DNA from: an uncultured Acidobacteriota bacterium
GTDB lineage: Bacteria > Acidobacteriota > UBA6911
Reading direction: 5' to 3'
Assembly (NCBI GenBank): GCA_963809485.1
Contig: CAWEJX010000020.1
Coordinates: forward strand, 448,001-512,000
Length of the DNA stretch: 64,000 nucleotides
In this document: piece after piece, positions 1 through 64,000 of the stretch
Layout: the number at the start of each line of letters is the position of its first letter
Numbering within the stretch: the first letter of the stretch is position 1
Program-made: the position numbers and the translations under genes
The notes under the pieces: generated by a model
Told to the model about the DNA's origin: nothing
What the model saw: only the letters and a program-made list of their open reading frames with translations
Databases searched by the model: none

Positions 1-57
1 TGCGTGTTCGCAGGCGCCTATGCCACGGCGTGGTTTGTAAGGAGGCAATGGAAATGA
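1..57 (+). CDS. C-terminal end of an upstream membrane protein, probably a YeeE/YedE family partner (partial)
   Basis: Frame 1 reads CVFAGAYATAWFVRRQWK* and its TGA overlaps the next ATG (ATGA at 54-57). YeeE/YedE half-genes often occur in tandem. Confidence 0.55.
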   Translation, partial: CVFAGAYATAWFVRRQWK

Positions 58-659
58 GCGCACCTTTCTACAAATTCGGATTATTCGGCGACAACATCAG
101 CCTGGTGATCGCCTTCCTTATCGGGATCGGATTTGGCTTTTTCCTGGAGCGGGCGGGTTTCGGCAGCGCACGCAAACTGACGGCGCAGTTTTACCTGACG
201 GACATGGCGGTATTTAAGGTGATGTTTACGGCTATTGTTACGGCCATGTTTGGAGTTTTCTATCTTGGCTGGATCGGATTTCTGGATATTTCACTCATCT
301 ATTTGACGCCCACCTATCTGCTTCCACAGATTGCGGGCGGCCTGATCCTTGGGATCGGCTTCGCGATCGGCGGCTATTGTCCCGGGACTGCGTGTGTTGC
401 CGTATCTACTGCCAAAATCGACGCGGCCGTTTACGTCGCTGGAGTCATCTTCGGAATCTTTGTTTTCGGCGAGGCTTTCCCGATCTTAAAGGGGTTTTAC
501 AATGCGACGCCGATGGGACAGATTACTCTGGCCCAGCTCCTGAAGATGCCTTATGGACTCATTGTGCTATTCGTCGCGCTTATGGCCGTTGGAGGGTTTG
601 CAGGAGCGACCTGGGTGGAGAAAATGATGGCGGCGCGGAAAGGAGTGCGGCTACCATGA
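54..659 (+). CDS. YeeE/YedE family sulfur-compound (thiosulfate) transporter
   Basis: Hydrophobic protein with GFFLERAGF and the conserved GGYCPGT motif. AGGAGG lies upstream of the ATG. Confidence 0.85.
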   Translation: MSAPFYKFGLFGDNISLVIAFLIGIGFGFFLERAGFGSARKLTAQFYLTDMAVFKVMFTAIVTAMFGVFYLGWIGFLDISLIYLTPTYLLPQIAGGLILGIGFAIGGYCPGTACVAVSTAKIDAAVYVAGVIFGIFVFGEAFPILKGFYNATPMGQITLAQLLKMPYGLIVLFVALMAVGGFAGATWVEKMMAARKGVRLP

Positions 660-1309
660 GGCTTGATCTGGCGCGAATGAGCAGGAACACAAAGTTTGGG
701 CTGCTGGTTTGTCTCCTCGGCCTGATTGCGGCATTTGCCGGCAGTCCCTACAAGGGGACTCGCGTCACTCTGGACGCAACGGATCTCGCCGGCATCGTGC
801 AACGAGAGGTCGACCATGTAAATCCAACCGACCTTGCTGACTGGATCGTCAAAGGGAGATCCGATTATCGTCTGATTGATCTGCGTACACAGGCTGAATT
901 CGATCAGTACCACATTCCCAGCGCGGAAACTGTCCCGCTCGCGGCGCTGCCGGACTACGGGCTGGCACGCAACGAAAAAATCATTCTCTATTCCGAAGGT
1001 GGAATCCACTCAGCGCAAGCCTGGTTTTTGCTGAAAGCTATGGGATACCCATCGGTCTACATGCTCCGCGGTGGATTGGATGATTGGAAAGACCTGGTGC
1101 TTTTCCCGTCCCTGCCGCCGGATCCAAATCCGGAACAGATTACAGCATTCGCCAAAATGAAGGAAGTCAGCAAATTTTTCGGAGGAACGCCGCGGACTGC
1201 ATCCGGCGCAACGACGCCTGATTCCGCTATGCCGCTTCCCAAGCTGCAGATGCCAGGTTCACCCTCCGGCCCCCCAGCCGCGCCAAAGAAAAAGAAGGAA
1301 GGGTGCTAG
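656..1309 (+). CDS. Membrane-anchored rhodanese-like domain protein with C-terminal Cys tail
   Basis: N-terminal TM/signal segment, LIDLR..EF..YHIPSA and LRGGLDDW rhodanese motifs, ATGA overlap with the previous gene, ends in KKKKEGC. Confidence 0.8.
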   Translation: MRLDLARMSRNTKFGLLVCLLGLIAAFAGSPYKGTRVTLDATDLAGIVQREVDHVNPTDLADWIVKGRSDYRLIDLRTQAEFDQYHIPSAETVPLAALPDYGLARNEKIILYSEGGIHSAQAWFLLKAMGYPSVYMLRGGLDDWKDLVLFPSLPPDPNPEQITAFAKMKEVSKFFGGTPRTASGATTPDSAMPLPKLQMPGSPSGPPAAPKKKKEGC

Positions 1310-1390
1310 CGCACCGGTTCAAAAAGAAAGCGAGATAGCATCTGCATTGTCCGTTTTTACCGGAAATCCAGGAAAAGTTTAAAATTCAGA

Positions 1391-1595
1391 TACCTCCGGT
1401 AGAGCCAACGGTTTGTTTGTTTACCACTCAAAGCGGTTTAATGAACTGCGCTGCCTCTAAATCCTGACATCACTGGCAAGAGCCGACCCTCGCCGAACAA
1501 ATCGGCGCTTGTCAGCGCTTTTATCAGCGTTTCTCAGCGTTTCAAAATACGGAGCTGTCAAACTCTTTGAGTCTCCCGGATTTACCAATGTAATT
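1391..1595. mobile_element. Non-autonomous IS200/IS605-end element (MITE/PATE-like), copy 1
   Basis: Similar along its length to 13696-13916 (ACCACTCAAAGCGGTT; GCCGAACAAATCGGCG..TCAGCGCTTTTATCAGCGTTTCTCAGCGTTTCAAAATACGGAG; GATTTACCAATGTAATT). Confidence 0.6.
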
Positions 1596-1776
1596 GATGA
1601 TGGCATAGAGAGTGGCATTGAATTCCAGCAAACTGGTGTTAGGATGGCAGGACAGACAGAGCCGCGCGTTGCTGCTCCGGTGCGGCTTTTTCATGAATGG
1701 CCGGCGCCAATATTCCGGTCCGGCCATGTCGGCGCAGCAGGCGATGTCTATTTGAATTTTTGAGAGGAGATAGTGA

Positions 1777-2451
1777 ATGAGTTCCCAAAAAGACGAAAAG
1801 GAAAGCTCTTCGCGAAGAGAATTTTTTCAGGACGTGACGGCAGGCGCAGCCGGCGTGGCGTTTGCAGGCGCTTTGGCCCAGTTGGGCGTTCCGGTCGTAT
1901 CCGCTGCCCAGGATTCAAAGCCCCCCGCAGCCAAGCCGGCGGATTCGCCATTCTTTAAAAATCCTCCGCCATGGCCGAAGGGGACCATCGGCACCAAATA
2001 TGATCATCTGTTCTCAACAAAGCTAAGGGAAAACTCCATGGTGCCGGATATTGTTCCCGGTCCGCAGGCATATTTCCGGGGCGACACCGATCTTCCCGGG
2101 GCAAAGATAAATATGGGCTGGCAGATATTTATAAAACCCTACAGGCTGGAATTGGAATCGCATCACCACGACACCGATGAATATCTGTTCTTCCTGGGGG
2201 CAACGTTTCCGGACCTCGTGGGATCCTTTGATGCCGAAATTGAATACTTTATCGGAAAAGAATATGAAAAGAAGGTCATCACCCAGGCCACGGTTCTTTA
2301 TATCCCCGCGGGTCTGGAACATAATCCCTGCGATATCAAGAGAGTCGGCAAACCCTTGTTCTTCAGTGCGCTTGCATTGGCGCCCTACTTCAATGGAGTA
2401 TACCAGACCGGAGGCTACAGAGAATTCAGAGGCGCGCCCAAAATTAAATAA
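1777..2451 (+). CDS. Tat-signal cupin-domain protein
   Basis: SRREFF twin-arginine signal, cupin motifs HxHxxxE (HHHDTDE) and IPAGLEHNP, RBS GAGGAG. Confidence 0.75.
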   Translation: MSSQKDEKESSSRREFFQDVTAGAAGVAFAGALAQLGVPVVSAAQDSKPPAAKPADSPFFKNPPPWPKGTIGTKYDHLFSTKLRENSMVPDIVPGPQAYFRGDTDLPGAKINMGWQIFIKPYRLELESHHHDTDEYLFFLGATFPDLVGSFDAEIEYFIGKEYEKKVITQATVLYIPAGLEHNPCDIKRVGKPLFFSALALAPYFNGVYQTGGYREFRGAPKIK

Positions 2452-2509
2452 TTGCCGGGGTGTGCATTAACACATCGTCCCGGCAAACCCGGAGCTTCAG
2501 GTTATGAGT

Positions 2510-2544
2510 AAAGCGGGGTCGCTGACGCGGCCCCGCTTTTTTTT
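2510..2544 (+). terminator. Rho-independent terminator
   Basis: AAAGCGGGGTCGC-TGAC-GCGGCCCCGCTTTTTTTT hairpin with U-tract after the cupin gene. Confidence 0.75.
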
Positions 2545-2619
2545 CGGGGTGCCGGGAGCCAATTTTCCATTTTATTCCCAGAAACCGCCTGTGCGACTTT
2601 GAGCTAGAATAAGCAGGAG

Positions 2620-3053
2620 CAAGGCCGGCGGATACGGCGGGCAATTTCACGGCGATGTTCGGCGCCCAGGCATGGAAACGCCGGGCCATGGACATCATCG
2701 CCTCGCGCTCAGCCGCTCGGGAAGGATTGACCTGCGCGCATACGTAGCCTTGCTTGGCACCGCTCTTCTCATAATGAGGGCGGTACATGTCTGCCGCCCG
2801 CGTGACGACCAACCGCACCAGTTCCTCGGCTTTTGGCTCCGCATTGAGATTATGCGCCAGAACGGAACGGATGTCCGCAGTCCAAGACCCGCCTGTTGTT
2901 CGCCAGGGCCACACTCGAGAGAAACGGATTGGTGGTCACCCCGACCGCTCCACGCCCCAGGCCCCGTTGCAGTTCGACCGGGTCGGCCGAATCATGCCAC
3001 CATGCTGTAGGAGTGTTCTCGACGACCCAGTTCAGATAACTATCCGTACTCAA
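2620..3053 (-). pseudogene. Transaldolase family protein, frameshifted and 3'-truncated
   Basis: WWHDSAD and GVTTNP in one frame, GYVCAQVNP and NIAVKLPA in another. Similarity stops at about 2620. Confidence 0.75.
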
Positions 3054-3056
3054 AGT

Positions 3057-3950
3057 CTATCCTTTAGGTTTCCGCACTTCTGTTTTGGCCATATCTTCGA
3101 CAAACGTGGCGATCGCCGAATGGTCGAGTTCGCCGCGCCCGGCATTCATCAAAGCCATCAAAACCTGTTGGGCCATGCTTGTGAAAGGAAGCGAAACCTT
3201 CAGGGATTCGGCGGCCGCGAGCGCATTGCGCAGATCCTTCTGGTGCAGACGGATGCGGAATCCCGGCTTGAAATTGCGCGAAATTACCATGGGAGCTTTC
3301 GCGTTCAATACCGCGCTCCCCGCCAATCCTCCCTTGACGGCATTGAATACGACCTCCGGATCGAGTCCCGCCCTGGTTGCCAGAACGAGAGCTTCTCCCA
3401 TAGCGGCTATGTTGATCGCGACCATCATCTGGTTCGCAAGTTTTGTCACATTGCCCGCGCCGATTGGGCCGGTCAATATCGCGCTCGATCCCATCGACTG
3501 GAACAAGGGGAGAACCCTGTCAAAAACCTCTTGCTTGCCGCCCGCCATGATAGCCAGAGTCCCGTCTATGGCCTTCGGCTCGCCTCCGCTCACGGGCGCA
3601 TCCAGGAATTCGACGCCCTTGGCAGCGCACGCCGCTCCAACCTTCTGAGCGACGAGGGGACTGATCGAGCTCATATCGACGATGACCGAGCCGGGCTGCG
3701 CTCCTTCGAGCGCGCCCTCGGGGCCCAGTACGGCGGCTTCGACCTCGGGCCCGTCGGGAACCATGGTGATCGTGACCTGAGAGCGAGCCGCAACATCCCT
3801 GGCGGACTGGCCCGCAGCCGCACCCGACGCTGACATTTCGGCGAACCGTTCCGGGACGATATCGTAAACAACCAGTTGATTGCCTGCCTTAATCAGGTTG
3901 CGGGTCATGGGCTTGCCCATGATCCCCAGCCCGATGAATCCGACTCTCAT
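3057..3950 (-). CDS. garR: 2-hydroxy-3-oxopropionate (tartronate semialdehyde) reductase
   Basis: MRVGFIGLGIMGKPM, LDAPVSGGEPKAIDGTL, GAGNVTKLANQ and FKPGFRIRLHQKDL closely match GarR. Confidence 0.9.
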   Translation of the reverse strand: MRVGFIGLGIMGKPMTRNLIKAGNQLVVYDIVPERFAEMSASGAAAGQSARDVAARSQVTITMVPDGPEVEAAVLGPEGALEGAQPGSVIVDMSSISPLVAQKVGAACAAKGVEFLDAPVSGGEPKAIDGTLAIMAGGKQEVFDRVLPLFQSMGSSAILTGPIGAGNVTKLANQMMVAINIAAMGEALVLATRAGLDPEVVFNAVKGGLAGSAVLNAKAPMVISRNFKPGFRIRLHQKDLRNALAAAESLKVSLPFTSMAQQVLMALMNAGRGELDHSAIATFVEDMAKTEVRKPKG

Positions 3951-4022
3951 AATGGCTCCTTTGAACAAGGGACGGCTTTCCGGAGTGCCGGGGCGGTCCT
4001 TAAAAACCGTCCTTGCCGGGAT

Positions 4023-5111
4023 CTATAGATCGAGGTTTTGACGGGCGTACTCGATGCATTTCAGGTTGTATTCGTCTTCCAGCCTGATTTGCGCTTCCGG
4101 GCTCAGCCCGGTGACGCGCGGAAGCGGCTTTTGGGGCCGATTCTTTTTGACCAGGGCCAGCACTTTTGCCAGATCTCTTCCCGGCAGCGGGCTGTAATCG
4201 TCGTCGAAGGTAGCCCAGTATTTTGCCGTGAAAACCGGTATCTTCAGAGGATCGCGCGTGATCATCTCTAGGTCGAAGATCATATTCGGATCCACCGCGC
4301 GCAGCATCTGAACTATTTGTTTGAGATCCAGGATCCCTTCTCCCATTGGGACCTCGGAGAGGAGGAATCCATCCTCATACTCCTCCACCGCCATGTCCTT
4401 GATATGGGCAAAACACGTATAGGGCGCAAGCGTGCGCGCCGCGTCCATGGGGTCTTCGCAGAGAGATAGGTTGTTGCCGAAGTCCAGGCAAACCCCGACC
4501 CATTCGCTGCCGAGGCGCTTCAGCCACGCAACCTGCTCGCCGGAGCGCCAGCCTTTGTGGTTTTCGATGCCGAGCTTGATCTTATATTTGCGCAGCACCG
4601 GCTCTGCAAGCTCCACCTGCTTCTTGCATCGTTCGAACATCTGCCTGAAAGGTTCCAGTCTATCGAAGTCCTCATAGCGCCGTCCCGTCAGCGCCGCATG
4701 AAAAGCCGCCGCGCCGGCTTCTTTGTATGCCTTCACCTGAGCATCAAATGCCGCAACATCGCTTTCCTGCATCGGCAGCCGGGGATCGCAGACGAGGTGC
4801 ATATTGTATTTTTCCAGCCGCTGCCGGAACTGCCGGATCGCATCCGGATCAATGGACGGAGGATTCGTCTGAACGCCGCCAAGACCGATGCTGTGACAAT
4901 GCTCAACCATATCAAAGGACGTGGGGCTCCCTTTGGCTGCCATCATGCGCGCGACAAAGGCCGTGGGCGTGCCGCCCATGCGCGGATAACCTTTGGAAGC
5001 AACCGGCGTCTGAGCGGTTTGCGCCGTGCCCTGCCTCCGGGCGGATGACTCGAGCGCCGACAAGAAAGGAGCCGCGCCGGCAAGCGCCAACATCTGTCTG
5101 CGTGAGATCAT
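4023..5111 (-). CDS. Tat-signal sugar phosphate isomerase/epimerase (xylose-isomerase-like TIM barrel)
   Basis: SRRQML signal and metal-binding motifs IENHK, LDFGN, HIKD and LEM. Confidence 0.8.
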   Translation of the reverse strand: MISRRQMLALAGAAPFLSALESSARRQGTAQTAQTPVASKGYPRMGGTPTAFVARMMAAKGSPTSFDMVEHCHSIGLGGVQTNPPSIDPDAIRQFRQRLEKYNMHLVCDPRLPMQESDVAAFDAQVKAYKEAGAAAFHAALTGRRYEDFDRLEPFRQMFERCKKQVELAEPVLRKYKIKLGIENHKGWRSGEQVAWLKRLGSEWVGVCLDFGNNLSLCEDPMDAARTLAPYTCFAHIKDMAVEEYEDGFLLSEVPMGEGILDLKQIVQMLRAVDPNMIFDLEMITRDPLKIPVFTAKYWATFDDDYSPLPGRDLAKVLALVKKNRPQKPLPRVTGLSPEAQIRLEDEYNLKCIEYARQNLDL

Positions 5112-5344
5112 ACGATCCTCCTCTTTACTACGGTTATCCGGGGAATGCGCAATATTTGCTATGTACCAGTGACAGGCAGCCGTCCAGCCTGGCTGGAGAT
5201 GCAGCCTGTTGAAATCCCCGGGTGTCCGCAGAAACGGCTTTTATAATCAAATATCCTATCCCAAGCGCAATCCAGGCTATCGCCTCCGCAAATCCTTGCA
5301 TGGTCTCAATGAACCCGGGAAGCGAATTTCACAAAGACCCGCGA

Positions 5345-6808
5345 TTATGCCCTGAGGGCATCCTTCAGGGCTTTGTCCCAGGGCGCGCGATACGGCTTGA
5401 CGCAGAGGGCCGCAGCTTCCTTATCGCCGAGAACCTGCTCCCTTTCGGGATCCCAGCGAATCGAGCGGCCGAGCCGGAGCGACATATTCGCCAGGTTGCA
5501 TGCGACGGCCACGCGATGCCCGTCCTCCACTTCGCAAAGCGGGCGCTTCCGTGTCCGGATGGAATTCAGCCAGTCCTGTTTGTTCATCGCGAGGGTGTCT
5601 TCGCCGCCAACTCCATAGCGGGCATCCGACTCCATGCCTTTACCCTTCGTAGCCTCGATCCACGAAGCGGGTTTGGTATCCGAATAGACCGGGCCCCCCG
5701 TTGGATGCCCTGAAAAGCGCGGAATGTCATTGATGGGGTCCCCCTTCATTTCCGGCAGGACTTCCCAATTCCCCGCAAGGACCATTGTGCCCTTGGTTCC
5801 CATATAGAGTTGTCCCCGCGCCTCCGCATCCGGGATCGAGCGGCTGGCATTCGCCTCGCGGATAGCCGCATTCATGATGAAACCCGGGGTCTTCGGATCC
5901 GGCCCGTCGAATACCCACATGGCGTCCTGCAGATCCGGGGTCTCGCCATCGTCCTCCAGCGCGTACCGTCCGCCGGTGGAAGTCACCAGCGAGGGCCCTT
6001 TGACATTCATGACATACAGGACCTGGTCGATGATGTGCGCTCCCAGGTTTGTCATCTGCCCGCCCGAATAATCCCAGAACCAGCGGAAATGATAAATTCC
6101 CCGATGCGCCGTGTAGGGCTTCTTTTCCGCCGGGCCCAGCCACATATCATAGTCGAGGCCCGCCGGCGGCTCTGAAACGGGGGTTCGGCCAAAACCCGGA
6201 TAGATGTTCCTATAGGAGGACCAGCGGATGGAATGGATCCTGCCCAGCACCCCGCTTTCCACAACCTTCCTGGAATCGATCACCCCTTTGCCATGCCGCC
6301 GCTGCGTCCCCACAACCACAATCCGTTTGTATTTGCGGGCCGCCTGAACCATCCATTTTCCTTCGTCAATGAACAGCGTCATCGGCTTCTCTACATAGAC
6401 GTCCTTGCCCGCCTGGCACGCCAGAATGGTGTGCAACGCGTGCCAGTGATCCGGCGTTGCGAGCAACACCCCCTGAATATCCTTGTTTTCGTACATCTTT
6501 CGAAAATCGCCGTAGCCCTTGGCGCCAGGACTTTCCATATAGGCAAGCCCCTCCTCCAGTCGCGGCTTGTAGGCATCGCACATGCCCAGCAGTTCAACGT
6601 CCTTGAACTTTTTAAGATCCGTGATGTGTTGTTTGCCGATCAGCCCGAAGCCAATGACTCCGATACCGATCCGGTCGTTGGCGCCGAGCACGCGCACGTA
6701 GGATGCCGCTGTCCATGCAGCCGCACCTGCCGCGCCCAGAAACACCCGTCGGGAGGTTTTCCTGGCTTCCATGGGATTATCCAGCGAATGAGTCGGAGAT
6801 TCGTGCAT
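5345..6808 (-). CDS. Tat-signal Gfo/Idh/MocA family oxidoreductase
   Basis: SRRVFL signal, IGVIGFG, ATPDHWH, DVYVEKP, DMWLGPA and NLGAHIID. Start codon uncertain (6808-6832). Confidence 0.9.
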   Translation of the reverse strand: MHESPTHSLDNPMEARKTSRRVFLGAAGAAAWTAASYVRVLGANDRIGIGVIGFGLIGKQHITDLKKFKDVELLGMCDAYKPRLEEGLAYMESPGAKGYGDFRKMYENKDIQGVLLATPDHWHALHTILACQAGKDVYVEKPMTLFIDEGKWMVQAARKYKRIVVVGTQRRHGKGVIDSRKVVESGVLGRIHSIRWSSYRNIYPGFGRTPVSEPPAGLDYDMWLGPAEKKPYTAHRGIYHFRWFWDYSGGQMTNLGAHIIDQVLYVMNVKGPSLVTSTGGRYALEDDGETPDLQDAMWVFDGPDPKTPGFIMNAAIREANASRSIPDAEARGQLYMGTKGTMVLAGNWEVLPEMKGDPINDIPRFSGHPTGGPVYSDTKPASWIEATKGKGMESDARYGVGGEDTLAMNKQDWLNSIRTRKRPLCEVEDGHRVAVACNLANMSLRLGRSIRWDPEREQVLGDKEAAALCVKPYRAPWDKALKDALRA

Positions 6809-7083
6809 GTCCATTTCCTTTCTTGGCAGCATACCCGTAAACTCGTTTCACAGCGCTAAGGCAAAAAAGCCTCTTTCAAGATCTACCACAGAATCTATAA
6901 CCCAATGATGTCGTCCTGCCGGCTCTCCGGCCCGCAACGCCATTTAATGATAGGAGCCCATCTTTTGCCCCAGATAATGCTTGGTATTTGATATGCGATT
7001 ATGTCATATTTAGTTTATAATTCAATTTAGATGTCATAACATAGTGTCGCCGCCAGCTCTTGGTGCGGACCGGTATCCTGATG

Positions 7084-7190
7084 GTCAGCGTTCGTCGGCG
7101 CAATCTTCAGCGTGCGTCAGCGTTCCCTGATCCTGGAGCTGTCAAACTCCACGGATCCCCGGCAAAGCGGGCCGTTTGCCGAGGTATTCA
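7084..7190. mobile_element. Degenerate partial copy of the IS200-end element, copy 3
   Basis: TCAGCG repeats followed by GGAGCTGTCAAACTCC..CCCCGGCAAAGC align with 1510-1595 and 13820-13916. Confidence 0.45.
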
Positions 7191-7207
7191 GCACGCATCC
7201 CGTCGAA

Positions 7208-8131
7208 TCATCCGGCGAATGCATTATTAATGTGCAGGATCGCCTCGTCGATTTCCTCCCTGTTCTTCATTCCGATCACAACGGCGTCCACAATGTACGA
7301 TTTCATGACCCACGTAAGCGATCTTTTTCGGTCCTCGACATTCGTAAATGCCCCCTCCCCGATCAGTTTCATACCGATGATGCCATGGCCGTTTTCCCTC
7401 ATAAGCTTGAGCTGCTCCACGACAGCCGGCACGTGGGATTCATTGCTTTGGTCGTAGACGACCAGCTTTGGCGTGTCGATTTTGACGCCCTGCCGATTAA
7501 TGCGCACAAGGTTGACATCCACCCAGTCAAGGGACGCGGCTTTTGTTGTGGCCGGCAGGGAGTGCGTTGAGACGCCGTGTGCGCGGATCATCCCTTTTTG
7601 CTTGGCCTCTTCCAGCCCATCCCGCAATGGCTTGTTCTGCTCATCCCAGTTGGGAGGGATCTGACAATGGATCAGGACGGTGTCGATATAATCCACATTC
7701 AATTCCTTGCGAAAACGATCCACCATTTCCAGCGGTTTCTCGGACTTGCCGAATCCCGGCATATACATCGCCTTCGATTGTATGTAGAGCTTCTCCCTGG
7801 GTAATCCCTTGATCGCTTCGCGCACCCATGGATGGGTCTGGTAGGCATCCGCCGTATCGATATAGGTGATCCCTCTCTCATAGGCATAATGGATGAGATT
7901 GTTAAATCCCTCACGGCCCAGCCCGCGCTGCAATTCCCCGCTGTTTGTGCCGGTACCGATACCGAGCCGGCTCAACTTGAGGCCGGTCTTGCCCAGGGCA
8001 ACCTGGTCCGCTGCCCTCTTCCTGCCCCCCCGGGCAACCAGTTCCGCGGTATAAGCGGATGCCAGGACTACGCCGCCGGAAACTGCAGCCCCTTTGATGA
8101 ACTCACGCCTGCTTATCAAACGATCACTCAT
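7208..8131 (-). CDS. Tat-signal aldo/keto reductase
   Basis: SRREFI signal, LGKTGLKLSRLGIGT, and tetrad motifs IDTADAY, QSK and LIH. Confidence 0.88.
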   Translation of the reverse strand: MSDRLISRREFIKGAAVSGGVVLASAYTAELVARGGRKRAADQVALGKTGLKLSRLGIGTGTNSGELQRGLGREGFNNLIHYAYERGITYIDTADAYQTHPWVREAIKGLPREKLYIQSKAMYMPGFGKSEKPLEMVDRFRKELNVDYIDTVLIHCQIPPNWDEQNKPLRDGLEEAKQKGMIRAHGVSTHSLPATTKAASLDWVDVNLVRINRQGVKIDTPKLVVYDQSNESHVPAVVEQLKLMRENGHGIIGMKLIGEGAFTNVEDRKRSLTWVMKSYIVDAVVIGMKNREEIDEAILHINNAFAG

Positions 8132-8221
8132 TGTATCTTCTCCAATATTTGCAACTTGCCTGGTTCGCCGGATGTCGTCCGGGAGGTCCTCGCTGACTTT
8201 CTGATTTGCTGACCTGCGGTC

Positions 8222-8845
8222 CTATTTCAGAATTCTGTCGAAAAAGTTCTTTAATGCCGGGTAAGGAACAACACCGGAAACCCTCTGCTCTCGTCCAAGG
8301 GCATGAACGAAGAGTGTCGGCGTTGTCCGAATCCCTCTTTTCACACCCAGCTCGAATTCACGCGTAATCTGCTCATCGATTGCGCCATCTCGGAGCAGAT
8401 CCTTGATGCGCTTGTAGTCTTCCGGGGCAAGCGCTTTGGACACAACGGCATCGATAGCCCCGTCCCCGGACCACAGGCTCTGATTTTCGTAGAGAGTCTT
8501 CATCACGGAGCGCCATTGTTCCCGTCCCAGGTTCTGGGCAGCCTTGGAATACTGAGCTGCCCGCCGGGAATACCTGTTGGGCGGCAACGGAAACTCGTAG
8601 TACACGACGCAGACTTTATTAACGCTGCAATATTCGTTTAAAACATGTGAGATCGTATTCAGGAACAGTTCCCTGCAGTGGGTGCACTGAAAGTCCGAAA
8701 AGACCTCGATCCGGATCGGAGCGTCGAGACTTCCACCCAGGCATTGTTCGGGCTTTATCTCTTCTTTTTCCTGCGGAGTCGCGCAGGGTGTAAACGCGGA
8801 GGACGGAAGCAGCAGCAGATAAATAATCGCTGTTATCAGTCGCAT
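8222..8845 (-). CDS. DsbA-like thioredoxin-fold protein
   Basis: Signal peptide, DAPIRIEVFSDFQCTHC (CxxC) and the cis-Pro motif TPTLFV. Confidence 0.85.
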   Translation of the reverse strand: MRLITAIIYLLLLPSSAFTPCATPQEKEEIKPEQCLGGSLDAPIRIEVFSDFQCTHCRELFLNTISHVLNEYCSVNKVCVVYYEFPLPPNRYSRRAAQYSKAAQNLGREQWRSVMKTLYENQSLWSGDGAIDAVVSKALAPEDYKRIKDLLRDGAIDEQITREFELGVKRGIRTTPTLFVHALGREQRVSGVVPYPALKNFFDRILK

Positions 8846-8955
8846 GGCTCCTTCATCCTCAATTTCTGCCCGTAAATCCGGATCAGAAAACGGGCAGAAA
8901 AAAACGGGGCCTTCCTGTCGGCAGGGACCTTGAGACTACGATAAAGCAGGCGGCT

Positions 8956-9125
8956 TTAGAAGTACAGCTTGACCGCGAGCAGAAGAATGCGGGGACTGCG
9001 CACATACCACGAGCCCGAGCCCTGCGCGCCGAAATCGAAAGGATTGCCGGGCCCCGCGGTGTTGGAGATGTTGCCGGCCCGGTTAAACAGGATGAAGTTA
9101 TTGAACCCGCTCGAAATATTATGTT
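8956..9125 (-). pseudogene. Isolated C-terminal remnant of a TonB-dependent receptor
   Basis: ...SPRILLLAVKLYF* is a typical terminal beta-strand ending in Phe. No upstream gene body is present. Confidence 0.55.
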
Positions 9126-9365
9126 TTGCATCCCGGGTGCATGGCAACTGCAGGCATTTCGGAAGCAAATATCATGTTTATTTACAAATATTTGTTCAGC
9201 CCTTGCCTGCTGATAGAATAAAAATTGACATGCAACAAAATGTTGCCTTATCGTCCAGTCTCTCGCATTGAGTCCTATCCATGGCTATGTAAGGAGCAAC
9301 CCGCCGTGAAGAAAGCAAAACCATCCGGGCAGTCTGATCAAAAAGGCACACGTCGGAAAAAGCAA

Positions 9366-9988
9366 ATGGCCGAGGCTTTATTGGAGCAGCGAACCCGCAA
9401 ACTCGAAGAACTGCTCGCGACGGGTAACTTTCGCAAGGCAAGCGAAGAGTTTGGAGGCCTGTTTCGGAATGTGGACTGTCTGCAATTACCGATTGGCAAT
9501 CCGTGGAGAGCTAAAGCTACTGCCGCTATCAGAAGAATGATGAGGGCGCAATTGGAGAACTGAAGGCGGCATTGCAGTGTGCCAAAACGCCCAAGCTTCA
9601 GGTCAGCGCCCATCTGGCACTTGCAGATGTCTGCTCAGGAAGCAATATAATAAACGACGCCATGCAGCATTTGCGCGAAGCCGAGAGGATGCTGGTTCCC
9701 AAAGCAAATGTTTCGAGCATTTTCCTCAGTCAGAAGTATGAATCTGTCCGAAAACAGATTGATGCGTTGAAGAACGATTATTACCTGATAACGTTCGAGG
9801 AGATCAGGAAACAGGCTGAGATGAAATCGACGCGAAGAGGTTTGTCCAAGGCAACCAAGGATTTGGAGCGATGGGCCATTGTTAAGGCGCTGGAACAATC
9901 CTCCGGAGGCATGACAAAAGCCGCGGAAATGCTTGGCCTGGCCCGTCAAGCCTTCTGGCAGCGGAAAAAACGATCCCGGCTAAAATAG
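9366..9988 (+). pseudogene. Helical protein with C-terminal Fis-type HTH, split in two ORFs (frameshift near 9560)
   Basis: LERWAIVKALEQSSGGMTKAAEMLGLARQAFW is an HTH_8 motif. The upstream ORF ending at 9563 abuts it. Confidence 0.55.
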
Positions 9989-10200
9989 CATGTCCTCGAT
10001 GTGTACTGAATTGCCAGGATTCATGGCAGCCAGGATGGATTCAATGGGCGCGATACAGATCCACAGCCCAAAAAGCAAATGCGTTCCCGGTCATTGCACG
10101 ATGGTCGCAACCAATAGAGTGTACAGTTCCAGCATGAACGTGGCCTCGAGAAGCAAGCGGGATTGCCGGATATACGATCTTTTTTGGCGCCGGTCCGCAT

Positions 10201-10677
10201 TTAGCGCGGGTTCCCCCATTTTGATCTGTCCACCGCATAGGCTGCGCTTTCGACCTCGGGCGGCATGGCCTCCCAGAAGAATCGAACCGTGGCGATTTTG
10301 AGCTCACCCTTATCATCCAGCATCAGTTCATAGAGGGGCAGGTAGTTCTTCTTTACTTTGACTCTGTCCGTGCCCGTTTCAAAAATCGTCGCCTCGAGGA
10401 AGGCGACGGCAACCATCCGCCGCTCGTCGACGAAAATGTCATGAACGATGAACTTCTCATAATCTGAAGGATGGCTTGTCAGCATGGTATAAAAAGCTTC
10501 CCTGCCGGTAATGGCGTTCTTAGGCCCGCCGAAGACATACATATACGGGATAAAGGTGAAATCCGGGGCGAAGTAGGTGTCCATCCGGTGGACCGTTTTC
10601 GCATTTTGTGCGCTGTCATTGTATTCAGCAAAGTACGCGTTCATCCAATTCACGATTTCGTCATGCGTCGGCTTCAT
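10201..10677 (-). CDS. SnoaL/NTF2-like family protein
   Basis: YFAPDFTF...ITGREAF...HDIFVDERRMVAVA pattern, 158 aa. Confidence 0.7.
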   Translation of the reverse strand: MKPTHDEIVNWMNAYFAEYNDSAQNAKTVHRMDTYFAPDFTFIPYMYVFGGPKNAITGREAFYTMLTSHPSDYEKFIVHDIFVDERRMVAVAFLEATIFETGTDRVKVKKNYLPLYELMLDDKGELKIATVRFFWEAMPPEVESAAYAVDRSKWGNPR

Positions 10678-10995
10678 AGGCTTATGTCCCAATCTCCTCT
10701 GGTTTGGATCTTTCGGAAATTGCATGTATTGCCAGCGGATTTATTCATGGATTCAGGTTCTTTAGCTCTCAATGTGCTTTGGCTGTTGGCGAAAGCAAAT
10801 TGCCGTGCAGGCCGTGGGATTCTCGCTGTCATTCGGGAAATCTCCCCCTGGATCAATTCCTGGATTGTACCATCAGCGCTTCCTCACTCAGTCCGGTATT
10901 GCTATCCGGCCATAGCAATACGCTATCGGCCAATGGCTTGGGCGTGGTACCGTCATGCAGATTTCAAAAGCATTGTGGCGCCTGCCCGACCGTTC

Positions 10996-12093
10996 TCAGG
11001 GGGCAAGCGATGCGATAAAGGTTCCGGTTTCGTACCCTCCGGCTGTCGACGGCCATGCCCGATACCAGGTTCCCGTGAACGACTGTTGTCCTAATGCAAT
11101 TGTTCCATTGGACTTGATATACCCGAAATATTCATGCGCTTCCCAATAGCCGCCAAAATGCAATTGCAGCTCGCCATCGGCCATCTGTCCAGACACAGCA
11201 TAAAGGCCCCACGCGGGATCGCCTGCCAGCCTCATTTCCACATATCCATTCACAAATAGGCCCCCGGTCCATAGAACCAGCTGATTAAATGGATTATCGT
11301 GTCCACCTGTCCATTCAAGCACATAGGTCCGAGTCGTGGAGTCGAGAGGCAGAGAGGACCACTGCGAACCGGTCTGGATCAAGGCCACGCCGCTTACCGG
11401 GACATTAGATTCGATATCGACGCGGCCGCGGTTGAGCGTCACCCCTGTAAAGATTTCCCTCAGATATCGTGGAAGATGTTCCCTGCCTGCAAGATCCAGT
11501 GATAGAGTGCCGCCTACTCGAGCTCCCGATTCAGAATATAGCTTCATCGTTATATGGGCGGCCCTTTGCTCAGCATCCGTGTTCGCCAATGCAAGGCTGA
11601 CCGAGTTGAAATTTTCAAAGGGAATGGTTGTGGCCATAAACGGACTCGAGGGGAGCACCCCAATGGCATCCGTAACCGCCGTGCCGTCTTTGACATACCA
11701 GGTCAGATTGCCTTCGATGAAATTGTCGACCTCTGCATCGTTTGCCACGGCAATGATAAACCCAACCTCGACTGCAGGACCGGGCACGGTGACTTTATAG
11801 GTTGCAGCAGCGTTGGAGTTGATCGAGACAGCGAGCAATCCCCGGGTCAACTGAACGCCGTTGACATAAGGATTCCATTCCAAACCCACGCCGCTGTAAA
11901 AATGGAATAATCCGCGCCATTGTCGAGCACCGCGGTTCGTGACCGTGATTTGGGTTTCCCATATGCCGCCCGCGGCGAGTTGAGCAAATATCAAATCCTT
12001 GTGCGGAAGATGGTTCGGCTGGCTGATCTGGCCAAGCGCGATACCGGCACAAAGCAAAACGGCAGGAATCCATGCTAGCTTTATTTTTCTCAT
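10996..12093 (-). CDS. Secreted beta-rich hypothetical protein
   Basis: GGAGG RBS, signal peptide MRKIKLAWIPAVLLCAGIALG, and a FAQLAAGGIWETQITVTN Ig-like segment. Confidence 0.7.
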   Translation of the reverse strand: MRKIKLAWIPAVLLCAGIALGQISQPNHLPHKDLIFAQLAAGGIWETQITVTNRGARQWRGLFHFYSGVGLEWNPYVNGVQLTRGLLAVSINSNAAATYKVTVPGPAVEVGFIIAVANDAEVDNFIEGNLTWYVKDGTAVTDAIGVLPSSPFMATTIPFENFNSVSLALANTDAEQRAAHITMKLYSESGARVGGTLSLDLAGREHLPRYLREIFTGVTLNRGRVDIESNVPVSGVALIQTGSQWSSLPLDSTTRTYVLEWTGGHDNPFNQLVLWTGGLFVNGYVEMRLAGDPAWGLYAVSGQMADGELQLHFGGYWEAHEYFGYIKSNGTIALGQQSFTGTWYRAWPSTAGGYETGTFIASLAP

Positions 12094-12202
12094 GTGAACC
12101 TCCGGCTTGAAAATCCTCAGTCTGTAAAAGGCAGCAAAGAAAGGCCCTGTGAATCCTCGGGAAACTCCTCCCGGCCGGGCGCCCGGATTGACAGGAGCTG
12201 GT

Positions 12203-12985
12203 TTAATGAGCCGGCCATGTCGGAATGTCGTCCGCTTCCAATCCACACTCGCGATAGAACCTCTTGTAAAAATCAGGCCGCGGGAAATCAGGCATGACCT
12301 CCGAAAGGGCATTGTGTCTGTATCCCATTTTTCTTTCTTCGAACATCCTGAGTTGAGACACCAGTCCCTCGACCTTTTCCTTCGGCAGCGAAAATATGAT
12401 TTCATCCTCTCCCGCTTGTGCCCGCCCAAGCTCTCCAGGATCCGGCAACGTAATGCAGTATTGCCCCGAGAGGGCAGGCACCACCGAAAAAGCGCAGGAA
12501 GTTATCGGATACATCGGTGAGCCTATAAGTCCTTCGCCTCCAAAAGAGAGGGCCCACAGAATATTGTTTAGCTGGGCATTATTCGAATAGATGAGCACGA
12601 CGTCCGGCATGTAATTGGCCGTCTTCAGCGGAGCGGAGACAATCCCGGTGTACCTTCCATGCTCAAGGAGAGGAATATGCTTGACCGATTCTTTCAGTTC
12701 TGGGAATTTCTCTGCAATGTCCGGCTTCGCCAATCCATAGGCTATCAGCGGCCCCCAGCACCAGTTGTCTTCTTTCAGCATAGCAATGGATTCGCCTTTT
12801 CTTCTGGATATGGAAAAGGCCTGGCATTGAGCCAAATGATAGCCATGATCAGCTTTTGGTCTGACCGCTCCCTCAGGGATATCGGATTCATTTTCAAGCA
12901 TTTTCACTGCCAGGGGAGATGTCCTCAACAGCATCAACCTCTCAATCTCTTCTCCAAACCGATTGAACTCAATCACAGTCGCCAT
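12203..12985 (-). CDS. DUF169 family protein
   Basis: LRTSPLAVK, CQAFSISRR, NWCWG, PDVVLIYSN and SCA motifs, strong GGAGGAGG RBS. Confidence 0.8.
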   Translation of the reverse strand: MATVIEFNRFGEEIERLMLLRTSPLAVKMLENESDIPEGAVRPKADHGYHLAQCQAFSISRRKGESIAMLKEDNWCWGPLIAYGLAKPDIAEKFPELKESVKHIPLLEHGRYTGIVSAPLKTANYMPDVVLIYSNNAQLNNILWALSFGGEGLIGSPMYPITSCAFSVVPALSGQYCITLPDPGELGRAQAGEDEIIFSLPKEKVEGLVSQLRMFEERKMGYRHNALSEVMPDFPRPDFYKRFYRECGLEADDIPTWPAH

Positions 12986-13381
12986 ATGACCCTCCTCCCG
13001 ATTGGATCCGCTGACCGGCCCGGAGCAGGCAACATCCCATGTTATGTGTCTGGTACATACTACCACGCAATTCATGGCCCACGTTTGCCGGCTCAATGAA
13101 ATTGAGATCTGCTACATACATTGCTGTCACCCCGAATGCGGCGATTGGCCGCAATTGTACGGAGCATTCTGCCCCTTGCGTGTGCTGCTGATATCGCCCC
13201 AGTTTTGATCTTCATGCGCAACGGATCGCATAGCCTGAAGTACATGCCTAAGCACGCGGCCATGGCCGCGAAAAAAGCGCCGGAACGGTCCGGCTTTTAG
13301 GCTGTCGTCACCATTATCGACAGTTCGGAATTTTCTGCGGGCTCCACGACAGTAAAGGCAAACATCAAACCAGGCCATGCA

Positions 13382-13687
13382 AAGGCGGCCGACTATGCAG
13401 GATTCATCTTGCCCTGCATGATGATGCCGTCTTATCCTGAACTGGAAATGTCCGCGGAAGCATTGAACCGGATCAAAGATGCCGTTGCTGGCGGAAAGCT
13501 CGTAGTTGCGCAGACCGGCCCTCTATGGGCGCCGGCAAAGGCCGGCCTTCTGCAGGAAAAGAAATATGCTGATCCCTTTGAAAAGAAAAGTCCCCGGTTT
13601 TACCCCGCGATTTTGCTGGAATCGGAGTCGTATGGGACAGGCTTATCCTTCCGTCCGGAATGTGCCCGCATAGGGGGCCAACTGTGA
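13382..13687 (+). pseudogene. DJ-1/PfpI family internal remnant
   Basis: ADYAGFILPCM...GKLVVAQTG..WAPAKAGLLQEKKYA resembles the DJ-1/PfpI core. No N-terminus is present. Confidence 0.45.
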
Positions 13688-13695
13688 AAGTCAGG

Positions 13696-13916
13696 CACCT
13701 CCGGCAAAGCCGTAGGCTTGAAAGATTTGAACCACTCAAAGCGGTTGGAGGAGTTACGCCGGTCTTGAACGCTGACTTACGCGGGCAAAAGCCGATTCTC
13801 GCCGAACAAATCGGCGTTTGTCAGCGCTTTTATCAGCGTTTCTCAGCGTTTCAAAATACGGAGATGTCAAATTCCTTGAGTCCCCCGGCAGAGCCGGGGA
13901 TTTACCAATGTAATTA
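13696..13916. mobile_element. Non-autonomous IS200/IS605-end element (MITE/PATE-like), copy 2 (best preserved)
   Basis: Terminal hairpins CCTCCGGCAAAGCCGTAGG and CCCCGGCAGAGCCGGGG, no transposase, repeat of 1391-1595. Confidence 0.65.
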
Positions 13917-13999
13917 TTGACGGATCAGAACCGCTTGCGCTTATTGATGCTATAAAAGAGAAGAAGTGAATACTTAACTTATTCAAAGAGGGGCTCCAA

Positions 14000-15283
14000 A
14001 TGGAAAAGACATCACCATCTCAAGTCAGAGGAATCAATGATTTTTTGAGGCCTGATCATCTGATATCCGAAGAGGTCAGCCTGTTCTGTCAGACATTGAG
14101 GAGGTTTGTGGATACGGACGTCCTGCCCCACGCCGACGAATTGGACGACTATTGGGATTGGACGGAAAGAAAGGAAAAGACTTTCGTTCACGATCTCTGG
14201 AAGAAACTCCTCATTGATCTGGGTCTGCAAAAATCCTTTTTGCCGGGAGACTTCGGCGGATCCGGCGGAGCCTCAACCGTTGAGATGGCCGCAATGATCC
14301 AGGAAGTTGCCCGGGGCGATTATGGTCTCGCTAGTACGGGTTTTATAAGTCCATGGTCTATTGCAGCAATAAGCATACCCAGGCTAAATGAACACCTTCT
14401 AACGCAGTTCGCTCCCATGCTACTTGGGGACGAAGTTTTCATCATTGCGAGCGCGATTACGGAACCTCATGCGGGAGGATCGGTTGAGGACGTGAAGTTG
14501 AAAGGAAAGCAGATCCGGACGCGGGCTCGGTTGGAGGGAAACCATTGGGTGATCAATGGGCATAAGCTATGGCCTTCCGGCTTCAGGGAAGCAAAATGGT
14601 TCAGGGTCCTCTGTGCAGTGGAGGGGGAGGATTTCCCCAGGAATATTGCTCAGATTTTCGTCCCAGCCGATGCGCCGGGAGTATCGACGGGCAAACCATA
14701 CCGGAAAATGGGGGCCGCGATCGATACGAATGGCGACATATGGTTTGACAACGTCAGGGTCCCTAAAGCAAACCGCGCTCAGCAGGATCCTGAAGACGAC
14801 GTGAAATCGGTCATGGCAAACATCACCATAGGCCGCCTCACATCCGCTGCATTTCCGCTCGGCATCATGAAACGGGCTTATGAGGTGCTCAGGGATTACA
14901 TTGACAATCGTGAGATCGCGGGCAAGCCGATGAAAGAGCATGGAGCGATCGCGCATGAATTGGGGCAAATCGCGCAAAATCTCCTCGCGGCGGAAGGTTT
15001 TTTCTATTCGGCGGCAGAAAGAATGGATCATCCCGATATATACGGGTTCCCTTGGGAAGCGAAAAATGTGGCGTTGGCCAGTGCGGTTCAGAATATCGTC
15101 GGGGGACTTGGATGGGATACCGTGAGCCGTTCCCTCGAGCTCATGGGTTCTTACGGCTATTCAAGAGAAGGAAGAATGGAGAAGCTTCTCAGGGATCTGA
15201 AGATCGGTCAGATTGTCGTGGGCGGACCCATTCTCCGCCTCCTGGAGCTCGCGAGGTACTATTTCGGGACGGAGACGATTTGA
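14000..15283 (+). CDS. Acyl-CoA dehydrogenase family protein
   Basis: AITEPHAGGS, WVINGHKLW, IWFDNVRVP, ELMGSYGYSRE and EKLLRDLK motifs. Confidence 0.88.
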   Translation: MEKTSPSQVRGINDFLRPDHLISEEVSLFCQTLRRFVDTDVLPHADELDDYWDWTERKEKTFVHDLWKKLLIDLGLQKSFLPGDFGGSGGASTVEMAAMIQEVARGDYGLASTGFISPWSIAAISIPRLNEHLLTQFAPMLLGDEVFIIASAITEPHAGGSVEDVKLKGKQIRTRARLEGNHWVINGHKLWPSGFREAKWFRVLCAVEGEDFPRNIAQIFVPADAPGVSTGKPYRKMGAAIDTNGDIWFDNVRVPKANRAQQDPEDDVKSVMANITIGRLTSAAFPLGIMKRAYEVLRDYIDNREIAGKPMKEHGAIAHELGQIAQNLLAAEGFFYSAAERMDHPDIYGFPWEAKNVALASAVQNIVGGLGWDTVSRSLELMGSYGYSREGRMEKLLRDLKIGQIVVGGPILRLLELARYYFGTETI

Positions 15284-15538
15284 CTGTCTGAATTCAACGA
15301 ACCGGAGGTCAGGTCTGCGGACGGTCGGATAGGGCGCATTAGGCTTTAGGCATTTGCGAACCTTTTCTGCTTCGTAAGCCGTCCCGTCATCTCTTCCGGC
15401 TTAGCCAAACGAGTGTCCGAATTTGCGCTCTGCGACTTTAGGGCCCCAATCCCGGCTGCTGTCCTGCCTGCTGTCCATAGGCCTCGTTTCCCTGAGCTTT
15501 ACAGCGTACCTGCTGATATTTCATGCCGGTCTCATTAA

Positions 15539-15582
15539 CCTGGACGACAATACCTAAATCCCTGGACGACAATACCTAAATC
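15539..15582. repeat. Perfect 22-bp tandem duplication
   Basis: CCTGGACGACAATACCTAAATC occurs twice in tandem. Confidence 0.9.
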
Positions 15583-16291
15583 ACGGAAAATTCGCATCTA
15601 AGGGATGGATCTGCCTGGAACAAAATCGGATGGGCTTTCACGACCCGCTATGTAAGCAATTGGCACCCAATCATGATTCCTGGCTTTCCAGCATAGGAAT
15701 GTTTCATGAAACCAATCGGCGTGGATATCGCAGCACATTTTTTCTCCTCCTGATCCGCTAGCCCTGCCATTTGGACAAACCTCGACGGCTGAAGGCTCAT
15801 TGGTAATACCCTATTGGGATAATTCGGTCTTGTAATCCGGCGACGATCAAGATTCTCCGCAATGACCTCAATTCCCTCCTGTAACCGCCGACTCTCGCAA
15901 TCGGAATAGCCGCACGGCCAAAATCCTGAGCGTCGAAAGGATTAGGCCTTTCGGATTTGTCTTTTTGGGAAGCCTGCAATTGAGGAGCGCCCCGAGCCAG
16001 ATCACGGGAAGGCTATCCATTTTTTGAACTTAGCTATCAAAATCATAATATCCCATAAAATCCTTTGATCTCCTTTATTCGCAATATTATATTACTTTTA
16101 GGAATTGATGATTCTGGTTTTCATGTTGAAGGTATGGGATGCAGAGAAAGAAAGGCAGCGAACCCGGACCACCCTGATGCATGCGAGAAATTGCCCAGTC
16201 TGATCGAGCGAATTCGGAACCTCCCTTCCCGTTGGGCAATCAGATATCTCGAATTCTCCTGGCCTCGACTTACGGCATAGGGAGGTGGCAA

Positions 16292-17251
16292 ATGCCTTGC
16301 AGGAATTTCCGGTTGGCATTTTTATTTCTGCTTGTCTCCGCCAGCCAGTCGCCGGCTCAATTGGGTTTAAATCCCTGGCCAAGCAGGGACTCCGAAAGAA
16401 CAGGGATGTGTCGCGACATGGAAATTCGCGTCAAAAATTCCTCGGGCGGTGCAATCATGGGCGCGACTGTCACGATGGAAAACTATGGGATCCCGCTTAC
16501 GACAGATGCCCAGGGATTGGCCCTGATTCCCTGCCGCCCATACGACGGCATTGGGCTCAGAATGGAGGTCAACGCTCCCGGTTACAAGGCTTCGAGCATA
16601 ACGATAGCATCTGCGGCCGTTTCCCGGATTGAGGTAAGGCTCGATGCGCAGGACATATCCGGAATAGTTGGCGCAAAGGCAATCAGCGTTCGGGAACTGC
16701 AAAAAGCGGTACAGGCGGACTCTCAGAATTTTCAGAACCAGGCGGCTGCAGCTTTGGAACGTAGAGATTACGATACCGCGGAAAAGCTGCTTCTCCAGGC
16801 TCAGCAATTGACCCCCTCGCTTCCCGGGATCGCGAACAACCTCGGCATCGTCGCGCTGCACCGAAAGGATCTGAATGCGGCTGACTCCTGGTTCGAGAAA
16901 GCGATGCAGCTAGCTCCGGCCAAAGCGGATATCGTCGCTAATCTCGGACTGATCCGATGGATGCAGCATCGCAGGGAGGAGAGCTACAATCTGTTGAGAA
17001 AGGCTTCAGCCATGGGGCATGAAACATTCCTGGGCAAATACATCATGGGCAGAGTGGGTCTGGAGAAGGGACTGAACAAGGAAGCAGCTAACCATCTCCG
17101 CAAAATCCCGCCGAAAAGGTTTCCATACCGTGACCTGTATCTGTCCATTGCGTTGCGAAATTTGGGAAAAACCAAGGCTGCGGATGAAGCGTACAGGAAT
17201 TTCCTGCAGCGAAATCCTGTCCCGTACTCCATCAGCACGCTGCAGCCCTAG
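16292..17251 (+). CDS. Secreted TPR protein with N-terminal carboxypeptidase-regulatory-like domain
   Basis: Signal peptide, VKNSSGGAIMGATVT..TTDAQG..VNAPGY domain, and TPR motifs (ANNLGIV, ANLGLI). Confidence 0.8.
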   Translation: MPCRNFRLAFLFLLVSASQSPAQLGLNPWPSRDSERTGMCRDMEIRVKNSSGGAIMGATVTMENYGIPLTTDAQGLALIPCRPYDGIGLRMEVNAPGYKASSITIASAAVSRIEVRLDAQDISGIVGAKAISVRELQKAVQADSQNFQNQAAAALERRDYDTAEKLLLQAQQLTPSLPGIANNLGIVALHRKDLNAADSWFEKAMQLAPAKADIVANLGLIRWMQHRREESYNLLRKASAMGHETFLGKYIMGRVGLEKGLNKEAANHLRKIPPKRFPYRDLYLSIALRNLGKTKAADEAYRNFLQRNPVPYSISTLQP

Positions 17252-17265
17252 CCCGTGTTTGCGGG

Positions 17266-17857
17266 TTAAGCCTGGACGCCGGAGGCCTGCTGGGCCAACA
17301 TCGCCGTCTGCAGGGCGTAGTAGGGGGGCCACGTCATCGCTGCCGAACGTCTTGCCGACCGGAGTAACGAGCACGACGCTGCCCGTCGCTTGGTCCGCGA
17401 TCTCGATCAGGCCCGCAGATTTCAGATAGGCAAGAGCCGCGTCCTTGGTGTCGAAGTGTTGTTCGACGTAGACGATGAGGTTCGTGTTCATTCTCGCCGT
17501 CGCGCGGCCGCCGTACATATTGGATGAGCGGTAGACGAACGTTGTCCCTTTTGGATAGGTATTCAGCGCCGGATGGCCAGCATAGGCTCGCGGCGCCGCG
17601 GGGGCACGACCTGGGGCGCCGGCTCCCCCCGGACCACCAGCACCCGGGGCGCCAAAACCCGGGGTGCCGGGAGGTGGCATGGTGTTGCCGCCCGGGTACG
17701 TCTTTACTGCGGCTGGCGAATTCTGGTGGGCTTCCTCAAGCGTCTCGAACGTCGCCTTGTTTCCGGTTTCACCCGTGAAATTACGGGCCAATGCTATGCT
17801 ACACCCCGAAAGCAAAAGGCCTATCAAAAGAAATACGCTGATTATCGTTCTGTGCAT
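17266..17857 (-). pseudogene. Truncated, frameshifted paralog of the adjacent secreted esterase (N-terminal domain only)
   Basis: Shares GNKATFETLEE, YPKGTT.VYRS.N, NTN and GSVVLVTP with 17977-19872. An extra C in the C-run near 17325 shifts YYALQTAML, which then stops. Confidence 0.75.
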
Positions 17858-17976
17858 GTGCTCTTCTCCTCCTGACCGTTACGTGATTCCAGCAGACAGG
17901 CCGACGTCACGGACAGAACAGGAACATCTGGGTCAGGCGGTCCGGTAGCGCGTGGCCGGGCGCCGTGCTGACGGCC

Positions 17977-19872
17977 CTATTGGGCGTAAGGATTGTATTG
18001 GATTGCGCCGGTTTTCAGGTCGCGCGAGAACTGAGTCAAGTAGTCCCATGCCATCCTGGCGTACTGTGGATACAAAGCATGAATCAGATCTGCCGTATAA
18101 TTGAGGGCCACCATGGGAACACCCTGCTTGTTATTCAGATACCATATGTAGTTCTTGTATTCATCATTCAACAAAGTCTCGGACCAGGCGTCAGCCTGAA
18201 ACCCGCACTTCGGGTGCGCTCTGAAGTCATAGCTGACCTGGTTCATCTTATTAAAAAGCAAGAACTTATTCAGCACCACCTGAGAATTGTTTGAAAGACT
18301 TCCGTCTTCCGGGTTTATATTGGGCTGCAGGTCATAGGCGCTGGTTAAGTACATGAACGGTAGATCCGTTTCTTTGAACTGCGCCTCCATTTTGTCCGTA
18401 AAAGTGAACATCGCGCCGGCCATGTCTACAACAGCCGCCAGCATCCGGGGATGGCTGGTTGCAATTGTGAGGGTAGCCCCTCCGCCCATCGAATAGCCCG
18501 ACGCATATACACGTGAAGCGTCAATCGCGGGATAGGCCTTCAGCATGTACGCAGCCAGTGCAGCTATCGATTCCCCAAGAACAGGCTGATCGGAATAGAG
18601 ACTCTGGTGTTCCGGGGCCACTATGATAAACCGCTTCTGGCGTGCCATCTCCAGCCAGCCGACCTCTTCAACAAAAGCATGCGGATCATCGCCGCCGCCA
18701 TGGAGGGCGATTACCAGCGGAACGGTGCCCGGCCCGACCCTGTTTTGGAGAACCTCGCCGGGTACATACTCGCACCAGGTCTGTAGGTACTCACCAGATT
18801 TGGTCTTGATGCTGGAGAACCGGTCTTCCTGGTGCGGAAACACGGAAATGCCGTCCGGCGCCACACCATTCGTGACTACGTTCCGCGCCGCCAGTGAATA
18901 GGGCGCCTGATCGAAGTTATACCCCTGGTAAGGCGTGCCGGCGCTGTGCAAACCCTGCTTAACCACAGGGATTCGCATTGCTCTGGAGAACATCTCATCA
19001 TAGACCCTCTTGATGATGGCGGCAGCGTTTGGACTTGATTCTCTGTTGACAATCACCTGCTGAAGCGGCAGGGCCTGATTGAAGTAGGTCGTGGTCCTGG
19101 CGTCGCCTTTTACAGCATCGGTTTTGTTCGCGGCCTTGTACTTGCCCTCGACAGCCTCAGTGGCGTTCACGAGATAGGCGGGCAGAACGCTGGCCACCTT
19201 ACGGACCTCATCCATCTTGCTGTTGATCAGCAGAACGCCGGCAATGCGGCCGGCGTAGTCGAGCGTGCTTGCAATGTAGTTATTGAAGAAGGTCGCGCCG
19301 CCGTCGATGCCGATGACATAAAGGAAGCCGAAACCGCCGAAGTAGTTGCCGTCAGAGTAGGTCGTAGTGACGTTGTTGGATCTTTCAGAGCCCCCCAGCG
19401 AAAGCATTGCCGTCTGGAGGGCGTAGTAGTGCTTCTGGTCGGCGGCGGCGAAACCGGCTTTGGGTTCGGACGGCGTGACGAGCACCACACTGCCGATCGC
19501 CGTATCGATGATGTTGATCAGGCCCAGATCCTTCAGATAGGCAAACGCGGCATCCTTGTCCTGGAAAGACTTCTCGGCAAAGACCAGGATGTTCGTGTTG
19601 GAGCGTAGGGCGCGCCCGCCCCACAGGTTCGCCGACCGGTACACATACGTGGTTCCTTTGGGATAGCCGTCGAGTACAGGATGGGACTTGAAGGTCCCCT
19701 TGCCGGATCCCTGTGAGGCAGCGGCCGCGGGGCTGCTCACGCGAGTCTCTTCCAGCGTCTCGAAAGTGGCCTTGTTCCCCTGTCGGTTGGAGTAGTCCAG
19801 CGCGAAGGCGCCGGAGATGAGCGACAGGCTCACTATTAGCGCGAACGCAAGATTCAAGGGCGACTGGTTCAT
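17977..19872 (-). CDS. Secreted multidomain esterase (C-terminal PHB-depolymerase/LpqC-like alpha/beta hydrolase)
   Basis: Signal peptide, PLVIALHGGG, IDASRVYASGYSMGG (GxSxG) and a C-terminal His (LIHAL). Confidence 0.8.
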   Translation of the reverse strand: MNQSPLNLAFALIVSLSLISGAFALDYSNRQGNKATFETLEETRVSSPAAAASQGSGKGTFKSHPVLDGYPKGTTYVYRSANLWGGRALRSNTNILVFAEKSFQDKDAAFAYLKDLGLINIIDTAIGSVVLVTPSEPKAGFAAADQKHYYALQTAMLSLGGSERSNNVTTTYSDGNYFGGFGFLYVIGIDGGATFFNNYIASTLDYAGRIAGVLLINSKMDEVRKVASVLPAYLVNATEAVEGKYKAANKTDAVKGDARTTTYFNQALPLQQVIVNRESSPNAAAIIKRVYDEMFSRAMRIPVVKQGLHSAGTPYQGYNFDQAPYSLAARNVVTNGVAPDGISVFPHQEDRFSSIKTKSGEYLQTWCEYVPGEVLQNRVGPGTVPLVIALHGGGDDPHAFVEEVGWLEMARQKRFIIVAPEHQSLYSDQPVLGESIAALAAYMLKAYPAIDASRVYASGYSMGGGATLTIATSHPRMLAAVVDMAGAMFTFTDKMEAQFKETDLPFMYLTSAYDLQPNINPEDGSLSNNSQVVLNKFLLFNKMNQVSYDFRAHPKCGFQADAWSETLLNDEYKNYIWYLNNKQGVPMVALNYTADLIHALYPQYARMAWDYLTQFSRDLKTGAIQYNPYAQ

Positions 19873-20167
19873 CAGCATATATCCGTCTCCTTTTCTCGCC
19901 GACCTGTTTGCGGCAGCGTTTCAGCCAGGATTTTCGATAGGGCCTTTTGGGCGCAACCGCAATACTGGATTCTTTCAATTGCGGAAAACAATCGATCATA
20001 CAGCAGGCGCGAGCCGGCTGGAAAAGGAAATATGCACCAACTTTCGGACAGACTTTTCATATTTCCAATTTCTTGTATGCGGCGCGGAAGCTTTGAATTT
20101 CCACTACCTCCCATATGGAATGAGCTAAATCAGCCCTCAAGCAGCGGATTAGGGGAGATCCGGAGGC

Positions 20168-21844
20168 TTACCTCCATTTGTCAATGGAAACGGTTATGGG
20201 TCTGTACATATGCCAGGCCTGCATCATGGGGCTGGCGTCGCCTCCCGCGACAATGACATGAACAGTGCCGGGTCTGAATACACGATTTTCAACGCTGTCA
20301 GGCTTACCAGCGGTATCCGGAGTATCTCTGAAATAATGGGAGGTCCGTAGTTCGCCAAGGGGTTTTGTGGCATGTTCAACCAGGTAATCGGCTACTCCCT
20401 GTTTGGTATATCCTTGAGCCTTCAATATCTCCGCACGCTTTGGCGATATGATAATGGCAGCGCCGCTTGGAAGCTCAAACTCAGCAATGTCTTCTGCAAC
20501 ATGCTTTAGCGTAAAACGCACATGGCCATAATTGCCGGCGTGTGCCCAGCCTCCGGTAAACATTGTGAGAGTGTTGTCCTCTTTTTTAAATCCCTGTGAT
20601 ACGCTTAGAAACTCCCAGGGGCTTTGCTCCTCAAACTCAGCGAACATAAATGGCCAGGTGCTGATGTTACCCACAACCGACATCATATTTATGCCGGACA
20701 CTCCTCCGCCCAGATTAGTGATAAATAAACGCAGGGCACGGCCCATGGCAGCGTTGGCATAGTTGCCTGGACCCAGCACAGAAGTCCCGGCATTCATCTC
20801 CAGCTCCTTGCTGATGGGCCCGTTTACAACCTGCATAAAAGAGAACGCATTTGTGGACCGCACAAGCGAGTTGGTTTTATTGTGCAGATCGTAGGCCTCC
20901 AGGGCAGCCAGAAGCACCGGCATATGGCGGGGCTCACAACCTGCCATGACGCCGTTGATAGCAACTTTCTCCACCGTGACACCAAGGCCTTCTGGCGTTA
21001 AGGCTTTGATAACTACGGTGTCCGGTTTCTGACTCGTACCCCGTAACATAGCCGCCACGCGTGCCTCTGTGGGGGGAACAATCGGCAGACCGTCACTCAG
21101 GCCATGAGTATGGAAATATTGCTGAATTTCATCAAAGCTGCCGTTGGTCATGATTCGCGGTCTTTCCGGCGCATCGATGAAACCGGTTTTTTGTTCATGA
21201 GCCTCCAGAGGGAGTGTAAGGCATCCCAGAATATCCTCGATAGCCTTGCTCTCCTGGGATGGGCTCATAGTGTCTGCAGGGAAAGGGATCGCAACATAGC
21301 GCACTTCCGCTCCCTGTCGCTTGCGGGTAGTGTCCGCAACAGTTAATAAAGTGTCATACATCAACACGACACCCGGCAAACCCATTTTTTCAAGCTTTGC
21401 CGACCACTGGAAGGCATAGGAAGTGGTGGATGAGGACGGGGCACCGGCATAGATGAAGGCATCGGCATTGGCCTTCATTTCCTTCCAAAGCTCCGGATCA
21501 TCTAAAGAATATCCGGTATTGCGTCCTTTGATCGTTACCGTTGCATCGGGCTGGCGCTCTCGTATTACGTCGGCGATCTTTGAAAAAATAGTTTCAAATC
21601 CGGTGCCACTGCCCCAGGAATTGATAATATAGATCCGCGTTCTTTTCAGGGATGACAGCCTGGGGCTTAATGGAATGCGCTCGATTTTTGGCCAGATGCC
21701 CCGTGGATCGAGTACCGAGTATACGCCTTCCATATTTTTTTCATCCCGTTCTGCTGCGGGCACCAATGAAGACAGATTAAGCAAAACGATAGCAATCAAG
21801 GAGCATAAACTCTTTACATACACAGTATGTCTTTTAGACACCAT
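20168..21844 (-). CDS. Exported UGSC-family-like protein (Ser/Thr variant, no Sec or Cys motif)
   Basis: Signal peptide, SDGLPIVPPTEARVAAML, VAINGVMAGC, VVNGPI, ANAAMGRALRL, ends SIDKWR. Paralog of 57884-59611 and 61863-63503. Confidence 0.8.
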   Translation of the reverse strand: MVSKRHTVYVKSLCSLIAIVLLNLSSLVPAAERDEKNMEGVYSVLDPRGIWPKIERIPLSPRLSSLKRTRIYIINSWGSGTGFETIFSKIADVIRERQPDATVTIKGRNTGYSLDDPELWKEMKANADAFIYAGAPSSSTTSYAFQWSAKLEKMGLPGVVLMYDTLLTVADTTRKRQGAEVRYVAIPFPADTMSPSQESKAIEDILGCLTLPLEAHEQKTGFIDAPERPRIMTNGSFDEIQQYFHTHGLSDGLPIVPPTEARVAAMLRGTSQKPDTVVIKALTPEGLGVTVEKVAINGVMAGCEPRHMPVLLAALEAYDLHNKTNSLVRSTNAFSFMQVVNGPISKELEMNAGTSVLGPGNYANAAMGRALRLFITNLGGGVSGINMMSVVGNISTWPFMFAEFEEQSPWEFLSVSQGFKKEDNTLTMFTGGWAHAGNYGHVRFTLKHVAEDIAEFELPSGAAIIISPKRAEILKAQGYTKQGVADYLVEHATKPLGELRTSHYFRDTPDTAGKPDSVENRVFRPGTVHVIVAGGDASPMMQAWHMYRPITVSIDKWR

Positions 21845-22523
21845 ATCTGTTCCTCACATTAAGGGTTTGCATCTAAAATCAGGACCGGGCAATCCGTAAT
21901 TATGAATGCTGCGCAAATTGATTACATGTATGTGCCATCACTTGTCAAAAGCAGCTGTAAGGAAAATCTACGATATTTGATGTTACCTAAGCAAGAAATG
22001 ACGCCAAAGAATCCTTCGGCAGGTTGACGGATAGCCTCCAGCTGTTAAGCAGCGCCTTTTTATCAGCCTAACTTCTGGTATTCGACAAACGACAAAGAGG
22101 AGCAAGATTCTGTAAGCCATCTCCCTTAGCGGCCGTTTTGACCCCATGCCATATTGCTTTTGATGTGAGCCCAGGTCGCCAGGGACGCCAACTCCCTTTG
22201 GGTTCTGGAAGCAACAATTGAAATCCAGTCATAACTGGTGTCCTATAGCAGATTATGCGAATCCCGTTCAAGGATCATACAGCTCGCGGATTGTAAGGAC
22301 GGCGTTTTGAAAATCGCTGAGCATCGGGTTGTCTATGAAAGTCCGGAGCAGACTCCTGCCGCGTCGACAAATCCGGCACCTAAAAGGCGAGTGCGCCGGC
22401 CGAGAAATTGCTCTTTCTGATCATTCGGGGGGAAGACCCTATCGGGACAGAACCGGCAACCCAATGATGAAGCGTCATAGCCCAGTGCGTCTGTTGAGTG
22501 CCGTTGCCACGGTTATCTGCCTA

Positions 22524-24167
22524 TTAAGCTTCTTGCCCCGATTCTTTTGAAACCTTGATTTGCCGAGCCTTGTCCTCGACCACCGCATCCATCGAAACCT
22601 CCGGAACGGTGAGGATGAGCACAAAGGAAATCAGCATCGTCACCGCGCCTAGGAGGAAGACTGCTCTCAAACCAGCCTCCATTGAAGCACGGATGGCCTC
22701 GACGGTCTGCCGAAACAGCTCTTTTCCGCTGCTTCCCGCTTCGCCGAACGTGGTCTCCAGCGCTTTCATCGCCGCCGGGGAGAGCAGGGCCTTGGGATCG
22801 CCGAGGGCTGTCATGGTCGCCTTGTCCGCAAACTGATGCAGTCCGGAAGGGAGTGCCGCCTCGAGTTTCCGGGCATAGGCGGCATTCATCACGGGACCCA
22901 GGAGAGCGGGAGCGATGGCCATTCCCATGGTAATGCTGAAAAAAATAGCGCCCATGGATGCTCCGAGCAGCCTTTTGGGGACCGCCCATTGGGCTACGAG
23001 CGTGTTGATCGTCGGAATGGTGCCCAGCCCGAATCCGGCCAAAACTATGGCGACAACGCTCACGTAGACCGGGGTTCCGGAATTGAAAAAGACTATTCCG
23101 AACATGACGGCCGTCAGCAAACCATAGCCCATGATGTACATCCATTTATACCGTTTCGTCCTGGCGAGAATGAATCCGGTGGGCACACCTATAAAAGCCA
23201 TAAGAACATTCAATGGGGTCAGGATCTGGCCGCTTCGCATGACGGTCATTCCCTGCACCCCCTGCAGGAACATTGGATAGTACATCAACATTGCCATGAG
23301 TCCGATAAACGACAGCATTCCTGATACCGCCACGGTGAGAAAAGTGCGATTGCGGAACACCTGGGGATCCATGATCGGTTCGTCTGCATGTTCTTCAGCC
23401 TTGAAGAAAAGCACCCAGAACAGCAATCCCGCGCCAAGAAGGCCGATCACCTGAACGGACGCCCAAGGGTAGGTCGTTCCTGCGAAAGAAAAACCGAGGA
23501 TGGTTGCCGAGGACGCGATCGCAACCAGGATTATGCCGCGCACGTCGATCTTGATCCTGCGGACGGATTTGGTCGCCAGGGGAGGCACGCCGATCGGCAC
23601 CATGATGAGACCGAGGACCACAAGAGGAACGCCCATCCAATAGATGTGGCGCCAGCTCAGGTTATCCACAAACCACCCCCCGAGTGTAGGCCCGCAAAGC
23701 GCAATTAACCCCTGCGGCACGTGCAACAGGCCCACCCATCTGCTGCGCTGTACCGGCGCAAACATGTCGCCCAGCACGGAATAGAGCAGCGGCAGGAGCG
23801 CCCCGTTGCCCAGGCGGGCCAGCGTATTTGCCGCGATCAGGATCACGAAGGTTGGGGCCATGGCGCTCCATATCGTGCCCACCAGGAACAGGACCATGCA
23901 TATCAGCAGCATGAACCGCCGCCCGTAGATGTCGGAGAATTTGCTGAACAGCAGCGTCACAAAAGCGGCGGCCAGGCTAGGAATCGAGATCAACCAGGCA
24001 TAGAGCGCCATGCCGTCCAGCTCGGCCGCCATCCTCGGTCTCGCAATCCCCAGCGTCTGAATAAAGAAATTGGTTGTGAAATACAGGGTAAAGACAGTGA
24101 GCAGTCCCAGGACAATATGCTTCTCCATAGAAACGGTCTCGGCGGTTGATTGAGGCGTCTTCGGCAT
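22524..24167 (-). CDS. MFS transporter, 14-TM DHA2 (EmrB/QacA-like)
   Basis: SKFSDIYGRR motif A, GPTLGGWFVDNLSWR, many TM helices, AAGGAG RBS. Confidence 0.88.
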   Translation of the reverse strand: MPKTPQSTAETVSMEKHIVLGLLTVFTLYFTTNFFIQTLGIARPRMAAELDGMALYAWLISIPSLAAAFVTLLFSKFSDIYGRRFMLLICMVLFLVGTIWSAMAPTFVILIAANTLARLGNGALLPLLYSVLGDMFAPVQRSRWVGLLHVPQGLIALCGPTLGGWFVDNLSWRHIYWMGVPLVVLGLIMVPIGVPPLATKSVRRIKIDVRGIILVAIASSATILGFSFAGTTYPWASVQVIGLLGAGLLFWVLFFKAEEHADEPIMDPQVFRNRTFLTVAVSGMLSFIGLMAMLMYYPMFLQGVQGMTVMRSGQILTPLNVLMAFIGVPTGFILARTKRYKWMYIMGYGLLTAVMFGIVFFNSGTPVYVSVVAIVLAGFGLGTIPTINTLVAQWAVPKRLLGASMGAIFFSITMGMAIAPALLGPVMNAAYARKLEAALPSGLHQFADKATMTALGDPKALLSPAAMKALETTFGEAGSSGKELFRQTVEAIRASMEAGLRAVFLLGAVTMLISFVLILTVPEVSMDAVVEDKARQIKVSKESGQEA

Positions 24168-24886
24168 TCTGTGTCTCCTTGAATGAAATTCTCTTGCTGC
24201 TTTTGTCTCATCACTCGTGCCGAACATCAACAGGAAACCGCCAAATATTTCGCGAAACTATGCAGGAAGGATCAACAGCGAGAGGCTCGAACCGACACGG
24301 ATTCCTTGAGTGAAGGATTCGTGAAAATTCGTGCCGGTTCGTGGCCAATGCTCCGCCTGCGCTCATGAGGACGAGGAAACGGATTTGACCCGAAGAGCCT
24401 ATTTCACTCTCCTGGCGATTATGTCTGCCGCCTCCGCTCCCGCTCCCGTCGCACCGGCGCATTCGCGTGTGAACCTGATTTCGGCGATTTTGCTTTCCAG
24501 GCTATTTCCCTTTCGGTTTCGCCGGACTTTCGCTCTGGCCGCTGACCTTGCCGTCCTTGGTGGGGATCGTGGGCACGAGGCTGATGTGTGCGCTGTCGCT
24601 GTATCTGCTGCGCGATCGATCGAGGTACAGACCGGCAGGGATGACTGGATGGCGCGGCGATAAGGGTAGCTTCAAATCAATAAATAAATCATCACTGGGC
24701 CGGCAATTGCCATTTTGGCGCAATGCTCTCGAACACGACTTCATGGGAGTTTGCCTGCAAAAGAGGCATCCTAGAATTGCCTTGCTTATAAGCAGCGACA
24801 TGTCTTGTAGAATGTCGGCATATGTAGGTTTAGACAGAATTGTCTGGCTATAGCTATGCCTTGAGATTCAGCATATAGCGGAGAAA

Positions 24887-25444
24887 GTGATGATTAGTAC
24901 CAAGAGGCTGATGATTCGACCGTTCACTGCCAGCGATGCAGCAGATCTATATGAGTACCTTTCTAATCCCGCAATCTATAACTATGAGCCTGGAGAACCG
25001 ATTAACATCGATCGCGCCATGCATCTATCCCAGGAGCGTGCAGCAACAACAGACTTCTGGGCTATGGAACTAGCGGATACTGGCAAGATGATTGGACATA
25101 TATACTTCAAGCAGATAGAGCCCCACGAATTAAGAACATGGGAAATAGGCTACATCGTGAATCCTGCGTATCAGGGAGAAGGGTATGCGACTGAGGCCGT
25201 AGCCGCTCTCTTAAAAAAGGAGTTTAAGGAGAAGCACATTCATCGAGTCTTCGCCCATTGCAATCCAGAGAATCTTGCTTCCTGGAAATTACTTGAACGA
25301 GTTGGGCTACGTCGAGAAGGACTTCTTAGAAAAAACGTCTTCTTCAGAAGAGGGCATAACGGTGAAGAGCTGTGGACGGATACCTACGAATACGCGATCC
25401 TCAAAGAGGAGGTGGATGAGAGGCTAAGGGAAGGAAAGGCATAA
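24887..25444 (+). CDS. GNAT (RimJ/RimL-like) N-acetyltransferase
   Basis: TKRLMIRPF, EIGYIVNPAYQGEGYATEA and NLASWKLLERVG motifs. Confidence 0.88.
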   Translation: MMISTKRLMIRPFTASDAADLYEYLSNPAIYNYEPGEPINIDRAMHLSQERAATTDFWAMELADTGKMIGHIYFKQIEPHELRTWEIGYIVNPAYQGEGYATEAVAALLKKEFKEKHIHRVFAHCNPENLASWKLLERVGLRREGLLRKNVFFRRGHNGEELWTDTYEYAILKEEVDERLREGKA

Positions 25445-25501
25445 CTATTCGTTTCAACGGACAGTGCAAACTACGCGCCGAAGCTTAGCGGTGCGTTGGG
25501 G
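25439..25501 (+). other. attC-like integron recombination site (degenerate)
   Basis: GCATAAC (contains the GNAT stop codon), 5-bp spacer, GTTTCAAC ... GCTTAGC, 5-bp spacer, GTTGGGG. 63 bp long, imperfect pairing. Confidence 0.5.
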
Positions 25502-25525
25502 CATCAAGAAAAGGAGCAAAAGTAT

Positions 25526-25879
25526 ATGTTTTGTCCGGAATGTAAATCAGAATTTATGGATGGCATTAAAAAATGTCCAGAATGCATGGTAGGGCTAATT
25601 GAAGAGCTGGCACCAGAGCCGAAGCCCCCGAAGCCCAAGTTCCTGGATTACGAAGAAATTCTTGCGAATCCAAATCCTGCAGATGTAGCGATTTTAAAGT
25701 CAATTTTGGATAGTGAGGAAATAACTTACTTCATTAAGGGTGAAAATGCCCAGATATCGTTTGCCACCCCAAAACTTATGGTTCGGACAGATCAAGTGGA
25801 AATTGCAAAAGAATTGATCAAAGATTTAAAGCTGTCCTGCATGGGCACCAACTTGGACAAAGAATCTAAGAATGAATAG
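25526..25879 (+). CDS. DUF2007 / putative signal-transducing protein with N-terminal Zn ribbon
   Basis: MFCPEC..CPEC and AILKSILDSEEITYFIKGE, AAGGAG RBS just after the attC-like site. Confidence 0.75.
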   Translation: MFCPECKSEFMDGIKKCPECMVGLIEELAPEPKPPKPKFLDYEEILANPNPADVAILKSILDSEEITYFIKGENAQISFATPKLMVRTDQVEIAKELIKDLKLSCMGTNLDKESKNE

Positions 25880-25882
25880 GGC

Positions 25883-26056
25883 ATCTATGACGTGCTTCGC
25901 TGCAAACGCGCCATCTCAGCCGAGACCGCCTTACGGCTTGGCAAATATTTCGGACTTCCGGCGCAGTTTTGGATGAATCTTCAAGCTGAACACGATCTCC
26001 GTTTGGCGGCAGCGACGGCCAAGCTGGAGAGGGTAAAAGTCAGAACGGCCGCCTGA
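25883..26056 (+). pseudogene. higA: HigA-family antitoxin, C-terminal remnant (absent from the ORF track)
   Basis: Reads IYDVLRCKRAISAETALRLGKYFGLPAQFWMNLQAEHDL...* with no start codon. Confidence 0.8.
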
Positions 26057-26169
26057 TCGAAGTTATACCCCTGGTAAGGCGTGCCGGCGCTGTGCAAACC
26101 CTGCTTAACCACAGGGATTCGCATCGCTCTGGAGAACATCTCATCATAAACCCTCTTGACGATGGCGGC
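26050..26169 (-). repeat. ~120-bp diverged copy of an internal segment (18904-19023) of the secreted esterase gene
   Basis: Near-identical DNA with three substitutions seen, encoding KRVYDEMFSRAMRIPVVKQGLHSAGTPYQGYNFDQA. Confidence 0.9.
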
Positions 26170-26679
26170 CGCGGACACTTTCGGCTATGGGTGGGGAATG
26201 TGCTTGACACCATTTCGTGACACAACATAATTTTGCTCAACGCCTACTTCCATCGTCTTTTGCTTTTTTCCAGGGACTGCAAGTTTATGGAAATCGGCGT
26301 GCGGCTTCCGCTGCGTTTTGTTACACGCATCCGTGATCGTCGCTTTGTGGCAAAGATACAAAAGGAAAAGGTCTATGATATCGAGGAGAAACGCATGATT
26401 GGGAGAATAGCAGCGCTCGCGGCAATAGCTGTATTGATGGGAAGCAGTGTTGTACCGGATCCTATTGCCATGGATTCCACCGATTTGTTTTCAGCCGGTG
26501 GGATCCATGGCGTTTTTGGGGGTGGCCGAATGAAATCCGTGGCGTTCTGGCGCCGCAATAAGCACGCATGGTAAAATCTTTGATTCGAATTAGGGGAAAC
26601 CTCCGCCTATGGCGGCGTGACTCGAAAAGGCTCCACCGTTCCGGGGTGCGTCCTGAAGAAACAGAAAAGAGAATGATGC

Positions 26680-26766
26680 ATATCGAATGTCGAAGTAGAT
26701 GTCTGGAGAGGCGGGCATCGCAAAATATGCAAGCGTTCAAATACTTCATTATTCGACATTCGATAT
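26680..26766. repeat. REP-like inverted repeat
   Basis: ATATCGAATGTCGAA ... TTCGACATTCGATAT, perfect 15-bp arms. Confidence 0.7.
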
Positions 26767-26867
26767 TCGCATTGATCTCGATGCCCCCATTCTGGGGGCT
26801 TCCTGATACCACCCGCTCTGCGGGTGGAGTGTTCATTATGCAAATCGTATTGCTGGGAGCAGATACT

Positions 26868-27860
26868 ATGAAGAAAATGATGAGCTATCTATTGCTGGGC
26901 GCGATTGCGCTGTTTGCAGCAGCGGCGATGATGCCGGCTGCCGACGCCGGATTGGACCGCGCCGCGCTGTTAAAGCTTGCCGATGATTATCTGGCCGCGC
27001 TGGTTGCGCATGATCCTGGAAAAGCGCCGCTTGCCGACGATGTAAAAATAGTTGAAAACGTGAAGCGCATTAAGCCCGGCGAGGGTTTATGGAAGACTGC
27101 TTCTGCCCTGCCGTCCGATTTCAAGATCATGGCCGCGGATCCCATCACCCAGGAAGTCGGCGGCCTGGTGGTAATGGGCAGCGATCAAAAACCCGCGCAG
27201 GTTGGTTTCCGGCTTAAGCTGGTGAACGGCAAGATCGCTGAAGCCGAGCATTTGGTTGTGGTATTGGATAAAAAAAATCCCATGGGGAATCCCGATAATC
27301 CAAATCTGAAGAAGCATCGTCCGGCCATTCTCCGAGAAGTTCCTTATGAATACGCGGATTCGCACGGCCGGTTGATCTACATTGCGAAGTCCTATTATGA
27401 TGCGCTGGACAACAACAATGGCCATCTCGCCCCATTTGCATCTGATTGCGAGCGGCATGAGAACGGCATGCGCACGGCGCCATCCGGCGGTCCCTCATTG
27501 GGAGGAGCTTCAATTCCCGGCACGGCGGCGCCGAGGCCGGGCTTGCTGGGCATGCAGGATTGCACGACACAGATTAGCTCCGGAACGTTCCAGTACATTG
27601 CCTCAATCGAAAATCGCCGCGTGGTAATCGCCGACACCGTTACGGGATTGGCGATCGGTTTTTCACATTTCCATCATCCGATGACGCAGAAAAAATTCAA
27701 AATCACGGGCAACCCGGACCGGTCCGAAGCCGATATGTCCAATCAGAAACCCTTTGATATGCCGTCCATGCACATCTACAAAATATGGGGCGGCAAGATT
27801 CACGAAATAGAAGCAATTGGCATCGTGGCGCCTTACAATTCGCCAACCGGCTGGGAATAA
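26868..27860 (+). CDS. Secreted hypothetical protein, probably tandem SnoaL/NTF2-like domains
   Basis: Signal peptide MKKMMSYLLL..., repeated YLAAL/YYDAL..APLA/APFA..(V/H)EN and GKI.E.E units. Confidence 0.7.
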   Translation: MKKMMSYLLLGAIALFAAAAMMPAADAGLDRAALLKLADDYLAALVAHDPGKAPLADDVKIVENVKRIKPGEGLWKTASALPSDFKIMAADPITQEVGGLVVMGSDQKPAQVGFRLKLVNGKIAEAEHLVVVLDKKNPMGNPDNPNLKKHRPAILREVPYEYADSHGRLIYIAKSYYDALDNNNGHLAPFASDCERHENGMRTAPSGGPSLGGASIPGTAAPRPGLLGMQDCTTQISSGTFQYIASIENRRVVIADTVTGLAIGFSHFHHPMTQKKFKITGNPDRSEADMSNQKPFDMPSMHIYKIWGGKIHEIEAIGIVAPYNSPTGWE

Positions 27861-27885
27861 ATCCATCCCTGAGGAAGCCGCATGA

Positions 27886-27930
27886 AAAACAGAATCTGCG
27901 GGCTAAAGCCCTGCCCACAGATTCTGTTTT
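27886..27930. terminator. Bidirectional terminator-like hairpin
   Basis: AAAACAGAATCTGCGGGC...GCCCACAGATTCTGTTTT between convergent genes. Confidence 0.6.
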
Positions 27931-28112
27931 GTTTTGATGCCCACAAATGAAGGGTTTTACGAGCAAAAGTGGGGACGCTGCCCAATTTGGGTGATTGGCT
28001 GAGGGCGTATGCTCCCCAAATGCAATCGAGGGCCAGGGCCCCACGCTCTTCGATCAGAGGATACAAGCCGTCCGGAGCGCCTTGCAGTCCGAATTAGGCA
28101 TGCTCTTCCTTC

Positions 28113-29111
28113 TTATTCCATCACCAGCTTTCTGGCAATCAGCCAATCATAAAGCCGATCGGACCATGTCCCGACCGGCATTCCCGAGGCAGGGCCGTAT
28201 CCATGGTCATATATATGGAGTTCAACCGGACGATTGGCTTCCTTCCAAAATGTAAACAACACCGCGCATCCATTGGTCACATTGAAATGACCATCCATCA
28301 CAGCTATGAATAAAGGGGCTCCCTGTGGAGGAACGGTAACATCAACCAGCGACGGACCATAAATGGTAGCTACGAAATCCGGATAGGCGTCTGAGGATTC
28401 CGTCACTGCGGTCCCTATGGCGACACCCCCTCCCGCTGAATAGCCCAGAATGCCGATACGTTTCGGGTCAATGTTGTACTTGGCTGCGTCGCGCCTGAGT
28501 ACGCGAATGGCTTGCTGGCCGTCCGAAATCGCCATCCGGATTACTTTGAGATGTTCTTGATTGTCCTGCGCCGGATTAGCGTTGCCGCGCCTGTTCAGAA
28601 TTTCTCTGAAAGAGAGTTCATTCCCCATGCCCATTGGCATCTTTCTTCCCGGGACTCCCGCTTGCGGTGAACCGGCAGAACGCGCACTCCCTGCGGCGGG
28701 AGGAGTGTCCGGCACGACTCTATACTTAAGAATAAAGGCAGCAATGCCCTTGGAGTTTAGCCACTCCGCAGTTCGTTCCGGCTCGGCGAAACCCAGCATG
28801 CGCATGGCGCCTCCCGGACAAAGTATGAGAGCCACTCCATTCGCCTTGGCTTTTTCCGTAAGATAGATCGTGAGGGTGGGATTAACGACGTTAGAATAAA
28901 CCTTCGAGCCCCCAGGCCCTTCCGTGACCCGTTCGCTAAAGGTCCAATCCTCGGATCCTGGCGCTATCCCGGGCCAGACAGGAATTGTCGGTCTTGAGTG
29001 AGTTTCAGAGCCGGCGGCGGATGGCTGATTCCTTGCATTTTGAGTAAAGGCTGGCAATGCAGTCAGAGCAGCAAGAATCCCCCAAACACTTAAAGACAAT
29101 ATCCTTTTCAT
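28113..29111 (-). CDS. Secreted alpha/beta hydrolase (esterase)
   Basis: Signal peptide, LILCPGG, AFILKYR, IDPKRIGILGYSAGG and ELHIYDHGYG. Confidence 0.85.
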   Translation of the reverse strand: MKRILSLSVWGILAALTALPAFTQNARNQPSAAGSETHSRPTIPVWPGIAPGSEDWTFSERVTEGPGGSKVYSNVVNPTLTIYLTEKAKANGVALILCPGGAMRMLGFAEPERTAEWLNSKGIAAFILKYRVVPDTPPAAGSARSAGSPQAGVPGRKMPMGMGNELSFREILNRRGNANPAQDNQEHLKVIRMAISDGQQAIRVLRRDAAKYNIDPKRIGILGYSAGGGVAIGTAVTESSDAYPDFVATIYGPSLVDVTVPPQGAPLFIAVMDGHFNVTNGCAVLFTFWKEANRPVELHIYDHGYGPASGMPVGTWSDRLYDWLIARKLVME

Positions 29112-29129
29112 AACATTAGATTCCTCATC

Positions 29130-29278
29130 GCAGTATTTCAGGGAAGAGAAGGCTCCGGTGGAGTTGTCCGCCCATCCCACATAGTGAATGATTTTGCCCC
29201 CATACCTTTTAGAGCGGACAGATCGGGATCGATGGCGTCGCACATGGCCGATATTTTTGCCGCAACGAGTTTGGCGAC
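29130..29278 (-). pseudogene. Tannase/feruloyl-esterase family internal remnant
   Basis: DAIDPDLSAL (frameshift) RYGGKIIHYVGWAD matches the family motif around the catalytic Asp. Confidence 0.6.
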
Positions 29279-29281
29279 CTC

Positions 29282-31366
29282 CTAATTTCGCCCTTGGGAC
29301 TCCACAGCCCGTACCGTTTTGCTGCCTATAAAAGGAATGTCGTGGTGAAAATTGCCCGTTATGTCAAGCTTGACCGAACGGGTCGCTGATGTATTGCCCA
29401 GCGCTTGTCTCTGGAAGTCTGCTACAAGAGCATTGTGACTCAGGCGCGTGCTCACCGCGCGGAATCCGTTACACATCAAGGCGCCAACATCAATATCTTC
29501 TGCCCCGTATCCTTTGCCCAGATCAGAAGGTGGTGTAATAATGACGCTGAATTCTTCCTTGCCTTTTGGGTCTAATGTTTCAGACTGAACTTCAACCTCG
29601 ACGTTAATAGGATCGGAGGTGATAGGCAGAGAAATGCTGGAAGCATGATCCGCATCGCGGTAAATGCTGACCTTTGCATCCGCGGGATCGAGGAATCCGA
29701 ATCCGGGATAGGCGTTGACAATCGCCAGCCTGATTCGGTGGCCAGCTTTCACAACATAGGAGACTGGCAAAGGATCAAAGACAAGCTTCACCGGTTGGTT
29801 CGACGGCAAGGGAGCGGCTTCTGATTCCAGGTTGGCCCGCCATGGAAGACCCAGATTATCGAAGAAGGGATCGCTCAGCGCTCTATGCGATCCTCTCAAC
29901 TGGAACTTTGTAATGACCACGGGCTTGCCCGTTCCGTCGATGTCTTCAAAGAAGGCAAAGAAATCCTGGTCCGCAGCGGAAGAAGACACCCACAGGTCGG
30001 CCTTCACATAGCCGACCAGTTCCATGTCGGACGCTAACGGCTCCGTGGTGTAGGTAATACCCTGGGCGTCCCGCGTGGCTTCGGTAATTGTGTAATTTGC
30101 CGCGTAGGTGTCTTTCGCCGACGGATTCCTTGGGGCAAACGGAGTCAGAATGCCGTCATTCACGCCGGAATTCGCGCTGCCTGACGGCCCTTGTTCCAGA
30201 TAATAGATCATTCGCTTCTCATTCGGCAAAGGCCACTTCCAGGAGAATCTCCAGGACCGGTCTGCTTTCGCGTTTATCGTACTAAAGTAGATGGAAGGCT
30301 CATCCATAATGCCGTTATTAATATTCTTCAGCCAGTAGTCGAACCAGCGACGCTCTTCCGCAAGAATATTAAAGCTCCCGAATCCGCAGTGCCCGAGCGG
30401 CCCCACGCTTGTTTTCAGGACGCTTTTTACATTGGCGCGATATAGGAAGGCATCGCGCATGACTTTTGTAAGCAGATCATTCCAACTTGCCCACTGATAA
30501 GTGGGAATGCCGGCTTCCTGGATGTCCTTGAGGTAAGTTGCGGGACTGGATTCCTCCCATGCTTTGCTATTTGTAATTGGAGAGCGGCTATCCCTGAAGC
30601 GGAGTGGATGGAATATGGCATGATCCGACTGGCCCTTTTTGTGTTGTTCAACCGCTTCATCGCGCATGGCGCCAGTAGGATCTTCATCGACCGGTGCGGA
30701 GGTCTTTTCGCGTTCGTACGAGCTTCCGGAGCGGAACGTGCCTGGAATGCCGCCCTGGGATTTTCCAAAGTAATAATCAAAGCTGTAACATTGGGGGAAG
30801 ATCGCCTTGAGATGCGGCGGTTTCATCCCTGCTGCGAGCCATTCTATTTGTCCGCTGTGAGAACACCCCATCATGCCGACTTTTCCATTGCTCCAGGGCT
30901 GAGTCCCGAGCCATTCCGTCAGGTCATACGCGTCCTGCGCTTCAATGCGGGCATAGCTTCCAATCATGGCTCCAAAGGAAGCTCCACAGCCTCTGGCATC
31001 GGCGAATGCAACAACGTATCCGTGCTTCACAAGCTCGGCATAATTGTCAACCGCATGCACTCCGCCAATTGCCCTGCCTCCCCAGTTGTACGTCCAGAGC
31101 ACCGGATACGGAGTGCTTACGGCGATCCTGTCCTTCGCAGGCCTCAATATATCGACCGCCAATTTCGTGCCGTCCCTCATGGAGACATACCGGGAAGTGC
31201 GGACGGTTTCGGAGTAAATCATCGTAGAATATCCGCTGTATTCACCGGGTCTGGAAACCTGCGCCATGGCTGGATCTGAAGCGCAAATCAACAACCACAT
31301 GACAATCAAAATGGCCATCCTTGACCTCAATTCCGATATTGTTTTGCCTGAGAAATCCGATCTCAT
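29282..31366 (-). CDS. CocE/NonD family hydrolase (secreted)
   Basis: MRDGTKLAVD, GYVVAFADARGCGASFG, QPWSNGKVGMMGCS, and a PepX-type C-terminal domain (GHRIRLAI). Confidence 0.88.
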   Translation of the reverse strand: MRSDFSGKTISELRSRMAILIVMWLLICASDPAMAQVSRPGEYSGYSTMIYSETVRTSRYVSMRDGTKLAVDILRPAKDRIAVSTPYPVLWTYNWGGRAIGGVHAVDNYAELVKHGYVVAFADARGCGASFGAMIGSYARIEAQDAYDLTEWLGTQPWSNGKVGMMGCSHSGQIEWLAAGMKPPHLKAIFPQCYSFDYYFGKSQGGIPGTFRSGSSYEREKTSAPVDEDPTGAMRDEAVEQHKKGQSDHAIFHPLRFRDSRSPITNSKAWEESSPATYLKDIQEAGIPTYQWASWNDLLTKVMRDAFLYRANVKSVLKTSVGPLGHCGFGSFNILAEERRWFDYWLKNINNGIMDEPSIYFSTINAKADRSWRFSWKWPLPNEKRMIYYLEQGPSGSANSGVNDGILTPFAPRNPSAKDTYAANYTITEATRDAQGITYTTEPLASDMELVGYVKADLWVSSSAADQDFFAFFEDIDGTGKPVVITKFQLRGSHRALSDPFFDNLGLPWRANLESEAAPLPSNQPVKLVFDPLPVSYVVKAGHRIRLAIVNAYPGFGFLDPADAKVSIYRDADHASSISLPITSDPINVEVEVQSETLDPKGKEEFSVIITPPSDLGKGYGAEDIDVGALMCNGFRAVSTRLSHNALVADFQRQALGNTSATRSVKLDITGNFHHDIPFIGSKTVRAVESQGRN

Positions 31367-31599
31367 CGGGCCTCAAGCCCCTAAGGTGTAGGGTCATAAT
31401 CCCGCCTGGCTATGAATCCGATACATCCGGTCATCCAAAAACACTGACTGCAAAATGCAATTAAAATACATATAAAATGCAAATGTAATACATTTTAATA
31501 CGGATTGACGAAGAGACGCCGAACTGTTGTATCCGGCAGTGCGATTGCCGTTTGCTAGGCGCCTGCAATGAAATAATGCCCAGAGACCAGGAGGCATCC

Positions 31600-33042
31600 A
31601 TGTATCGAATCAGTGGAATTGCTCACATCTGCGTTGTGCTGTCCCTTTGTGCCATACATGCGGCCAACGCGCAGAATAATCCAAAAGGCCCGGCCATGCC
31701 TGAGGCAAAACAGAATACATTCGGACTCGGTTCCGGCGGCGGCCCGACACCGCGCAGGCAAGCGGCCTCCCAGGCGGCTACACGGGCGGTAGCATTATGC
31801 AGCGGCTTGTGGGACGGTGGCCGGAGCCTTGAACAGATCAACGCCGATAACGGCGGGCTCGGCGGCACGGAATCGATGAAAACACATATCGATTCCGTGC
31901 GCAAAATCGTCTCCATCGAGTACTCCAGTCTTATGCCGCCGCGTATCGTGGCCTGGCGTCCGGTGCTCGGTTGCGTTCAGTTGCCGATCGGCGCAACCGA
32001 GGCGGCACTGAAGTATGTGCCGCAGGTGGCCGCGAACGTGGTGCGCCCCGATTTTGATGCGCATGATTGGCCTCTGGGCGATCAAAAAGCGGCCAGCCTT
32101 CTGCCGGGAGAAAAGCAGAAAGCGCTTGATGCAATTGTCGAATCCGGCTTTGACGGCAGTACCTATGGGGGGCGAACCTGGGGCATCATCGTTGTGAAAG
32201 ACGGCAAGATCGTTTCAGAACGCTATTCCATGGGCTTCGACATGCACCAGGGCGCGCAGACGCATTCGGCGGCAAAAAGCTTCGCGGCCTCTCTGGCTGG
32301 CATTGCCACGTGGAAATACGGGCTGGACCTGGATCTTCCCGGCGCGCTTGCCGAGTGGCGCAAAGACGGCGATCCGCGGGGAACGATCACGGCGCGTCAC
32401 TTGCTTCACATGTCGAGCGGCTTGTACGGCGAAGGCAACGGCAGTCCGCAATCGGATATCTACGCCGGAGGTGCTACTGTAGCGGACCGTGCGGTGACGA
32501 ACATGCTCGATACGCTGCCGGGCACGCGTTTCCTATATAATCCGCCCGATACAATGCTCCTGATTCGGGCCGTACGCGAAGCGGTTAGAGACGACCGGAC
32601 TTTCTGGGCGATGCCGTTTCAGCAGCTATTCTGGAAAATTGGCATGACGCGCACTACGCCGGCCAGTGATTGGAACGGCGACTTCCTGATGTCGGGCCAG
32701 ACCTATTCTACTGCAAGGGACTTTGCGCGCTTCGGGCTGCTGTATTTAAATAACGGCGTATGGAACGGCGAACGCATTTTGCCTGAAGGCTGGACCCAAT
32801 TGGTTTCCACTCCGGGCCCCGTTCAACCTGAAGGCAACGGCGCGCGATACGGCGGCCAGTTCTGGCTGTACGGCGGCATTGATGGACTGCCCGCCGACGC
32901 GTATTCGCCGAGCGGCGGCCAGGGTCAGTATGCGATGATCATTCCGTCGCACAGGGTTGTGATAGTGCGGCGCGGTTTTGATTCGGGAGCAGGATTTGGA
33001 ATCGCAAAGTTCTGCGCCGCTGTGCTTGCAGTAATCGATTAG
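31600..33042 (+). CDS. Secreted serine hydrolase, beta-lactamase (class C/NylB-like) fold
   Basis: SAAK (SxxK), ITARHLLHMSSGL, FLYN, ARDFARFGLLYL and GQY motifs. Confidence 0.85.
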   Translation: MYRISGIAHICVVLSLCAIHAANAQNNPKGPAMPEAKQNTFGLGSGGGPTPRRQAASQAATRAVALCSGLWDGGRSLEQINADNGGLGGTESMKTHIDSVRKIVSIEYSSLMPPRIVAWRPVLGCVQLPIGATEAALKYVPQVAANVVRPDFDAHDWPLGDQKAASLLPGEKQKALDAIVESGFDGSTYGGRTWGIIVVKDGKIVSERYSMGFDMHQGAQTHSAAKSFAASLAGIATWKYGLDLDLPGALAEWRKDGDPRGTITARHLLHMSSGLYGEGNGSPQSDIYAGGATVADRAVTNMLDTLPGTRFLYNPPDTMLLIRAVREAVRDDRTFWAMPFQQLFWKIGMTRTTPASDWNGDFLMSGQTYSTARDFARFGLLYLNNGVWNGERILPEGWTQLVSTPGPVQPEGNGARYGGQFWLYGGIDGLPADAYSPSGGQGQYAMIIPSHRVVIVRRGFDSGAGFGIAKFCAAVLAVID

Positions 33043-33124
33043 GCCCCGACCAGGCCCTTCGTGTTTGCCTGATACTGAGGCAACTGCAGATCTTGCCTCC
33101 GGAGGTCGGGATTTCTTAAACACT

Positions 33125-34174
33125 CTACCGAGGCAATTTCACCACACGGTCGCCCTGGAAAGAACCCACATAGAAAGCATCGCCGGCGTCTATGGCGACG
33201 GAGACCCCGTTGATCAGGGCTTTGCCGTTGTTGTCATACAGAATCCGGTGCTCCAGGGTTTCCGGATCCACCTCTGCCAGCATAAAGCCTTGGAGACAGG
33301 GATGCTGGGAATCCTTGGGGCAGTTGCCGCTTACGCCCTTGATGCCCGCAGCCAGAATTTTTCCGTCCCGTTTCCAGGTAAGGTTATCCGGCATGAAAGG
33401 CAGTTCGCATTTTGCGATCTCCTTTTTGGCCTTCAGATCGTACTTGTGCAGGTCGCGGGTAACCCAGCCGCTGATGTAGGCATAGCGGCCGTTCTCGGAA
33501 ATCACAACTCCATTTGGATATCCGTACTCCGATCCGGGGAGCACACGCTCCCCATTCTCTTTAGTCCAGATTGCAACATTCCCGGAAGGCTCGCCCGCAA
33601 AAGGATTCCGCCCTTCCTTTTGAATGGCCTGCGGCCGCGTGGCGACGAAACTCCCGTCGGGCAGAGAGGCGACATCATTGTAAGGCTTGCTCGCAAGCAC
33701 GCATCCGCGCCATACTAGTTTCCATTTCCCGCCTTCCGGCAGCAATTCATACATTTCCATCGATTCGCGTATACTGTGATTGACGGCATACAACTGCCAT
33801 TCGCCGCTTGTTCGTTTTGAGAGCGACAACCCGTGAGGCTGGATCCGTCCGCCGATGGATTGCGTGCAGGCGTCTTCACCCCAATCCGGTTTCTTTTCGG
33901 CCGATAGAGGGATTGGGACAAAGGTCCGCGCGGCAGGATCAAACAGATCCAGGCCTTTGTTTTCGTCCCGCCCCATTTTAGCCACGATTAAAAACCTGCC
34001 GTCCGGGGTAGGCTCAAAATCTTCCGGTGCAATCGTGCCGCAGATGACCTCGGCATCGCCGTGCCGGCCGCAGTCAAGCAGCTGAGGATTGAACGCTCCG
34101 GGCTGTGCGTCGGCTGAGGATCGCAGCAACAACAGGCCTAGGAATAGGAACAGCGCGTATCGAAAATGTTTCAT
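33125..34174 (-). CDS. SMP-30/gluconolactonase/paraoxonase-like beta-propeller
   Basis: Signal peptide, PED, PHGLSL, AVNH, YND, YPNGV and MPDNL motifs. Confidence 0.82.
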   Translation of the reverse strand: MKHFRYALFLFLGLLLLRSSADAQPGAFNPQLLDCGRHGDAEVICGTIAPEDFEPTPDGRFLIVAKMGRDENKGLDLFDPAARTFVPIPLSAEKKPDWGEDACTQSIGGRIQPHGLSLSKRTSGEWQLYAVNHSIRESMEMYELLPEGGKWKLVWRGCVLASKPYNDVASLPDGSFVATRPQAIQKEGRNPFAGEPSGNVAIWTKENGERVLPGSEYGYPNGVVISENGRYAYISGWVTRDLHKYDLKAKKEIAKCELPFMPDNLTWKRDGKILAAGIKGVSGNCPKDSQHPCLQGFMLAEVDPETLEHRILYDNNGKALINGVSVAIDAGDAFYVGSFQGDRVVKLPR

Positions 34175-34211
34175 GGGCACCCCCTGTTCATCATTCATTA
34201 CAGTGATTCCG

Positions 34212-34547
34212 TCAATTGTGTTTCTTCAGATATTGCCGGATCAGAAACTTCATCACGTCGTCGTGGCCTTTGTTGCCGGAATACGCCCGATCGCGGAAAA
34301 GCATTCTATGAGGGTCCTCTTGCGTAAACGGCTTACATAAATGCATGTCGGAACCGTCGGCATCCCTGCCGTTCGGATCGCCGGCACGGATAAAGCTGGC
34401 CCAGCAATTGCACATCATCCGGGCAAGATCAAAGTGTTTCCCGACGAAGGGACGCCAGCATTTTGCCAGCGTTTCGAAGAAGACCCATAGATCTACGGAA
34501 TGGAAGGCGCCTGGATTGTCCCGGCCGGGAATCTCGGCATTGAACAC
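34212..34547 (-). pseudogene. Type-B carboxylesterase C-terminal remnant
   Basis: GAFHSVDLW (catalytic His) and WASFIRAGDPNG. The N-terminal three quarters are missing. Confidence 0.7.
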
Positions 34548-35133
34548 CCAATAACACCTGAATTATGCACCGAAAATGCACTTTTGAACAGTGCCGCATC
34601 ATCTCTACCCACATATAATTATTCGAATAACTGAATGACGTGGACTGTAAACCATTTGTAATTTTGTACTTCCAATCGGCGCATAAAAAATTATGCATGA
34701 GAATGGATGCGTTTGAGATTTCGTATTCATGCGAGTGCGCCCTCCACGACCGGAGCGAAGGTGTCTCCTCGCTGCTTTATTGCTTTCAATCGTTCCAGCA
34801 GTCGGCTAAACACATTTTGTTCTTCAAGATTTTGTCATCGCCTGCCAACCACTTTACAGCTGTTTTAGTGCCCTATCCAAGCTTCAAATGTGAAATTTTG
34901 CCATGAAAAGGCAGGATCGATATAGAAACTTGCCGGCCGTCGCGCACCCGCTGGCGAGCGCCCCCGAAATATCGTGGGACGATTCGGGGTTTCCTGATAT
35001 ATTCGGCACAGCGGTCAGCTCCAGCATCCAGGTTCCTGGCTGTACAGATACGCAGGTACGGTGACGTGTCGTCAACTCGCACCATGCCGGTGATGGCGTT
35101 TGCGTACGGCTTGGGGATGGACAAGCACGAGAT

Positions 35134-35710
35134 ATGAAAACGACCCTGGACATCTCGATTCTGGCCCTTAACATCGGGATGATGACAGTCGTCGGCATGG
35201 CGCTCGGCGTGCTCCTCGGCGTGCTTCCGATCCCGATCCCCGGGTTGGGGCCCCTCAGTCTCGGCGTCGCGGGCGGGCCGCTCGTCGTGGGGCTCGTCCT
35301 CGGCCGGTTTGGCCGTACCGGGGGGTGGGTTTGGACCATGCCGCTCTCGGCGAACATCATCCTGCGCAATTTCGGCCTCACGGTGTTCCTCGCTCAGGTC
35401 GGCATGACTTCGGGACCGAAGTTCCTCGAGACGGTGGCGCAGACGGGCCCGATCTTCCTCGGATTGGGCGCAGCCATCGTGCTCGTCGCGGTGCTCTTCA
35501 ACCTGCTCGTCGGACACTTTTTCTTCAGACTGAATTTCGACGAACTCCTCGGTGCCACCTGTGGCGTGGCCGCCAATCGGGCCATAGATGGTCTTCGCTT
35601 CGAAGCTCACGGCGAGCGACCGCACCGACGTCGTGTATGCGATGACGTTCCCGACCGGCACCATCATGAAGATCCTGCTTCTTCAGGTGATGCTGGCGAT
35701 GATGGGATAG
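35134..35710 (+). pseudogene. AspT/YidE/YbjL antiporter C-terminal remnant, frameshifted
   Basis: SLGVAGGPLVVGLVLGRFGRTG and LRNFGLTVFLAQVG, continuing in another frame as YAMTFPTGTIMKILLLQ to TAG at 35710. Confidence 0.75.
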
Positions 35711-35902
35711 CCATGAGCAACAAGTCCGACCATTCTGCCGAGGAAGCCCTCCAATGCGGATCGCCGGCAACGAACGGTTTCTGCGGTGCTAATTTTGTCT
35801 CGCAGAACTGCCCATGAGACCCTGGCCAAGTTGGCTTGCGGGCAGCGGCCGAAGGCCGGTAAAATCAGGGACGTTCCTGATTTCGTAGGGAAAGTGAGTT
35901 TT

Positions 35903-36978
35903 ATGCGTCTGGTTAGGTTTTTTCTGCTGACGTTTCTGACCGTTATTGTTACGTCCCCCTGTGATGGCGGCAGAAGCGCCTTCGGGATCCGGAGACAGTG
36001 GAGAAAAGAAGCCCGTTATCTCATTTGTAGAGATCCAGACTGCCAAAATATCCACGCGCTATAGCTATGTGGAAAGCGACCGCGGTGTCACGATAACGAA
36101 TCAGCAGCAGCATAAGGAAGCATTTAACATCAGATTTCTCTTTGACGGTAAGGGGAATTACTCGCTCAACGCGATGGCTGGATCGGGCACAGGTTTCACC
36201 TCAAGTTGGGATAACCTGGGGATTGGAAGCGATGCGAGCTCCCACCTCAATTTTCGCGAGCTATTTCTATCGCTGAAACCATGGAGTGGATTAGAGCTTC
36301 AGTATGGCGGTATCAGTCCTGCGCGCGGAGTCGCGACCGAAATCACAACCTATGATAACGACGCCTTCATCCTGGGCGCCCGCATTTCGCTCAAAAGGCC
36401 GAAAGATCTCTTCTTCGACGAAATCGCCGGCACTCTTGCATACCTGGGCGATCTCAATGAACCGGATGTTTTTCACCGGTTCGATCGATTTGACCAGGCT
36501 CAATTATCACCAGATACTTGTCTCGAAAAAGATCGGGAAGCGGGCCGTAGTCAGCGCAGATTACACGTCTCAATGGGGCATTGCGACTTTGCGCCAGGCA
36601 GTGCAGGTGACGCTTCCCGAACTCAGGCTGGTGGATTCCATACGCTTCGAAAATTACCAGCGGGTTGAAGGGAATGAAGCATTCGGCTTTGCGGTCCAGG
36701 GAGACAAAAAAATCCGCCGGTGGCTTACCCTGGGGGGAGGTTTTGCCGATATCGACGAGTTCTATGGCGGCTTGAACGCGGATCGCTTCGACAGAGGGAA
36801 ACGCGTCTTTGCTCTCGCAAAGATTGATTTGATTCACTCATTAAGCGCCGAAGCTTTCATCCAGCAAGCGGTTGGCAACGACTTTCCAATTTCCAATGAC
36901 GTTCGCCTGGATTTGGTGCTGACCTATGACCTTCTGCCCGCTTTCCGCCACTTAGGACTTTTTCGAATCCCCAAATGA
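35903..36978 (+). pseudogene. Putative outer-membrane beta-barrel protein, two frameshifts
   Basis: Signal peptide (MRLVRFFLL...), then ORFs 35946-36668 and 36304-36978 give a continuous alternating beta pattern. Confidence 0.6.
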
Positions 36979-37664
36979 GATTGTGAGAATGATTCCGCGA
37001 TACATTATAAGCATTTCTATCCTGTAGGCTAAATGCAAAGCGGAGAAGTTGGCGAGCGGAATAAGGGAATTAACAGAAGAGTGGCAGAATCCGAATGCTC
37101 GTCCAGATACCCGGGATGAGAACTTAAACAATCCATCGATTTCGCTCCTAATGGAATTATGTGATCTCTCCAGGATGCCGATGGAGCCAGCACACCACGG
37201 TACCGATAATGTAGAGCTCCACATTAGCTGATAAGGTTAAAACGAGGCGGAGGTACTAAGGCGGCCAGCTTCTATATCAACTCAAGCGGTTCAAAAATCA
37301 CAGGCGTTGTCCGATGGTGCCAGCTGTCAATTTCCGCGCTCTTTCCCCCATCCGATTTTCACGATCTATCCCCCACCCGCTGCTGACTCGGTATCGTTTT
37401 AGCTTTTTTCAAAATTCATAGCAACCTTTCAATTTCTCCGCTGTTTTTAGGAAGCGGAAAATCTGGGATCGCGACAACATCATCTCCTCTCTTTTTTCTG
37501 TCCTATGGGTGGAATGGCTGAATTATGTCGAATGCAGGAAAAACAACTTGGTTTGCACACATTTCCGGCGATTATTATGGCTTAATCCCAGGTATTGTTT
37601 GTTACCTTTATGTTACCTTTTTGGGGTTGAGCTTTTAGGGTGGAGCTATAAGTCTTTTATTTTC

Positions 37665-37707
37665 TGGTGCGCCCGGCAAGACTCGAACTTGCGGCCTTTT
37701 GATTCGT
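37665..37707 (-). other. 3' half of tRNA-Arg(ACG), att-like scar
   Basis: Reverse complement ACGAATCAAAAGGCCGCAAGTTCGAGTCTTGCCGGGCGCACCA runs from anticodon through T-arm to CCA. The 5' half is absent. Confidence 0.8.
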
Positions 37708-37710
37708 GGG

Positions 37711-38455
37711 TGTATGTCTTCAGCGAAAATGGGAATTCGGGCGACCAAACTAAGAGACACTTTGCGCCGAAACTGATATAGCGAGTTTAGCATTGATTGC
37801 TTGCCTCCCGGCAAGTGTTTTTCCTTTTAGCTTTCTCCTTTTGCTTTGAATCGTATCCCTTCTGCCAAAATAAACATCATCCGGCGTTACGTTACCAAGG
37901 GCTTCGTGGTATCGCCGGCTGTTGTAGTATTCGATGAAACTGGCAATCTCTTGTTTAACTTCATCGGGCGATTCCCAAACGACAAGGTTGATCTGTTCCT
38001 TGCAGGAACGGTGGTATCGCTCAATCTTCCCGTTGGTCTGCGGATGGTAGGGTGAAGCCAGAATATGCCCGATTCCTTTGACTTCAAGATAACAGCCAAA
38101 CTCTCTCGAAATCAGGGCCGATCCACGATCTGTAACCAGCCGGGGCCGGTCCACTTCCGGAATGGAATGAATCCCGACCGATTCGCAGGCCTCTTCAATG
38201 ACATCGCTGAAGTCTCCAGCCGCCATAGCCGACTGCAAACGCCAGGCGAGAATACACCGACTGAAATCATCTATTACGGAAATCAGGTAATACCAACCCC
38301 AGTTCTTAACCGGCAAATACGTGGCGTCAGTTTGCCACTGTTGATTCGGCCTGCTGGTTTTCACGCGGTATTCCGGTCCTGCCGGAAAGGTCTTCTGTTG
38401 GACTTCGTGAATAAACCCTTCCCGTTTCAGAATCCGATAAACCGAAGACTCTGAA
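37711..38455 (-). mobile_element. IS481/IS3-like DDE (rve) transposase, 5'-truncated, with one terminal end
   Basis: WQTDATY, DDFSR, TDRG, HPQTNGKIERYH and YYN.RRYHEAL motifs. End sequence TGTATGTCTTCAGCG at 37711. Confidence 0.82.
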
Positions 38456-38481
38456 ATGGCAAAGCCGGCAGTATCGGTGAT

Positions 38482-38790
38482 ATGGCAGCTTGGATTTCTC
38501 CCATTAATGTCGACCCCTCAGATGGGCCTGTCGTGAGTCCGTGGGTGTTCGCGACCATGTCGGGCGACGTGACCGGCTTTGGCAGGTTGACATTCCGGTT
38601 TCATTTGAGCAACGCAGGTGACGGTGAGTCGGTCTGGCTAGAAGCTGATGGCGGCCCTCTTCATGGTCAACAGACCGTTGCATTCATAGACGACGCATCG
38701 GTCGAAGCCGTTCCTGAACCTACATCCCTCCTCCTGCTTGGCACTGGCCTTGGCATGATCTGTTTGGCTGTATGGCGCAGAGGGAGATAG
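38482..38790 (+). pseudogene. PEP-CTERM protein C-terminal remnant
   Basis: VPEPTSLLLLGTGLGMICLAVWRRGR sorting signal, no signal peptide, abuts the IS fragment. Confidence 0.7.
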
Positions 38791-38811
38791 CAGCGTTCAC
38801 TTATACAATAT

Positions 38812-39219
38812 TTGACCTTAAGCGAGCGTTGCTTTTCGGAGGTTACAGCAATAAAAAGAAAACAGGAACCTATATTGGTTCCAATAATATTGTTCCTTCT
38901 CGCTGGAGTGCCCATCGTTTCAGCTGACAGTATCCCCCGCCTGGTTTGGTATCCTGAAGATCATCCCTGGAGTATCGGAACCTATGGCTCCAGGAACCAG
39001 CTCGGGCGAGGCCGCCTGGATTATCCAACAGAAGTGTGGGGCGAATTCGAGCTGGCAGGAACGGATCAGCCAGCAGTTATTGCCTGGACATATTGGTCGT
39101 ACAGCGCTTTCCAGGCGTTCGACGGCTGCAATCCTTGGGAGCGGGGAGAACTGGAATTAAAAGGTGCTGGCACAATTTGTAGCCACGAGCCAATTGAGCT
39201 ATGCCAGTCCAATTCCTAA
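38812..39219 (+). CDS. Hypothetical exported protein fragment
   Basis: Signal-like ILVPIILFLLAGVPIVSADSI. Start codon is unclear. Confidence 0.3.
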   Translation: MTLSERCFSEVTAIKRKQEPILVPIILFLLAGVPIVSADSIPRLVWYPEDHPWSIGTYGSRNQLGRGRLDYPTEVWGEFELAGTDQPAVIAWTYWSYSAFQAFDGCNPWERGELELKGAGTICSHEPIELCQSNS

Positions 39220-40353
39220 ACCGACTTTCTTGAGCAGCCCCCTCTGTTTGAAATAGGTGAACAGGGAAGTTGCCAGCAGTCCCTCATCATGAGCAAGCTG
39301 AATGACATCGGGATCCCAGTTGTCATTGGCTTCAATGACCACTGGGCCGCCAGCGGTAAAAGCGACATCCCAGCCCAGTATGGCATTGAAAGGAAGCTGT
39401 TTCACAGCAAAGCGCAAAAGGTCTAGGCACTGAGCCCAATCGGGCACCCGGATCCCTTCTATCTGGGCACCCGTTACCGGATGTACGGAGAAACGAGCCA
39501 GCGCAGTGGTTTTCTTCGTTACAGCCGGGCCGACGATACCACTAGCGATGTCAATGGGGGCAGCAAGATTACCCAGGGATAGATTGTCTGCGGGGAAAGT
39601 TCCGGTCCCAATCCGAAGAGCAGCGGCGAGCACATGAACATCCTCTTCGAGTAAAGTGATAATTCTGGCGGTATGAAGCACGCCGGCCGAGAACCTCGCG
39701 AGTTCCGGATGAGGGGAGAGGAGTTCCTCGACGACGAACGCGCTTTCTCCTTGTTCAGGAAAGATATGCTGCAGTAGATCATTAATCCCGATGGTCCCTG
39801 AAGGCAACCGCTGCCATTCCCCATCCCCCAATTGTCGCCCGAGACTTAGAACCCCGCTGCCGCGCGCCCCCATGAGTGGCTTGAGGAATACGTTCTCAAT
39901 CTGTTCATCCCTCAACCAGGCCTTGACCTGCTCTTTGGAGCGTAGCTCATAGTGTTTCCCAAATTCGCCGACACTCGTCTGGCCAATAACCGCGTGCAGG
40001 CGGGGCACAGGGATCCCTGAACCCCTCATGAAACAGTTAAAGATAGCTTTGTTCTCCGTCAGGATGTGATAGGTAGCCGGATTTACCGCCATCCACCACC
40101 TCCACCTTTCATAATCCCCCAGGAATTCCCTTTTCTTTCGCCAGGAGAGGTTTGGGCGATACAAGCCATAGAGATAATAATCAGCGGCAGTAATACCATT
40201 TGACACCAGCAACCTCCATTGTTCTATGGTTCTATGGAATCGATTTGGGATTGCAGGGTCATCGTGATCAGAGTGCTCCCCAAGGAAGCGGATCATCACT
40301 CTAAGACACCTTAGCCAGCGCACGATCAACTTGCAAAACGCGATGAGTGCCAT
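39199..40353 (-). CDS. Sugar-transfer-associated ATP-grasp protein
   Basis: ENKAIF, FLKPLMGARGSG, TARIIT, DNLSLG, HPVTG and GWDVAFT..GPVVIEAN motifs. Confidence 0.8.
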   Translation of the reverse strand: MALIAFCKLIVRWLRCLRVMIRFLGEHSDHDDPAIPNRFHRTIEQWRLLVSNGITAADYYLYGLYRPNLSWRKKREFLGDYERWRWWMAVNPATYHILTENKAIFNCFMRGSGIPVPRLHAVIGQTSVGEFGKHYELRSKEQVKAWLRDEQIENVFLKPLMGARGSGVLSLGRQLGDGEWQRLPSGTIGINDLLQHIFPEQGESAFVVEELLSPHPELARFSAGVLHTARIITLLEEDVHVLAAALRIGTGTFPADNLSLGNLAAPIDIASGIVGPAVTKKTTALARFSVHPVTGAQIEGIRVPDWAQCLDLLRFAVKQLPFNAILGWDVAFTAGGPVVIEANDNWDPDVIQLAHDEGLLATSLFTYFKQRGLLKKVGLGIGLA

Positions 40354-41206
40354 TCGCGGATCACCTCCATAATGGGTATACCCTATTCTTAGGACAGAAA
40401 AAGGGCCTATTTGAGGCGGAACGTTGCCTTGGTTTCGACAGCCATAATTGGCCCCTTTCCGGAACTGTATTTTGCCTCACCTATATTATTTATCGTCATC
40501 CCGTCTCTTTTCTGCTTTTTTGCTTATTGCCTTTTTTCGCAAGCACGCCAACGAGCGGCGTAAAACCAAGATTTTCTGCCGGGGCGTTCGAAACCGGCCT
40601 CGTAATAGGGCCGCTATTGTGCGATTTACGGGCAGAGCATATCCAGGAATCCCCGATGCGTTTGGATGCATATAGAAACCGCCCACCGCTGGGGGTGGGG
40701 ATTTATATATGCATCCAAACATCGAGCCACATTGTCTTCTTTTAATTCATCAACGCTGGGGATGTAGACGGGCCAGCATCGGAAATTCGATGGCGGGGGC
40801 GATTGAGCTATTGCGTTCGGCATTGGGGCTTCCATACAAGAGACTGCCACAGGGTGTTCATGGACGTGCGTCTTTTATAGTAGGTGCAGGCTGGAATGCT
40901 TTACTGAATGCCTCGTGCCGATCCACGGTGGTATTTCCCAATTGAAGCGATACCGACAGACAGTCTGGAATGAGCGATACGAAGTCGTGGATATTGGATT
41001 TCTAGTGGGGCACAAGGGCCATCAAACAGTATGCCAAAGCCAGGCAATCCAGTTCTGTCATCCAACCTTTTGCTGAGTGCCTGATCATCCCTATATAGTT
41101 GATATCGCTTAATTTATCGAGATGAATTCGTTGGAGAATTTCTTGGCCAAATGGACCCCCAAAAGAGTTAGTATTTTAAACATTGACTGTAACTTATTGA
41201 TTCTGT

Positions 41207-41252
41207 TGGTGAGCCGTGAAGGAATCGAACCTTCAACCTACTGATTAAAAGT
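41207..41252 (-). other. 3' half of tRNA-Lys(TTT), att-like scar
   Basis: Reverse complement ACTTTTAATCAGTAGGTTGAAGGTTCGATTCCTTCACGGCTCACCA. The 5' half is absent. Confidence 0.82.
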
Positions 41253-41519
41253 TATATATTTTGGGGTGCTTCCGCAATCTACTGTTGGCGGTCTGTCTTT
41301 ATCCAATTCTGAGCAAAGCACTTATGTTCGTTTTAACGCGAGGTCAGAATCGGTGAGGTCAAAACCGGCTATAATATTCTGTGCTATAAAGCTTTAGGTT
41401 AATCCCAACAACACTCAACGACGGAAGCACCAGAATCAGCTCCATGCGCCGGATCGCGAACTCTTCGAATTCCGGGATTTGTTCCACCGACGCCAGCTTT
41501 CCCGAAACAATTCCCGGAC

Positions 41520-42003
41520 TTTGGGGGACGTCGCTGAAATACGGGCACGAATTCACGATGAGGATTACCAATAAGAGTGCCTCGGCGAAGAAAGTCTTGA
41601 TGTATCATCACGGGCGCGGGAGCCAGGAAAGCGTTTTCGGAGAATTGAAATCGCATAGCCAATTGGATTATGTCCCTGTCCGCCACTTGTACGGCAACCA
41701 GCTTTACATGATCGCTGCGATTATGTCCCACAATCTGAACCGGGAATTACAAATGGCGGCTTCCCCTGCTGACCGGGGTACGACAACAAAGCGCGCTCCT
41801 TTGTGGCAATTTACGGAATTAGCAACTTTGCGCCATAGGTTATTACAAAGGGCCGGACGGTTATCTCAACCAAGCAACCGGCTTACCCTGACACTCAGCG
41901 ACAATGAAACTGTTAAGAGTGAAGTCCTTCATTTTATAGAAGTCCTTGCTCAAGCAGCCTGACTTGATATATTCTCTTTACATCGTTTTTTGCAACGTTT
42001 AGG
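41520..42003 (+). mobile_element. IS1380-family transposase C-terminal remnant with right end
   Basis: HHGRGSQESVFGELK, AHN/SHNL.REL and TLRHRLLQRAGRL motifs. Ends TTGCAACGTTTAGG. Confidence 0.7.
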
Positions 42004-42075
42004 ATGATCTGTGACTACAGTGTCTCATCTTCACCCTGCGCGGGGCGAAAAGCGGACCAACTAAAGGAGATTGAG

Positions 42076-42630
42076 ATGAAACCAAGGGCTTTCATGGGAT
42101 TTTCCTTGGTAATGGCGTTAATGATCGGTGTTTTTGCCCCAATGGCGAAGGCGCAGGATAATTCTCCTTCAAACCCTGCTGCCATAGGCACGCCTGTGAA
42201 GTCAACTCTGGAACTCGGCGGAGCCTACGACATCGTCATTACTGTCCTGGAAATCGTGCGCGGCAAAGAGGCGCTGCAGCGCCTGAAAACAACCAGCCTG
42301 AGCAACAAGGAGCCGAAAGCGGGCTATGAGTATCTCCTTGCCCGGATCAAGTTTGAATTAAAGCCGAGAAGTGTCTCGGACAAAAGGAATTTTATTCTCG
42401 GCAGTCTGATGCAGTGGGTCGCTTACTCTTCGGATTTAAAAGAGTATGAAAGCGTTTCGGTTGCCGTGCCCAAGCCGGAACTAACAGGTGAAGCGGAGCC
42501 AAACAAGGCTGTGGAAGGTTGGGTCGCATTTGCGGTCGATCAGAAAGATACCAAGCCGATCATGACCTTTGATCCCGCTTCCGGCGCTGCCACGCTGCGA
42601 GGGAAGATCCTGTTCTTCAAGCTTTTTTGA
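42076..42630 (+). CDS. Secreted DUF4352-like Ig-fold protein
   Basis: AAGGAG RBS, signal peptide, PKAGYEYLLARIK and VEGWVAFAV. Confidence 0.7.
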   Translation: MKPRAFMGFSLVMALMIGVFAPMAKAQDNSPSNPAAIGTPVKSTLELGGAYDIVITVLEIVRGKEALQRLKTTSLSNKEPKAGYEYLLARIKFELKPRSVSDKRNFILGSLMQWVAYSSDLKEYESVSVAVPKPELTGEAEPNKAVEGWVAFAVDQKDTKPIMTFDPASGAATLRGKILFFKLF

Positions 42631-42827
42631 GGAGACGGAGGGGAAGGCTCGCTCCATACTCCTTCACAATCCCATGGCTGACTTCCGACTCGTGGATGTC
42701 AGCCATGCCATGTCGCCCTGGATGGGAAGTCGGTAATATTAGCTCCATCGAAGCCCGATCCGAGCCGTTGCTTTACTCGATCTTCCACACTTACAATCAG
42801 AACCATTCATCCAGCCGTAATCCATTC

Positions 42828-43300
42828 TGTGCCTACCAGAAACTCCATCTGAACCGCAAATATTGAACTTACAGAATCAAGCTGATAGCCTCCCAATTCA
42901 TGTACAACATCCTGACTTTGTTTTTCTCAGCCGTCTTCGTCGGCTTTCGATCTCGTCTCGTTCTCCAAACCGAAATCCTCGCTTTGCGACACCAGATCAT
43001 CGTCTTGAAGCGTTCCACCAATCGCCCCAAAACTCGATCTTGGGACCGATTCCTCTGGATCGGGTTTCTTCGATTTTGGCCTCAGTGGCGCTCGGCCCTC
43101 ATTATTGTCAAACCCGAAACTGTACTCGCCTGGCATCGCAAAGGATTCCGCTTGTTTTGGACCTGGAAATGCCAGCACGGCAAGTCGGGAAGACCCGGGA
43201 TTCCCAAGGATGTCCGTGAGCTTATCCGCACGATGAGTAAAAACAATGCCCTCTGGGGAGCCCCTCGAATTCATGGTGAATTGCTCAAGCTTGGAATAGA
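42828..43300 (+). mobile_element. Integrase-core (IS481/IS3-like) transposase N-terminal remnant
   Basis: EILALRHQIIVL, IVKPETVLAWHRKGF and GRP..N.LWGAPRIHGELLKLGI, truncated before the DDE core. Confidence 0.8.
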
Positions 43301-43486
43301 GTTGCAACACAGGTTCGCTGTTTGATCTCCTTGTTGAGCCGTTCCAGGAGGTTTGCGTTCTGCCGTCTGATGCAGCAAGGGATCGCTTTGTCGCCGATGG
43401 GAGGCAAGGTTTTCGTGATCAGCGGCTCCATGCAACCTATATGGGTCAGGGGAATCCAATTGCATATCCCAATTTATAATTTATTG

Positions 43487-43583
43487 GTTTGACTTCAGAA
43501 TTGGATTTGGCTACCGTAACTCTCAGCTAGTATTACTCAGCAGAATCAAGAGAATGAATCACCCGCGTACCAGAGTTGGGAGG
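43487..43583 (+). promoter_or_regulatory. Orphan sigma70-like promoter/leader/RBS module, copy A
   Basis: TTGACT-17-TACCGT, leader ending GGGAGG, ungapped similarity to 44257-44353. Confidence 0.5.
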
Positions 43584-43746
43584 ACGATTCCCTCTCAATT
43601 CAGGATAGCTATCTGAGGGTCGATAGTATCCCGGCGGATTGAAACCGACAACGAAACATGTCAGCTATGCCAAAGACCGTGCGCATAATACGCTGTGGCT
43701 CAAGTTCCCTTCCCCGTTCGCTCCTGTTTGTCGGTGTGGCAGCAGG

Positions 43747-44745
43747 TCAACTACTACCTCCTGGAAGGCGGTAGCTTGGGAGGATGTCGATTACAAATCG
43801 ACTGACATCATGAACTGGCACATCTTCCTGTTCGTCAATGTGGGCGGCAACCACCTCATCGGTCAGATTCCCGATACTGACTGCCAAGTATCTCCTCGCC
43901 CGGAACTGACGCCCCCAGAACATGCTCCTCAGGTTGACGAATTCTTGAAGCATTATTCTGGATCTGATTGCAAAGCGATCGGCCAGCCGCCTCTGCGGAG
44001 GCGCGGAATGAGGCCGCCGGTATGGAATGACGGAGCAGGATTCGAGCTTGTGTAATAGAAAATCTGATTTACGGATCAGTATCCGATCTGCGCGAATGGT
44101 CGAAGGGACGTAAACAATCATCATGAAAGGAGAGCCGGCGCATTATAATGGTGCGACTGCAACTCGTTCTGGAATCCCTGGAAACCGCAAGAATCCGCGC
44201 CGGAGTCATTATCTGAGTGCGGCACTCTTAATGTTGCAAACTGTGCGACATTTTTCGTTTGACATGAAAATTAGATTTGGATAAGGTAACTCTCACCTGG
44301 CATCACCTAAAAGAATCAAGGGAATTAATCACCCGCGTAATAGAGCTGGGAGGGTAATCTATGACGCCCCCAGAACATGCTCCTCAGGTTGACGAATTCT
44401 TGAAGCATTATTCTGGATCTGATTGCCTTCAGCCTTTGCGCAATCCTGCTCACATCAACATGAGGCCGGTACGCGATCAGAACGTAAATGTGGTCGCTGG
44501 CTACCTTGCCGGACAGGATTGTTATCTCGTGTTCCTGTGCTATTTGCCGGATGAGGTCGCGCGCACGAATCGCGACATCTCCCGTCGGTGTCTTCCTTCG
44601 ATATTTTGGAATCCAAACCAGATGTACCTTCAAATCGTGCTTCGTATGCGCGCCCGGTTAGTATCGTTTCATGGGACTACATCGACACGATCCTATTCTT
44701 CGCCTGCGAGACGAGGGGTTTCCATCATCCCCAGGGGGGACACTA
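43747..44745 (-). mobile_element. tnpA: Dead IS200/IS605-family element (tnpA split by an insertion)
   Basis: MKRY*PGAHTKHDLKVHLVWIPKYR, DHIYV and FWGRQF.AR.Y segments, terminal hairpin-type ends near 43750-43780 and 44700-44745. Confidence 0.82.
44257..44363 (+). promoter_or_regulatory. Orphan sigma70-like promoter/leader/RBS module, copy B
   Basis: TTGACA-17-TAAGGT, GGGAGG, then ATG at 44361 that runs straight into antisense tnpA DNA. Confidence 0.5.
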
Positions 44746-44943
44746 AAGCAATCACGGTACGATAACTGTGGTGATTCAAAATCTGGGGGGGTACTCGATA
44801 GAAGAAGTTGCCATTCAGGCACGCAATTTTTATGAAGCAAGGCGAAAGTAGATGTCTTGGGCCAGCCAAAGGATTATGGGAAATCACTGGTTTTCTGAAA
44901 TCAGAAAAGATTTTTAACGATTTACTTGAGGAGAATATGTCCC

Positions 44944-47900
44944 ATGAGATCAACAATCACTGCAATTTGTTGTTTGCTCGTTGTTGCCGGAGCGGCGATT
45001 GCACAAAGCGATCGGGGCACGATTACGGGAACAGTATCCGATCCCGCGGGTGCTGTCATAGCCGGCGCCGGGATTGAATTGAAAAACATCAATACCGGTG
45101 CCGTGTATCAAGCGCAAAGCTCTTCGACAGGCAATTACACGATCGGCCAATTGCCTGCCGGCAAGTACCAAATGTCGTCCTCGGTGCCCGGATTCAAGCA
45201 GTTTATAAGAACGGGCATCACGGTTCTGGTGGCGCAAACCTTGCGCATCGACATTTCACTCGAGGTGGGCGCCATCACCGAGACTGTCACCGTCAATGCC
45301 GATGCTCCCCTATTGAGGACCGAAAGCGGCGAGTTGGCGACACAATGTCGCTGGAAGTACTCTTAATGAGCTTCCCATTCTGGGATTTTCGGGATACATT
45401 CGCGATCCCTATGCCGCGGTGCAGTTGATCCCGGGCGCGCTCTATGGCTCCGGCACCATACGCATGGTTGGGGCACCCGCGAACACGCAGGGTATTCGGG
45501 TCGAGGGCCAGGATTCAACCAACGGATTGTTTTTAAATATGACGATGTTCAACCAACCGGGTGCGGATGCGGTCGAGGAGATTGCGGTTCAGACCAGCAA
45601 CTTTGCCGCCGAATACGGGCAGGCGGGGGGCGGAATGCTCAATATGACCATGAAATCCGGCACCAATAAGCTGCACGGAAGCGCGTACGATTATTGGTAC
45701 AACGAAGCATTCAACGCCAGTTCGCCGTACGGAAGAAAGGACCGTCAGCGCCGGCACGACTACGGTTTCACGGCAGGGGGGCCCGTTTATATTCCCAAAG
45801 TGTACGACGGGCGCGACAAGACGTTTTTCTTTTTCAACTTTGAGCAGTTGCGGGAGACGAGTGTCGACAACAACACCACGTACACGGTTCCCACCCTGAA
45901 AATGCGCCAGGGAAATTTCAGCGAGGTGTTTACCGGTGCAACCGTGACTACCGCTGATGGAGTCAAGACTATCCTACAAAACCAGCTCTACAAACCCGGG
46001 ACGGAACATACCTATATCGGTCTTGACGGAAAAAGCTACCTAATGAGAGATCCGTACCCAAACAATGTGGTTACGGACCCGTTTGACAGCGTTGCCCTGG
46101 AAGTCCAAAAGCTGATTCCCGAACCTGCGGGTCCTTATAAAGACAACTTGACCGACAATTATCTTGTTCCATGGGATAAATACAACTACAGGACTATTCC
46201 AAGTGTAAAGATCGATCACAACTTCGGTACGCGCTCAAAGCTTTCAGGCTATTGGGCGGCTGTGCGCAATAGCTCAAATCAAATTGACTGCGATGCTCTT
46301 TACTTGATCAGTCCCGCTACAGCCTGCAGGGTTTCGGTTACTCGCACTCAAACGGTGCGTTTGAACTACGACTTTTCCCTGACGCCGACAAAGCTGCTGC
46401 ATCTCGGCGCCGGCTATCAGGTCGTGCGTTTTTATCAAGACCCCCGCCCAACCCTTCGATCAGCAAAAGGAACTCGGCCTGCCGCAGCCGAAGGGAGCAG
46501 ACGCCAAATACTTCCCCCACTTTACAGGGCTTTCCACGACTTACGGTGGGATGTTCGTAAACATCGTGGGCGTAGGCCCGGCCACTTTACAAAACCGGCG
46601 AATGGATAAGCCGACCGCGAATGCCAGCCTAACATGGGTCAAATCCAACCACACCTACAAATTCGGCGCGGAATTGCGCATCGAGGGGTATCCGACCCAG
46701 CTCGTGCAACCCTCCAACGGCCGATTTAGCTTTTCCAGCACGCAAACCGGAATTCCCGATTCTGCGTATGTCAAGACGCTTTCGGTGGGTTTCCCATACG
46801 CGAGTTTCCTTCTAGGACAATTTAGTAACGACTCGACCGGCGCAATGGCTACTCCGCGCGTGGGGAAGTCGTCGTGGGCTTTGTTCGCTCAGGACAGCTG
46901 GAAGGCAAGCCGCAAACTCACACTGGATTACGGATTGCGCTGGGATTACCAGGGCTATTTGAGAGAGACTTACGGCCGGATTGCGAATTTCTCCCCCACC
47001 ACTCCGAATCCCAACGTCGGCAATCTGCCGGGAGCCATGATTTTTGAAAGAAACGGTGTGAAATTCGCGGACGTTTATGCCTTCGCGTTCGGTCCGCGGT
47101 TGGGAGCCGCTTATAAAATCACTCCCAAGACGGTGTTCCGCGGAGGATTTGGCATTAGCTACGGGCAAACCGCCAGTGATAATGGGGCAATGGTAACTTC
47201 TGGCAGCGCCGCTACACCATACTCAGCTCCTTATTACGGTGCGGCATGGAGGATGCTGAACCAGGGAGCGCCGGAATCACCAACGGGAATGTACGTATGG
47301 CCCAATGTGGATCCCGGCTATTTGAATACTTCACCCACACCCGTAACAACAAGCGCGCCGCCCGCATGGGATCATAATGCGGGCCGGCCGCCGAGGCAGA
47401 TACAGTGGAGCATCAGCCTCCAGCGGGAGATTACCAGGGACCTGATGGTGGAAGCCTCATACATCGGCAACCGCGGCGCCTGGTGGGAGGGCAACGAACT
47501 CATCAACGTAAATGCGATATCGGCGGAACGGCTTGCCACCTTTGGACTCAGCCTTAACAATTCCGACGATAGAGTCCTTTTGTCCGGCAAAATGGACTTC
47601 CACGGCTGCGAAGAGCCGTATAAATCCGGTCACAAAGCTTCCATTCAGCACCCCGCCGTACACTGGATTCCCGACAGGCCAAACCGTCGCGCAATCATTG
47701 CGGCCGTTCCCGCATTTCGGACAACCATCAATTATAGATGGTCGCCGCTCGGCAGGACCTGGTTTGACGCGCTGCAAGCGAAAGTGACCAAACGGTATTC
47801 CCACGGGCTTGACTTCAGCAGTTCGTTTACCTGGCAGAAAGAGTTGGTCATGGGATCGGAAATAACGGGCACACAAACCGGAGGAACCGGCGGAGTCGTA

Positions 47901-48599
47901 AACAACGTGTTCGACCGCAGTGTCAACAAGTACATGTCGACCTATTCCCGGCCAATCGTATGGACCACCTCGCTGAACTACGTGCTGCCGAAGCTGGCAG
48001 TAAACAAGGTGCTGTCGATGGCGATTCGCGATTGGAGTATCGGCCTCGTTTTGGATTACTCCAGCGGCAGATTGATTCAGGTTCCAGCAGCTTCGTCGAC
48101 CAGCGTGACCTCCCTCTACACCTTCCAAAACACTTTCGCGAACCGGGTTGCGGGTCAGCCGTTGTTTCTGCGGACTGTGAGAAACGCTGATGGGACCAAA
48201 TCCACGATGCCCCTCGACACCCTCAATAACCGAGGCGCATTTGACCCTCTCACCGATTTCGTGTTTAATCCGGCGGCTTGGCAAGATCCGCCCGCAGGCC
48301 AGTATAGTACCGCGGCGGCATTTTACAGCGACTACCGGTACCCGCGTCATCCCTCGGAGAAGCTGAGCATAGGGCGGATCTTCCGGCTCGGGGAGGGCGC
48401 TACCCTGAGTATTCGGGCCGACTTCATTAACATACTGAACCGCATGGTATTGGGGGATCCCCTCTTGACGCGGACCCCTGCAAATGCCACCCAGAATTGG
48501 TCGAGCTCAGGCATTACATCTTCCGGCTTTGGACGCTACAACGCGACTGCCGCCAACTCGCAGCGCAATGGCTCCATAGTCGCGCGGATTCAATTTTAA
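44944..48599 (+). pseudogene. TonB-dependent receptor (Oar-like, carboxypeptidase-regulatory N-domain) with about four frameshifts
   Basis: AQSDRGTITGTVSDPAGA, NFAAEYGQAGGG, KSGTNKLHG, FAQDSWK..KLTLDYGLRWD, PRLGAAY, terminal ARIQF. Frame changes near 45345, 46445, 47600 and 47715. Confidence 0.85.
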
Positions 48600-48778
48600 G
48601 GTGCGATCTAAAATGCAAGAACTGCGACATCGCCAGCGGAGCGGCGCGGCGAGAACGATTAAAATATTCTTGCGCCCCTTTTTTCGTGCGGCCATTGAGG
48701 GGGAAAGGCCAGAAAAATTAAACTCATTTGCGGCTGCCAGGTGCGCAAACATGCAACAGGATAAGTGAGGAAATTGTG

Positions 48779-48826
48779 TCTTTGTGTCTTTCGACCTTCC
48801 TGGAAAAAGGTCGAAAGACACAAAGA
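48779..48826. repeat. 20-bp perfect inverted repeat (REP-like hairpin)
   Basis: TCTTTGTGTCTTTCGACCTT-CCTGGAAA-AAGGTCGAAAGACACAAAGA. Confidence 0.8.
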
Positions 48827-49047
48827 GAAAACTTTAACTGCAAAGATATTTTAAATAGGGAGATCTTTCGAAGCTAAAGGCTGCCCCGTGCTTTATGCAG
48901 ACGATGACCATTTTGCACTGGCGGCAGAGATACCTAATCATTGTCGAAGATTGGCAGTTATTTATCGCGATGTCTTGATTTAAAACCTCGTTGATTCGAA
49001 CTTTGTGCTCAAAAACTGATCGTAAATCGAGGCTAAAGAGCTCAGGC

Positions 49048-51057
49048 ATGAAAAGCAAAAAAAGCTTGTTTGTGATGATTTCACTTGTTTTTCTATTTCT
49101 TTTAGGCCTGGCGAGCTGTTCCACTGGCGTCAAACCTGCAAAAAACGGAAATAGCGTAAAACCGGGACAGTTTGTCGTTGGAGATCCAACGCTTATTTGC
49201 CTTGGGTTTGAATGGAGTATTGAGGGCGATGAAAACCGTAATGCCGCTGTGGCGGTCCAGTACCGCAAAAAGGGGACTGAGTCCTGGAAAGAAGGGCTGC
49301 CGCTTTTTCGCCTCCAAAATGAGGAAGCCGGCGGGAGTTCGGCTCGCACTCACGTGGTGCCCAACATGTTTGCAGGAAGCGTATTGGATTTGGAGCCTGA
49401 TACGGAGTATGAGTGCAGGTTTGAAATGTCCGATCCGGACGGCGTGGATGGAAATAAACAGGAGACGGCAACTGTGCGCACCCGTCCGGAACCCAAACCT
49501 TTCGCAGACGGACGAGTCTTTCACGCGTACCCGGCCGGATATAAAGGATCCAAAGAAAAGGAGGCCTTTACAGGGATTGCAGGGGCTTTCGGGAGAGCTG
49601 AACCCGGCGATACCATCCTCGTGCATGCCGGCGTTTATCAGATTGATCGCACTCAATACAATCTGCGGATGAGAATCGGAATGGGATCAGACGTGTTTGG
49701 AACGACCTGGTTTACCAAGAGCGGCACGCCCGACAAGCCTATTGCAATAAAGGGCGCGGGAGATGGCGAGGCCATTTTCGATGGGGGCGGCTGCTCCATC
49801 CTCTTCGATGTCAGTGGGGCAAATGATATATACTTCGAGGACCTTACTTTCCGCAATACCGATACGGCTATTTTCACGGGTGTAAGTAACCTGCGTGGCA
49901 ACAGCGGATTGACAATTAAGAGGTGCCGGTTTGAGGACGTATCCATGGCCATCTGGGGCACATACCAGGGATCAAAAAACTATTATATTGCCGATAACGT
50001 GGCCATCGGCCGCTTCAATCCGAAGGTAATGATGGGTCAGTATGGCAGTGACGTTATTCCGTATAAAAAGCTGCCCGGCTTTCCCCCGAAAATGAGCGGT
50101 CCCGGTGGCTCCTTCTATGGGATCACCATTGCAGGGCAGGGCCACGTTTTGTGTTACAACCATGTTGCGAATTTCGTAGATGGAATATCCCTTTTTCAAG
50201 GAGGCAGCGCGACAGCGACAAAAAACGGGGGGCCGCAATCCAATGTCGACTTTTACAATAACTTCATTTTTAATATGGCCGACAATTTTTTCGAAACCGA
50301 CACTGGCTCGCACAACCTGCGTGTCATGCGCAACCTTTGCCTCAACAACGGACATGGCGGCTTGAGCTCACAGCCTGTTTATGGGGGGCCGGCGTATTTT
50401 ATACGCAATATCGTTTACCATGTCCCGGATCGGGGAGCTATCAAGATGTACGCCAGGCCGTCAGGCGTGATTTTCTATCACAATACACTCTGCGGCGAAA
50501 TTTACGTCGGGCAACCCTCCGCCAATTTAAATGGCCTCGAAGGCGCTTCGAACATGCATTTCCGCAACAACCTCATGCTGGGAGAAAACCCCAATTCGAT
50601 GAGGAATTACCGTACCAAGGAATTTGGAGGTATTTACTTTATGGATACCTATACCTCCTATACGACTTCTGACTACAACGGATTCCGTCCCAATGAAGGG
50701 TATGAGGACCAATTCATGTGGCTCATACCTGCCGGCGGCGCGGTCCGCGACTATAAGAATCCCAGGGAGATGCGTTCCTTCAAAACTCTCCAGGAGCTCT
50801 GCAGTGCACTGGGACAGGAGTGCCATGGGATAATGATAGACTACGATATATTTCAGAACGTGAAGAAGGCGGATATAAAAGAATTTTCAAGGGTTTATGC
50901 GCGCGACGAATTGGATTTCCAGCTTAAGCCGAATTCCGTTGCCGTGGATGCGGGGTGCCCGCTTCCCAACATTAACGAGGGTTTTAATGGCAAGGCTCCG
51001 GATCTCGGGGCATTGGAGGTTGGGCTGCCCCTGCCGATATATGGACCTCGGCCGTAA
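49048..51057 (+). CDS. Lipoprotein with FN3-like N-domain and right-handed parallel beta-helix (pectate-lyase-like)
   Basis: Lipobox LASC, LEPDTEYE FN3 motif, PGDTILVHAGVY, SGT.DKPIAI, Asn-rich repeats and APDLGALE. Confidence 0.8.
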   Translation: MKSKKSLFVMISLVFLFLLGLASCSTGVKPAKNGNSVKPGQFVVGDPTLICLGFEWSIEGDENRNAAVAVQYRKKGTESWKEGLPLFRLQNEEAGGSSARTHVVPNMFAGSVLDLEPDTEYECRFEMSDPDGVDGNKQETATVRTRPEPKPFADGRVFHAYPAGYKGSKEKEAFTGIAGAFGRAEPGDTILVHAGVYQIDRTQYNLRMRIGMGSDVFGTTWFTKSGTPDKPIAIKGAGDGEAIFDGGGCSILFDVSGANDIYFEDLTFRNTDTAIFTGVSNLRGNSGLTIKRCRFEDVSMAIWGTYQGSKNYYIADNVAIGRFNPKVMMGQYGSDVIPYKKLPGFPPKMSGPGGSFYGITIAGQGHVLCYNHVANFVDGISLFQGGSATATKNGGPQSNVDFYNNFIFNMADNFFETDTGSHNLRVMRNLCLNNGHGGLSSQPVYGGPAYFIRNIVYHVPDRGAIKMYARPSGVIFYHNTLCGEIYVGQPSANLNGLEGASNMHFRNNLMLGENPNSMRNYRTKEFGGIYFMDTYTSYTTSDYNGFRPNEGYEDQFMWLIPAGGAVRDYKNPREMRSFKTLQELCSALGQECHGIMIDYDIFQNVKKADIKEFSRVYARDELDFQLKPNSVAVDAGCPLPNINEGFNGKAPDLGALEVGLPLPIYGPRP

Positions 51058-51075
51058 TCAACCCGAAAGGAATTG

Positions 51076-51114
51076 AGAGCTCTTGCGTCGTTTCCCAACG
51101 CAGGAGCTCTTTTT
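51076..51114 (+). terminator. Rho-independent terminator
   Basis: AGAGCTCTTGCGT-loop-ACGCAGGAGCTCT followed by TTTT. Confidence 0.65.
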
Positions 51115-51433
51115 GCTCCTGATTTGATGAATTGCATACAGTTACTAATCAGTTCATAGATAAGCCGACATAGGAATGGGCAACCCGAACAAAGCCAGCC
51201 ACGAATTTCACAAAAAAACGTTGTTCGTGCAGGGGCCGAAGGCCAGCCCGACGCTTAGTGGAATTCGTGGCAAGTTGTGCTTATGCCTGTCGATGGTTTA
51301 TATCCCATGAATGTCCCCTTACCAATGAACCGATTAGTATCCAAATAGTGACATCATAAAAGACAAACACGGTGCCGGCGTTGCTGGTAACATCGCGATC
51401 ACAGTGCAGGAGAGGATCCGAAAGGAGAGATTC

Positions 51434-53029
51434 ATGGGAGCCAAGAGGCAAAAAGCGCATCTTGCAAGAAGAGATTTTCTCAAAACAGCGGCCGCAGGCG
51501 CAGGAGGGGCCGCTTTGGCCGGATTTGGCGCGAGCGAAGCGGGAGCCGTGCAATTCGGCGAGGTTCGGAAATGGGACTACGAGGCGGGAATCGTCGTCCT
51601 GGGAATAGGCGGAGCGGGTCTGGCCACAGCCATAGTTGCCCGTGATCTGGGAACCGATGTCCTCATGCTCGAGAAGGCGAAGGAATCTCACGCCGGGGGC
51701 AACTCCCGAGTCTCGATGCAGGGCTTCTGGTGTCCGCCAGACTATAATCAGGCCGTGATCCATCAAAGGGCGCTCAATGACGGATTTCCGGTACCGGATG
51801 AGGTGATTGAAGCCTATCACCAATACACGACAAAGAACCCCGACTGGCTTAGAAAAATTGGCGCCCAAGTCATACAGCCCGCAAGCGGTAACGCAAGCAG
51901 GGCCTCGTACCCGGAGTTCCCCGGCGCTGAAAGCGCGGCTGTGTGCTTTCTCGACAACGGGAAAGGACAGGCGGGGTCAGGGTTCCAAAGGCTCTGGACG
52001 ATGCTCAGGGACAGCGCCGTGAAGAGGCAAGTCAAAATCATGTATGAAACACCCGGGATTGAATTGATCCAGGATTGCAAAACGAGGGAAATCCGCGGAG
52101 TGGTCGCCGACAGGCAGGGTAAAAGGATATACGTCAAGGCCAAGAAAGCTTTGGTTTTGTGTACCGGAGGATTTGAGAACAACCAGGGGATGATTCGGGA
52201 CTATCTTTCGATGCCGTGCGGATACCCATTTGGCACTCCGTATAACACGGGAGACGGCATAAGAATGGCGATGGCGGTGGGGGCCGACCTTTGGCATATG
52301 GACAGTCAAGCAGGCCCCACTCTCAGCTTCAAACCGCCGGATTTTGATTTTGCATTGGGCGGCGGAGGCGCTCCGCGTAATCGGGGATTTATCTGGGTTG
52401 CCAAGGACGGAACACGCTTCATCAACGAAAACACGCCCAGCAAACACGGCAAGATAGCTTACCATGGCACATACATTCAGCTTCCTACCCCCCTGCCGAT
52501 ACATTCGATTTTTGACGAGGCGGGGAGAAAGAGCGGGCCCCTCTTTACACTCGGCGGCAACATGGGTTGGAATACAATTATCGCGCAATACAAGTGGAGT
52601 GATGACAACAGCGTAGAACTTGCGAAGGGTTGGATCACAAAGGCAGACAGCATACGGGAACTGGCGGCTAAAATAAAAAAGGATCCGGACGCGCTGGAAA
52701 AAACCCTGGCCACCTGGAACAAATCCTGCGCGGCGGGCAACGATTCGGAGTTCGGCAGGCCCAGTGATCGAATAGCTCCAATTCAAATCCCACCCTACTA
52801 TGCCTTGGAGCTTGTTCCTACGTTCACAAACACGCAGGGCGGACCCCGACGCAACAAGAATGCTCAAATATTGGATCCATACGGCAAGCCTATCCCGAGG
52901 CTTTACTCGGCTGGAGAACTGGGTTCCCTATGGAGCTGGAACTACCAGGGCGCCGGCGACTTTGCGGAGTGTCTCGCTTTCGGGCGCATTGCGGGCGAGC
53001 ACGCTGCCGCTGAAAAGCCCTGGTCGTAG
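51434..53029 (+). CDS. Tat-exported FAD-binding oxidoreductase (flavocytochrome c/fumarate reductase/3-ketosteroid dehydrogenase superfamily)
   Basis: ARRDFLK signal, VVLGIGGAG, LCTGGFENN, NTGDGIRMA, NTQGGP and IPRLYSAGE motifs. Confidence 0.88.
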   Translation: MGAKRQKAHLARRDFLKTAAAGAGGAALAGFGASEAGAVQFGEVRKWDYEAGIVVLGIGGAGLATAIVARDLGTDVLMLEKAKESHAGGNSRVSMQGFWCPPDYNQAVIHQRALNDGFPVPDEVIEAYHQYTTKNPDWLRKIGAQVIQPASGNASRASYPEFPGAESAAVCFLDNGKGQAGSGFQRLWTMLRDSAVKRQVKIMYETPGIELIQDCKTREIRGVVADRQGKRIYVKAKKALVLCTGGFENNQGMIRDYLSMPCGYPFGTPYNTGDGIRMAMAVGADLWHMDSQAGPTLSFKPPDFDFALGGGGAPRNRGFIWVAKDGTRFINENTPSKHGKIAYHGTYIQLPTPLPIHSIFDEAGRKSGPLFTLGGNMGWNTIIAQYKWSDDNSVELAKGWITKADSIRELAAKIKKDPDALEKTLATWNKSCAAGNDSEFGRPSDRIAPIQIPPYYALELVPTFTNTQGGPRRNKNAQILDPYGKPIPRLYSAGELGSLWSWNYQGAGDFAECLAFGRIAGEHAAAEKPWS

Positions 53030-53420
53030 GTTCTGGAGGCAATGATTCTACTGGGGTAGCAGACTAATGCATATCCAGTTATTTCAGCAGGCCCCAAGTA
53101 ATAGTATAATAGTATCTCTGTCGGCCATAACACAATATTCTCAGACGCTCGGCTGCGAGCTTGGCTTAAATACTACAGGCGCGTGACAGGGGTTGATTGT
53201 GGCTTTGCCCTGTCGCGCACCCAAAAGAGAAAACGTTAGGAGCAAGCCCTGCCATATGCAGAATGGGATGCATAGCCCGATTCAAGAATTATGTGGCTGT
53301 CTCTGGGGTATTCGATCGCGTGTCCGATGAACCGATGGTGTACCCGACAAAGCGCGAGGATCAACGAATAAGCCGTGATCCCGCGTTTCCTAACTCCAGT
53401 CAAATGGTAAAGGGGACAAC

Positions 53421-54084
53421 ATGAAAAATGAAGAGAAGAAATCCGCGCAAGGGAGCGAAAAAGACGGATTAGGATCCATATCCCGGAGAGTATTCCTGAA
53501 GGATGCCGGGTTCGTGGTTGGCGCTCCCGGCATTGGATCTCTCGCAACGTCCGCTCTGGCCGCAACTCCAGTCGCCGCGGCGGGAGCTGTGGCTGCCACC
53601 CAGCGGGGGGGAGAATCAGACGCAACGGAGGTCGTCGAGCTTACGGTCAATGGGGGCAGATACCGGCTCAATATCGGACCGGCCTGTAGTCTGCGCTCAC
53701 TTCTGCGCGATCAGATTAGGCCTTACCTCTCCAAAGGACTGGTGCGGCGGGCAAGGCGCCTGTGGTTCCTGCACCGTCATTGTGAACGGGAGGCCCGTCC
53801 TGTCGTGCCTGACGCTGGCCAGCGAGTGCAATGGAGCCAAGATAGAGACGGCGGAAGGCATTGCCAAGGCTAAACACCCGATTGTCCAGGCTTATATAAA
53901 CAACAATGCTTTCCAGTGCGGTTACTGCACGCCGGGTTTCGTATGCACAGCCAAGGCGCTGCTGGACAGGAATGGCAAACCTACCGAAGCTGAGGCAAGA
54001 GACGCCCTTGGCGGCAATCTTTGCCGTTGCGGCACCTATCAGCGACATCCTATTGCGGTATTGGAAGCCGCAAAGAGTCTTTAG
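53421..54084 (+). CDS. Tat-signal 2x[2Fe-2S] small subunit of a xanthine dehydrogenase/aldehyde oxidoreductase family enzyme (PaoA-like), one frameshift near 53715
   Basis: SRRVFLK signal in ORF 53421, CGGQGACGSC..SC, QCGYCTPG and NLCRCGTY in ORF 53503-54084. Removing one base gives LRDQLGLTSPK. Confidence 0.82.
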
Positions 54085-54096
54085 AGGAGGAAGAAT

Positions 54097-56493
54097 ATGG
54101 CAGATAACCAGCCGTGGACTTGGGAGATACCGGAAACGGATGAGAGCATTAAACGCAACATGTTCCCCCGACAGGACGGATATGACAGGGTGAGCGGCAA
54201 GGCCGTGTTCACCAGAGATGTCTACCTTCCGGGAATGGTGTATGCGAAAATTCTCACCTCGCCTTATGCTCATGCAAAAATCGTAAAAATGGATACAAGC
54301 CAGGCGGAGGCGCTCATAGGTGTACGGGATATCGTCAAATATGACGACCCGGACGTTGTGGATGAAAACGATACTCAGGTGCAGCAGTACAATAGTCTCA
54401 CCCTTCCCGGCATCAGCGACTTTTACAATCATCCCATGGGAGTTGTGGTGATTGCCGACAGCGAGGAGATATGCGACCGGGCGCTGCGGCTGATCAAGAT
54501 AGAATGGGAGGAGCGGCCGTTCATCCTGAATATGGAGGAATCACTGAAGCCGGATGCCCCAAAGATTTGGACCGAGGCGCTGCGCTTTCAGCCTACGGCC
54601 AAAGAGCCCAACAGGTACATAACGCGTGAACAGGAAGTTGGCGACGTCCAGAAGGGTTTCGCCGAAGCCGATAAGGTGCTGGAGTACACCATAAAGCGGG
54701 CTCCGAACACAACGGCAGGCGTCGAAGCCATCGTCTGTGTGGCCCATTGGAGGGGAGAGTTTCTTGACATTTGGGTGCACCACCAGGGCATCCTGCAATC
54801 GAATCTCAGTTCTCCCAACAATGCAAGAGGTATCGCCGGCAAGCGAAAACCAAATCCTGCTCTAACCCACTGGTCTAAAATAACGCTTACGATGCCCTAT
54901 CAGGGTTCATGGTTCGGCGGAATAAACCACATCGCTTGTTCCGTTTCGCTTATCCGTCTCGGCGCCATCCTGGCCAGGAGGGTCGGGAAACCGTTGAAAC
55001 TGCTGTATGACGAAAGCCAGTTCTATATCAATGGCGAAGAAACCGGCATGTTTAAATGCAAGGTGGGAGCCAAAAAGGACGGCACCATCACCGCCTGTTA
55101 CTGGCACATGATGGGATCGAGGAATCCGGTCTTTGAGAAGACGTATGAATGCACCCGCATACCCAATATCCGAGGAACCCAGGAGACGGCGTTCACTAAT
55201 ATGGGACACATCGTTTGTTTCCGGGACGGCACTTCGGGAAGCATCCCTCATCAGGTTATGATTGACCGGGTAGCGGCTGAATTCGGCCTCGATCCGACCG
55301 AAGTGGCGCTGAAGAACGATGGCTGCCGCGGACACGACTGGGATTGGGTCACCCAATACCAGAAAGACAATGGTTTCCCGCAAAGGTGGAGCCTCAAAGA
55401 GGTCCTTGAAAAGGGCAAGAAAGCCATTGACTGGGACCGGAAATGGCACGCGCCCGGAACCAAAAAGCTTGCCAATGGGAAGATGCACGGTATGGGATTC
55501 ATGTACATTAATCAATGGGCATGCACCACAGGCGGAAGTCTAGCGTCTTTGATGCTTCGCGACGGCAAAGTCGCCATCGTGGGTCTGCGCTGCGATCCGG
55601 GAGTGGATTCGGTATCCGGCTTCCGGCAGTGCGTGGCCGCGGCGATGGGACTGAAATACGAAGATACGGTTATTCACGAGCATCGATCCGACAACAGCAC
55701 GTTCCGTTTTGCCCCGCCGGGTGGTTCCCTGGGCACCATCATGACCGTTCCCCAATTGATAATTGCCGCCAGGGAGCTAAAACAAAGGATCCTGCAAGCT
55801 GCCATAACGTCCCCGCCGGCCGCCATGATGCGTCCTGCGCAGCCCGCTATGTTCCCGGGCAAAAAGACCGAGGATCTCGATATCAAAGACAGCATGGTAT
55901 TCGAGAAGGCAAATCCAGGGAATAAGAAGTCAGTGATCGAGGTGTTCCGCTCCTCGTCGAGCAGCGACAATTCGGGCATCGCTCATCCCGCTGCCGGCCG
56001 GGTATCGGGACTGACTGCGGATGGGAAGCCGGATCCGACGTACTACATTATGAGCCGGCAAGCCCACTTCATAGAGGTAGAGGTGGATACCGAAACCGGG
56101 CAGGTTGACATAACCAATACGGTTTGCGTCAACGACGTGGGTCACTGCTTTAATCCTGAAGGCGTCATGGGACAACAGTATGGCGGCGCCGTGATGGCCT
56201 TCGGCCGAAGCGCAACCGAGGAGAAGGTGTTCTGCCCGAATACCGGAGTGGCGCTCAATTATGATCACATAAACTACCACATTGGAACGATGAATGACTT
56301 TGCGCCCGTCCAATGCATCCTTAACGAGAGTCATTTGGGATATTCGGCGTATGGCGCATTAGGCATGGGTGAAAACGTCGGCGCGAGCCTTTCCGGAATC
56401 ACTTCTTCCGCCATATACAACGCCATAGGCAAATGGGTCCTTGACTTTCCCACCACCCCGGACAAAGTCCTCAAAGCTCTGGGCAAGATATAA
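54097..56493 (+). CDS. Molybdopterin-binding large subunit, xanthine dehydrogenase family
   Basis: DGYDRVSGKA.FTRD, SPYAHAKI, EVEVDTETGQV, GQQYGG, GMGE and AIYNAIG motifs. Confidence 0.9.
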   Translation: MADNQPWTWEIPETDESIKRNMFPRQDGYDRVSGKAVFTRDVYLPGMVYAKILTSPYAHAKIVKMDTSQAEALIGVRDIVKYDDPDVVDENDTQVQQYNSLTLPGISDFYNHPMGVVVIADSEEICDRALRLIKIEWEERPFILNMEESLKPDAPKIWTEALRFQPTAKEPNRYITREQEVGDVQKGFAEADKVLEYTIKRAPNTTAGVEAIVCVAHWRGEFLDIWVHHQGILQSNLSSPNNARGIAGKRKPNPALTHWSKITLTMPYQGSWFGGINHIACSVSLIRLGAILARRVGKPLKLLYDESQFYINGEETGMFKCKVGAKKDGTITACYWHMMGSRNPVFEKTYECTRIPNIRGTQETAFTNMGHIVCFRDGTSGSIPHQVMIDRVAAEFGLDPTEVALKNDGCRGHDWDWVTQYQKDNGFPQRWSLKEVLEKGKKAIDWDRKWHAPGTKKLANGKMHGMGFMYINQWACTTGGSLASLMLRDGKVAIVGLRCDPGVDSVSGFRQCVAAAMGLKYEDTVIHEHRSDNSTFRFAPPGGSLGTIMTVPQLIIAARELKQRILQAAITSPPAAMMRPAQPAMFPGKKTEDLDIKDSMVFEKANPGNKKSVIEVFRSSSSSDNSGIAHPAAGRVSGLTADGKPDPTYYIMSRQAHFIEVEVDTETGQVDITNTVCVNDVGHCFNPEGVMGQQYGGAVMAFGRSATEEKVFCPNTGVALNYDHINYHIGTMNDFAPVQCILNESHLGYSAYGALGMGENVGASLSGITSSAIYNAIGKWVLDFPTTPDKVLKALGKI

Positions 56494-56503
56494 GAGGAGC
56501 ACT

Positions 56504-57466
56504 ATGAAGACATGGAAGAATTTTGCGCATGTAAATGCCAAGACACTCAATGAGGCGGCCGCGCTTATGCAGAAAGGCAACGCCGCAATAATTGCCGGCG
56601 GCACCGATCTGCTGGGCACATTAAGGTTTGAGATTCTCCCTACCCACCCGGAAGTTGTGATTAACCTCAAAAGCATTTCCGGGCTGGACTACATCAAGGA
56701 AGAAGGAGGTCTGCTGAAAATAGGCGCTCTGACGCGGCTGGAAGATATCGCCAGAAGCCCTGTCGTCCGGGCCAGGTACCAGGCGCTGGCCGAGGCGGCT
56801 CACCGGACAGCCTCTCCCCATATCCGGGAAATGGGGACTATCGGCGGCAATATCTGCCAGCTCAACCGCTGCTGGTACTTCCGCAATCCCGACAATCGCT
56901 TCAACTGCATCCGCAAGGGAGGCAAGACCTGCTTTGCCCTGAGCGGCGAGAACCGATACCACTCGATCTTCGGCGCTGTTAAGATGTGTGTAGCGGTAAA
57001 TCCCAGCGACACTGCGCCTGCGCTGGTAGCGCTGAACGCCAGGATAAAGACCAACCGGCGGACTCTCGCTGCCGAACAGTTCTGGGACATGGCTGTGCCG
57101 GGATCAACCGTCCTGGCAGCCGGTGAGATCGTCACGGAAATTCAGGTGCCGGCGTCAGCCGCAGGGGCCAAGAGCGCCTTTATAAAGTTTGCCATTCGCA
57201 AATCGATAGATTTCCCTATTGTCAACTGTGCCGCAGCCATAAGCGGAGAAAATGTTCGGGTATGCCTGAACGCCGTTCACAACAAGCCCTACCGGGCAAT
57301 CAAGGCCGAGGAAGCCATGAAGGGCAAACCCATCAACGAGGCCAATGCCGAAGCCGCCGGCGAGGCCGCCATATCCGGCGCCAAGTCGCTTCCCGGTGAC
57401 AGAAACAAGTGGAAGATCCAGATCGCCAAGGTAATGGTCAAGAGGGCGATCGTCGGATGCTCGTGA
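56504..57466 (+). CDS. FAD-binding medium subunit with [4Fe-4S] insert (PaoB/HcrB-like)
   Basis: IAGGTDL, IREMGTIGGN, RCWYFR..C..GGKTC..CVAVNPSD. Confidence 0.9.
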   Translation: MKTWKNFAHVNAKTLNEAAALMQKGNAAIIAGGTDLLGTLRFEILPTHPEVVINLKSISGLDYIKEEGGLLKIGALTRLEDIARSPVVRARYQALAEAAHRTASPHIREMGTIGGNICQLNRCWYFRNPDNRFNCIRKGGKTCFALSGENRYHSIFGAVKMCVAVNPSDTAPALVALNARIKTNRRTLAAEQFWDMAVPGSTVLAAGEIVTEIQVPASAAGAKSAFIKFAIRKSIDFPIVNCAAAISGENVRVCLNAVHNKPYRAIKAEEAMKGKPINEANAEAAGEAAISGAKSLPGDRNKWKIQIAKVMVKRAIVGCS

Positions 57467-57578
57467 TCGGGTGCTTCTGCCGTCGACTGTTGGCAGCGCG
57501 ACCGTAACTCCCACACATGATATAGTTTGAGACTCAATTCCATGCAATCAGTTCCATCATTGACACGGTTCAAAAACA

Positions 57579-57800
57579 ATGAAGAGTCTCAGCTGCCCAA
57601 ACAGGGAATGTCCACTGGCGGGAAAAGCCGCTTTCGGAAACATCATCGGCCACGGATTCTACAAAACGAAGTGGGGGCGTCGTCGTCGATATCGTTGCGG
57701 CACTTGCGGCAAAACCTTCTGCTCCAATTCCGGCACGCCCTACCATCGACTTCAGCATCGTCGCACAACTTTCGATGAGGTTGCCACTCTCAGCGCTGTG
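57579..57800 (+). mobile_element. IS1-like (InsA-type Zn-ribbon) transposase N-terminal remnant
   Basis: CPNREC..GNIIGHG..RRYRCGTCGKTF..GTP.HRL, truncated. Confidence 0.7.
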
Positions 57801-57883
57801 GGGTACACCTTATGCTTGTTATGATTAAGTGCCGTGCAATCGTGAGGTTTTATAAGGTATAGTTTCAGAAAGGAGACAAGACA

Positions 57884-59611
57884 ATGAAAAGCAGAATATG
57901 CTGGTTTTTGACGGGAGCCTTTTTGGCAATGGTTGTTTTCGTGGGATCTGTGTTTCCGGCGGCTGAAGCCAAGATAACGGTTCTGAATCCGCTAGGCATA
58001 GCCCCTCCGATACGCTTGGTGCCCATGGCGCCGCGTCTCGATTCCCTGGACGGGAAGACGGTATACATCATCAACATAGGTATGGGGAATACGTTCCTGC
58101 CCGGGACTCAGAAGGTGCTTTCCGAGCGGTATCCCAAAACAAACTGGATTTATAAAGACAAGGCTGGCAGTTACTTCGATGACGATCCGAAGCTGTGGGA
58201 AGAGATCAAGGCAAAAGGCCACGCAATGATCGGGGGGGTAGGCCATTGAAGCACGTGCGCACCGGCGGTCGCCGGCCATTGTATTACAGTGGAGAGATTG
58301 GGCATTCCGACAGCTGTCTTGATCACCCAGAGATTTGTAGACATGGTAAAGGGGATTGCTTATAAGAAGGGAATGCCGAACGAGCGATTTATTTACACAC
58401 CTCATCCTGTCGCCACCAGGACGGTGGAGGAGTGCGAGAAATATAATAGGGGCAATGACCCTGTGACCGGTAAGCCCATTGTAGACGAAATTATCGCGGC
58501 GCTGACAAAGCCGCTGAGTGCCGAAGACAAAAAGACGGGATTTGTGACACGGCCGCCGCGGTCTCGGCTTCTGGAGCCCGACACTCCAACGAATCTAGCG
58601 CAGCTTTATTATAAGAATGGATGGACTGACGGGCTTCCCATCGTGCTTCCGACGGAAGAAAGAGTTGCGGAAATGCTTAAGGGAACAAGTCATGATAAGA
58701 ATGAAATCGTGGGGACGATGCGTCCCTCGCCGCCTCACGAGGCCTGGGAGTTTGACGTGGAGATGGTTGCGACAAACGCTGTGATGGCGGGCGCCAAACC
58801 GCAGCACTTGCCGGTAATCCTGGCACTGGCATCAACTGGAACAACCTCCCTCTTCACTTCTACCACCTCCTTCGCCAGGATGGTGGTCGTTAGCGGCCCT
58901 ATACGGGAACAGATCGATATGAACGCCGAGATAGGCGCCATGGGTCCGTGGAACGAATCCAATGCCGTTATTGGAAGGGCGTGGACATTGATTTCCAAAA
59001 ACCTGGGGGGAGGTGGAACTCGGGGCGAAACCTATTTAGGCAGCCAGGGGAACAATCTCAACTATAATAATGTCTGTTTCCCGGAGAGAGAGGATGCGTT
59101 GCCCGCCGGGTGGAATCCTCTCCACGTGCAAAAGGGTTTCAAAGCGGGAGATAGCGTCGTCAGCACGTTCAGCGGTTGGAGCCTTATAAACGGCGGCGGA
59201 TGGATAAGGCCTCGCCATGTGCACATTCAGCAAATGCTGACGGGGTTGTTCCAGAGCGGAGGGAATGGCGGCAGTGCTATGGTTTTGTTGGATCCGATAG
59301 GGGCCAAAGATTGCCATGATGAAGAAGGCTTCGAAACGAAGGAAAAGCTTAGCGAGCATCTTAAAAAGAACGGTACTTCTCCGGCTGCTTCATACTTTAG
59401 GCGCCGCGGCGACGATCTGAAAAAGGCCAAGGAAGGGGTTGAGCCCTTTGCAACCTGGCTGAAATTACCTGAAGGCTCTTTCGTGCCGGTGTCGCCCTTC
59501 GGGCCTAAGAATCCGATCGAGATACTCGTCGTCGGCGGCGCAACGAATGCTTTAATGATGGTTGGAGATTTCAGTTACGTAGCAAGCGCTTCAGTGGACA
59601 AGTGGAGATAG
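57884..59611 (+). CDS. Exported UGSC-family selenoprotein (in-frame TGA read as Sec122, USTC motif), ~575 aa
   Basis: ORFs 57884-58249 and 58289-59611 are in frame and separated only by TGA in GH-U-STC-APAV. SECIS-like hairpin follows. Collinear with two uninterrupted paralogs. Confidence 0.85.
58250..58285 (+). promoter_or_regulatory. Putative bacterial SECIS element
   Basis: CCGGC-GGTC-GCCGG hairpin (58262-58275) whose G-starting loop begins 18 nt after the UGA. Confidence 0.65.
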
Positions 59612-59627
59612 ACACAGAAGTCCGAGG

Positions 59628-59668
59628 ATGGGCAAGGAGCAGGAATGAGGCAATGCCCCTTGCCCATT
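59628..59668 (+). terminator. Terminator-like hairpin
   Basis: ATGGGCAAGGAGCA...TGCCCCTTGCCCAT immediately after the selenoprotein stop codon. Confidence 0.45.
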
Positions 59669-59686
59669 CGTTTATATATACGAATG

Positions 59687-60300
59687 GGGCGTGCGACATA
59701 AATGTGGGTATAAATTAACGATTTCTTTTTATGCCTCCCTATTCTGAATGCTATAATAGCATTCAGAATAGGGAGGCGCTATGGCTGACACCCTCGAAAA
59801 CCTCGAAAACCGAAGAAGTGATCTATACCAGCAAATGATGGCCCTCGGTGACTTTCGACCAGGAACGATCTCCGTCAATTACCGTAAGTGCGGCAAATCA
59901 AAGTGTGCCTGTTCGCAACCGGGACATCCGGGACATGGCCCCCAATACCTTTGGAACACTACGAGCGGAGGAAAAAGCCGCGCGCAAAGTTTGCAGCTTG
60001 GGCCGCAACTGGAGAAAACGCGGATGGAATTGGAGCATCACAATATTTTTCTCTGCCTTTGCAAAGAACTGGTTGAAGTTAATGAAAGGATTTGCAGGCT
60101 ACGGCCCGTTGTCCCGATCAAGGATGAAAAGGAACTCGATGCGCTGAAAAAAAAATTGCAGAGGCAGTTTGCTGGGAAGCTGCGCAGGAAATAGATCGGG
60201 TCGTGCAGCGGGTATTGCGAGATGTCGAACAACGTGGGCATCTCGACCTGGAGGCCAGCGAGATGGCCATTCGCGCCACTTCGCACCGCATAGGCGAATG
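59687..60300 (+). mobile_element. ISKra4-like element remnant: left end, DUF6788 ORF (59781-60194) and the first codons of the transposase
   Basis: End GGGCGTGCGACATAAATGTG; FRPGTI...RKCGKSKCAC..HPGHGP; A-run near 60147, then EIDRVV..LDLEASEMAIR, truncated. Confidence 0.65.
59733..59777. promoter_or_regulatory. Perfect 22-bp inverted repeat covering TATAAT and the RBS of the DUF6788 ORF
   Basis: GCCTCCCTATTCTGAATGCTAT-A-ATAGCATTCAGAATAGGGAGGC, ATG at 59781. Confidence 0.75.
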
Positions 60301-60316
60301 ACGACCGCCGTGTTCC

Positions 60317-60925
60317 TTAACCTCGAAGGTATCTGGTTGCATCTTTTGTAAGTGGGTAGAGCAAGACAGCTTTCCTGGACAAATGGGCTTTGAACTCGCG
60401 ATCCAGTTTGCCGCGGCCTTTGGTGTAGCCGACCAGGAGCCAATTCGCGGCACGGTAACAGGCGCCGGTATACCGCTCGGAATCCACGAAGCTTTCCAGC
60501 AACAGCGGCTGATAGGCGTACAGCCGCTGCCAATCGGCTGCAATTCGTTTCGCGGCAAGCGCCGGCAGCCGTGATGCTAAATTGCGCACGTGGACCCATG
60601 GAAAAATCACAAAACGTATGTTGTTTAGGATATAGCAAAGGTTGCGTTCGCGTTCCTTGCAGTTCCATCCGATCCACCGGTCCCGCGCTTCCACACGCCA
60701 CGCTGCCCCCGCAAAGGAAAGACAGGCGATTGGCTGTCCGGCGCGGATCACAAAATACTTGATGTGCGGCCCGACCGGCACGCCGTATCCCAAGTAGTGG
60801 TAGCGCTCGACATACTCGTTCCACAACTTTTCTTGATCGAGATTGCCTGTTCCACTGACAACCTGGAATGAGGCCGTCGCGATATCTTGCGGACCCAATA
60901 TTGCCAACGGCCTCGGCGCAGATTG
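60317..60925 (-). pseudogene. DUF4338 (DruA-like, IS-associated) domain, 5'-truncated
   Basis: LWNEYVERYHYLG, ARDRWIGW, NNIRF.IFPWV..NLASR, LLESFVD and GACYRAANW..VG.TKGRG motifs. Confidence 0.8.
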
Positions 60926-60929
60926 CTCT

Positions 60930-61125
60930 GTGTGCAGAGAGGATTTTCCCGAAGGAACCACCGCGACGCCTTGCGCCATTCGTGCCCGTATCCCATGGCT
61001 GCGGGATTTGGGCGATTGCGTGAATGTTCCCGGCGCTCTTCCCGCTGATGTAGGCGGCAGCGGCTTTCGCGCGTGAGCGCCGGGCATCCCGGATGATTGC
61101 AGGGATGCGGCGGGGCGAAGGGCAT
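60930..61125 (-). pseudogene. Phage-type HNH endonuclease N-terminal remnant
   Basis: MP.APPHPC.HPGC..L....RC..H...GYGHEWRKAS..FLRENPLC breaks off before the HNH core. Confidence 0.75.
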
Positions 61126-61514
61126 TAGGCGTATTTCCTTTTGCGGATGATTTCCCTGACGATCGCGGAGGTTCGATCATCATCAAAGGGATTCCTTCCT
61201 GGTAGCGCGGTGTGATCTGATTCCGCTGCTTTCTGATGGCAGCTTTTGCACGTGCATTGAACCCAAATCGGCCCGCTCAGATCTTCGCCGAGCAGGCGTC
61301 CGAGTCCTTCGGCGATGCAGTCAAACTCTGGCCGGAGAAACTCGTAAACCTTCGGCGAGAGGCGGTTGCTGTTCCCCATTAGGGCGCCCAGCTGACGCAG
61401 CTTCCGGAAAGTAAACGCCGGCACCCTGATTTCTTTTCCTTCCGGAGTGACCAAAGGGTGTCCCCATTCTGGGACTACAGGGGAAAGCTGAGGAAATGCA
61501 GCGGCTGAGGTCAC
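61125..61514 (-). CDS. Hypothetical protein, possibly phage-derived
   Basis: 129-aa ORF whose stop codon overlaps the HNH start, contains CxCxxC. Confidence 0.4.
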   Translation of the reverse strand: MTSAAAFPQLSPVVPEWGHPLVTPEGKEIRVPAFTFRKLRQLGALMGNSNRLSPKVYEFLRPEFDCIAEGLGRLLGEDLSGPIWVQCTCKSCHQKAAESDHTALPGRNPFDDDRTSAIVREIIRKRKYA

Positions 61515-61862
61515 TGGTTAAGCTATTCCAGGCAGCATGATACGAGTTATGCTCATCCTGAGTATATTGCTTTCCTGGAGCGCTGTAAAGGCTTTTGTGT
61601 CACAGTTCTCTCCGATCGACCCTGATTATAAATTGACAGTCGCCTCTCTTGATCGATGGACCAGCATAGCATTATAGTAGAGCCTGCGATTTAGACGGTG
61701 GAATGCGTCGCAGAAATTCCAGAATTCGATCGTATGTGCTTCACGCACGTAACCGGCTCTCGCAGCCATCCCGGTCTGAAGCCGGTGCTTTCAATTCTCA
61801 GGCCGCAATCCATGTCATTGCCGGTGCATGAATTGCAGATATTGAGACAGCGAGGATATCAT

Positions 61863-63503
61863 ATGAAAACAAGGAGAGGTGTGAGAGAACATCCGGGCGC
61901 AGGCGCCTGGATACTGGTGGTGGTGTTGATGGCGGTGGCGGCCGGCGCCTGCGCGATGCGATCAGAGGAACTTAAGGCTCTCGATCCGCGCGGATTCTGG
62001 CCGGCCGTCGAGCGGATTCCTTTGACCCCACGGCTGCCCAGCGTAAAGGATCAGCGATTCTATATCGTTATGTCCTGGCCGACCAACTCGGGCTTTGATA
62101 CTGTGGTCAAGGATCTGGAGGGCCTCCTCAAGCAGCGCGGCGCCAAAGAGGTCACCATCAAGCGCCGGAATGTGAGCTATTCAGAAGACGATCCTCCATT
62201 GTGGGCTGAGATGAAGGAGAAATGCGACGCATTCCTTTATGTGGCGGCGCCCTCTTCATCGACCACGTCGTATGCCTTCAAATGGAGCGCGAAACTCGAA
62301 AAAATGGGCCTTCCCGGCGCCGTGGTGAATTTCGACGAACTCAACAGCGTCGGGGACACCACGAATGTGCGCGAAGGCGCGTTGGTGCGCCGTTCGGCTT
62401 TCGGCTACCCGGCTGAAACCATGGCAAAACCGGCCTATGACGCAGCTGTAAACCTTGCCGTCGAAAATCTAACCAAGCCTTTGACGGCCGACGAAAAAGC
62501 CACCGGAATCACCCAGCCCAAGCCGAGGCCGGACGTGTTCGCAACCGGCAATTTCGACAGCATTCAAAAGGCCTTCTACGAGGCTAAAATGACGGACGGC
62601 TTGCCGATCGTGCCGCCGACCGCCGAACGTGTGGCCGCAATGCTTAAAGGCACAAGCCATCCAGCCGACGAAGTTGTGGCCGAGGCATTGATGCCCGAAG
62701 GGCTGAAGGTCACCGTGCGCCAGGTGGCGATCAATGCAGTGATGGCCGGCTGCCTGCCCGAGCATATGCCGGTTTTGCTGGCCACTATCGAGGCGTATCA
62801 GAAACACAATCTGAACTCGATTCTGCGCTCAACCAATCCGTTTTCCTTCATGCAGGTGGTGAACGGGCCGATCGCTCAACAAATCAAGATGAATTCGGGC
62901 ACCGGCGCAATAAGCCCCGGCAATCGAGCCAATGCCTCAATGGGGCGAGCTTTGCGCCTGTTCATCATCAATCTCGGAGGCGGCGAGCCCGGCGTAAACT
63001 TGATGGCGGTAATCGGAAATGTGTCCAGCTATTCCTTCATGTTTGCCGAGAACGAAGCAGAAAGCTCCTGGGAGCCCTTGAGTGTCAGCCAGGGTTTTAA
63101 GAAAGGGGAAAGCACGCTGACTTTCTTCACCGGCGGCTGGGCCCATTCGGGCAACTACAGTTTTGGCTATGCCAGCGAAACAGGGCTGGATGAAGTGGCG
63201 CAGGATATCGCGCGTTACCAGATGAGCGTCGGCGCCACGATCATCGTCTCTCCCAAGTACGCTGAGGAATTTCAGCGCAAAGGCATAAGCAAGGCCGCCG
63301 TTGAGACTTATCTGCAAACCCACGCGACAAGGGCTGCCGGCAGAACCAGGCCGGCACAGGGCGGCCAGGCCGCGGCGAAGCCGGTTCAGGCGTTCCGCGA
63401 AGGCACAGTCAAATTAGTCGTCGCCGGCGGGCATGCCAGTTCGATGATGCAGGCATGGAGCATGTATCGGCCGCAAACTGTATCGATCGACAAATGGCGC
63501 TAG
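61863..63503 (+). CDS. Exported (possible lipoprotein) UGSC-family-like protein, Ser/Thr variant
   Basis: Hydrophobic signal with AGAC, APSSSTTSYAF, TDGLPIVPPT, AINAVMAGC, ANASMGRALRL, ends SIDKWR. Close paralog of 20168-21844. Confidence 0.82.
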   Translation: MKTRRGVREHPGAGAWILVVVLMAVAAGACAMRSEELKALDPRGFWPAVERIPLTPRLPSVKDQRFYIVMSWPTNSGFDTVVKDLEGLLKQRGAKEVTIKRRNVSYSEDDPPLWAEMKEKCDAFLYVAAPSSSTTSYAFKWSAKLEKMGLPGAVVNFDELNSVGDTTNVREGALVRRSAFGYPAETMAKPAYDAAVNLAVENLTKPLTADEKATGITQPKPRPDVFATGNFDSIQKAFYEAKMTDGLPIVPPTAERVAAMLKGTSHPADEVVAEALMPEGLKVTVRQVAINAVMAGCLPEHMPVLLATIEAYQKHNLNSILRSTNPFSFMQVVNGPIAQQIKMNSGTGAISPGNRANASMGRALRLFIINLGGGEPGVNLMAVIGNVSSYSFMFAENEAESSWEPLSVSQGFKKGESTLTFFTGGWAHSGNYSFGYASETGLDEVAQDIARYQMSVGATIIVSPKYAEEFQRKGISKAAVETYLQTHATRAAGRTRPAQGGQAAAKPVQAFREGTVKLVVAGGHASSMMQAWSMYRPQTVSIDKWR

Positions 63504-63760
63504 CGCACATCTCATGGGATCTCCGGCCGACGATTGCTTGAGCAGAAGGCCGGAACCGCAACGCAGCCGCGGTTTTGCCCTATAGGGGCTGTTACGGAGT
63601 GCATTGATACAGGGGTATGGTTGCGGATTACTACAGGGTCAGCGTCTATAGAGTTCCCATCATTTCGCAAAAATCACAACACAAGTCTTGTCGGATTTTG
63701 AGCCGTCCATTCCGTTCCCGTTTGATGCTATATAGGGGGAACGGACGGCTCGCCGTGCAG

Positions 63761-64000
63761 TTATCCGATTTTTTGCTTCTGCGTCGACTGATCCGGGACC
63801 GCGGCATAACCATGGGCTAACCTCTGGACCTTGCCTTCAGAACACAGTTGTCTTAAGGCTTCAACGACACGTTGATTGCGCACTTGCAGTTTTGCCCGAA
63901 GAGCCTCAACCGTGCAGGGCTCCGTAGCATTGTTGAGCAGCAGCATGATGCGGGAAATCAGTGGATCCGCTGCCGCAGCGGCTTCAGGATCAACTGGCGG
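63761..64000 (-). CDS. C-terminal winged-helix-like end of a gene running off the window (possibly mobile-element associated)
   Basis: Frame is open from the window edge: ...RIMLLLNNA..TVEALRAKLQVRNQRVVEALRQL...GY. Confidence 0.45.
   Translation of the reverse strand, partial: PPVDPEAAAAADPLISRIMLLLNNATEPCTVEALRAKLQVRNQRVVEALRQLCSEGKVQRLAHGYAAVPDQSTQKQKIG

Follow-up and report, generated by a model that had tools for sequence, protein, structure and literature searches.

An exported, selenocysteine-free branch of the UGSC selenoprotein family with a conserved Ser/Thr loop aligned to the selenocysteine motif

Three UGSC-domain genes and their family in the genome

The window, the 64,000-nucleotide stretch of DNA analysed here, contains three related genes, all of which had been reported as open reading frames in the initial annotation; that at 20168..21844 lies on the minus strand, which had gone unstated. 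P0001 (57884..59611, plus strand), translated with TGA as U, is an exported long-form UGSC selenoprotein of 575 amino acids belonging to the HUSTC clade. P0002 (20168..21844, minus strand) encodes an exported SSSTT-type paralog of 558 amino acids without Sec and without a CxxC motif, and P0003 (61863..63503, plus strand) a second such paralog of 546 amino acids from a second SSSTT subclade, both in uninterrupted frames. The signal peptides and the common S(I/V)DKWR ending attributed to the three proteins were recovered, the former as hydrophobic, signal-like N-terminal segments; the DKWR tail is not limited to them and marks one half of the family tree, the other half ending in ...TKAGR or ...YExY. 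Identity by BLASTP was 31% between P0001 and P0002 (E 1e-73) and 54% between P0002 and P0003 (E 0.0), E-values that place the homology of the three proteins far beyond chance. All three matched PF24696 above its gathering score of 25 bits (85.5, 51 and 33.6 bits for P0001, P0002 and P0003), the match in P0001 covering amino acids 33-186 with the UGA inside. The only NCBIfam model matched was UGSC_fam (NF041046), at 70.1, 35.5 and 18.5 bits, respectively; as these scores lie under the equivalog cut-off of 125, the proteins are related to the short form without being equivalogs. The U-x-x-C or C-x-x-C motif that characterizes the UGSC family is found in P0001 (U-S-T-C) and is absent from P0002 and P0003 (S-S-S-T).

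The SSSTT loop of P0002, S137-S-S-T-T141, is encoded at 21422..21436 (minus strand) and that of P0003 at 62253..62267 (plus strand; codons TCT TCA TCG ACC ACG). MAFFT paired GH-U-STC-APAVAGHCITVERLGIP with AP-S-SST-TSYAF(Q/K)WSAKLEKMGLP without a gap, as had been claimed, aligning the U of P0001 with S137 of P0002 and the Cys with T140; BLASTP gave the same placement. In sequence, SSSTT takes the place of UxxC in the two paralogs; a putative structural equivalence of the SxxT and UxxC positions is indicated by sequence and profile alignment.

The in-frame UGA of P0001 (58247..58249, plus strand) corresponds to U122 in the motif GH-U-STC. A SECIS-like hairpin, CCGGC-GGUC-GCCGG, recognized by eye and with ViennaRNA, lies 12 nt past it (58262..58275, plus strand), and nine HUSTC-type sibling genes carry GCCGGCGGUCG(C/U)CGG or a one-base variant at equal distance. 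Taken by itself, the 60-nt stretch had a fold z-score of only -1.41, and no Rfam family was matched in the window. The genome has a tRNA-Sec on contig C19 and encodes SelA; U stands at the same column in 43 of its paralogs, and the outside homolog P0216 has Cys there (GH-C-STC). Based on the hairpin, the tRNA-Sec, SelA, the 43 U-containing paralogs and the Cys of P0216, the UGA is read as Sec, and P0001 shows the marks of a bacterial selenoprotein, namely a UGA with a hairpin, Sec machinery and Cys/Sec homologs. Its closest paralog is C12:192438-194360 (70% identity).

The family, of which P0001-P0003 are three members, is present in about 56 copies in this genome, and several fragments of it were also found. 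Its architecture is an N-terminal UGSC domain (PF24696) followed by a C-terminal part of about 340 amino acids. The view taken in the initial annotation was limited to three of the roughly 56 paralogs. The Sec column is occupied by Sec in 43 copies and by Cys in none; ten further copies without Sec read LDTN, GSSG, AGQA, AGMG, SGGS, TGTS, SGA-, AETG, M-GT and NGMG. Cys forms occur outside the genome, where cluster representatives read CGSC, CGTC, CGNC, CGLC or CSTC. Paralogs and tree together indicate that Sec was replaced several times by residues as dissimilar as L, G, A, M, N, T and S, which makes Ser/Thr one outcome among many. It is also the only Sec replacement found conserved across phyla in this analysis. 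The ten divergent losses would fit a function that does not need the Sec position.

Conservation, phylogeny and distribution of the SSSTT branch

The SSSTT branch is a real, widespread and strongly conserved exported subfamily of the UGSC selenoprotein family. Conservation of SxxT beyond this genome had been made the test of the proposed hydroxyl-type subfamily, and SSST was found in 117/117 outside homologs in which the motif is covered (49-95% identity); by source name these included Acidobacteriota, Thermodesulfobacteriota, Gammaproteobacteria, Firmicutes and Paracoccaceae MAGs. Orthologs of P0002 in other genomes were 74-93% identical to it, and P0003 clustered with C12:198157-199905 and P0072 (support 100*). 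A signal-like N-terminus, called by a crude hydrophobicity rule, was present in 108 of the 117 SSST members. SSSTT was kept in 22/22 gene copies with third-position variation at every codon, and dN/dS was 0.086-0.189 overall and 0.055-0.33 in the N-domain, showing purifying selection on both domains. The occurrence of SSST in other genomes, the synonymous codon changes, the low dN/dS and a starred clade all bear out the subfamily as first proposed. That its genes might be functionless, decaying remnants of selenoprotein genes is suggested by the heterogeneous motifs of the other non-Sec copies and the family fragments in the genome; for the SSSTT clade the selection data refute this reading, to which we give practically no weight, given a dN/dS of 0.09-0.19, a motif invariant across phyla and intact frames in all listed orthologs but three (L030, L044 and L045).

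In the trees, 16 SSST rows formed a clade with 99* support, and 17/18 fell in a 99* clade of 18 rows. The SSST label needed three changes on both trees; P0127 fell with GSSG forms, and P0124 (ATTL) was nested beside P0104. The SSST clade was nested in a 99* clade of 37-38 rows, none with U or CxxC, whose nearest rows were CGSC, HGSG and CGGM forms and then Sec paralogs. Because the basal lines of this U-less clade read SCST, SAST and SSST, S-x-S-T looks ancestral in it. In a sister subclade of 12 rows, the Sec position is filled by A, G, M or T (AATM, GATS, MGSL and others), and H435, N438, Q542 and W544 are kept, so the scaffold can persist without a hydroxyl there. The Ala at the Sec position in this subclade argues against what might otherwise be supposed a general requirement for Ser.

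It had also been suggested that SSSTT proteins are obligate partner subunits, forming hetero-oligomers with Sec paralogs that they regulate or complete. The Sec gene P0001 is followed 2.2 kb downstream by P0003, and a third SSSTT copy, C12:198157-199905, lies among four HUSTC-type genes. However, the P0001/P0003 and C12 genes are mutual closest paralogs, so that this adjacency may reflect one duplicated segment, and a second family member was found at 0/10 outside loci, counted as those with about 10 kb on both sides. In addition, four gammaproteobacterial genomes (G031-G034) encode 1, 1, 1 and 2 family members, all SSSTT forms without TGA, with SelA found in none of the four; the SSSTT form standing alone there argues against a partner-subunit role, which as a general rule is close to refuted and which we consider highly improbable. 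The distribution of the gene is patchy: the search for gammaproteobacterial orthologs found it in 1/61 genomes of the order of G031, namely G031 itself.

Just downstream of P0002, a gene on the minus strand (17977..19878) encodes a 633-amino-acid protein with weak PETase-like and S9 alpha-beta-hydrolase matches (PF12740, E 1.1e-5; PF00326, E 5.3e-5), both below or near the cut-off, which makes it context and not a shown partner. It is not kept beside the closest ortholog (L028), where CBM9/DUF5916 is found instead. In the window and at L033/L036/L044, L040 and L043, genes for esterases or alpha-beta-hydrolases were counted, without a control, at distances of up to about 5 kb; L033, L036 and L044 are syntenic and represent one case. 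The 'enzyme system' of the initial annotation was an overstatement, no conserved operon partner being found, and the idea of a conserved partner was dropped, as neighbours vary between lineages and even within a genus.

Predicted fold and candidate roles of the Ser/Thr loop

The AF2 model of P0002 (pLDDT 89.8, pTM 0.86) has an N domain predicted as a five-stranded beta-alpha repeat, with the SSSTT loop between strand 129-133 and helix 138-153, the dyad position forming the helix cap directly after strand 3 of a flavodoxin-like domain. VIA-align gave a best Z of 11.4 for this flavodoxin-like domain and Z 9-10 for CheY, PurE and periplasmic-binding-protein halves; the likeness is to a very common fold and did not stand out over unrelated rows. 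Thioredoxin-fold entries were absent among the best 50 rows of three fold searches, which listed flavodoxin-like, CheY-like, PurE and binding-protein folds. The models tentatively favour a flavodoxin-like over a thioredoxin-like UGSC domain. The top VIA match of the N domain, 8s7v_H of the MCR activation complex, was set aside, since unrelated rows followed within less than 1 Z; the available portion of the paper on it held no comment on the fold. The C-terminal part of about 340 amino acids matched no Pfam family at E up to 10 and, searched alone with VIA and Foldseek, had no confident solved counterpart, the best matches being encapsulin (VIA, Z 5.7 over 76 residues) and class I fumarate hydratase (Foldseek, E 0.012), neither confident. 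Searches of PDB sequences with profiles A1 and A2 gave no matches at E up to 1 or up to 10, Pfam on alignment A3 (49 members) gave only PF24696, in eight longer members, and the matches in the ESM Atlas were limited to clusters of the family itself, most of them truncated at the UGA.

Within the branch, S76, W77, A135, S137-T141, Y143, R176, N438, Q542 and W544 were found in 117/117 SSST sequences, R108, R329 and D452 in 116, S113 in 115 and H435 in 113; each occurred in at most 15% of 43 Sec/Cys forms. S76, W77, R108 and S113 follow directly after strands 1 and 2, and R329, H435, N438, D452, Q542 and W544 are in the C-terminal domain. A polar core (D251, T259, S330, N364, R369, E403 and E405) is kept in all family groups including SSST.

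We see an even chance for a combined reading in which P0001 is an ordinary exported selenoprotein of the long-form UGSC type, and P0002 and P0003 belong to an old, exported and selenium-independent branch that acts alone, functioning without Sec paralogs, with the SSSTT loop in place of UxxC and hydroxyl in place of selenium chemistry. The loop would still be part of a working site: in the model it borders the parallel sheet at the C-terminal edge, the ligand-binding side of such folds, and the topology suggests that it may be close to H435, D452, R329 or the shared core. The branch would keep the substrate pocket of the family but work by hydroxyl in place of selenium redox chemistry, with the Ser/Thr loop perhaps binding a polar or anionic substrate group.

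As a special case of this reading, S137 might attack the substrate in an extracytoplasmic hydrolysis or transfer reaction, in which case a serine hydrolase or transferase would have arisen from a selenoenzyme and Sec in UGSC proteins would form covalent substrate adducts; we consider this unlikely. The apparently ancestral S-x-S-T, clade-specific Arg/His/Asp residues (H435 and D452 among them) and esterase-rich neighbourhoods allow a Ser nucleophile, and the Ser is placed exactly at the Sec column, at a helix cap after a strand, with TCN codons throughout, a single step away from TGA or TGY. With the full P0002 model, Foldseek ranked serine peptidases of the MccF/LD-carboxypeptidase type first (E 1.3e-3). 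However, MccF was not in the best 50 of either VIA list, H435 is retained in the sister subclade without S137, and four adjacent hydroxyls are as invariant as S137, which a lone nucleophile would not need. A classic nucleophile elbow does not look like five consecutive invariant hydroxyls. Presumably the motif is also a misfit for an ApbE-type flavinylation site, and a pyruvoyl-forming Ser-Ser site and an SGNH-type esterase, which we considered, we take to be without support. The fuller proposal, slightly less probable again, is that the SSSTT clade represents a novel family of secreted Ser (or Thr) enzymes derived from a selenoenzyme by the one-base change TGA->TCA, a reductase with a covalent Se-substrate adduct having become a hydrolase or transferase for the same substrate class.

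Alternatively, the SSSTT proteins may have lost redox chemistry and only bind a ligand, acting as receptor, chaperone or scaffold through a surface that includes the Ser/Thr loop. Such a non-catalytic protein or pseudoenzyme would be in keeping with the repeated loss of Sec and Cys to non-nucleophilic residues, the Ala of the sister subclade and the lack of a conserved enzymatic operon partner. On the other hand, the polar core that the Sec forms also have is fully retained, new invariant polar residues (R329, H435, N438 and D452) were gained and not lost, and dN/dS is down to 0.06-0.12 in both domains. The likeness of the N domain to halves of periplasmic binding proteins and LacI-type sensors (Z 9-10) points to binding, but is to a fold so common that it does not exceed unrelated rows. 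We hold this to be a minority possibility.

Members with Sec are difficult to express, and gene callers split them. The SSSTT branch offers the entire architecture and the conserved C-domain core of the family with no need for selenocysteine insertion; being Sec-free, of the same architecture and present in genomes where SelA has so far not been found, it is the most tractable entry to a first structure, ligand and activity. The replacements themselves, an invariant hydroxyl loop in one branch and Ala or Gly in others, limit the possible roles of Sec, and a domain that is flavodoxin-like instead of thioredoxin-like, as modelled, would change which mechanisms merit testing. Should the Ser-enzyme reading be true, Sec in the abundant UGSC selenoproteins would be a substrate-attacking nucleophile and not a thiol-disulfide relay, and the branch would serve the entire family as a model that is free of selenium and can be expressed aerobically.

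Comparison with known systems

The accessible text of Zhang and Gladyshev (2008; PMC2398784) describes a 'UGSC-containing protein' and a 'UGSC/Unknown_1 fusion', the latter matching by description the architecture of the present family, in which a UGSC domain is joined to an unnamed one of about 340 amino acids. UGSC-containing proteins are among the most abundant selenoprotein families of aquatic metagenomes in the available portions of PMC2398784 and PMC13188914; those of PMC2398784, PMC13188914, PMC9312934 and PMC1976440 report no activity, ligand or structure for any family member. A thioredoxin-like fold was suggested for UGSC proteins in PMC2398784, in contrast to the flavodoxin-like domain predicted by our model. 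The three proteins are like the UGSC family (PF24696; NF041046) in their PF24696 match and, for P0001, in U-x-x-C, and unlike it in the lack of Sec or Cys at the motif of P0002 and P0003 and in scoring under the NF041046 cut-off. With the full proteins, only PF24696 was matched at E up to 0.1, and there was no match to glycine/proline reductase selenoprotein B (PF07355).

The MccF/LD-carboxypeptidase family (peptidase S66), in which a flavodoxin-like N domain carries the Ser nucleophile of a Ser-His-Glu triad on a strand-helix elbow, is likewise a family of two-domain proteins; its best row for the full model, 3u1b_B, was weak (E 1.3e-3, 176 columns, TM 0.19/0.29). It differs in being outside the VIA-align best 50, in giving no sequence match, and in that the C domain of the SSSTT protein is without a solved counterpart. 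In molybdopterin oxidoreductases the active-site residue varies among Sec, Cys and Ser, and sulfatases are of Cys or Ser type; these exported proteins resemble the SSSTT branch in having a hydroxyl where relatives have Sec or Cys, but no sequence or fold relation to them was found and no metal or cofactor site was identified here. As for other selenoproteins with Cys-for-Sec homologs, Cys forms of the UGSC family exist elsewhere; in contrast, this genome holds 43 Sec copies and no Cys copy, and the conserved selenium-free branch uses Ser/Thr.

Three related genes and their expansion in the genome

The three collinear reading frames recognized in the initial annotation were all present. They encode a selenocysteine (Sec) protein, P0001 (57884–59611, plus strand, 575 residues), and two proteins with an SSSTT motif, P0002 (20168–21844, minus strand, 558 aa) and P0003 (61863–63503, plus strand, 546 aa). 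Both SSSTT genes are uninterrupted frames; full-length P0001 requires readthrough of a TGA at 58247–58249, giving GH-U-STC. BLASTP similarity was well above chance between P0001 and P0002 (E 1e-73) and between P0002 and P0003 (E 0.0), and the shared C-terminus S(I/V)DKWR was found in all three proteins, as described. The alignment of Sec with Ser and of Cys with Thr, proposed to be free of gaps, was reproduced around the motif by MAFFT and BLASTP, with Sec122 of P0001 corresponding to S137 of P0002 and Cys125 to T140. Pfam analysis placed the N-terminal UGSC domain (PF24696) above cut-off in each protein, and the short-form equivalog NF041046 (NCBIfam) matched the three only under its cut-off. 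The remaining ~340 residues matched no Pfam or NCBIfam family and gave no PDB sequence match.

The UGA of P0001 credibly encodes selenocysteine, because a hairpin (CCGGC-GGUC-GCCGG, 58262–58275, plus strand) begins 12 nt past it, nine sibling genes carry a near-identical hairpin at the same distance from the UGA, tRNA-Sec and SelA are both present in the genome, an outside homolog (P0216) has GH-C-STC at this site, and no comparable hairpin was found at the equivalent place in the SSSTT genes.

The genome contains 58 PF24696 matches, and a six-frame HMM scan yielded 57 ORFs that aligned across the motif. At the column of Sec122, 43 of these had U and none had Cys; three were SSST (P0002, P0003 and a third copy at C12:198157–199905), ten had other non-Cys residues (LDTN, GSSG, AGQA, AGMG, SGGS, TGTS, SGA-, AETG, M-GT and NGMG) and one was a spurious overlapping frame. 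The expansion spans the genus, with 11–45 matches in each of 18 same-genus genomes; in other families of the class, 2 of 12 genomes had one match apiece. Three tandem paralogs (C4:340996–348037) have W-U-G-A-A-T, that is, Sec without a resolving Cys, each with its own hairpin (GUUCAGUCUGAAU) past the UGA. The family copies lie on contigs C4, C12, C20 and others. Eight paralogs apparently have no signal peptide (for example, C9:8424–10196 and C12:86855–88636), and two have Tat-like RRxF N-termini (C12:202394–204226 and C4:293828–296194).

Conservation and phylogeny of the SSSTT branch

With an E-value limit of 1e-10, a search with P0002 retrieved 774 proteins. Among the best 120 of these, all 117 that covered the motif had SSST, at 49 to 95% identity and usually in the form A(P/A)SSSTT(S/A/H)Y(A/V)FKW; the names of their sources include Acidobacteriota, Thermodesulfobacteriota, Gammaproteobacteria, Firmicutes and Paracoccaceae MAGs. 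At the DNA level SSSTT was kept in 22 of 22 copies, with the third position varying in every codon and the Ser codons of the loop being TCN throughout. The conserved hydroxyl-type subfamily postulated from this genome thus extends well outside it. Whole-gene pairwise dN/dS was 0.086–0.189. Most pairs had saturated dS; the cleanest, the window against its closest ortholog (L028), had a dS of 0.46 and a dN/dS of 0.125. For the N domain dN/dS was 0.055–0.12 (0.33 in one gammaproteobacterial pair), and its constraint equalled that of the C domain in most pairs. With purifying selection, one of the checks suggested initially, evident in both domains, the view that the SSSTT genes are decaying relics is refuted. 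A crude hydrophobicity rule identified a signal-like N-terminus in 108 of the 117 SSST members. The hydroxyl branch is real, old and exported, and both of its domains are under purifying selection.

Phylogenetic analysis was carried out with FastTree (104 rows, omitting paralogs that exceed 700 aa or contain at least three U, and sampling the 120 close homologs one in eight) and as an IQ-TREE quick tree (49 rows, omitting the long-branch row P0186); the topologies agreed. Sixteen SSST rows formed a starred clade (support 99), which became a clade of 18, also starred at 99, on adding the pair P0104 (SSST) and P0124 (ATTL). P0002 and P0003 belong to separate subclades within the SSST clade, and their duplication is therefore old. 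Not every sequence with the motif grouped with these 16 rows: the SSST row P0127 clustered with GSSG forms, and P0104 was paired with an ATTL protein. The SSST clade, this pair and P0127 all lay inside a starred clade (support 99) of 37–38 rows without U or CxxC. The rows closest to this selenium-free clade were CGSC, HGSG and CGGM forms, followed by Sec paralogs; its basal lines were SCST, SAST and SSST, and one 12-row subclade contained AATM, GATS, MGSL and similar forms. On these trees, whose root is not inferred, S-x-S-T would be the state with which the selenium-free clade began, one subclade having lost it later. Four basal members of this clade, the cluster representatives P0128, P0131, P0169 and P0186, have A-P-S-C-S-T-T, with Cys one position past the Sec column rather than at it.

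Genomic context and independence from Sec paralogs

The suggestion that SSSTT proteins are partner subunits of Sec paralogs is close to refuted. Of 24 loci from other genomes, 10 include flanks of about 10 kb on each side, and none of these 10 has a second family member. Four gammaproteobacterial genomes had 1, 1, 1 and 2 members, each TGA-free and SSSTT-type by score; no SelA was found in these genomes, for which completeness is not given. In a Desulfatiglandales genome one SSSTT gene is accompanied by 20 matches with TGA at other places on the chromosome. Of 61 genomes from the order to which one gammaproteobacterial host belongs, 1 had the SSSTT gene, which makes it patchy and accessory. 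The SSSTT branch does not depend on selenium or on Sec paralogs.

The proximity of P0001 and P0003 is repeated on contig C12, where their respective closest paralogs are near each other; duplication of a single segment is the best explanation for the two regions. The ORFs between P0001 and P0003, encoding a DUF6788 protein (59781–60194, plus strand), a DruA-like protein (60317–61186, minus strand) and a small product (61125–61514, minus strand), look like an inserted element. Elsewhere in the window are an rve integrase (37750–38364) and a DDE transposase fragment (41444–41962).

No conserved partner gene emerged from the neighbourhoods of SSSTT genes, which vary by lineage. Secreted hydrolases recur nearby in this comparison, made without a control: a weak PETase-like protein is encoded directly downstream of P0002, and the window has genes of the BD-FAE, S15 and beta-lactamase families farther on; L040 has a PETase-like gene and L043 a large esterase; and carboxylesterase, S15, PAF-AH-like, GH43 and M28 genes lie near the Desulfatiglans-type loci, counted as one case because of their synteny. 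The neighbours of L028 differ from those in the window. Directly upstream of P0001 is a three-gene molybdenum hydroxylase set (53503–57466, plus strand) of a [2Fe-2S] subunit with an ~80-aa N-terminal extension, a MoCo-binding and an FAD-binding subunit, reminiscent of periplasmic PaoABC-type aldehyde oxidoreductases; it is preceded by an FAD_binding_2 gene (51404–53029). A TonB-dependent-receptor-like outer-membrane protein is apparently split into three plus-strand ORFs (44926–48599), matching CarboxypepD_reg (44926–45366) and OMP_b-brl_4 profile positions 1–238 (45419–46609) and 274–836 (46551–48599); a frameshift in the gene or a fault in the assembly could account for the split. The window also encodes a DsbA-like thioredoxin-fold protein (8222–8845, minus strand) and a rhodanese-domain protein (377–1309, plus strand).

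Predicted structure and possible role of the SSSTT loop

The AF2 model of P0002 was confident (pLDDT 89.8, pTM 0.86). Residues about 65–220 form a five-stranded beta-alpha domain, with flavodoxin-like best matches (8s7v_H, Z 11.4; CheY receivers, PurE and periplasmic-binding-protein halves, Z 9–10) and no thioredoxin-fold entry among the listed structure-search matches. The SSSTT loop lies between strand 129–133 and helix 138–153, which therefore places S137 at the helix cap and at the sheet's C-terminal edge, where folds of this kind usually bind ligands. Modelled alone, the C domain (pLDDT 87, pTM 0.90) resembled no solved structure convincingly (best scores, Z 5.7 and Foldseek E 0.012).

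Residue patterns were compared in a single HMM alignment of 117 SSST sequences, 43 Sec/Cys forms and 16 sister sequences. A polar core (D251, T259, S330, N364, R369, E403, E405 and W410; P0002 numbering) and the N-domain residues E152, R62 and R182 were common to all three groups. Specific to the SSST clade, at ≤15% in Sec/Cys forms, were the invariant or nearly invariant S76, W77, R108, S113, A135, Y143 and R176, all but the last placed just past strands 1 and 2 and around the loop, and, in the C domain, R329, H435, N438, D452, Q542 and W544; W147, near the loop, was present in 111 of 117 SSST sequences. The sister subclade without Ser137 shares R329, H435, N438, Q542 and W544 but not D452, S76, W77 or the SSSTT loop. 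Only one Cys is conserved in the SSST clade (C303, 109 of 117), so there is no disulfide.

These patterns would be consistent with an SSSTT loop that is still part of a working site, in which redox chemistry may have been exchanged for hydroxyl-based binding or catalysis on a polar or anionic substrate group; we consider this an even proposition. Within this reading S137 itself may, with lower probability, be the nucleophile. The main rival, a protein that only binds, is a possible but less favoured account; in its favour, Sec has repeatedly given way to residues that are not nucleophilic, and the sister subclade bears Ala.

Papers found under the family's names were, judged by titles and abstracts, all selenoprotein catalogues, and the accessible text of a 2026 review (PMC13188914) still lists UGSC as function-unknown. 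Within that literature, as far as its accessible text goes, the branch of long-form UGSC proteins with a Ser/Thr loop and no selenium appears to be new. A first structure and a first activity for the UGSC selenoproteins, which are abundant and uncharacterised, could be approached through this branch without Sec, and the pattern of its residues constrains the role of Sec. In the accessible text of Zhang and Gladyshev (PMC2398784), the two-domain form corresponds to their UGSC/Unknown_1 fusion; the thioredoxin-like fold proposed there for UGSC in 2008 is at odds with the flavodoxin-like model of P0002.

What the first reader, a model, noticed from the sequence alone, without database searches (positions are those of the whole stretch)
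57884..59611. Hidden selenoprotein: in-frame UGA in a U-S-T-C motif joins two ORFs into one exported UGSC-family protein
Seen: ...GGC CAT TGA AGC ACG TGC GCA CCG... gives GH-U-STC-AP and the frame stays open to 59611. The downstream ORF has only a GTG start with no clear RBS. A CCGGC-GGTC-GCCGG hairpin has its loop 18 nt after the UGA. Two uninterrupted paralogs in the window (558 and 546 aa) align across the TGA. Known: bacterial SECIS elements lie just 3' of the UGA with a G early in the apical loop, and UGSC-type UxxC selenoproteins have no known function. Notable here are the signal peptide, the USTC variant and the fused two-domain form. Gene callers will split this gene.
Basis: partly seen in the sequence, partly recalled or inferred. 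Interest (0 to 1): 0.82.

Follow-up and report, generated by a model that had tools for sequence, protein, structure and literature searches.

The report
Exported two-domain UGSC selenoprotein gene
This is one gene, wrongly split by gene callers, whose internal UGA most likely encodes selenocysteine, and it belongs to a family of unknown function with more than 40 such copies in this genome.

Summary
Window 57884-59611 is one 575-codon frame with a single in-frame TGA at 58247-58249, in the motif G-H-U-S-T-C. A 5-bp hairpin (loop GGUC) follows it and meets the published bacterial SECIS constraints.

The selenoprotein reading is well supported:
- The genome holds selA, selB, selD and tRNA-Sec.
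- TGA is still the commonest terminator of long frames.
- The N-terminal domain matches Pfam UGSC (85.5 bits).
- 41 of 59 paralogs in this genome carry TGA at the same column. A hairpin follows in 27 of those 41, against 1 of 12 non-Sec paralogs and 7.4% of control codons.
- All 14 homologous stretches examined from other phyla also have TGA there.
- Contigs from four public runs cover the codon, with no difference listed.

The fused form is common, with more than 5,800 database relatives. The closest intact homologs have Leu or Met at the site, not Cys. USTC marks a subfamily.

New here: the unnamed 350-aa C-terminal domain is the conserved partner of UGSC. It is encoded next to stand-alone UGSC genes in 3 of 3 loci examined. 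The expansion is genus-wide, and most copies have signal-peptide-like N-termini.

The function is inferred, not shown: a selenol/thiol oxidoreductase.

The parts
57870..57875 (+). Shine-Dalgarno-like AAGGAG, 8 nt before the start codon
   Evidence: Read directly from the sequence.
57884..59611 (+). Complete selenoprotein gene: 575 codons plus TAG stop, with one in-frame TGA
   Evidence: Translation with TGA=U is open from ATG 57884 to TAG 59609-59611. Table 11 splits it into 121 aa and 440 aa.
57884..57970 (+). Predicted signal peptide (residues 1-29, MKSRICWFLTGAFLAMVVFVGSVFPAAEA)
   Evidence: The best 12-residue window has a mean Kyte-Doolittle hydropathy of 2.62. AF2 pLDDT is below 50 for residues 1-25. 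Of 85 full-length sequences (84 database homologs plus this protein), 70 have 0-4 residues before this point. This is a heuristic; no SignalP was run.
57980..58441 (+). UGSC domain (residues 33-186)
   Evidence: Pfam PF24696 E 6.3e-24, 85.5 bits, profile positions 2-157 of 172. NCBIfam NF041046 scores 70.1 bits, below its cut-off of 125. The AF2 model shows an alternating strand/helix pattern, with U122 between strand 114-120 and helix 125-138.
58247..58249 (+). Sec codon (UGA, residue 122), first residue of the U-S-T-C motif
   Evidence: TGA sits at the same column in 41 of 59 paralogs and in 14 of 14 spanning stretches from other genomes. Contigs of 4 runs cover it and no difference is listed there (55 further differences were not shown).
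58256..58258 (+). Cys125 codon (TGC), presumed resolving cysteine of UxxC
   Evidence: Cys is at this column in 38 of the 41 TGA-bearing paralogs; the three tandem W-U-G-A-A-T copies lack it.
58262..58275 (+). SECIS-like hairpin: CCGGC / loop GGUC / GCCGG
   Evidence: 5-bp stem, 4-nt loop starting with GG, 17 nt between UGA and loop, -8.3 kcal/mol. This meets the four bSECIS constraints quoted in PMC13188914. In all four runs laid, 58261 is G instead of A, which adds a sixth pair with C58276 (-11.7 kcal/mol).
58276..58292 (+). Second, adjacent hairpin CCAUUGU/auu/ACAGUGG, overlapping the GTG at 58289
   Evidence: Predicted in the MFE and centroid folds and by my hairpin scan. Its role is unknown and I did not test whether it is conserved.
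58556..59608 (+). C-terminal conserved domain (about residues 225-575) of no named family; the partner domain of UGSC
   Evidence: No Pfam hit even at E 10. No PDB hit by sequence profile. No convincing fold match (TM 0.20 or less). It is homologous to stand-alone proteins encoded next to stand-alone UGSC genes (E 4e-28, 4e-38, 4e-37). D249, N298, R365 and the A-E-x-E motif are the columns best kept across paralogs.
20168..21844 (-). Paralog without Sec (558 aa; A-P-S-S-S-T at the Sec column)
   Evidence: Pfam UGSC 51 bits. 31% identical to the gene over residues 12-575.
61863..63503 (+). Paralog without Sec (546 aa from ATG 61863; frame open from GTG 61698)
   Evidence: Pfam UGSC 33.3 bits. 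ATG confirmed at 61863. 54% identical to the other window paralog.

Best explanation
Window 57884-59611 is one gene for a 575-residue selenoprotein. SelB and tRNA-Sec decode UGA-122 as selenocysteine, directed by the hairpin that starts 12 nt after the codon.

The product has three parts:
- a cleavable N-terminal signal peptide, so the protein is probably exported;
- a UGSC domain with the redox motif U122-S-T-C125 at the start of a helix;
- a 350-residue C-terminal domain of no named family.

That C-terminal domain is the conserved partner of UGSC. In other genomes the two are separate, adjacent genes.

Most likely mechanism (inferred, not shown): the selenol of U122 attacks an oxidised group or substrate adduct held by the C-terminal domain. 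C125 resolves the resulting selenenyl-sulfide, and an external reductant re-reduces the U-C pair. For the cytoplasmic split form, that reductant would be the thioredoxin-reductase-like flavoprotein encoded beside it.

The gene is one of at least 41 TGA-bearing paralogs in this genome. The family is expanded across its whole genus.

My confidence is about 0.9 that this is a real Sec-decoded single gene. It is about 0.4 for the oxidoreductase mechanism.
For: Shown directly:
- One open frame with a single TGA and a good ribosome-binding site only at 57884.
- Pfam UGSC domain spanning the TGA.
- tRNA-Sec, selB, selA and selD are all present, and selD itself carries a TGA.
- TGA ends 839 of 2,037 frames of 400 codons or more, so there is no genome-wide reassignment.
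- TGA, never TAA or TAG, sits at the same column in 41 of 59 family loci. An independent Pfam scan of the genome gives 58 matches: 40 with one TGA, 1 with two, 17 with none. Of the 40, 33 lie in open frames of 559-665 aa.
- A hairpin of at least 5 bp, with its loop starting 16-22 nt after the codon, follows 27 of 41 Sec sites. The figure is 1 of 12 for non-Sec paralogs at the aligned codon and 1,526 of 20,664 (7.4%) for other in-frame positions of the same genes. There are 21 different stem sequences, so pairing is kept while sequence changes.
- A perfect-stem version of the published bSECIS constraints passes 21 of 41 Sec sites against 0 of 12 non-Sec sites.
- All 14 spanning homologous stretches in 10 loci have TGA at the column. 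The records are titled Desulfatiglans, Desulfobacteraceae, delta proteobacterium, Acidobacteriota, Chloroflexi and Betaproteobacteria.
- Contigs of 3 DNA runs and 1 RNA-library run cover the codon, with no listed difference. The RNA-library contig spans 57881-58477, across the TGA.

Partner domain:
- Stand-alone UGSC genes with TGA lie directly beside stand-alone C-domain genes in 3 of 3 loci examined: G015, G026 and G029.
- In G015, and in the syntenic region of this genome, a Pyr_redox_2 flavoprotein of about 306-357 aa sits immediately upstream.
- In G029 the C-domain carries an N-terminal CPTC segment with a weak Thioredoxin_2 match (E 0.001, below the cut-off).

Export:
- 41 of 51 paralogs with an alignable N-terminus have a hydrophobic 12-mer (mean hydropathy 2.0 or more) before the mature domain.
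- 2 more have RR motifs.
Against: - The window's hairpin alone is not better than chance: z -1.13, with 27 of 200 shuffles folding as well. Its window ranks 105th of 530 in its own gene.
- Rfam has no match.
- 14 of 41 Sec sites lack a hairpin by my criteria.
- No Cys homolog was seen at the column: 0 of 53 aligned paralogs, and 84 of 84 intact database homologs have Leu or Met. The classical Sec/Cys pair criterion is therefore not met.
- The NCBIfam UGSC equivalog score is below its cut-off (70.1 against 125).
- Nothing shows translation. The RNA-library contig may be DNA, and contigs cannot show transcript ends.
- On function: the C-domain has no homolog of known activity.
- Its Cys398 is kept in only 15 of the 41 Sec paralogs, so a fixed U122-C398 relay cannot be general.
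- Sec-less members keep the C-domain, so it can work without the selenol.
- No periplasmic reductant was identified.
- The paralogs are related, so the counts are not independent.
- The assembly is 95.7% complete with 7.3% contamination.
Confidence: 0.85

Rival explanations
1. The selenoprotein is real, but its role is not oxidoreduction. The paired domains would bind or sense a ligand, for example a soft metal or metalloid held by the selenolate and thiolate, or a periplasmic solute. The large exported family would then be a set of binding proteins.
For: - Most paralogs carry export signals, and the family is very large, as in families of solute receptors.
- The best local fold matches of the N-domain (probability 0.97-1.00 over 95-154 columns) are to domains of periplasmic sugar-binding proteins.
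- Sec-less members keep the C-domain.
- One paralog lies beside an MFS transporter.
Against: - The recurrent neighbours of the 59 loci are oxidoreductases and catabolic enzymes, not transporters. They include xanthine-dehydrogenase-type Mo subunits, their FAD subunits, FAD_binding_2 flavoproteins, aldehyde:ferredoxin oxidoreductases, CoA-transferases and DHDPS-family proteins.
- A thioredoxin-reductase-like gene sits next to the split form.
- TM-scores of the fold matches are low, 0.27 or less normalised by target.
Confidence: 0.12
2. UGA is a genuine stop. Two separate products are made: an exported 121-residue peptide and a 440-residue protein started at GTG 58289.
For: - Table 11 gives exactly these ORFs.
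- Databases hold the 388-459-aa downstream parts as proteins.
- The hairpin alone is not significant.
Against: - I saw no ribosome-binding site before GTG 58289.
- The 13 codons between TGA and GTG are conserved as protein in paralogs and other phyla, and the Pfam domain spans them.
- The stop is always TGA, at one column, in a UxxC motif of a known selenoprotein family, with hairpins enriched behind it.
- The Sec machinery is present.
Confidence: 0.04
3. The gene is a pseudogene or an assembly error: a nonsense mutation or miscalled base at 58247.
For: - The gene lies between mobile-element-like ORFs.
- Some family copies in the genome are clearly fragmented: 7 of the 40 TGA-bearing Pfam matches lie in open frames under 550 aa.
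Against: - Contigs from four runs of four studies cover the codon with no listed difference.
- The frame is otherwise intact over 575 codons.
- The same TGA is present in 40 other paralogs and in distant phyla.
Confidence: 0.02

Closest known systems
UGSC-containing selenoprotein family (Pfam PF24696; NCBIfam NF041046 'UGSC family (seleno)protein')
   Same: - The domain is homologous (85.5 bits).
- Sec is in a UxxC motif at the same profile column, followed directly by a hairpin.
- Function is unknown. The reviews list the family as predicted by bioinformatics only (PMC13188914 and PMC9312934, passages).
   Different: - The NCBIfam profile spans 147 positions, and stand-alone copies lie in open frames of 177-266 aa. 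This protein has 575 residues and an extra 350-aa domain.
- The motif is USTC, not UGSC.
- It has a signal peptide.
- Its score is below the NCBIfam equivalog cut-off (70.1 against 125).
'UGSC/Unknown_1 fusion' noted in the Global Ocean Sampling selenoproteome (Zhang and Gladyshev 2008, PMC2398784)
   Same: A UGSC selenoprotein fused to a conserved domain of unknown function (passages read).
   Different: Figure S1A, which shows Unknown_1, is a supplement and could not be opened. I cannot say whether Unknown_1 is the C-domain described here. The paper reports no paralog expansion, no export signal and no split-gene neighbourhood in the passages I read.
Thioredoxin-fold UxxC/CxxC oxidoreductases (Trx-like, DsbA-like and Prx-like selenoproteins)
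   Same: A two-residue-spaced Sec/Cys pair at the start of a helix, a presumed selenenyl-sulfide redox couple, and export in some members (DsbA-like). [quoted passage not shown]
   Different: The model's strand/helix order, with Sec after the third strand of the alternating run, and its fold matches point to a flavodoxin-like or Rossmann-like alpha/beta domain. No thioredoxin appears among the matches shown. No Trx-family Pfam hit appears even at E 10.
Substrate-specific selenoprotein B components of glycine/sarcosine/betaine/proline reductases (GrdB, PrdB)
   Same: This is a working analogy only. PrdB is listed with a UxxC Sec motif (PMC2398784 Table 2). In those systems a Sec subunit works with a partner subunit that holds the substrate, and thioredoxin reductase supplies electrons (the last two points are my recollection, not from any call).
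   Different: No sequence similarity was found: no GRDB-family hit in Pfam scans at E 10 or less. The domain order differs. No pyruvoyl-forming partner was identified.

Membership tests
Bacterial selenoprotein gene (SelB-dependent UGA decoding) | In-frame UGA with the reading frame continuing and conserved on both sides | tested here: met
   Conservation across the codon in paralogs and other phyla.
Bacterial selenoprotein gene (SelB-dependent UGA decoding) | bSECIS hairpin: 4-16 bp stem, 3-9 nt loop, G in the first two loop positions, 16-37 nt from UGA to the loop, energy -7.5 kcal/mol or lower (PMC13188914, Fig. 2 legend) | tested here: met
   5 bp, loop GGUC, 17 nt, -8.3 kcal/mol. The family-wide enrichment is 27/41 against 1/12 and 7.4%. 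Alone, the hairpin is not significant, and Rfam has no match.
Bacterial selenoprotein gene (SelB-dependent UGA decoding) | selA, selB, selC (tRNA-Sec) and selD in the genome | tested here: met
   tRNA-Sec on C19. selB 391 bits, selA 565 bits and selD 345 bits, all above their cut-offs.
Bacterial selenoprotein gene (SelB-dependent UGA decoding) | UGA aligns with Cys (or UGA) in homologs | tested here: inconclusive
   UGA/UGA is met: 41 of 59 paralogs and 14 of 14 foreign stretches. Sec/Cys is not met: 0 of 53 aligned paralogs and 0 of 84 intact database homologs have Cys; the latter have Leu or Met.
Bacterial selenoprotein gene (SelB-dependent UGA decoding) | Selenium shown in the protein (75Se labelling or mass spectrometry) | not testable with these tools
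   No proteomic data were available.
Pfam UGSC family (PF24696) | Score above the gathering threshold over most of the profile | tested here: met
   85.5 bits against 25; profile positions 2-157 of 172.
NCBIfam NF041046 UGSC_fam (equivalog) | Score above the curated cut-off (125 bits) and a single-domain protein matching a 147-position profile | tested here: not met
   70.1 bits. The protein has 575 residues and a second domain.
Thioredoxin-fold oxidoreductase | Thioredoxin fold with the redox motif after the first strand | tested here: inconclusive
   The AF2 model (pLDDT 82.4) shows an alternating strand/helix domain with Sec after strand 114-120. Foldseek local matches are to sugar-binding-protein and flavodoxin-like domains, with no thioredoxin among the rows shown. 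I could not inspect coordinates.
Sec-pathway exported protein | N-terminal signal peptide: basic n-region, hydrophobic core, A-x-A site | tested here: inconclusive
   K2, R4, a hydrophobic core and A-E-A at residues 27-29. Hydropathy 2.62. No dedicated predictor was available.

The most novel reading that the evidence does not exclude
This genus carries the largest single-family selenoprotein expansion I could find described. One genome has at least 41 UGA-bearing paralogs, and 33 of the 40 found by Pfam lie in full-length open frames. Most have export signals and two have twin-arginine motifs. They sit in islands of molybdenum hydroxylases, flavoproteins and aldehyde oxidoreductases.

On this reading, UGSC and its unnamed partner domain form a new two-part selenol-dependent enzyme system. 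Here the parts are fused, exported and diversified for many substrates. This genome's selenoproteome would be at least 47 genes by my partial count, near the published bacterial records of 57 and 63.
Probability: 0.4. Interest if true: 0.78.

Novelty: new variant of a known kind. Interest (0 to 1): 0.62.

Why it matters
UGSC proteins are among the most abundant predicted selenoproteins in aquatic metagenomes. They have had no function since they were first noticed (PMC2398784 and PMC13188914, passages).

This locus gives three handles on that question:
- A conserved partner domain, fused here and a neighbouring gene elsewhere.
- A thioredoxin-reductase-like gene beside the split form.
- A genus in which the family has multiplied to 9-58 copies per genome, mostly with UGA. 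This points to substrate diversification and offers many natural variants to compare.

There is a practical point too. Every Sec-bearing member I saw in the protein databases is truncated at the UGA. Annotation therefore hides most of the family and undercounts the selenoproteome of these bacteria. I counted at least 47 UGA-bearing candidates here, against published records of 57 and 63.

Tried and rejected
- Rfam scan of 58150-58400 at E 10 or less gave only two chance-level hits and no SECIS family.
- Folding the window's hairpin region alone was not significant. The case rests on comparison.
- The C-domain has no identity so far. Pfam at E 10 gave nothing. NCBIfam gave nothing beyond UGSC. 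PDB search by sequence and by profile gave only E 0.4-0.9 noise. Foldseek against the PDB gave serine hydroxymethyltransferase rows with TM 0.21 or less and rmsd of about 15-20 Å, which I reject as meaningless.
- The Atlas search with a natural homolog returned only unnamed stand-alone proteins of 350-369 aa.
- I tested whether U122 pairs with the conserved Cys398 of the C-domain. I reject this as a general mechanism: Cys sits at that column in only 15 of the 41 Sec paralogs.
- I tested whether the family are solute receptors of transporters. No transporter family recurs among the 382 neighbouring ORFs clustered.
- I tried to see whether this genome beats the published selenoproteome records. 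Four extra Pfam scans found only 6 further TGA-bearing candidates: selD, one Molybdopterin, two Pyr_redox_2 and two FlpD. The lower bound is therefore 47. That is not a record, and those six were not checked further.
- Literature. Searches for 'UGSC'+'selenoprotein' (9 papers), 'selenoprotein'+'Methylomirabilota'+'selenoproteome' (2 papers) and 'Desulfatiglans'+'selenocysteine' (4 papers) turned up no description of this expansion or of the partner domain. I saw only listings and the passages cited.
- Haft and Tolstoy 2025 (PMC12013261) is not held. Deng et al. 2026 (Cell Rep) was not looked up. Either may bear on novelty.
- Supplements are closed, so Figure S1A of PMC2398784 was not seen.
- Complex prediction was not used. 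The natural split UGSC partners contain a TGA and cannot be given under code 11.
- I made no phylogeny of the paralogs.
- Read laying used contigs only, so they say nothing about transcript ends or expression level.
Full report
**1. The observation**

TGA lies at 58247-58249, inside GGC CAT TGA AGC ACG TGC. With TGA read through, the frame runs from ATG 57884 to TAG 59609-59611 and gives 575 residues, with U122 in G-V-G-H-U-S-T-C-A-P-A-V-A-G-H-C. The ATG is preceded by AAGGAG at 8 nt.

Table 11 splits the frame into 121 aa and a 440-aa ORF that starts at GTG 58289. I saw no ribosome-binding site before that GTG.

The hairpin is CCGGC(58262-58266) / GGTC / GCCGG(58271-58275), and its loop starts at the 18th base after the TGA.

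Both uninterrupted paralogs exist in the window. One is 20168-21844 (-), 558 aa. The other is 61863-63503 (+), 546 aa from its ATG. They are 54% identical to each other. They are 31% and 28% identical to the gene. They read A-P-S-S-S-T at the Sec column.

**2. Is the UGA selenocysteine?**

The machinery is complete. tRNA-Sec (anticodon tca) is on contig C19. selB scores 391 bits, selA 565 bits and selD 345 bits, each above its curated cut-off. selD itself holds one TGA. TGA has not been reassigned, because it ends 839 of 2,037 frames of at least 400 codons.

The N-terminal domain (residues 33-186) matches Pfam UGSC at E 6.3e-24. The NCBIfam equivalog reaches only 70.1 of the 125 bits required.

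The strongest evidence is comparative. A tblastn search of the genome with the C-terminal domain finds 59 loci. At the column of U122:
- 41 have TGA;
- 12 have another residue, never Cys;
- 6 have no alignable N-domain.

An independent scan with the Pfam UGSC profile finds 58 matches. Of these, 40 have one TGA inside, 1 has two and 17 have none. Of the 40, 33 lie in open frames of 559-665 aa.

The motifs fall into four groups (my tally of the rows):
- G-H-U-S-x-C: 13 copies, of which 7 are USTC;
- G/S-G-U-x-G/S-C: 10 copies;
- G-D-U-G-S/T/G-C, the canonical UGSC type: 15 copies;
- W-U-G-A-A-T: 3 tandem copies.

**3. The hairpin**

Alone it proves nothing. Its z-score is -1.13, and 27 of 200 shuffles fold as well. 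Its window ranks 105th of 530 within its own gene. Rfam has no match.

It does meet all four constraints of the published bacterial SECIS model (Fig. 2 legend of PMC13188914): a 5-bp stem, a GGUC loop, 17 nt of spacing and -8.3 kcal/mol.

Across the family, a hairpin of at least 5 bp with its loop starting 16-22 nt after the codon follows 27 of 41 Sec codons. In 26 of these, G is in the first two loop positions. The same test passes 1 of 12 non-Sec paralogs at the aligned codon. It passes 1,526 of 20,664 other in-frame positions of the same genes, or 7.4%. There are 21 different stem sequences, for example GCCGGC/GCCGGC, TCGGC/GCCGA, CGGCGA/TCGCCG, GCCCGG/CCGGGC and GTGGTGGG/CCCGCCGC. Pairing is therefore kept while the sequence and the encoded residues change. 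The paralogs are related, so the binomial p of 3.5e-21 overstates the case.

**4. Other genomes and reads**

A pattern scan of one genome per species returned 11 loci. Their record titles name Desulfatiglans, Desulfobacteraceae, 'delta proteobacterium', Acidobacteriota, Chloroflexi and Betaproteobacteria. All 14 homologous stretches that span the column, in 10 of these loci, have TGA there: USTC, USSC, USLC or UGSC.

The stretch occurs nearly identically in metagenome assemblies of 15 studies. Contigs of three DNA runs and one RNA-library run cover 58247-58249, and no difference is listed there. In all four, 58261 is G rather than A. That change is synonymous and adds a sixth base pair to the stem. 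The RNA-library contig spans 57881-58477, across the TGA, but it may derive from DNA. One search did not show 55 further differences, so identity at the codon is likely, not proven.

**5. What the databases hold**

More than 5,814 proteins match at E 0.001 or better among the 8,000 candidates scored. Of the 120 best hits, 36 are 388-483 aa long and cover only the downstream 67-77% of the query. These are the closest relatives (61-97% identity), so they are the downstream parts of genes split at the TGA.

The other 84 are intact, mostly about 590 aa. Several are named as Dehalococcoidales or Chloroflexi MAG proteins. They have Leu (82) or Met (2) at the Sec column, mostly as G-Q-L-D-T-C. Most lack the N-terminal extension: of 85 full-length sequences (these 84 plus the window protein), 70 have 0-4 residues before the mature domain.

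It loses its force once the TGA-bearing relatives are read at the DNA level.

**6. The C-terminal domain is UGSC's partner**

Residues from about 225 to 575 have no Pfam, NCBIfam or PDB relative. The AF2 model is good (pLDDT 82.4, pTM 0.77), yet no convincing fold match turns up.

In three loci examined, a stand-alone UGSC gene with TGA lies directly beside a stand-alone gene for this domain:
- G015, same genus: E 4e-37 over the first 200 residues;
- G026, another family of the class: 33% identity, E 4e-28;
- G029, another family of the class: 32% identity, E 4e-38.

In G015 the gene order is: xanthine-dehydrogenase-type Mo subunit (opposite strand), a 357-aa Pyr_redox_2 flavoprotein, UGSC, DUF6282, the C-domain, two DHDPS-family genes, then two fused paralogs. 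The same order is seen in this genome at C12:85-96.5 kb, where the copy looks frameshifted.

In G029 the C-domain protein begins with a 190-residue segment that carries C-P-T-C. It has a weak Thioredoxin_2 match (E 0.001, 19.8 bits, below the cut-off of 27).

The Atlas search with a natural homolog found only unnamed stand-alone proteins of 350-369 aa, from Actinomycetota and Pseudomonadota.

I infer that the C-domain needs a thiol or selenol redox partner, and that in this gene the two are fused. That the flavoprotein reduces UGSC is inference from adjacency in one genus.

**7. Mechanism**

In the model, U122 sits between strand 114-120 and helix 125-138 of an alternating strand/helix domain. 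Together with C125, this is the usual position for a nucleophilic redox pair.

The columns best kept across the 59 loci are D249, N298, R365 and A-E-x-E at 400-403. Cys398 is kept in only 15 of the 41 Sec paralogs.

I therefore propose a selenol attack on a group bound in the C-domain pocket, resolution by C125, and re-reduction from outside. I reject a fixed U122-C398 relay. Nothing here identifies the substrate.

**8. Export and expansion**

Of the 51 paralogs with an alignable N-terminus, 41 have a hydrophobic 12-mer of mean hydropathy 2.0 or more before the mature domain. They typically follow M-K/R and precede an A-x-A-like site. Two others have S/P-R-R-A-F motifs typical of twin-arginine signals, and a few have a Cys after the hydrophobic core (heuristic only).

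All 24 of 24 other genomes of the same genus have 9-45 UGSC matches. Only 2 of 16 genomes from other families of the class have any, one stand-alone copy each. By my count of the rows, about 139 of the 150 best-scoring matches listed carry one TGA.

Recurrent neighbours of the 59 loci are Mo-hydroxylase large subunits (a cluster of 10 ORFs), their FAD subunits (9) and a DUF4352-like small protein (7). FAD_binding_2 flavoproteins (5), CoA-transferases (5) and aldehyde:ferredoxin oxidoreductases (4) also recur. The window itself shows this pattern, with a Tat-signal flavoprotein at 51404-53029 and a Mo hydroxylase at 54097-57466.

**9. Comparison with what is known**

The reviews list the 'UGSC-containing protein' as a predicted selenoprotein of unknown function. 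The 2008 ocean survey ranks it among the most abundant families, with 255 Sec and 21 Cys forms, and mentions a UGSC/Unknown_1 fusion.

The 2007 Olavius study found one UGSC gene in the delta-1 symbiont, and families of 2-12 selenoprotein genes at most. The published record selenoproteomes are 57 and 63 genes.

This gene is therefore a member of the Pfam family but not of the NCBIfam equivalog. What I did not find in print, in the three searches listed under Tried and rejected, is:
- the identity of the partner domain;
- the split-gene neighbourhoods;
- the export signals;
- the 40-fold expansion.

**10. Verdict**

The gene on its own is a new variant of a known selenoprotein family. The family context is the more interesting part.

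Noticed in passing
G000:C4:342589-347500 (outside the window): Three tandem paralogs carry TGA in the motif W-U-G-A-A-T. They have no Cys three residues on and no hairpin of 5 bp or more by my criteria. Pfam UGSC does not match them at E 0.001 or better. They are either a Sec form without a resolving Cys or decaying copies.
   Followed up: partly
window 57579-57824, 59781-60194, 60317-61186: The gene is bracketed by three ORFs. One is an 81-aa Cys-rich ORF with no Pfam hit, which to my eye (recalled, not tested) looks like a transposase remnant. The other two are a DUF6788 ORF and a DruA-like ORF (PF14236). The 2-kb stretch occurs nearly identically in assemblies from bioreactor, marsh, soil and marine-sediment studies: 15 studies in all, with word shares of 0.6-0.76 in the 15 best runs. 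This hints at recent spread.
   Followed up: partly
window 58261: All four public runs laid have G where the window has A. The change is synonymous (GCA to GCG) and lengthens the SECIS-like stem from 5 to 6 pairs (-8.3 to -11.7 kcal/mol).
   Followed up: yes
window 45419-48599: One outer-membrane beta-barrel protein (PF25183) appears split into two overlapping ORFs. 45419-46609 matches profile positions 1-238 and 46551-48599 matches 274-836. This may be a frameshift or an assembly error.
   Followed up: no
window 51404-53029 and 54097-57466: A FAD_binding_2 flavoprotein with a weak twin-arginine signal match, and a xanthine-dehydrogenase-type Mo enzyme with its FAD subunit, lie just upstream. 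The same kinds of genes recur near other family members in the genome.
   Followed up: partly
G000:C12:203159 and G000:C4:294668 paralogs: Two paralogs have S/P-R-R-A-F-(F/L) motifs before the hydrophobic core, which look like twin-arginine signals. A few others have a Cys right after the core, which looks like a lipoprotein signal.
   Followed up: no
G000:C8:80982-81905; C20:1207473; C9:37319; C8:204772; C3:6544; C1:482159; C21:122872: Other candidate selenoprotein genes have one TGA inside a domain match: selD, one Molybdopterin, two Pyr_redox_2 and two FlpD. One further FlpD match has an in-frame TAG instead.
   Followed up: no
window 57869 (run X1): One contig of run X1 has a 17-nt insertion behind 57869 that repeats the ribosome-binding site and start-codon region.
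   Followed up: no
L039:4939-6576 (-), genome G029: A C-domain protein has an N-terminal C-P-T-C thioredoxin-like segment and is encoded directly beside a stand-alone UGSC selenoprotein gene. An IS110-family transposase lies nearby.
   Followed up: partly
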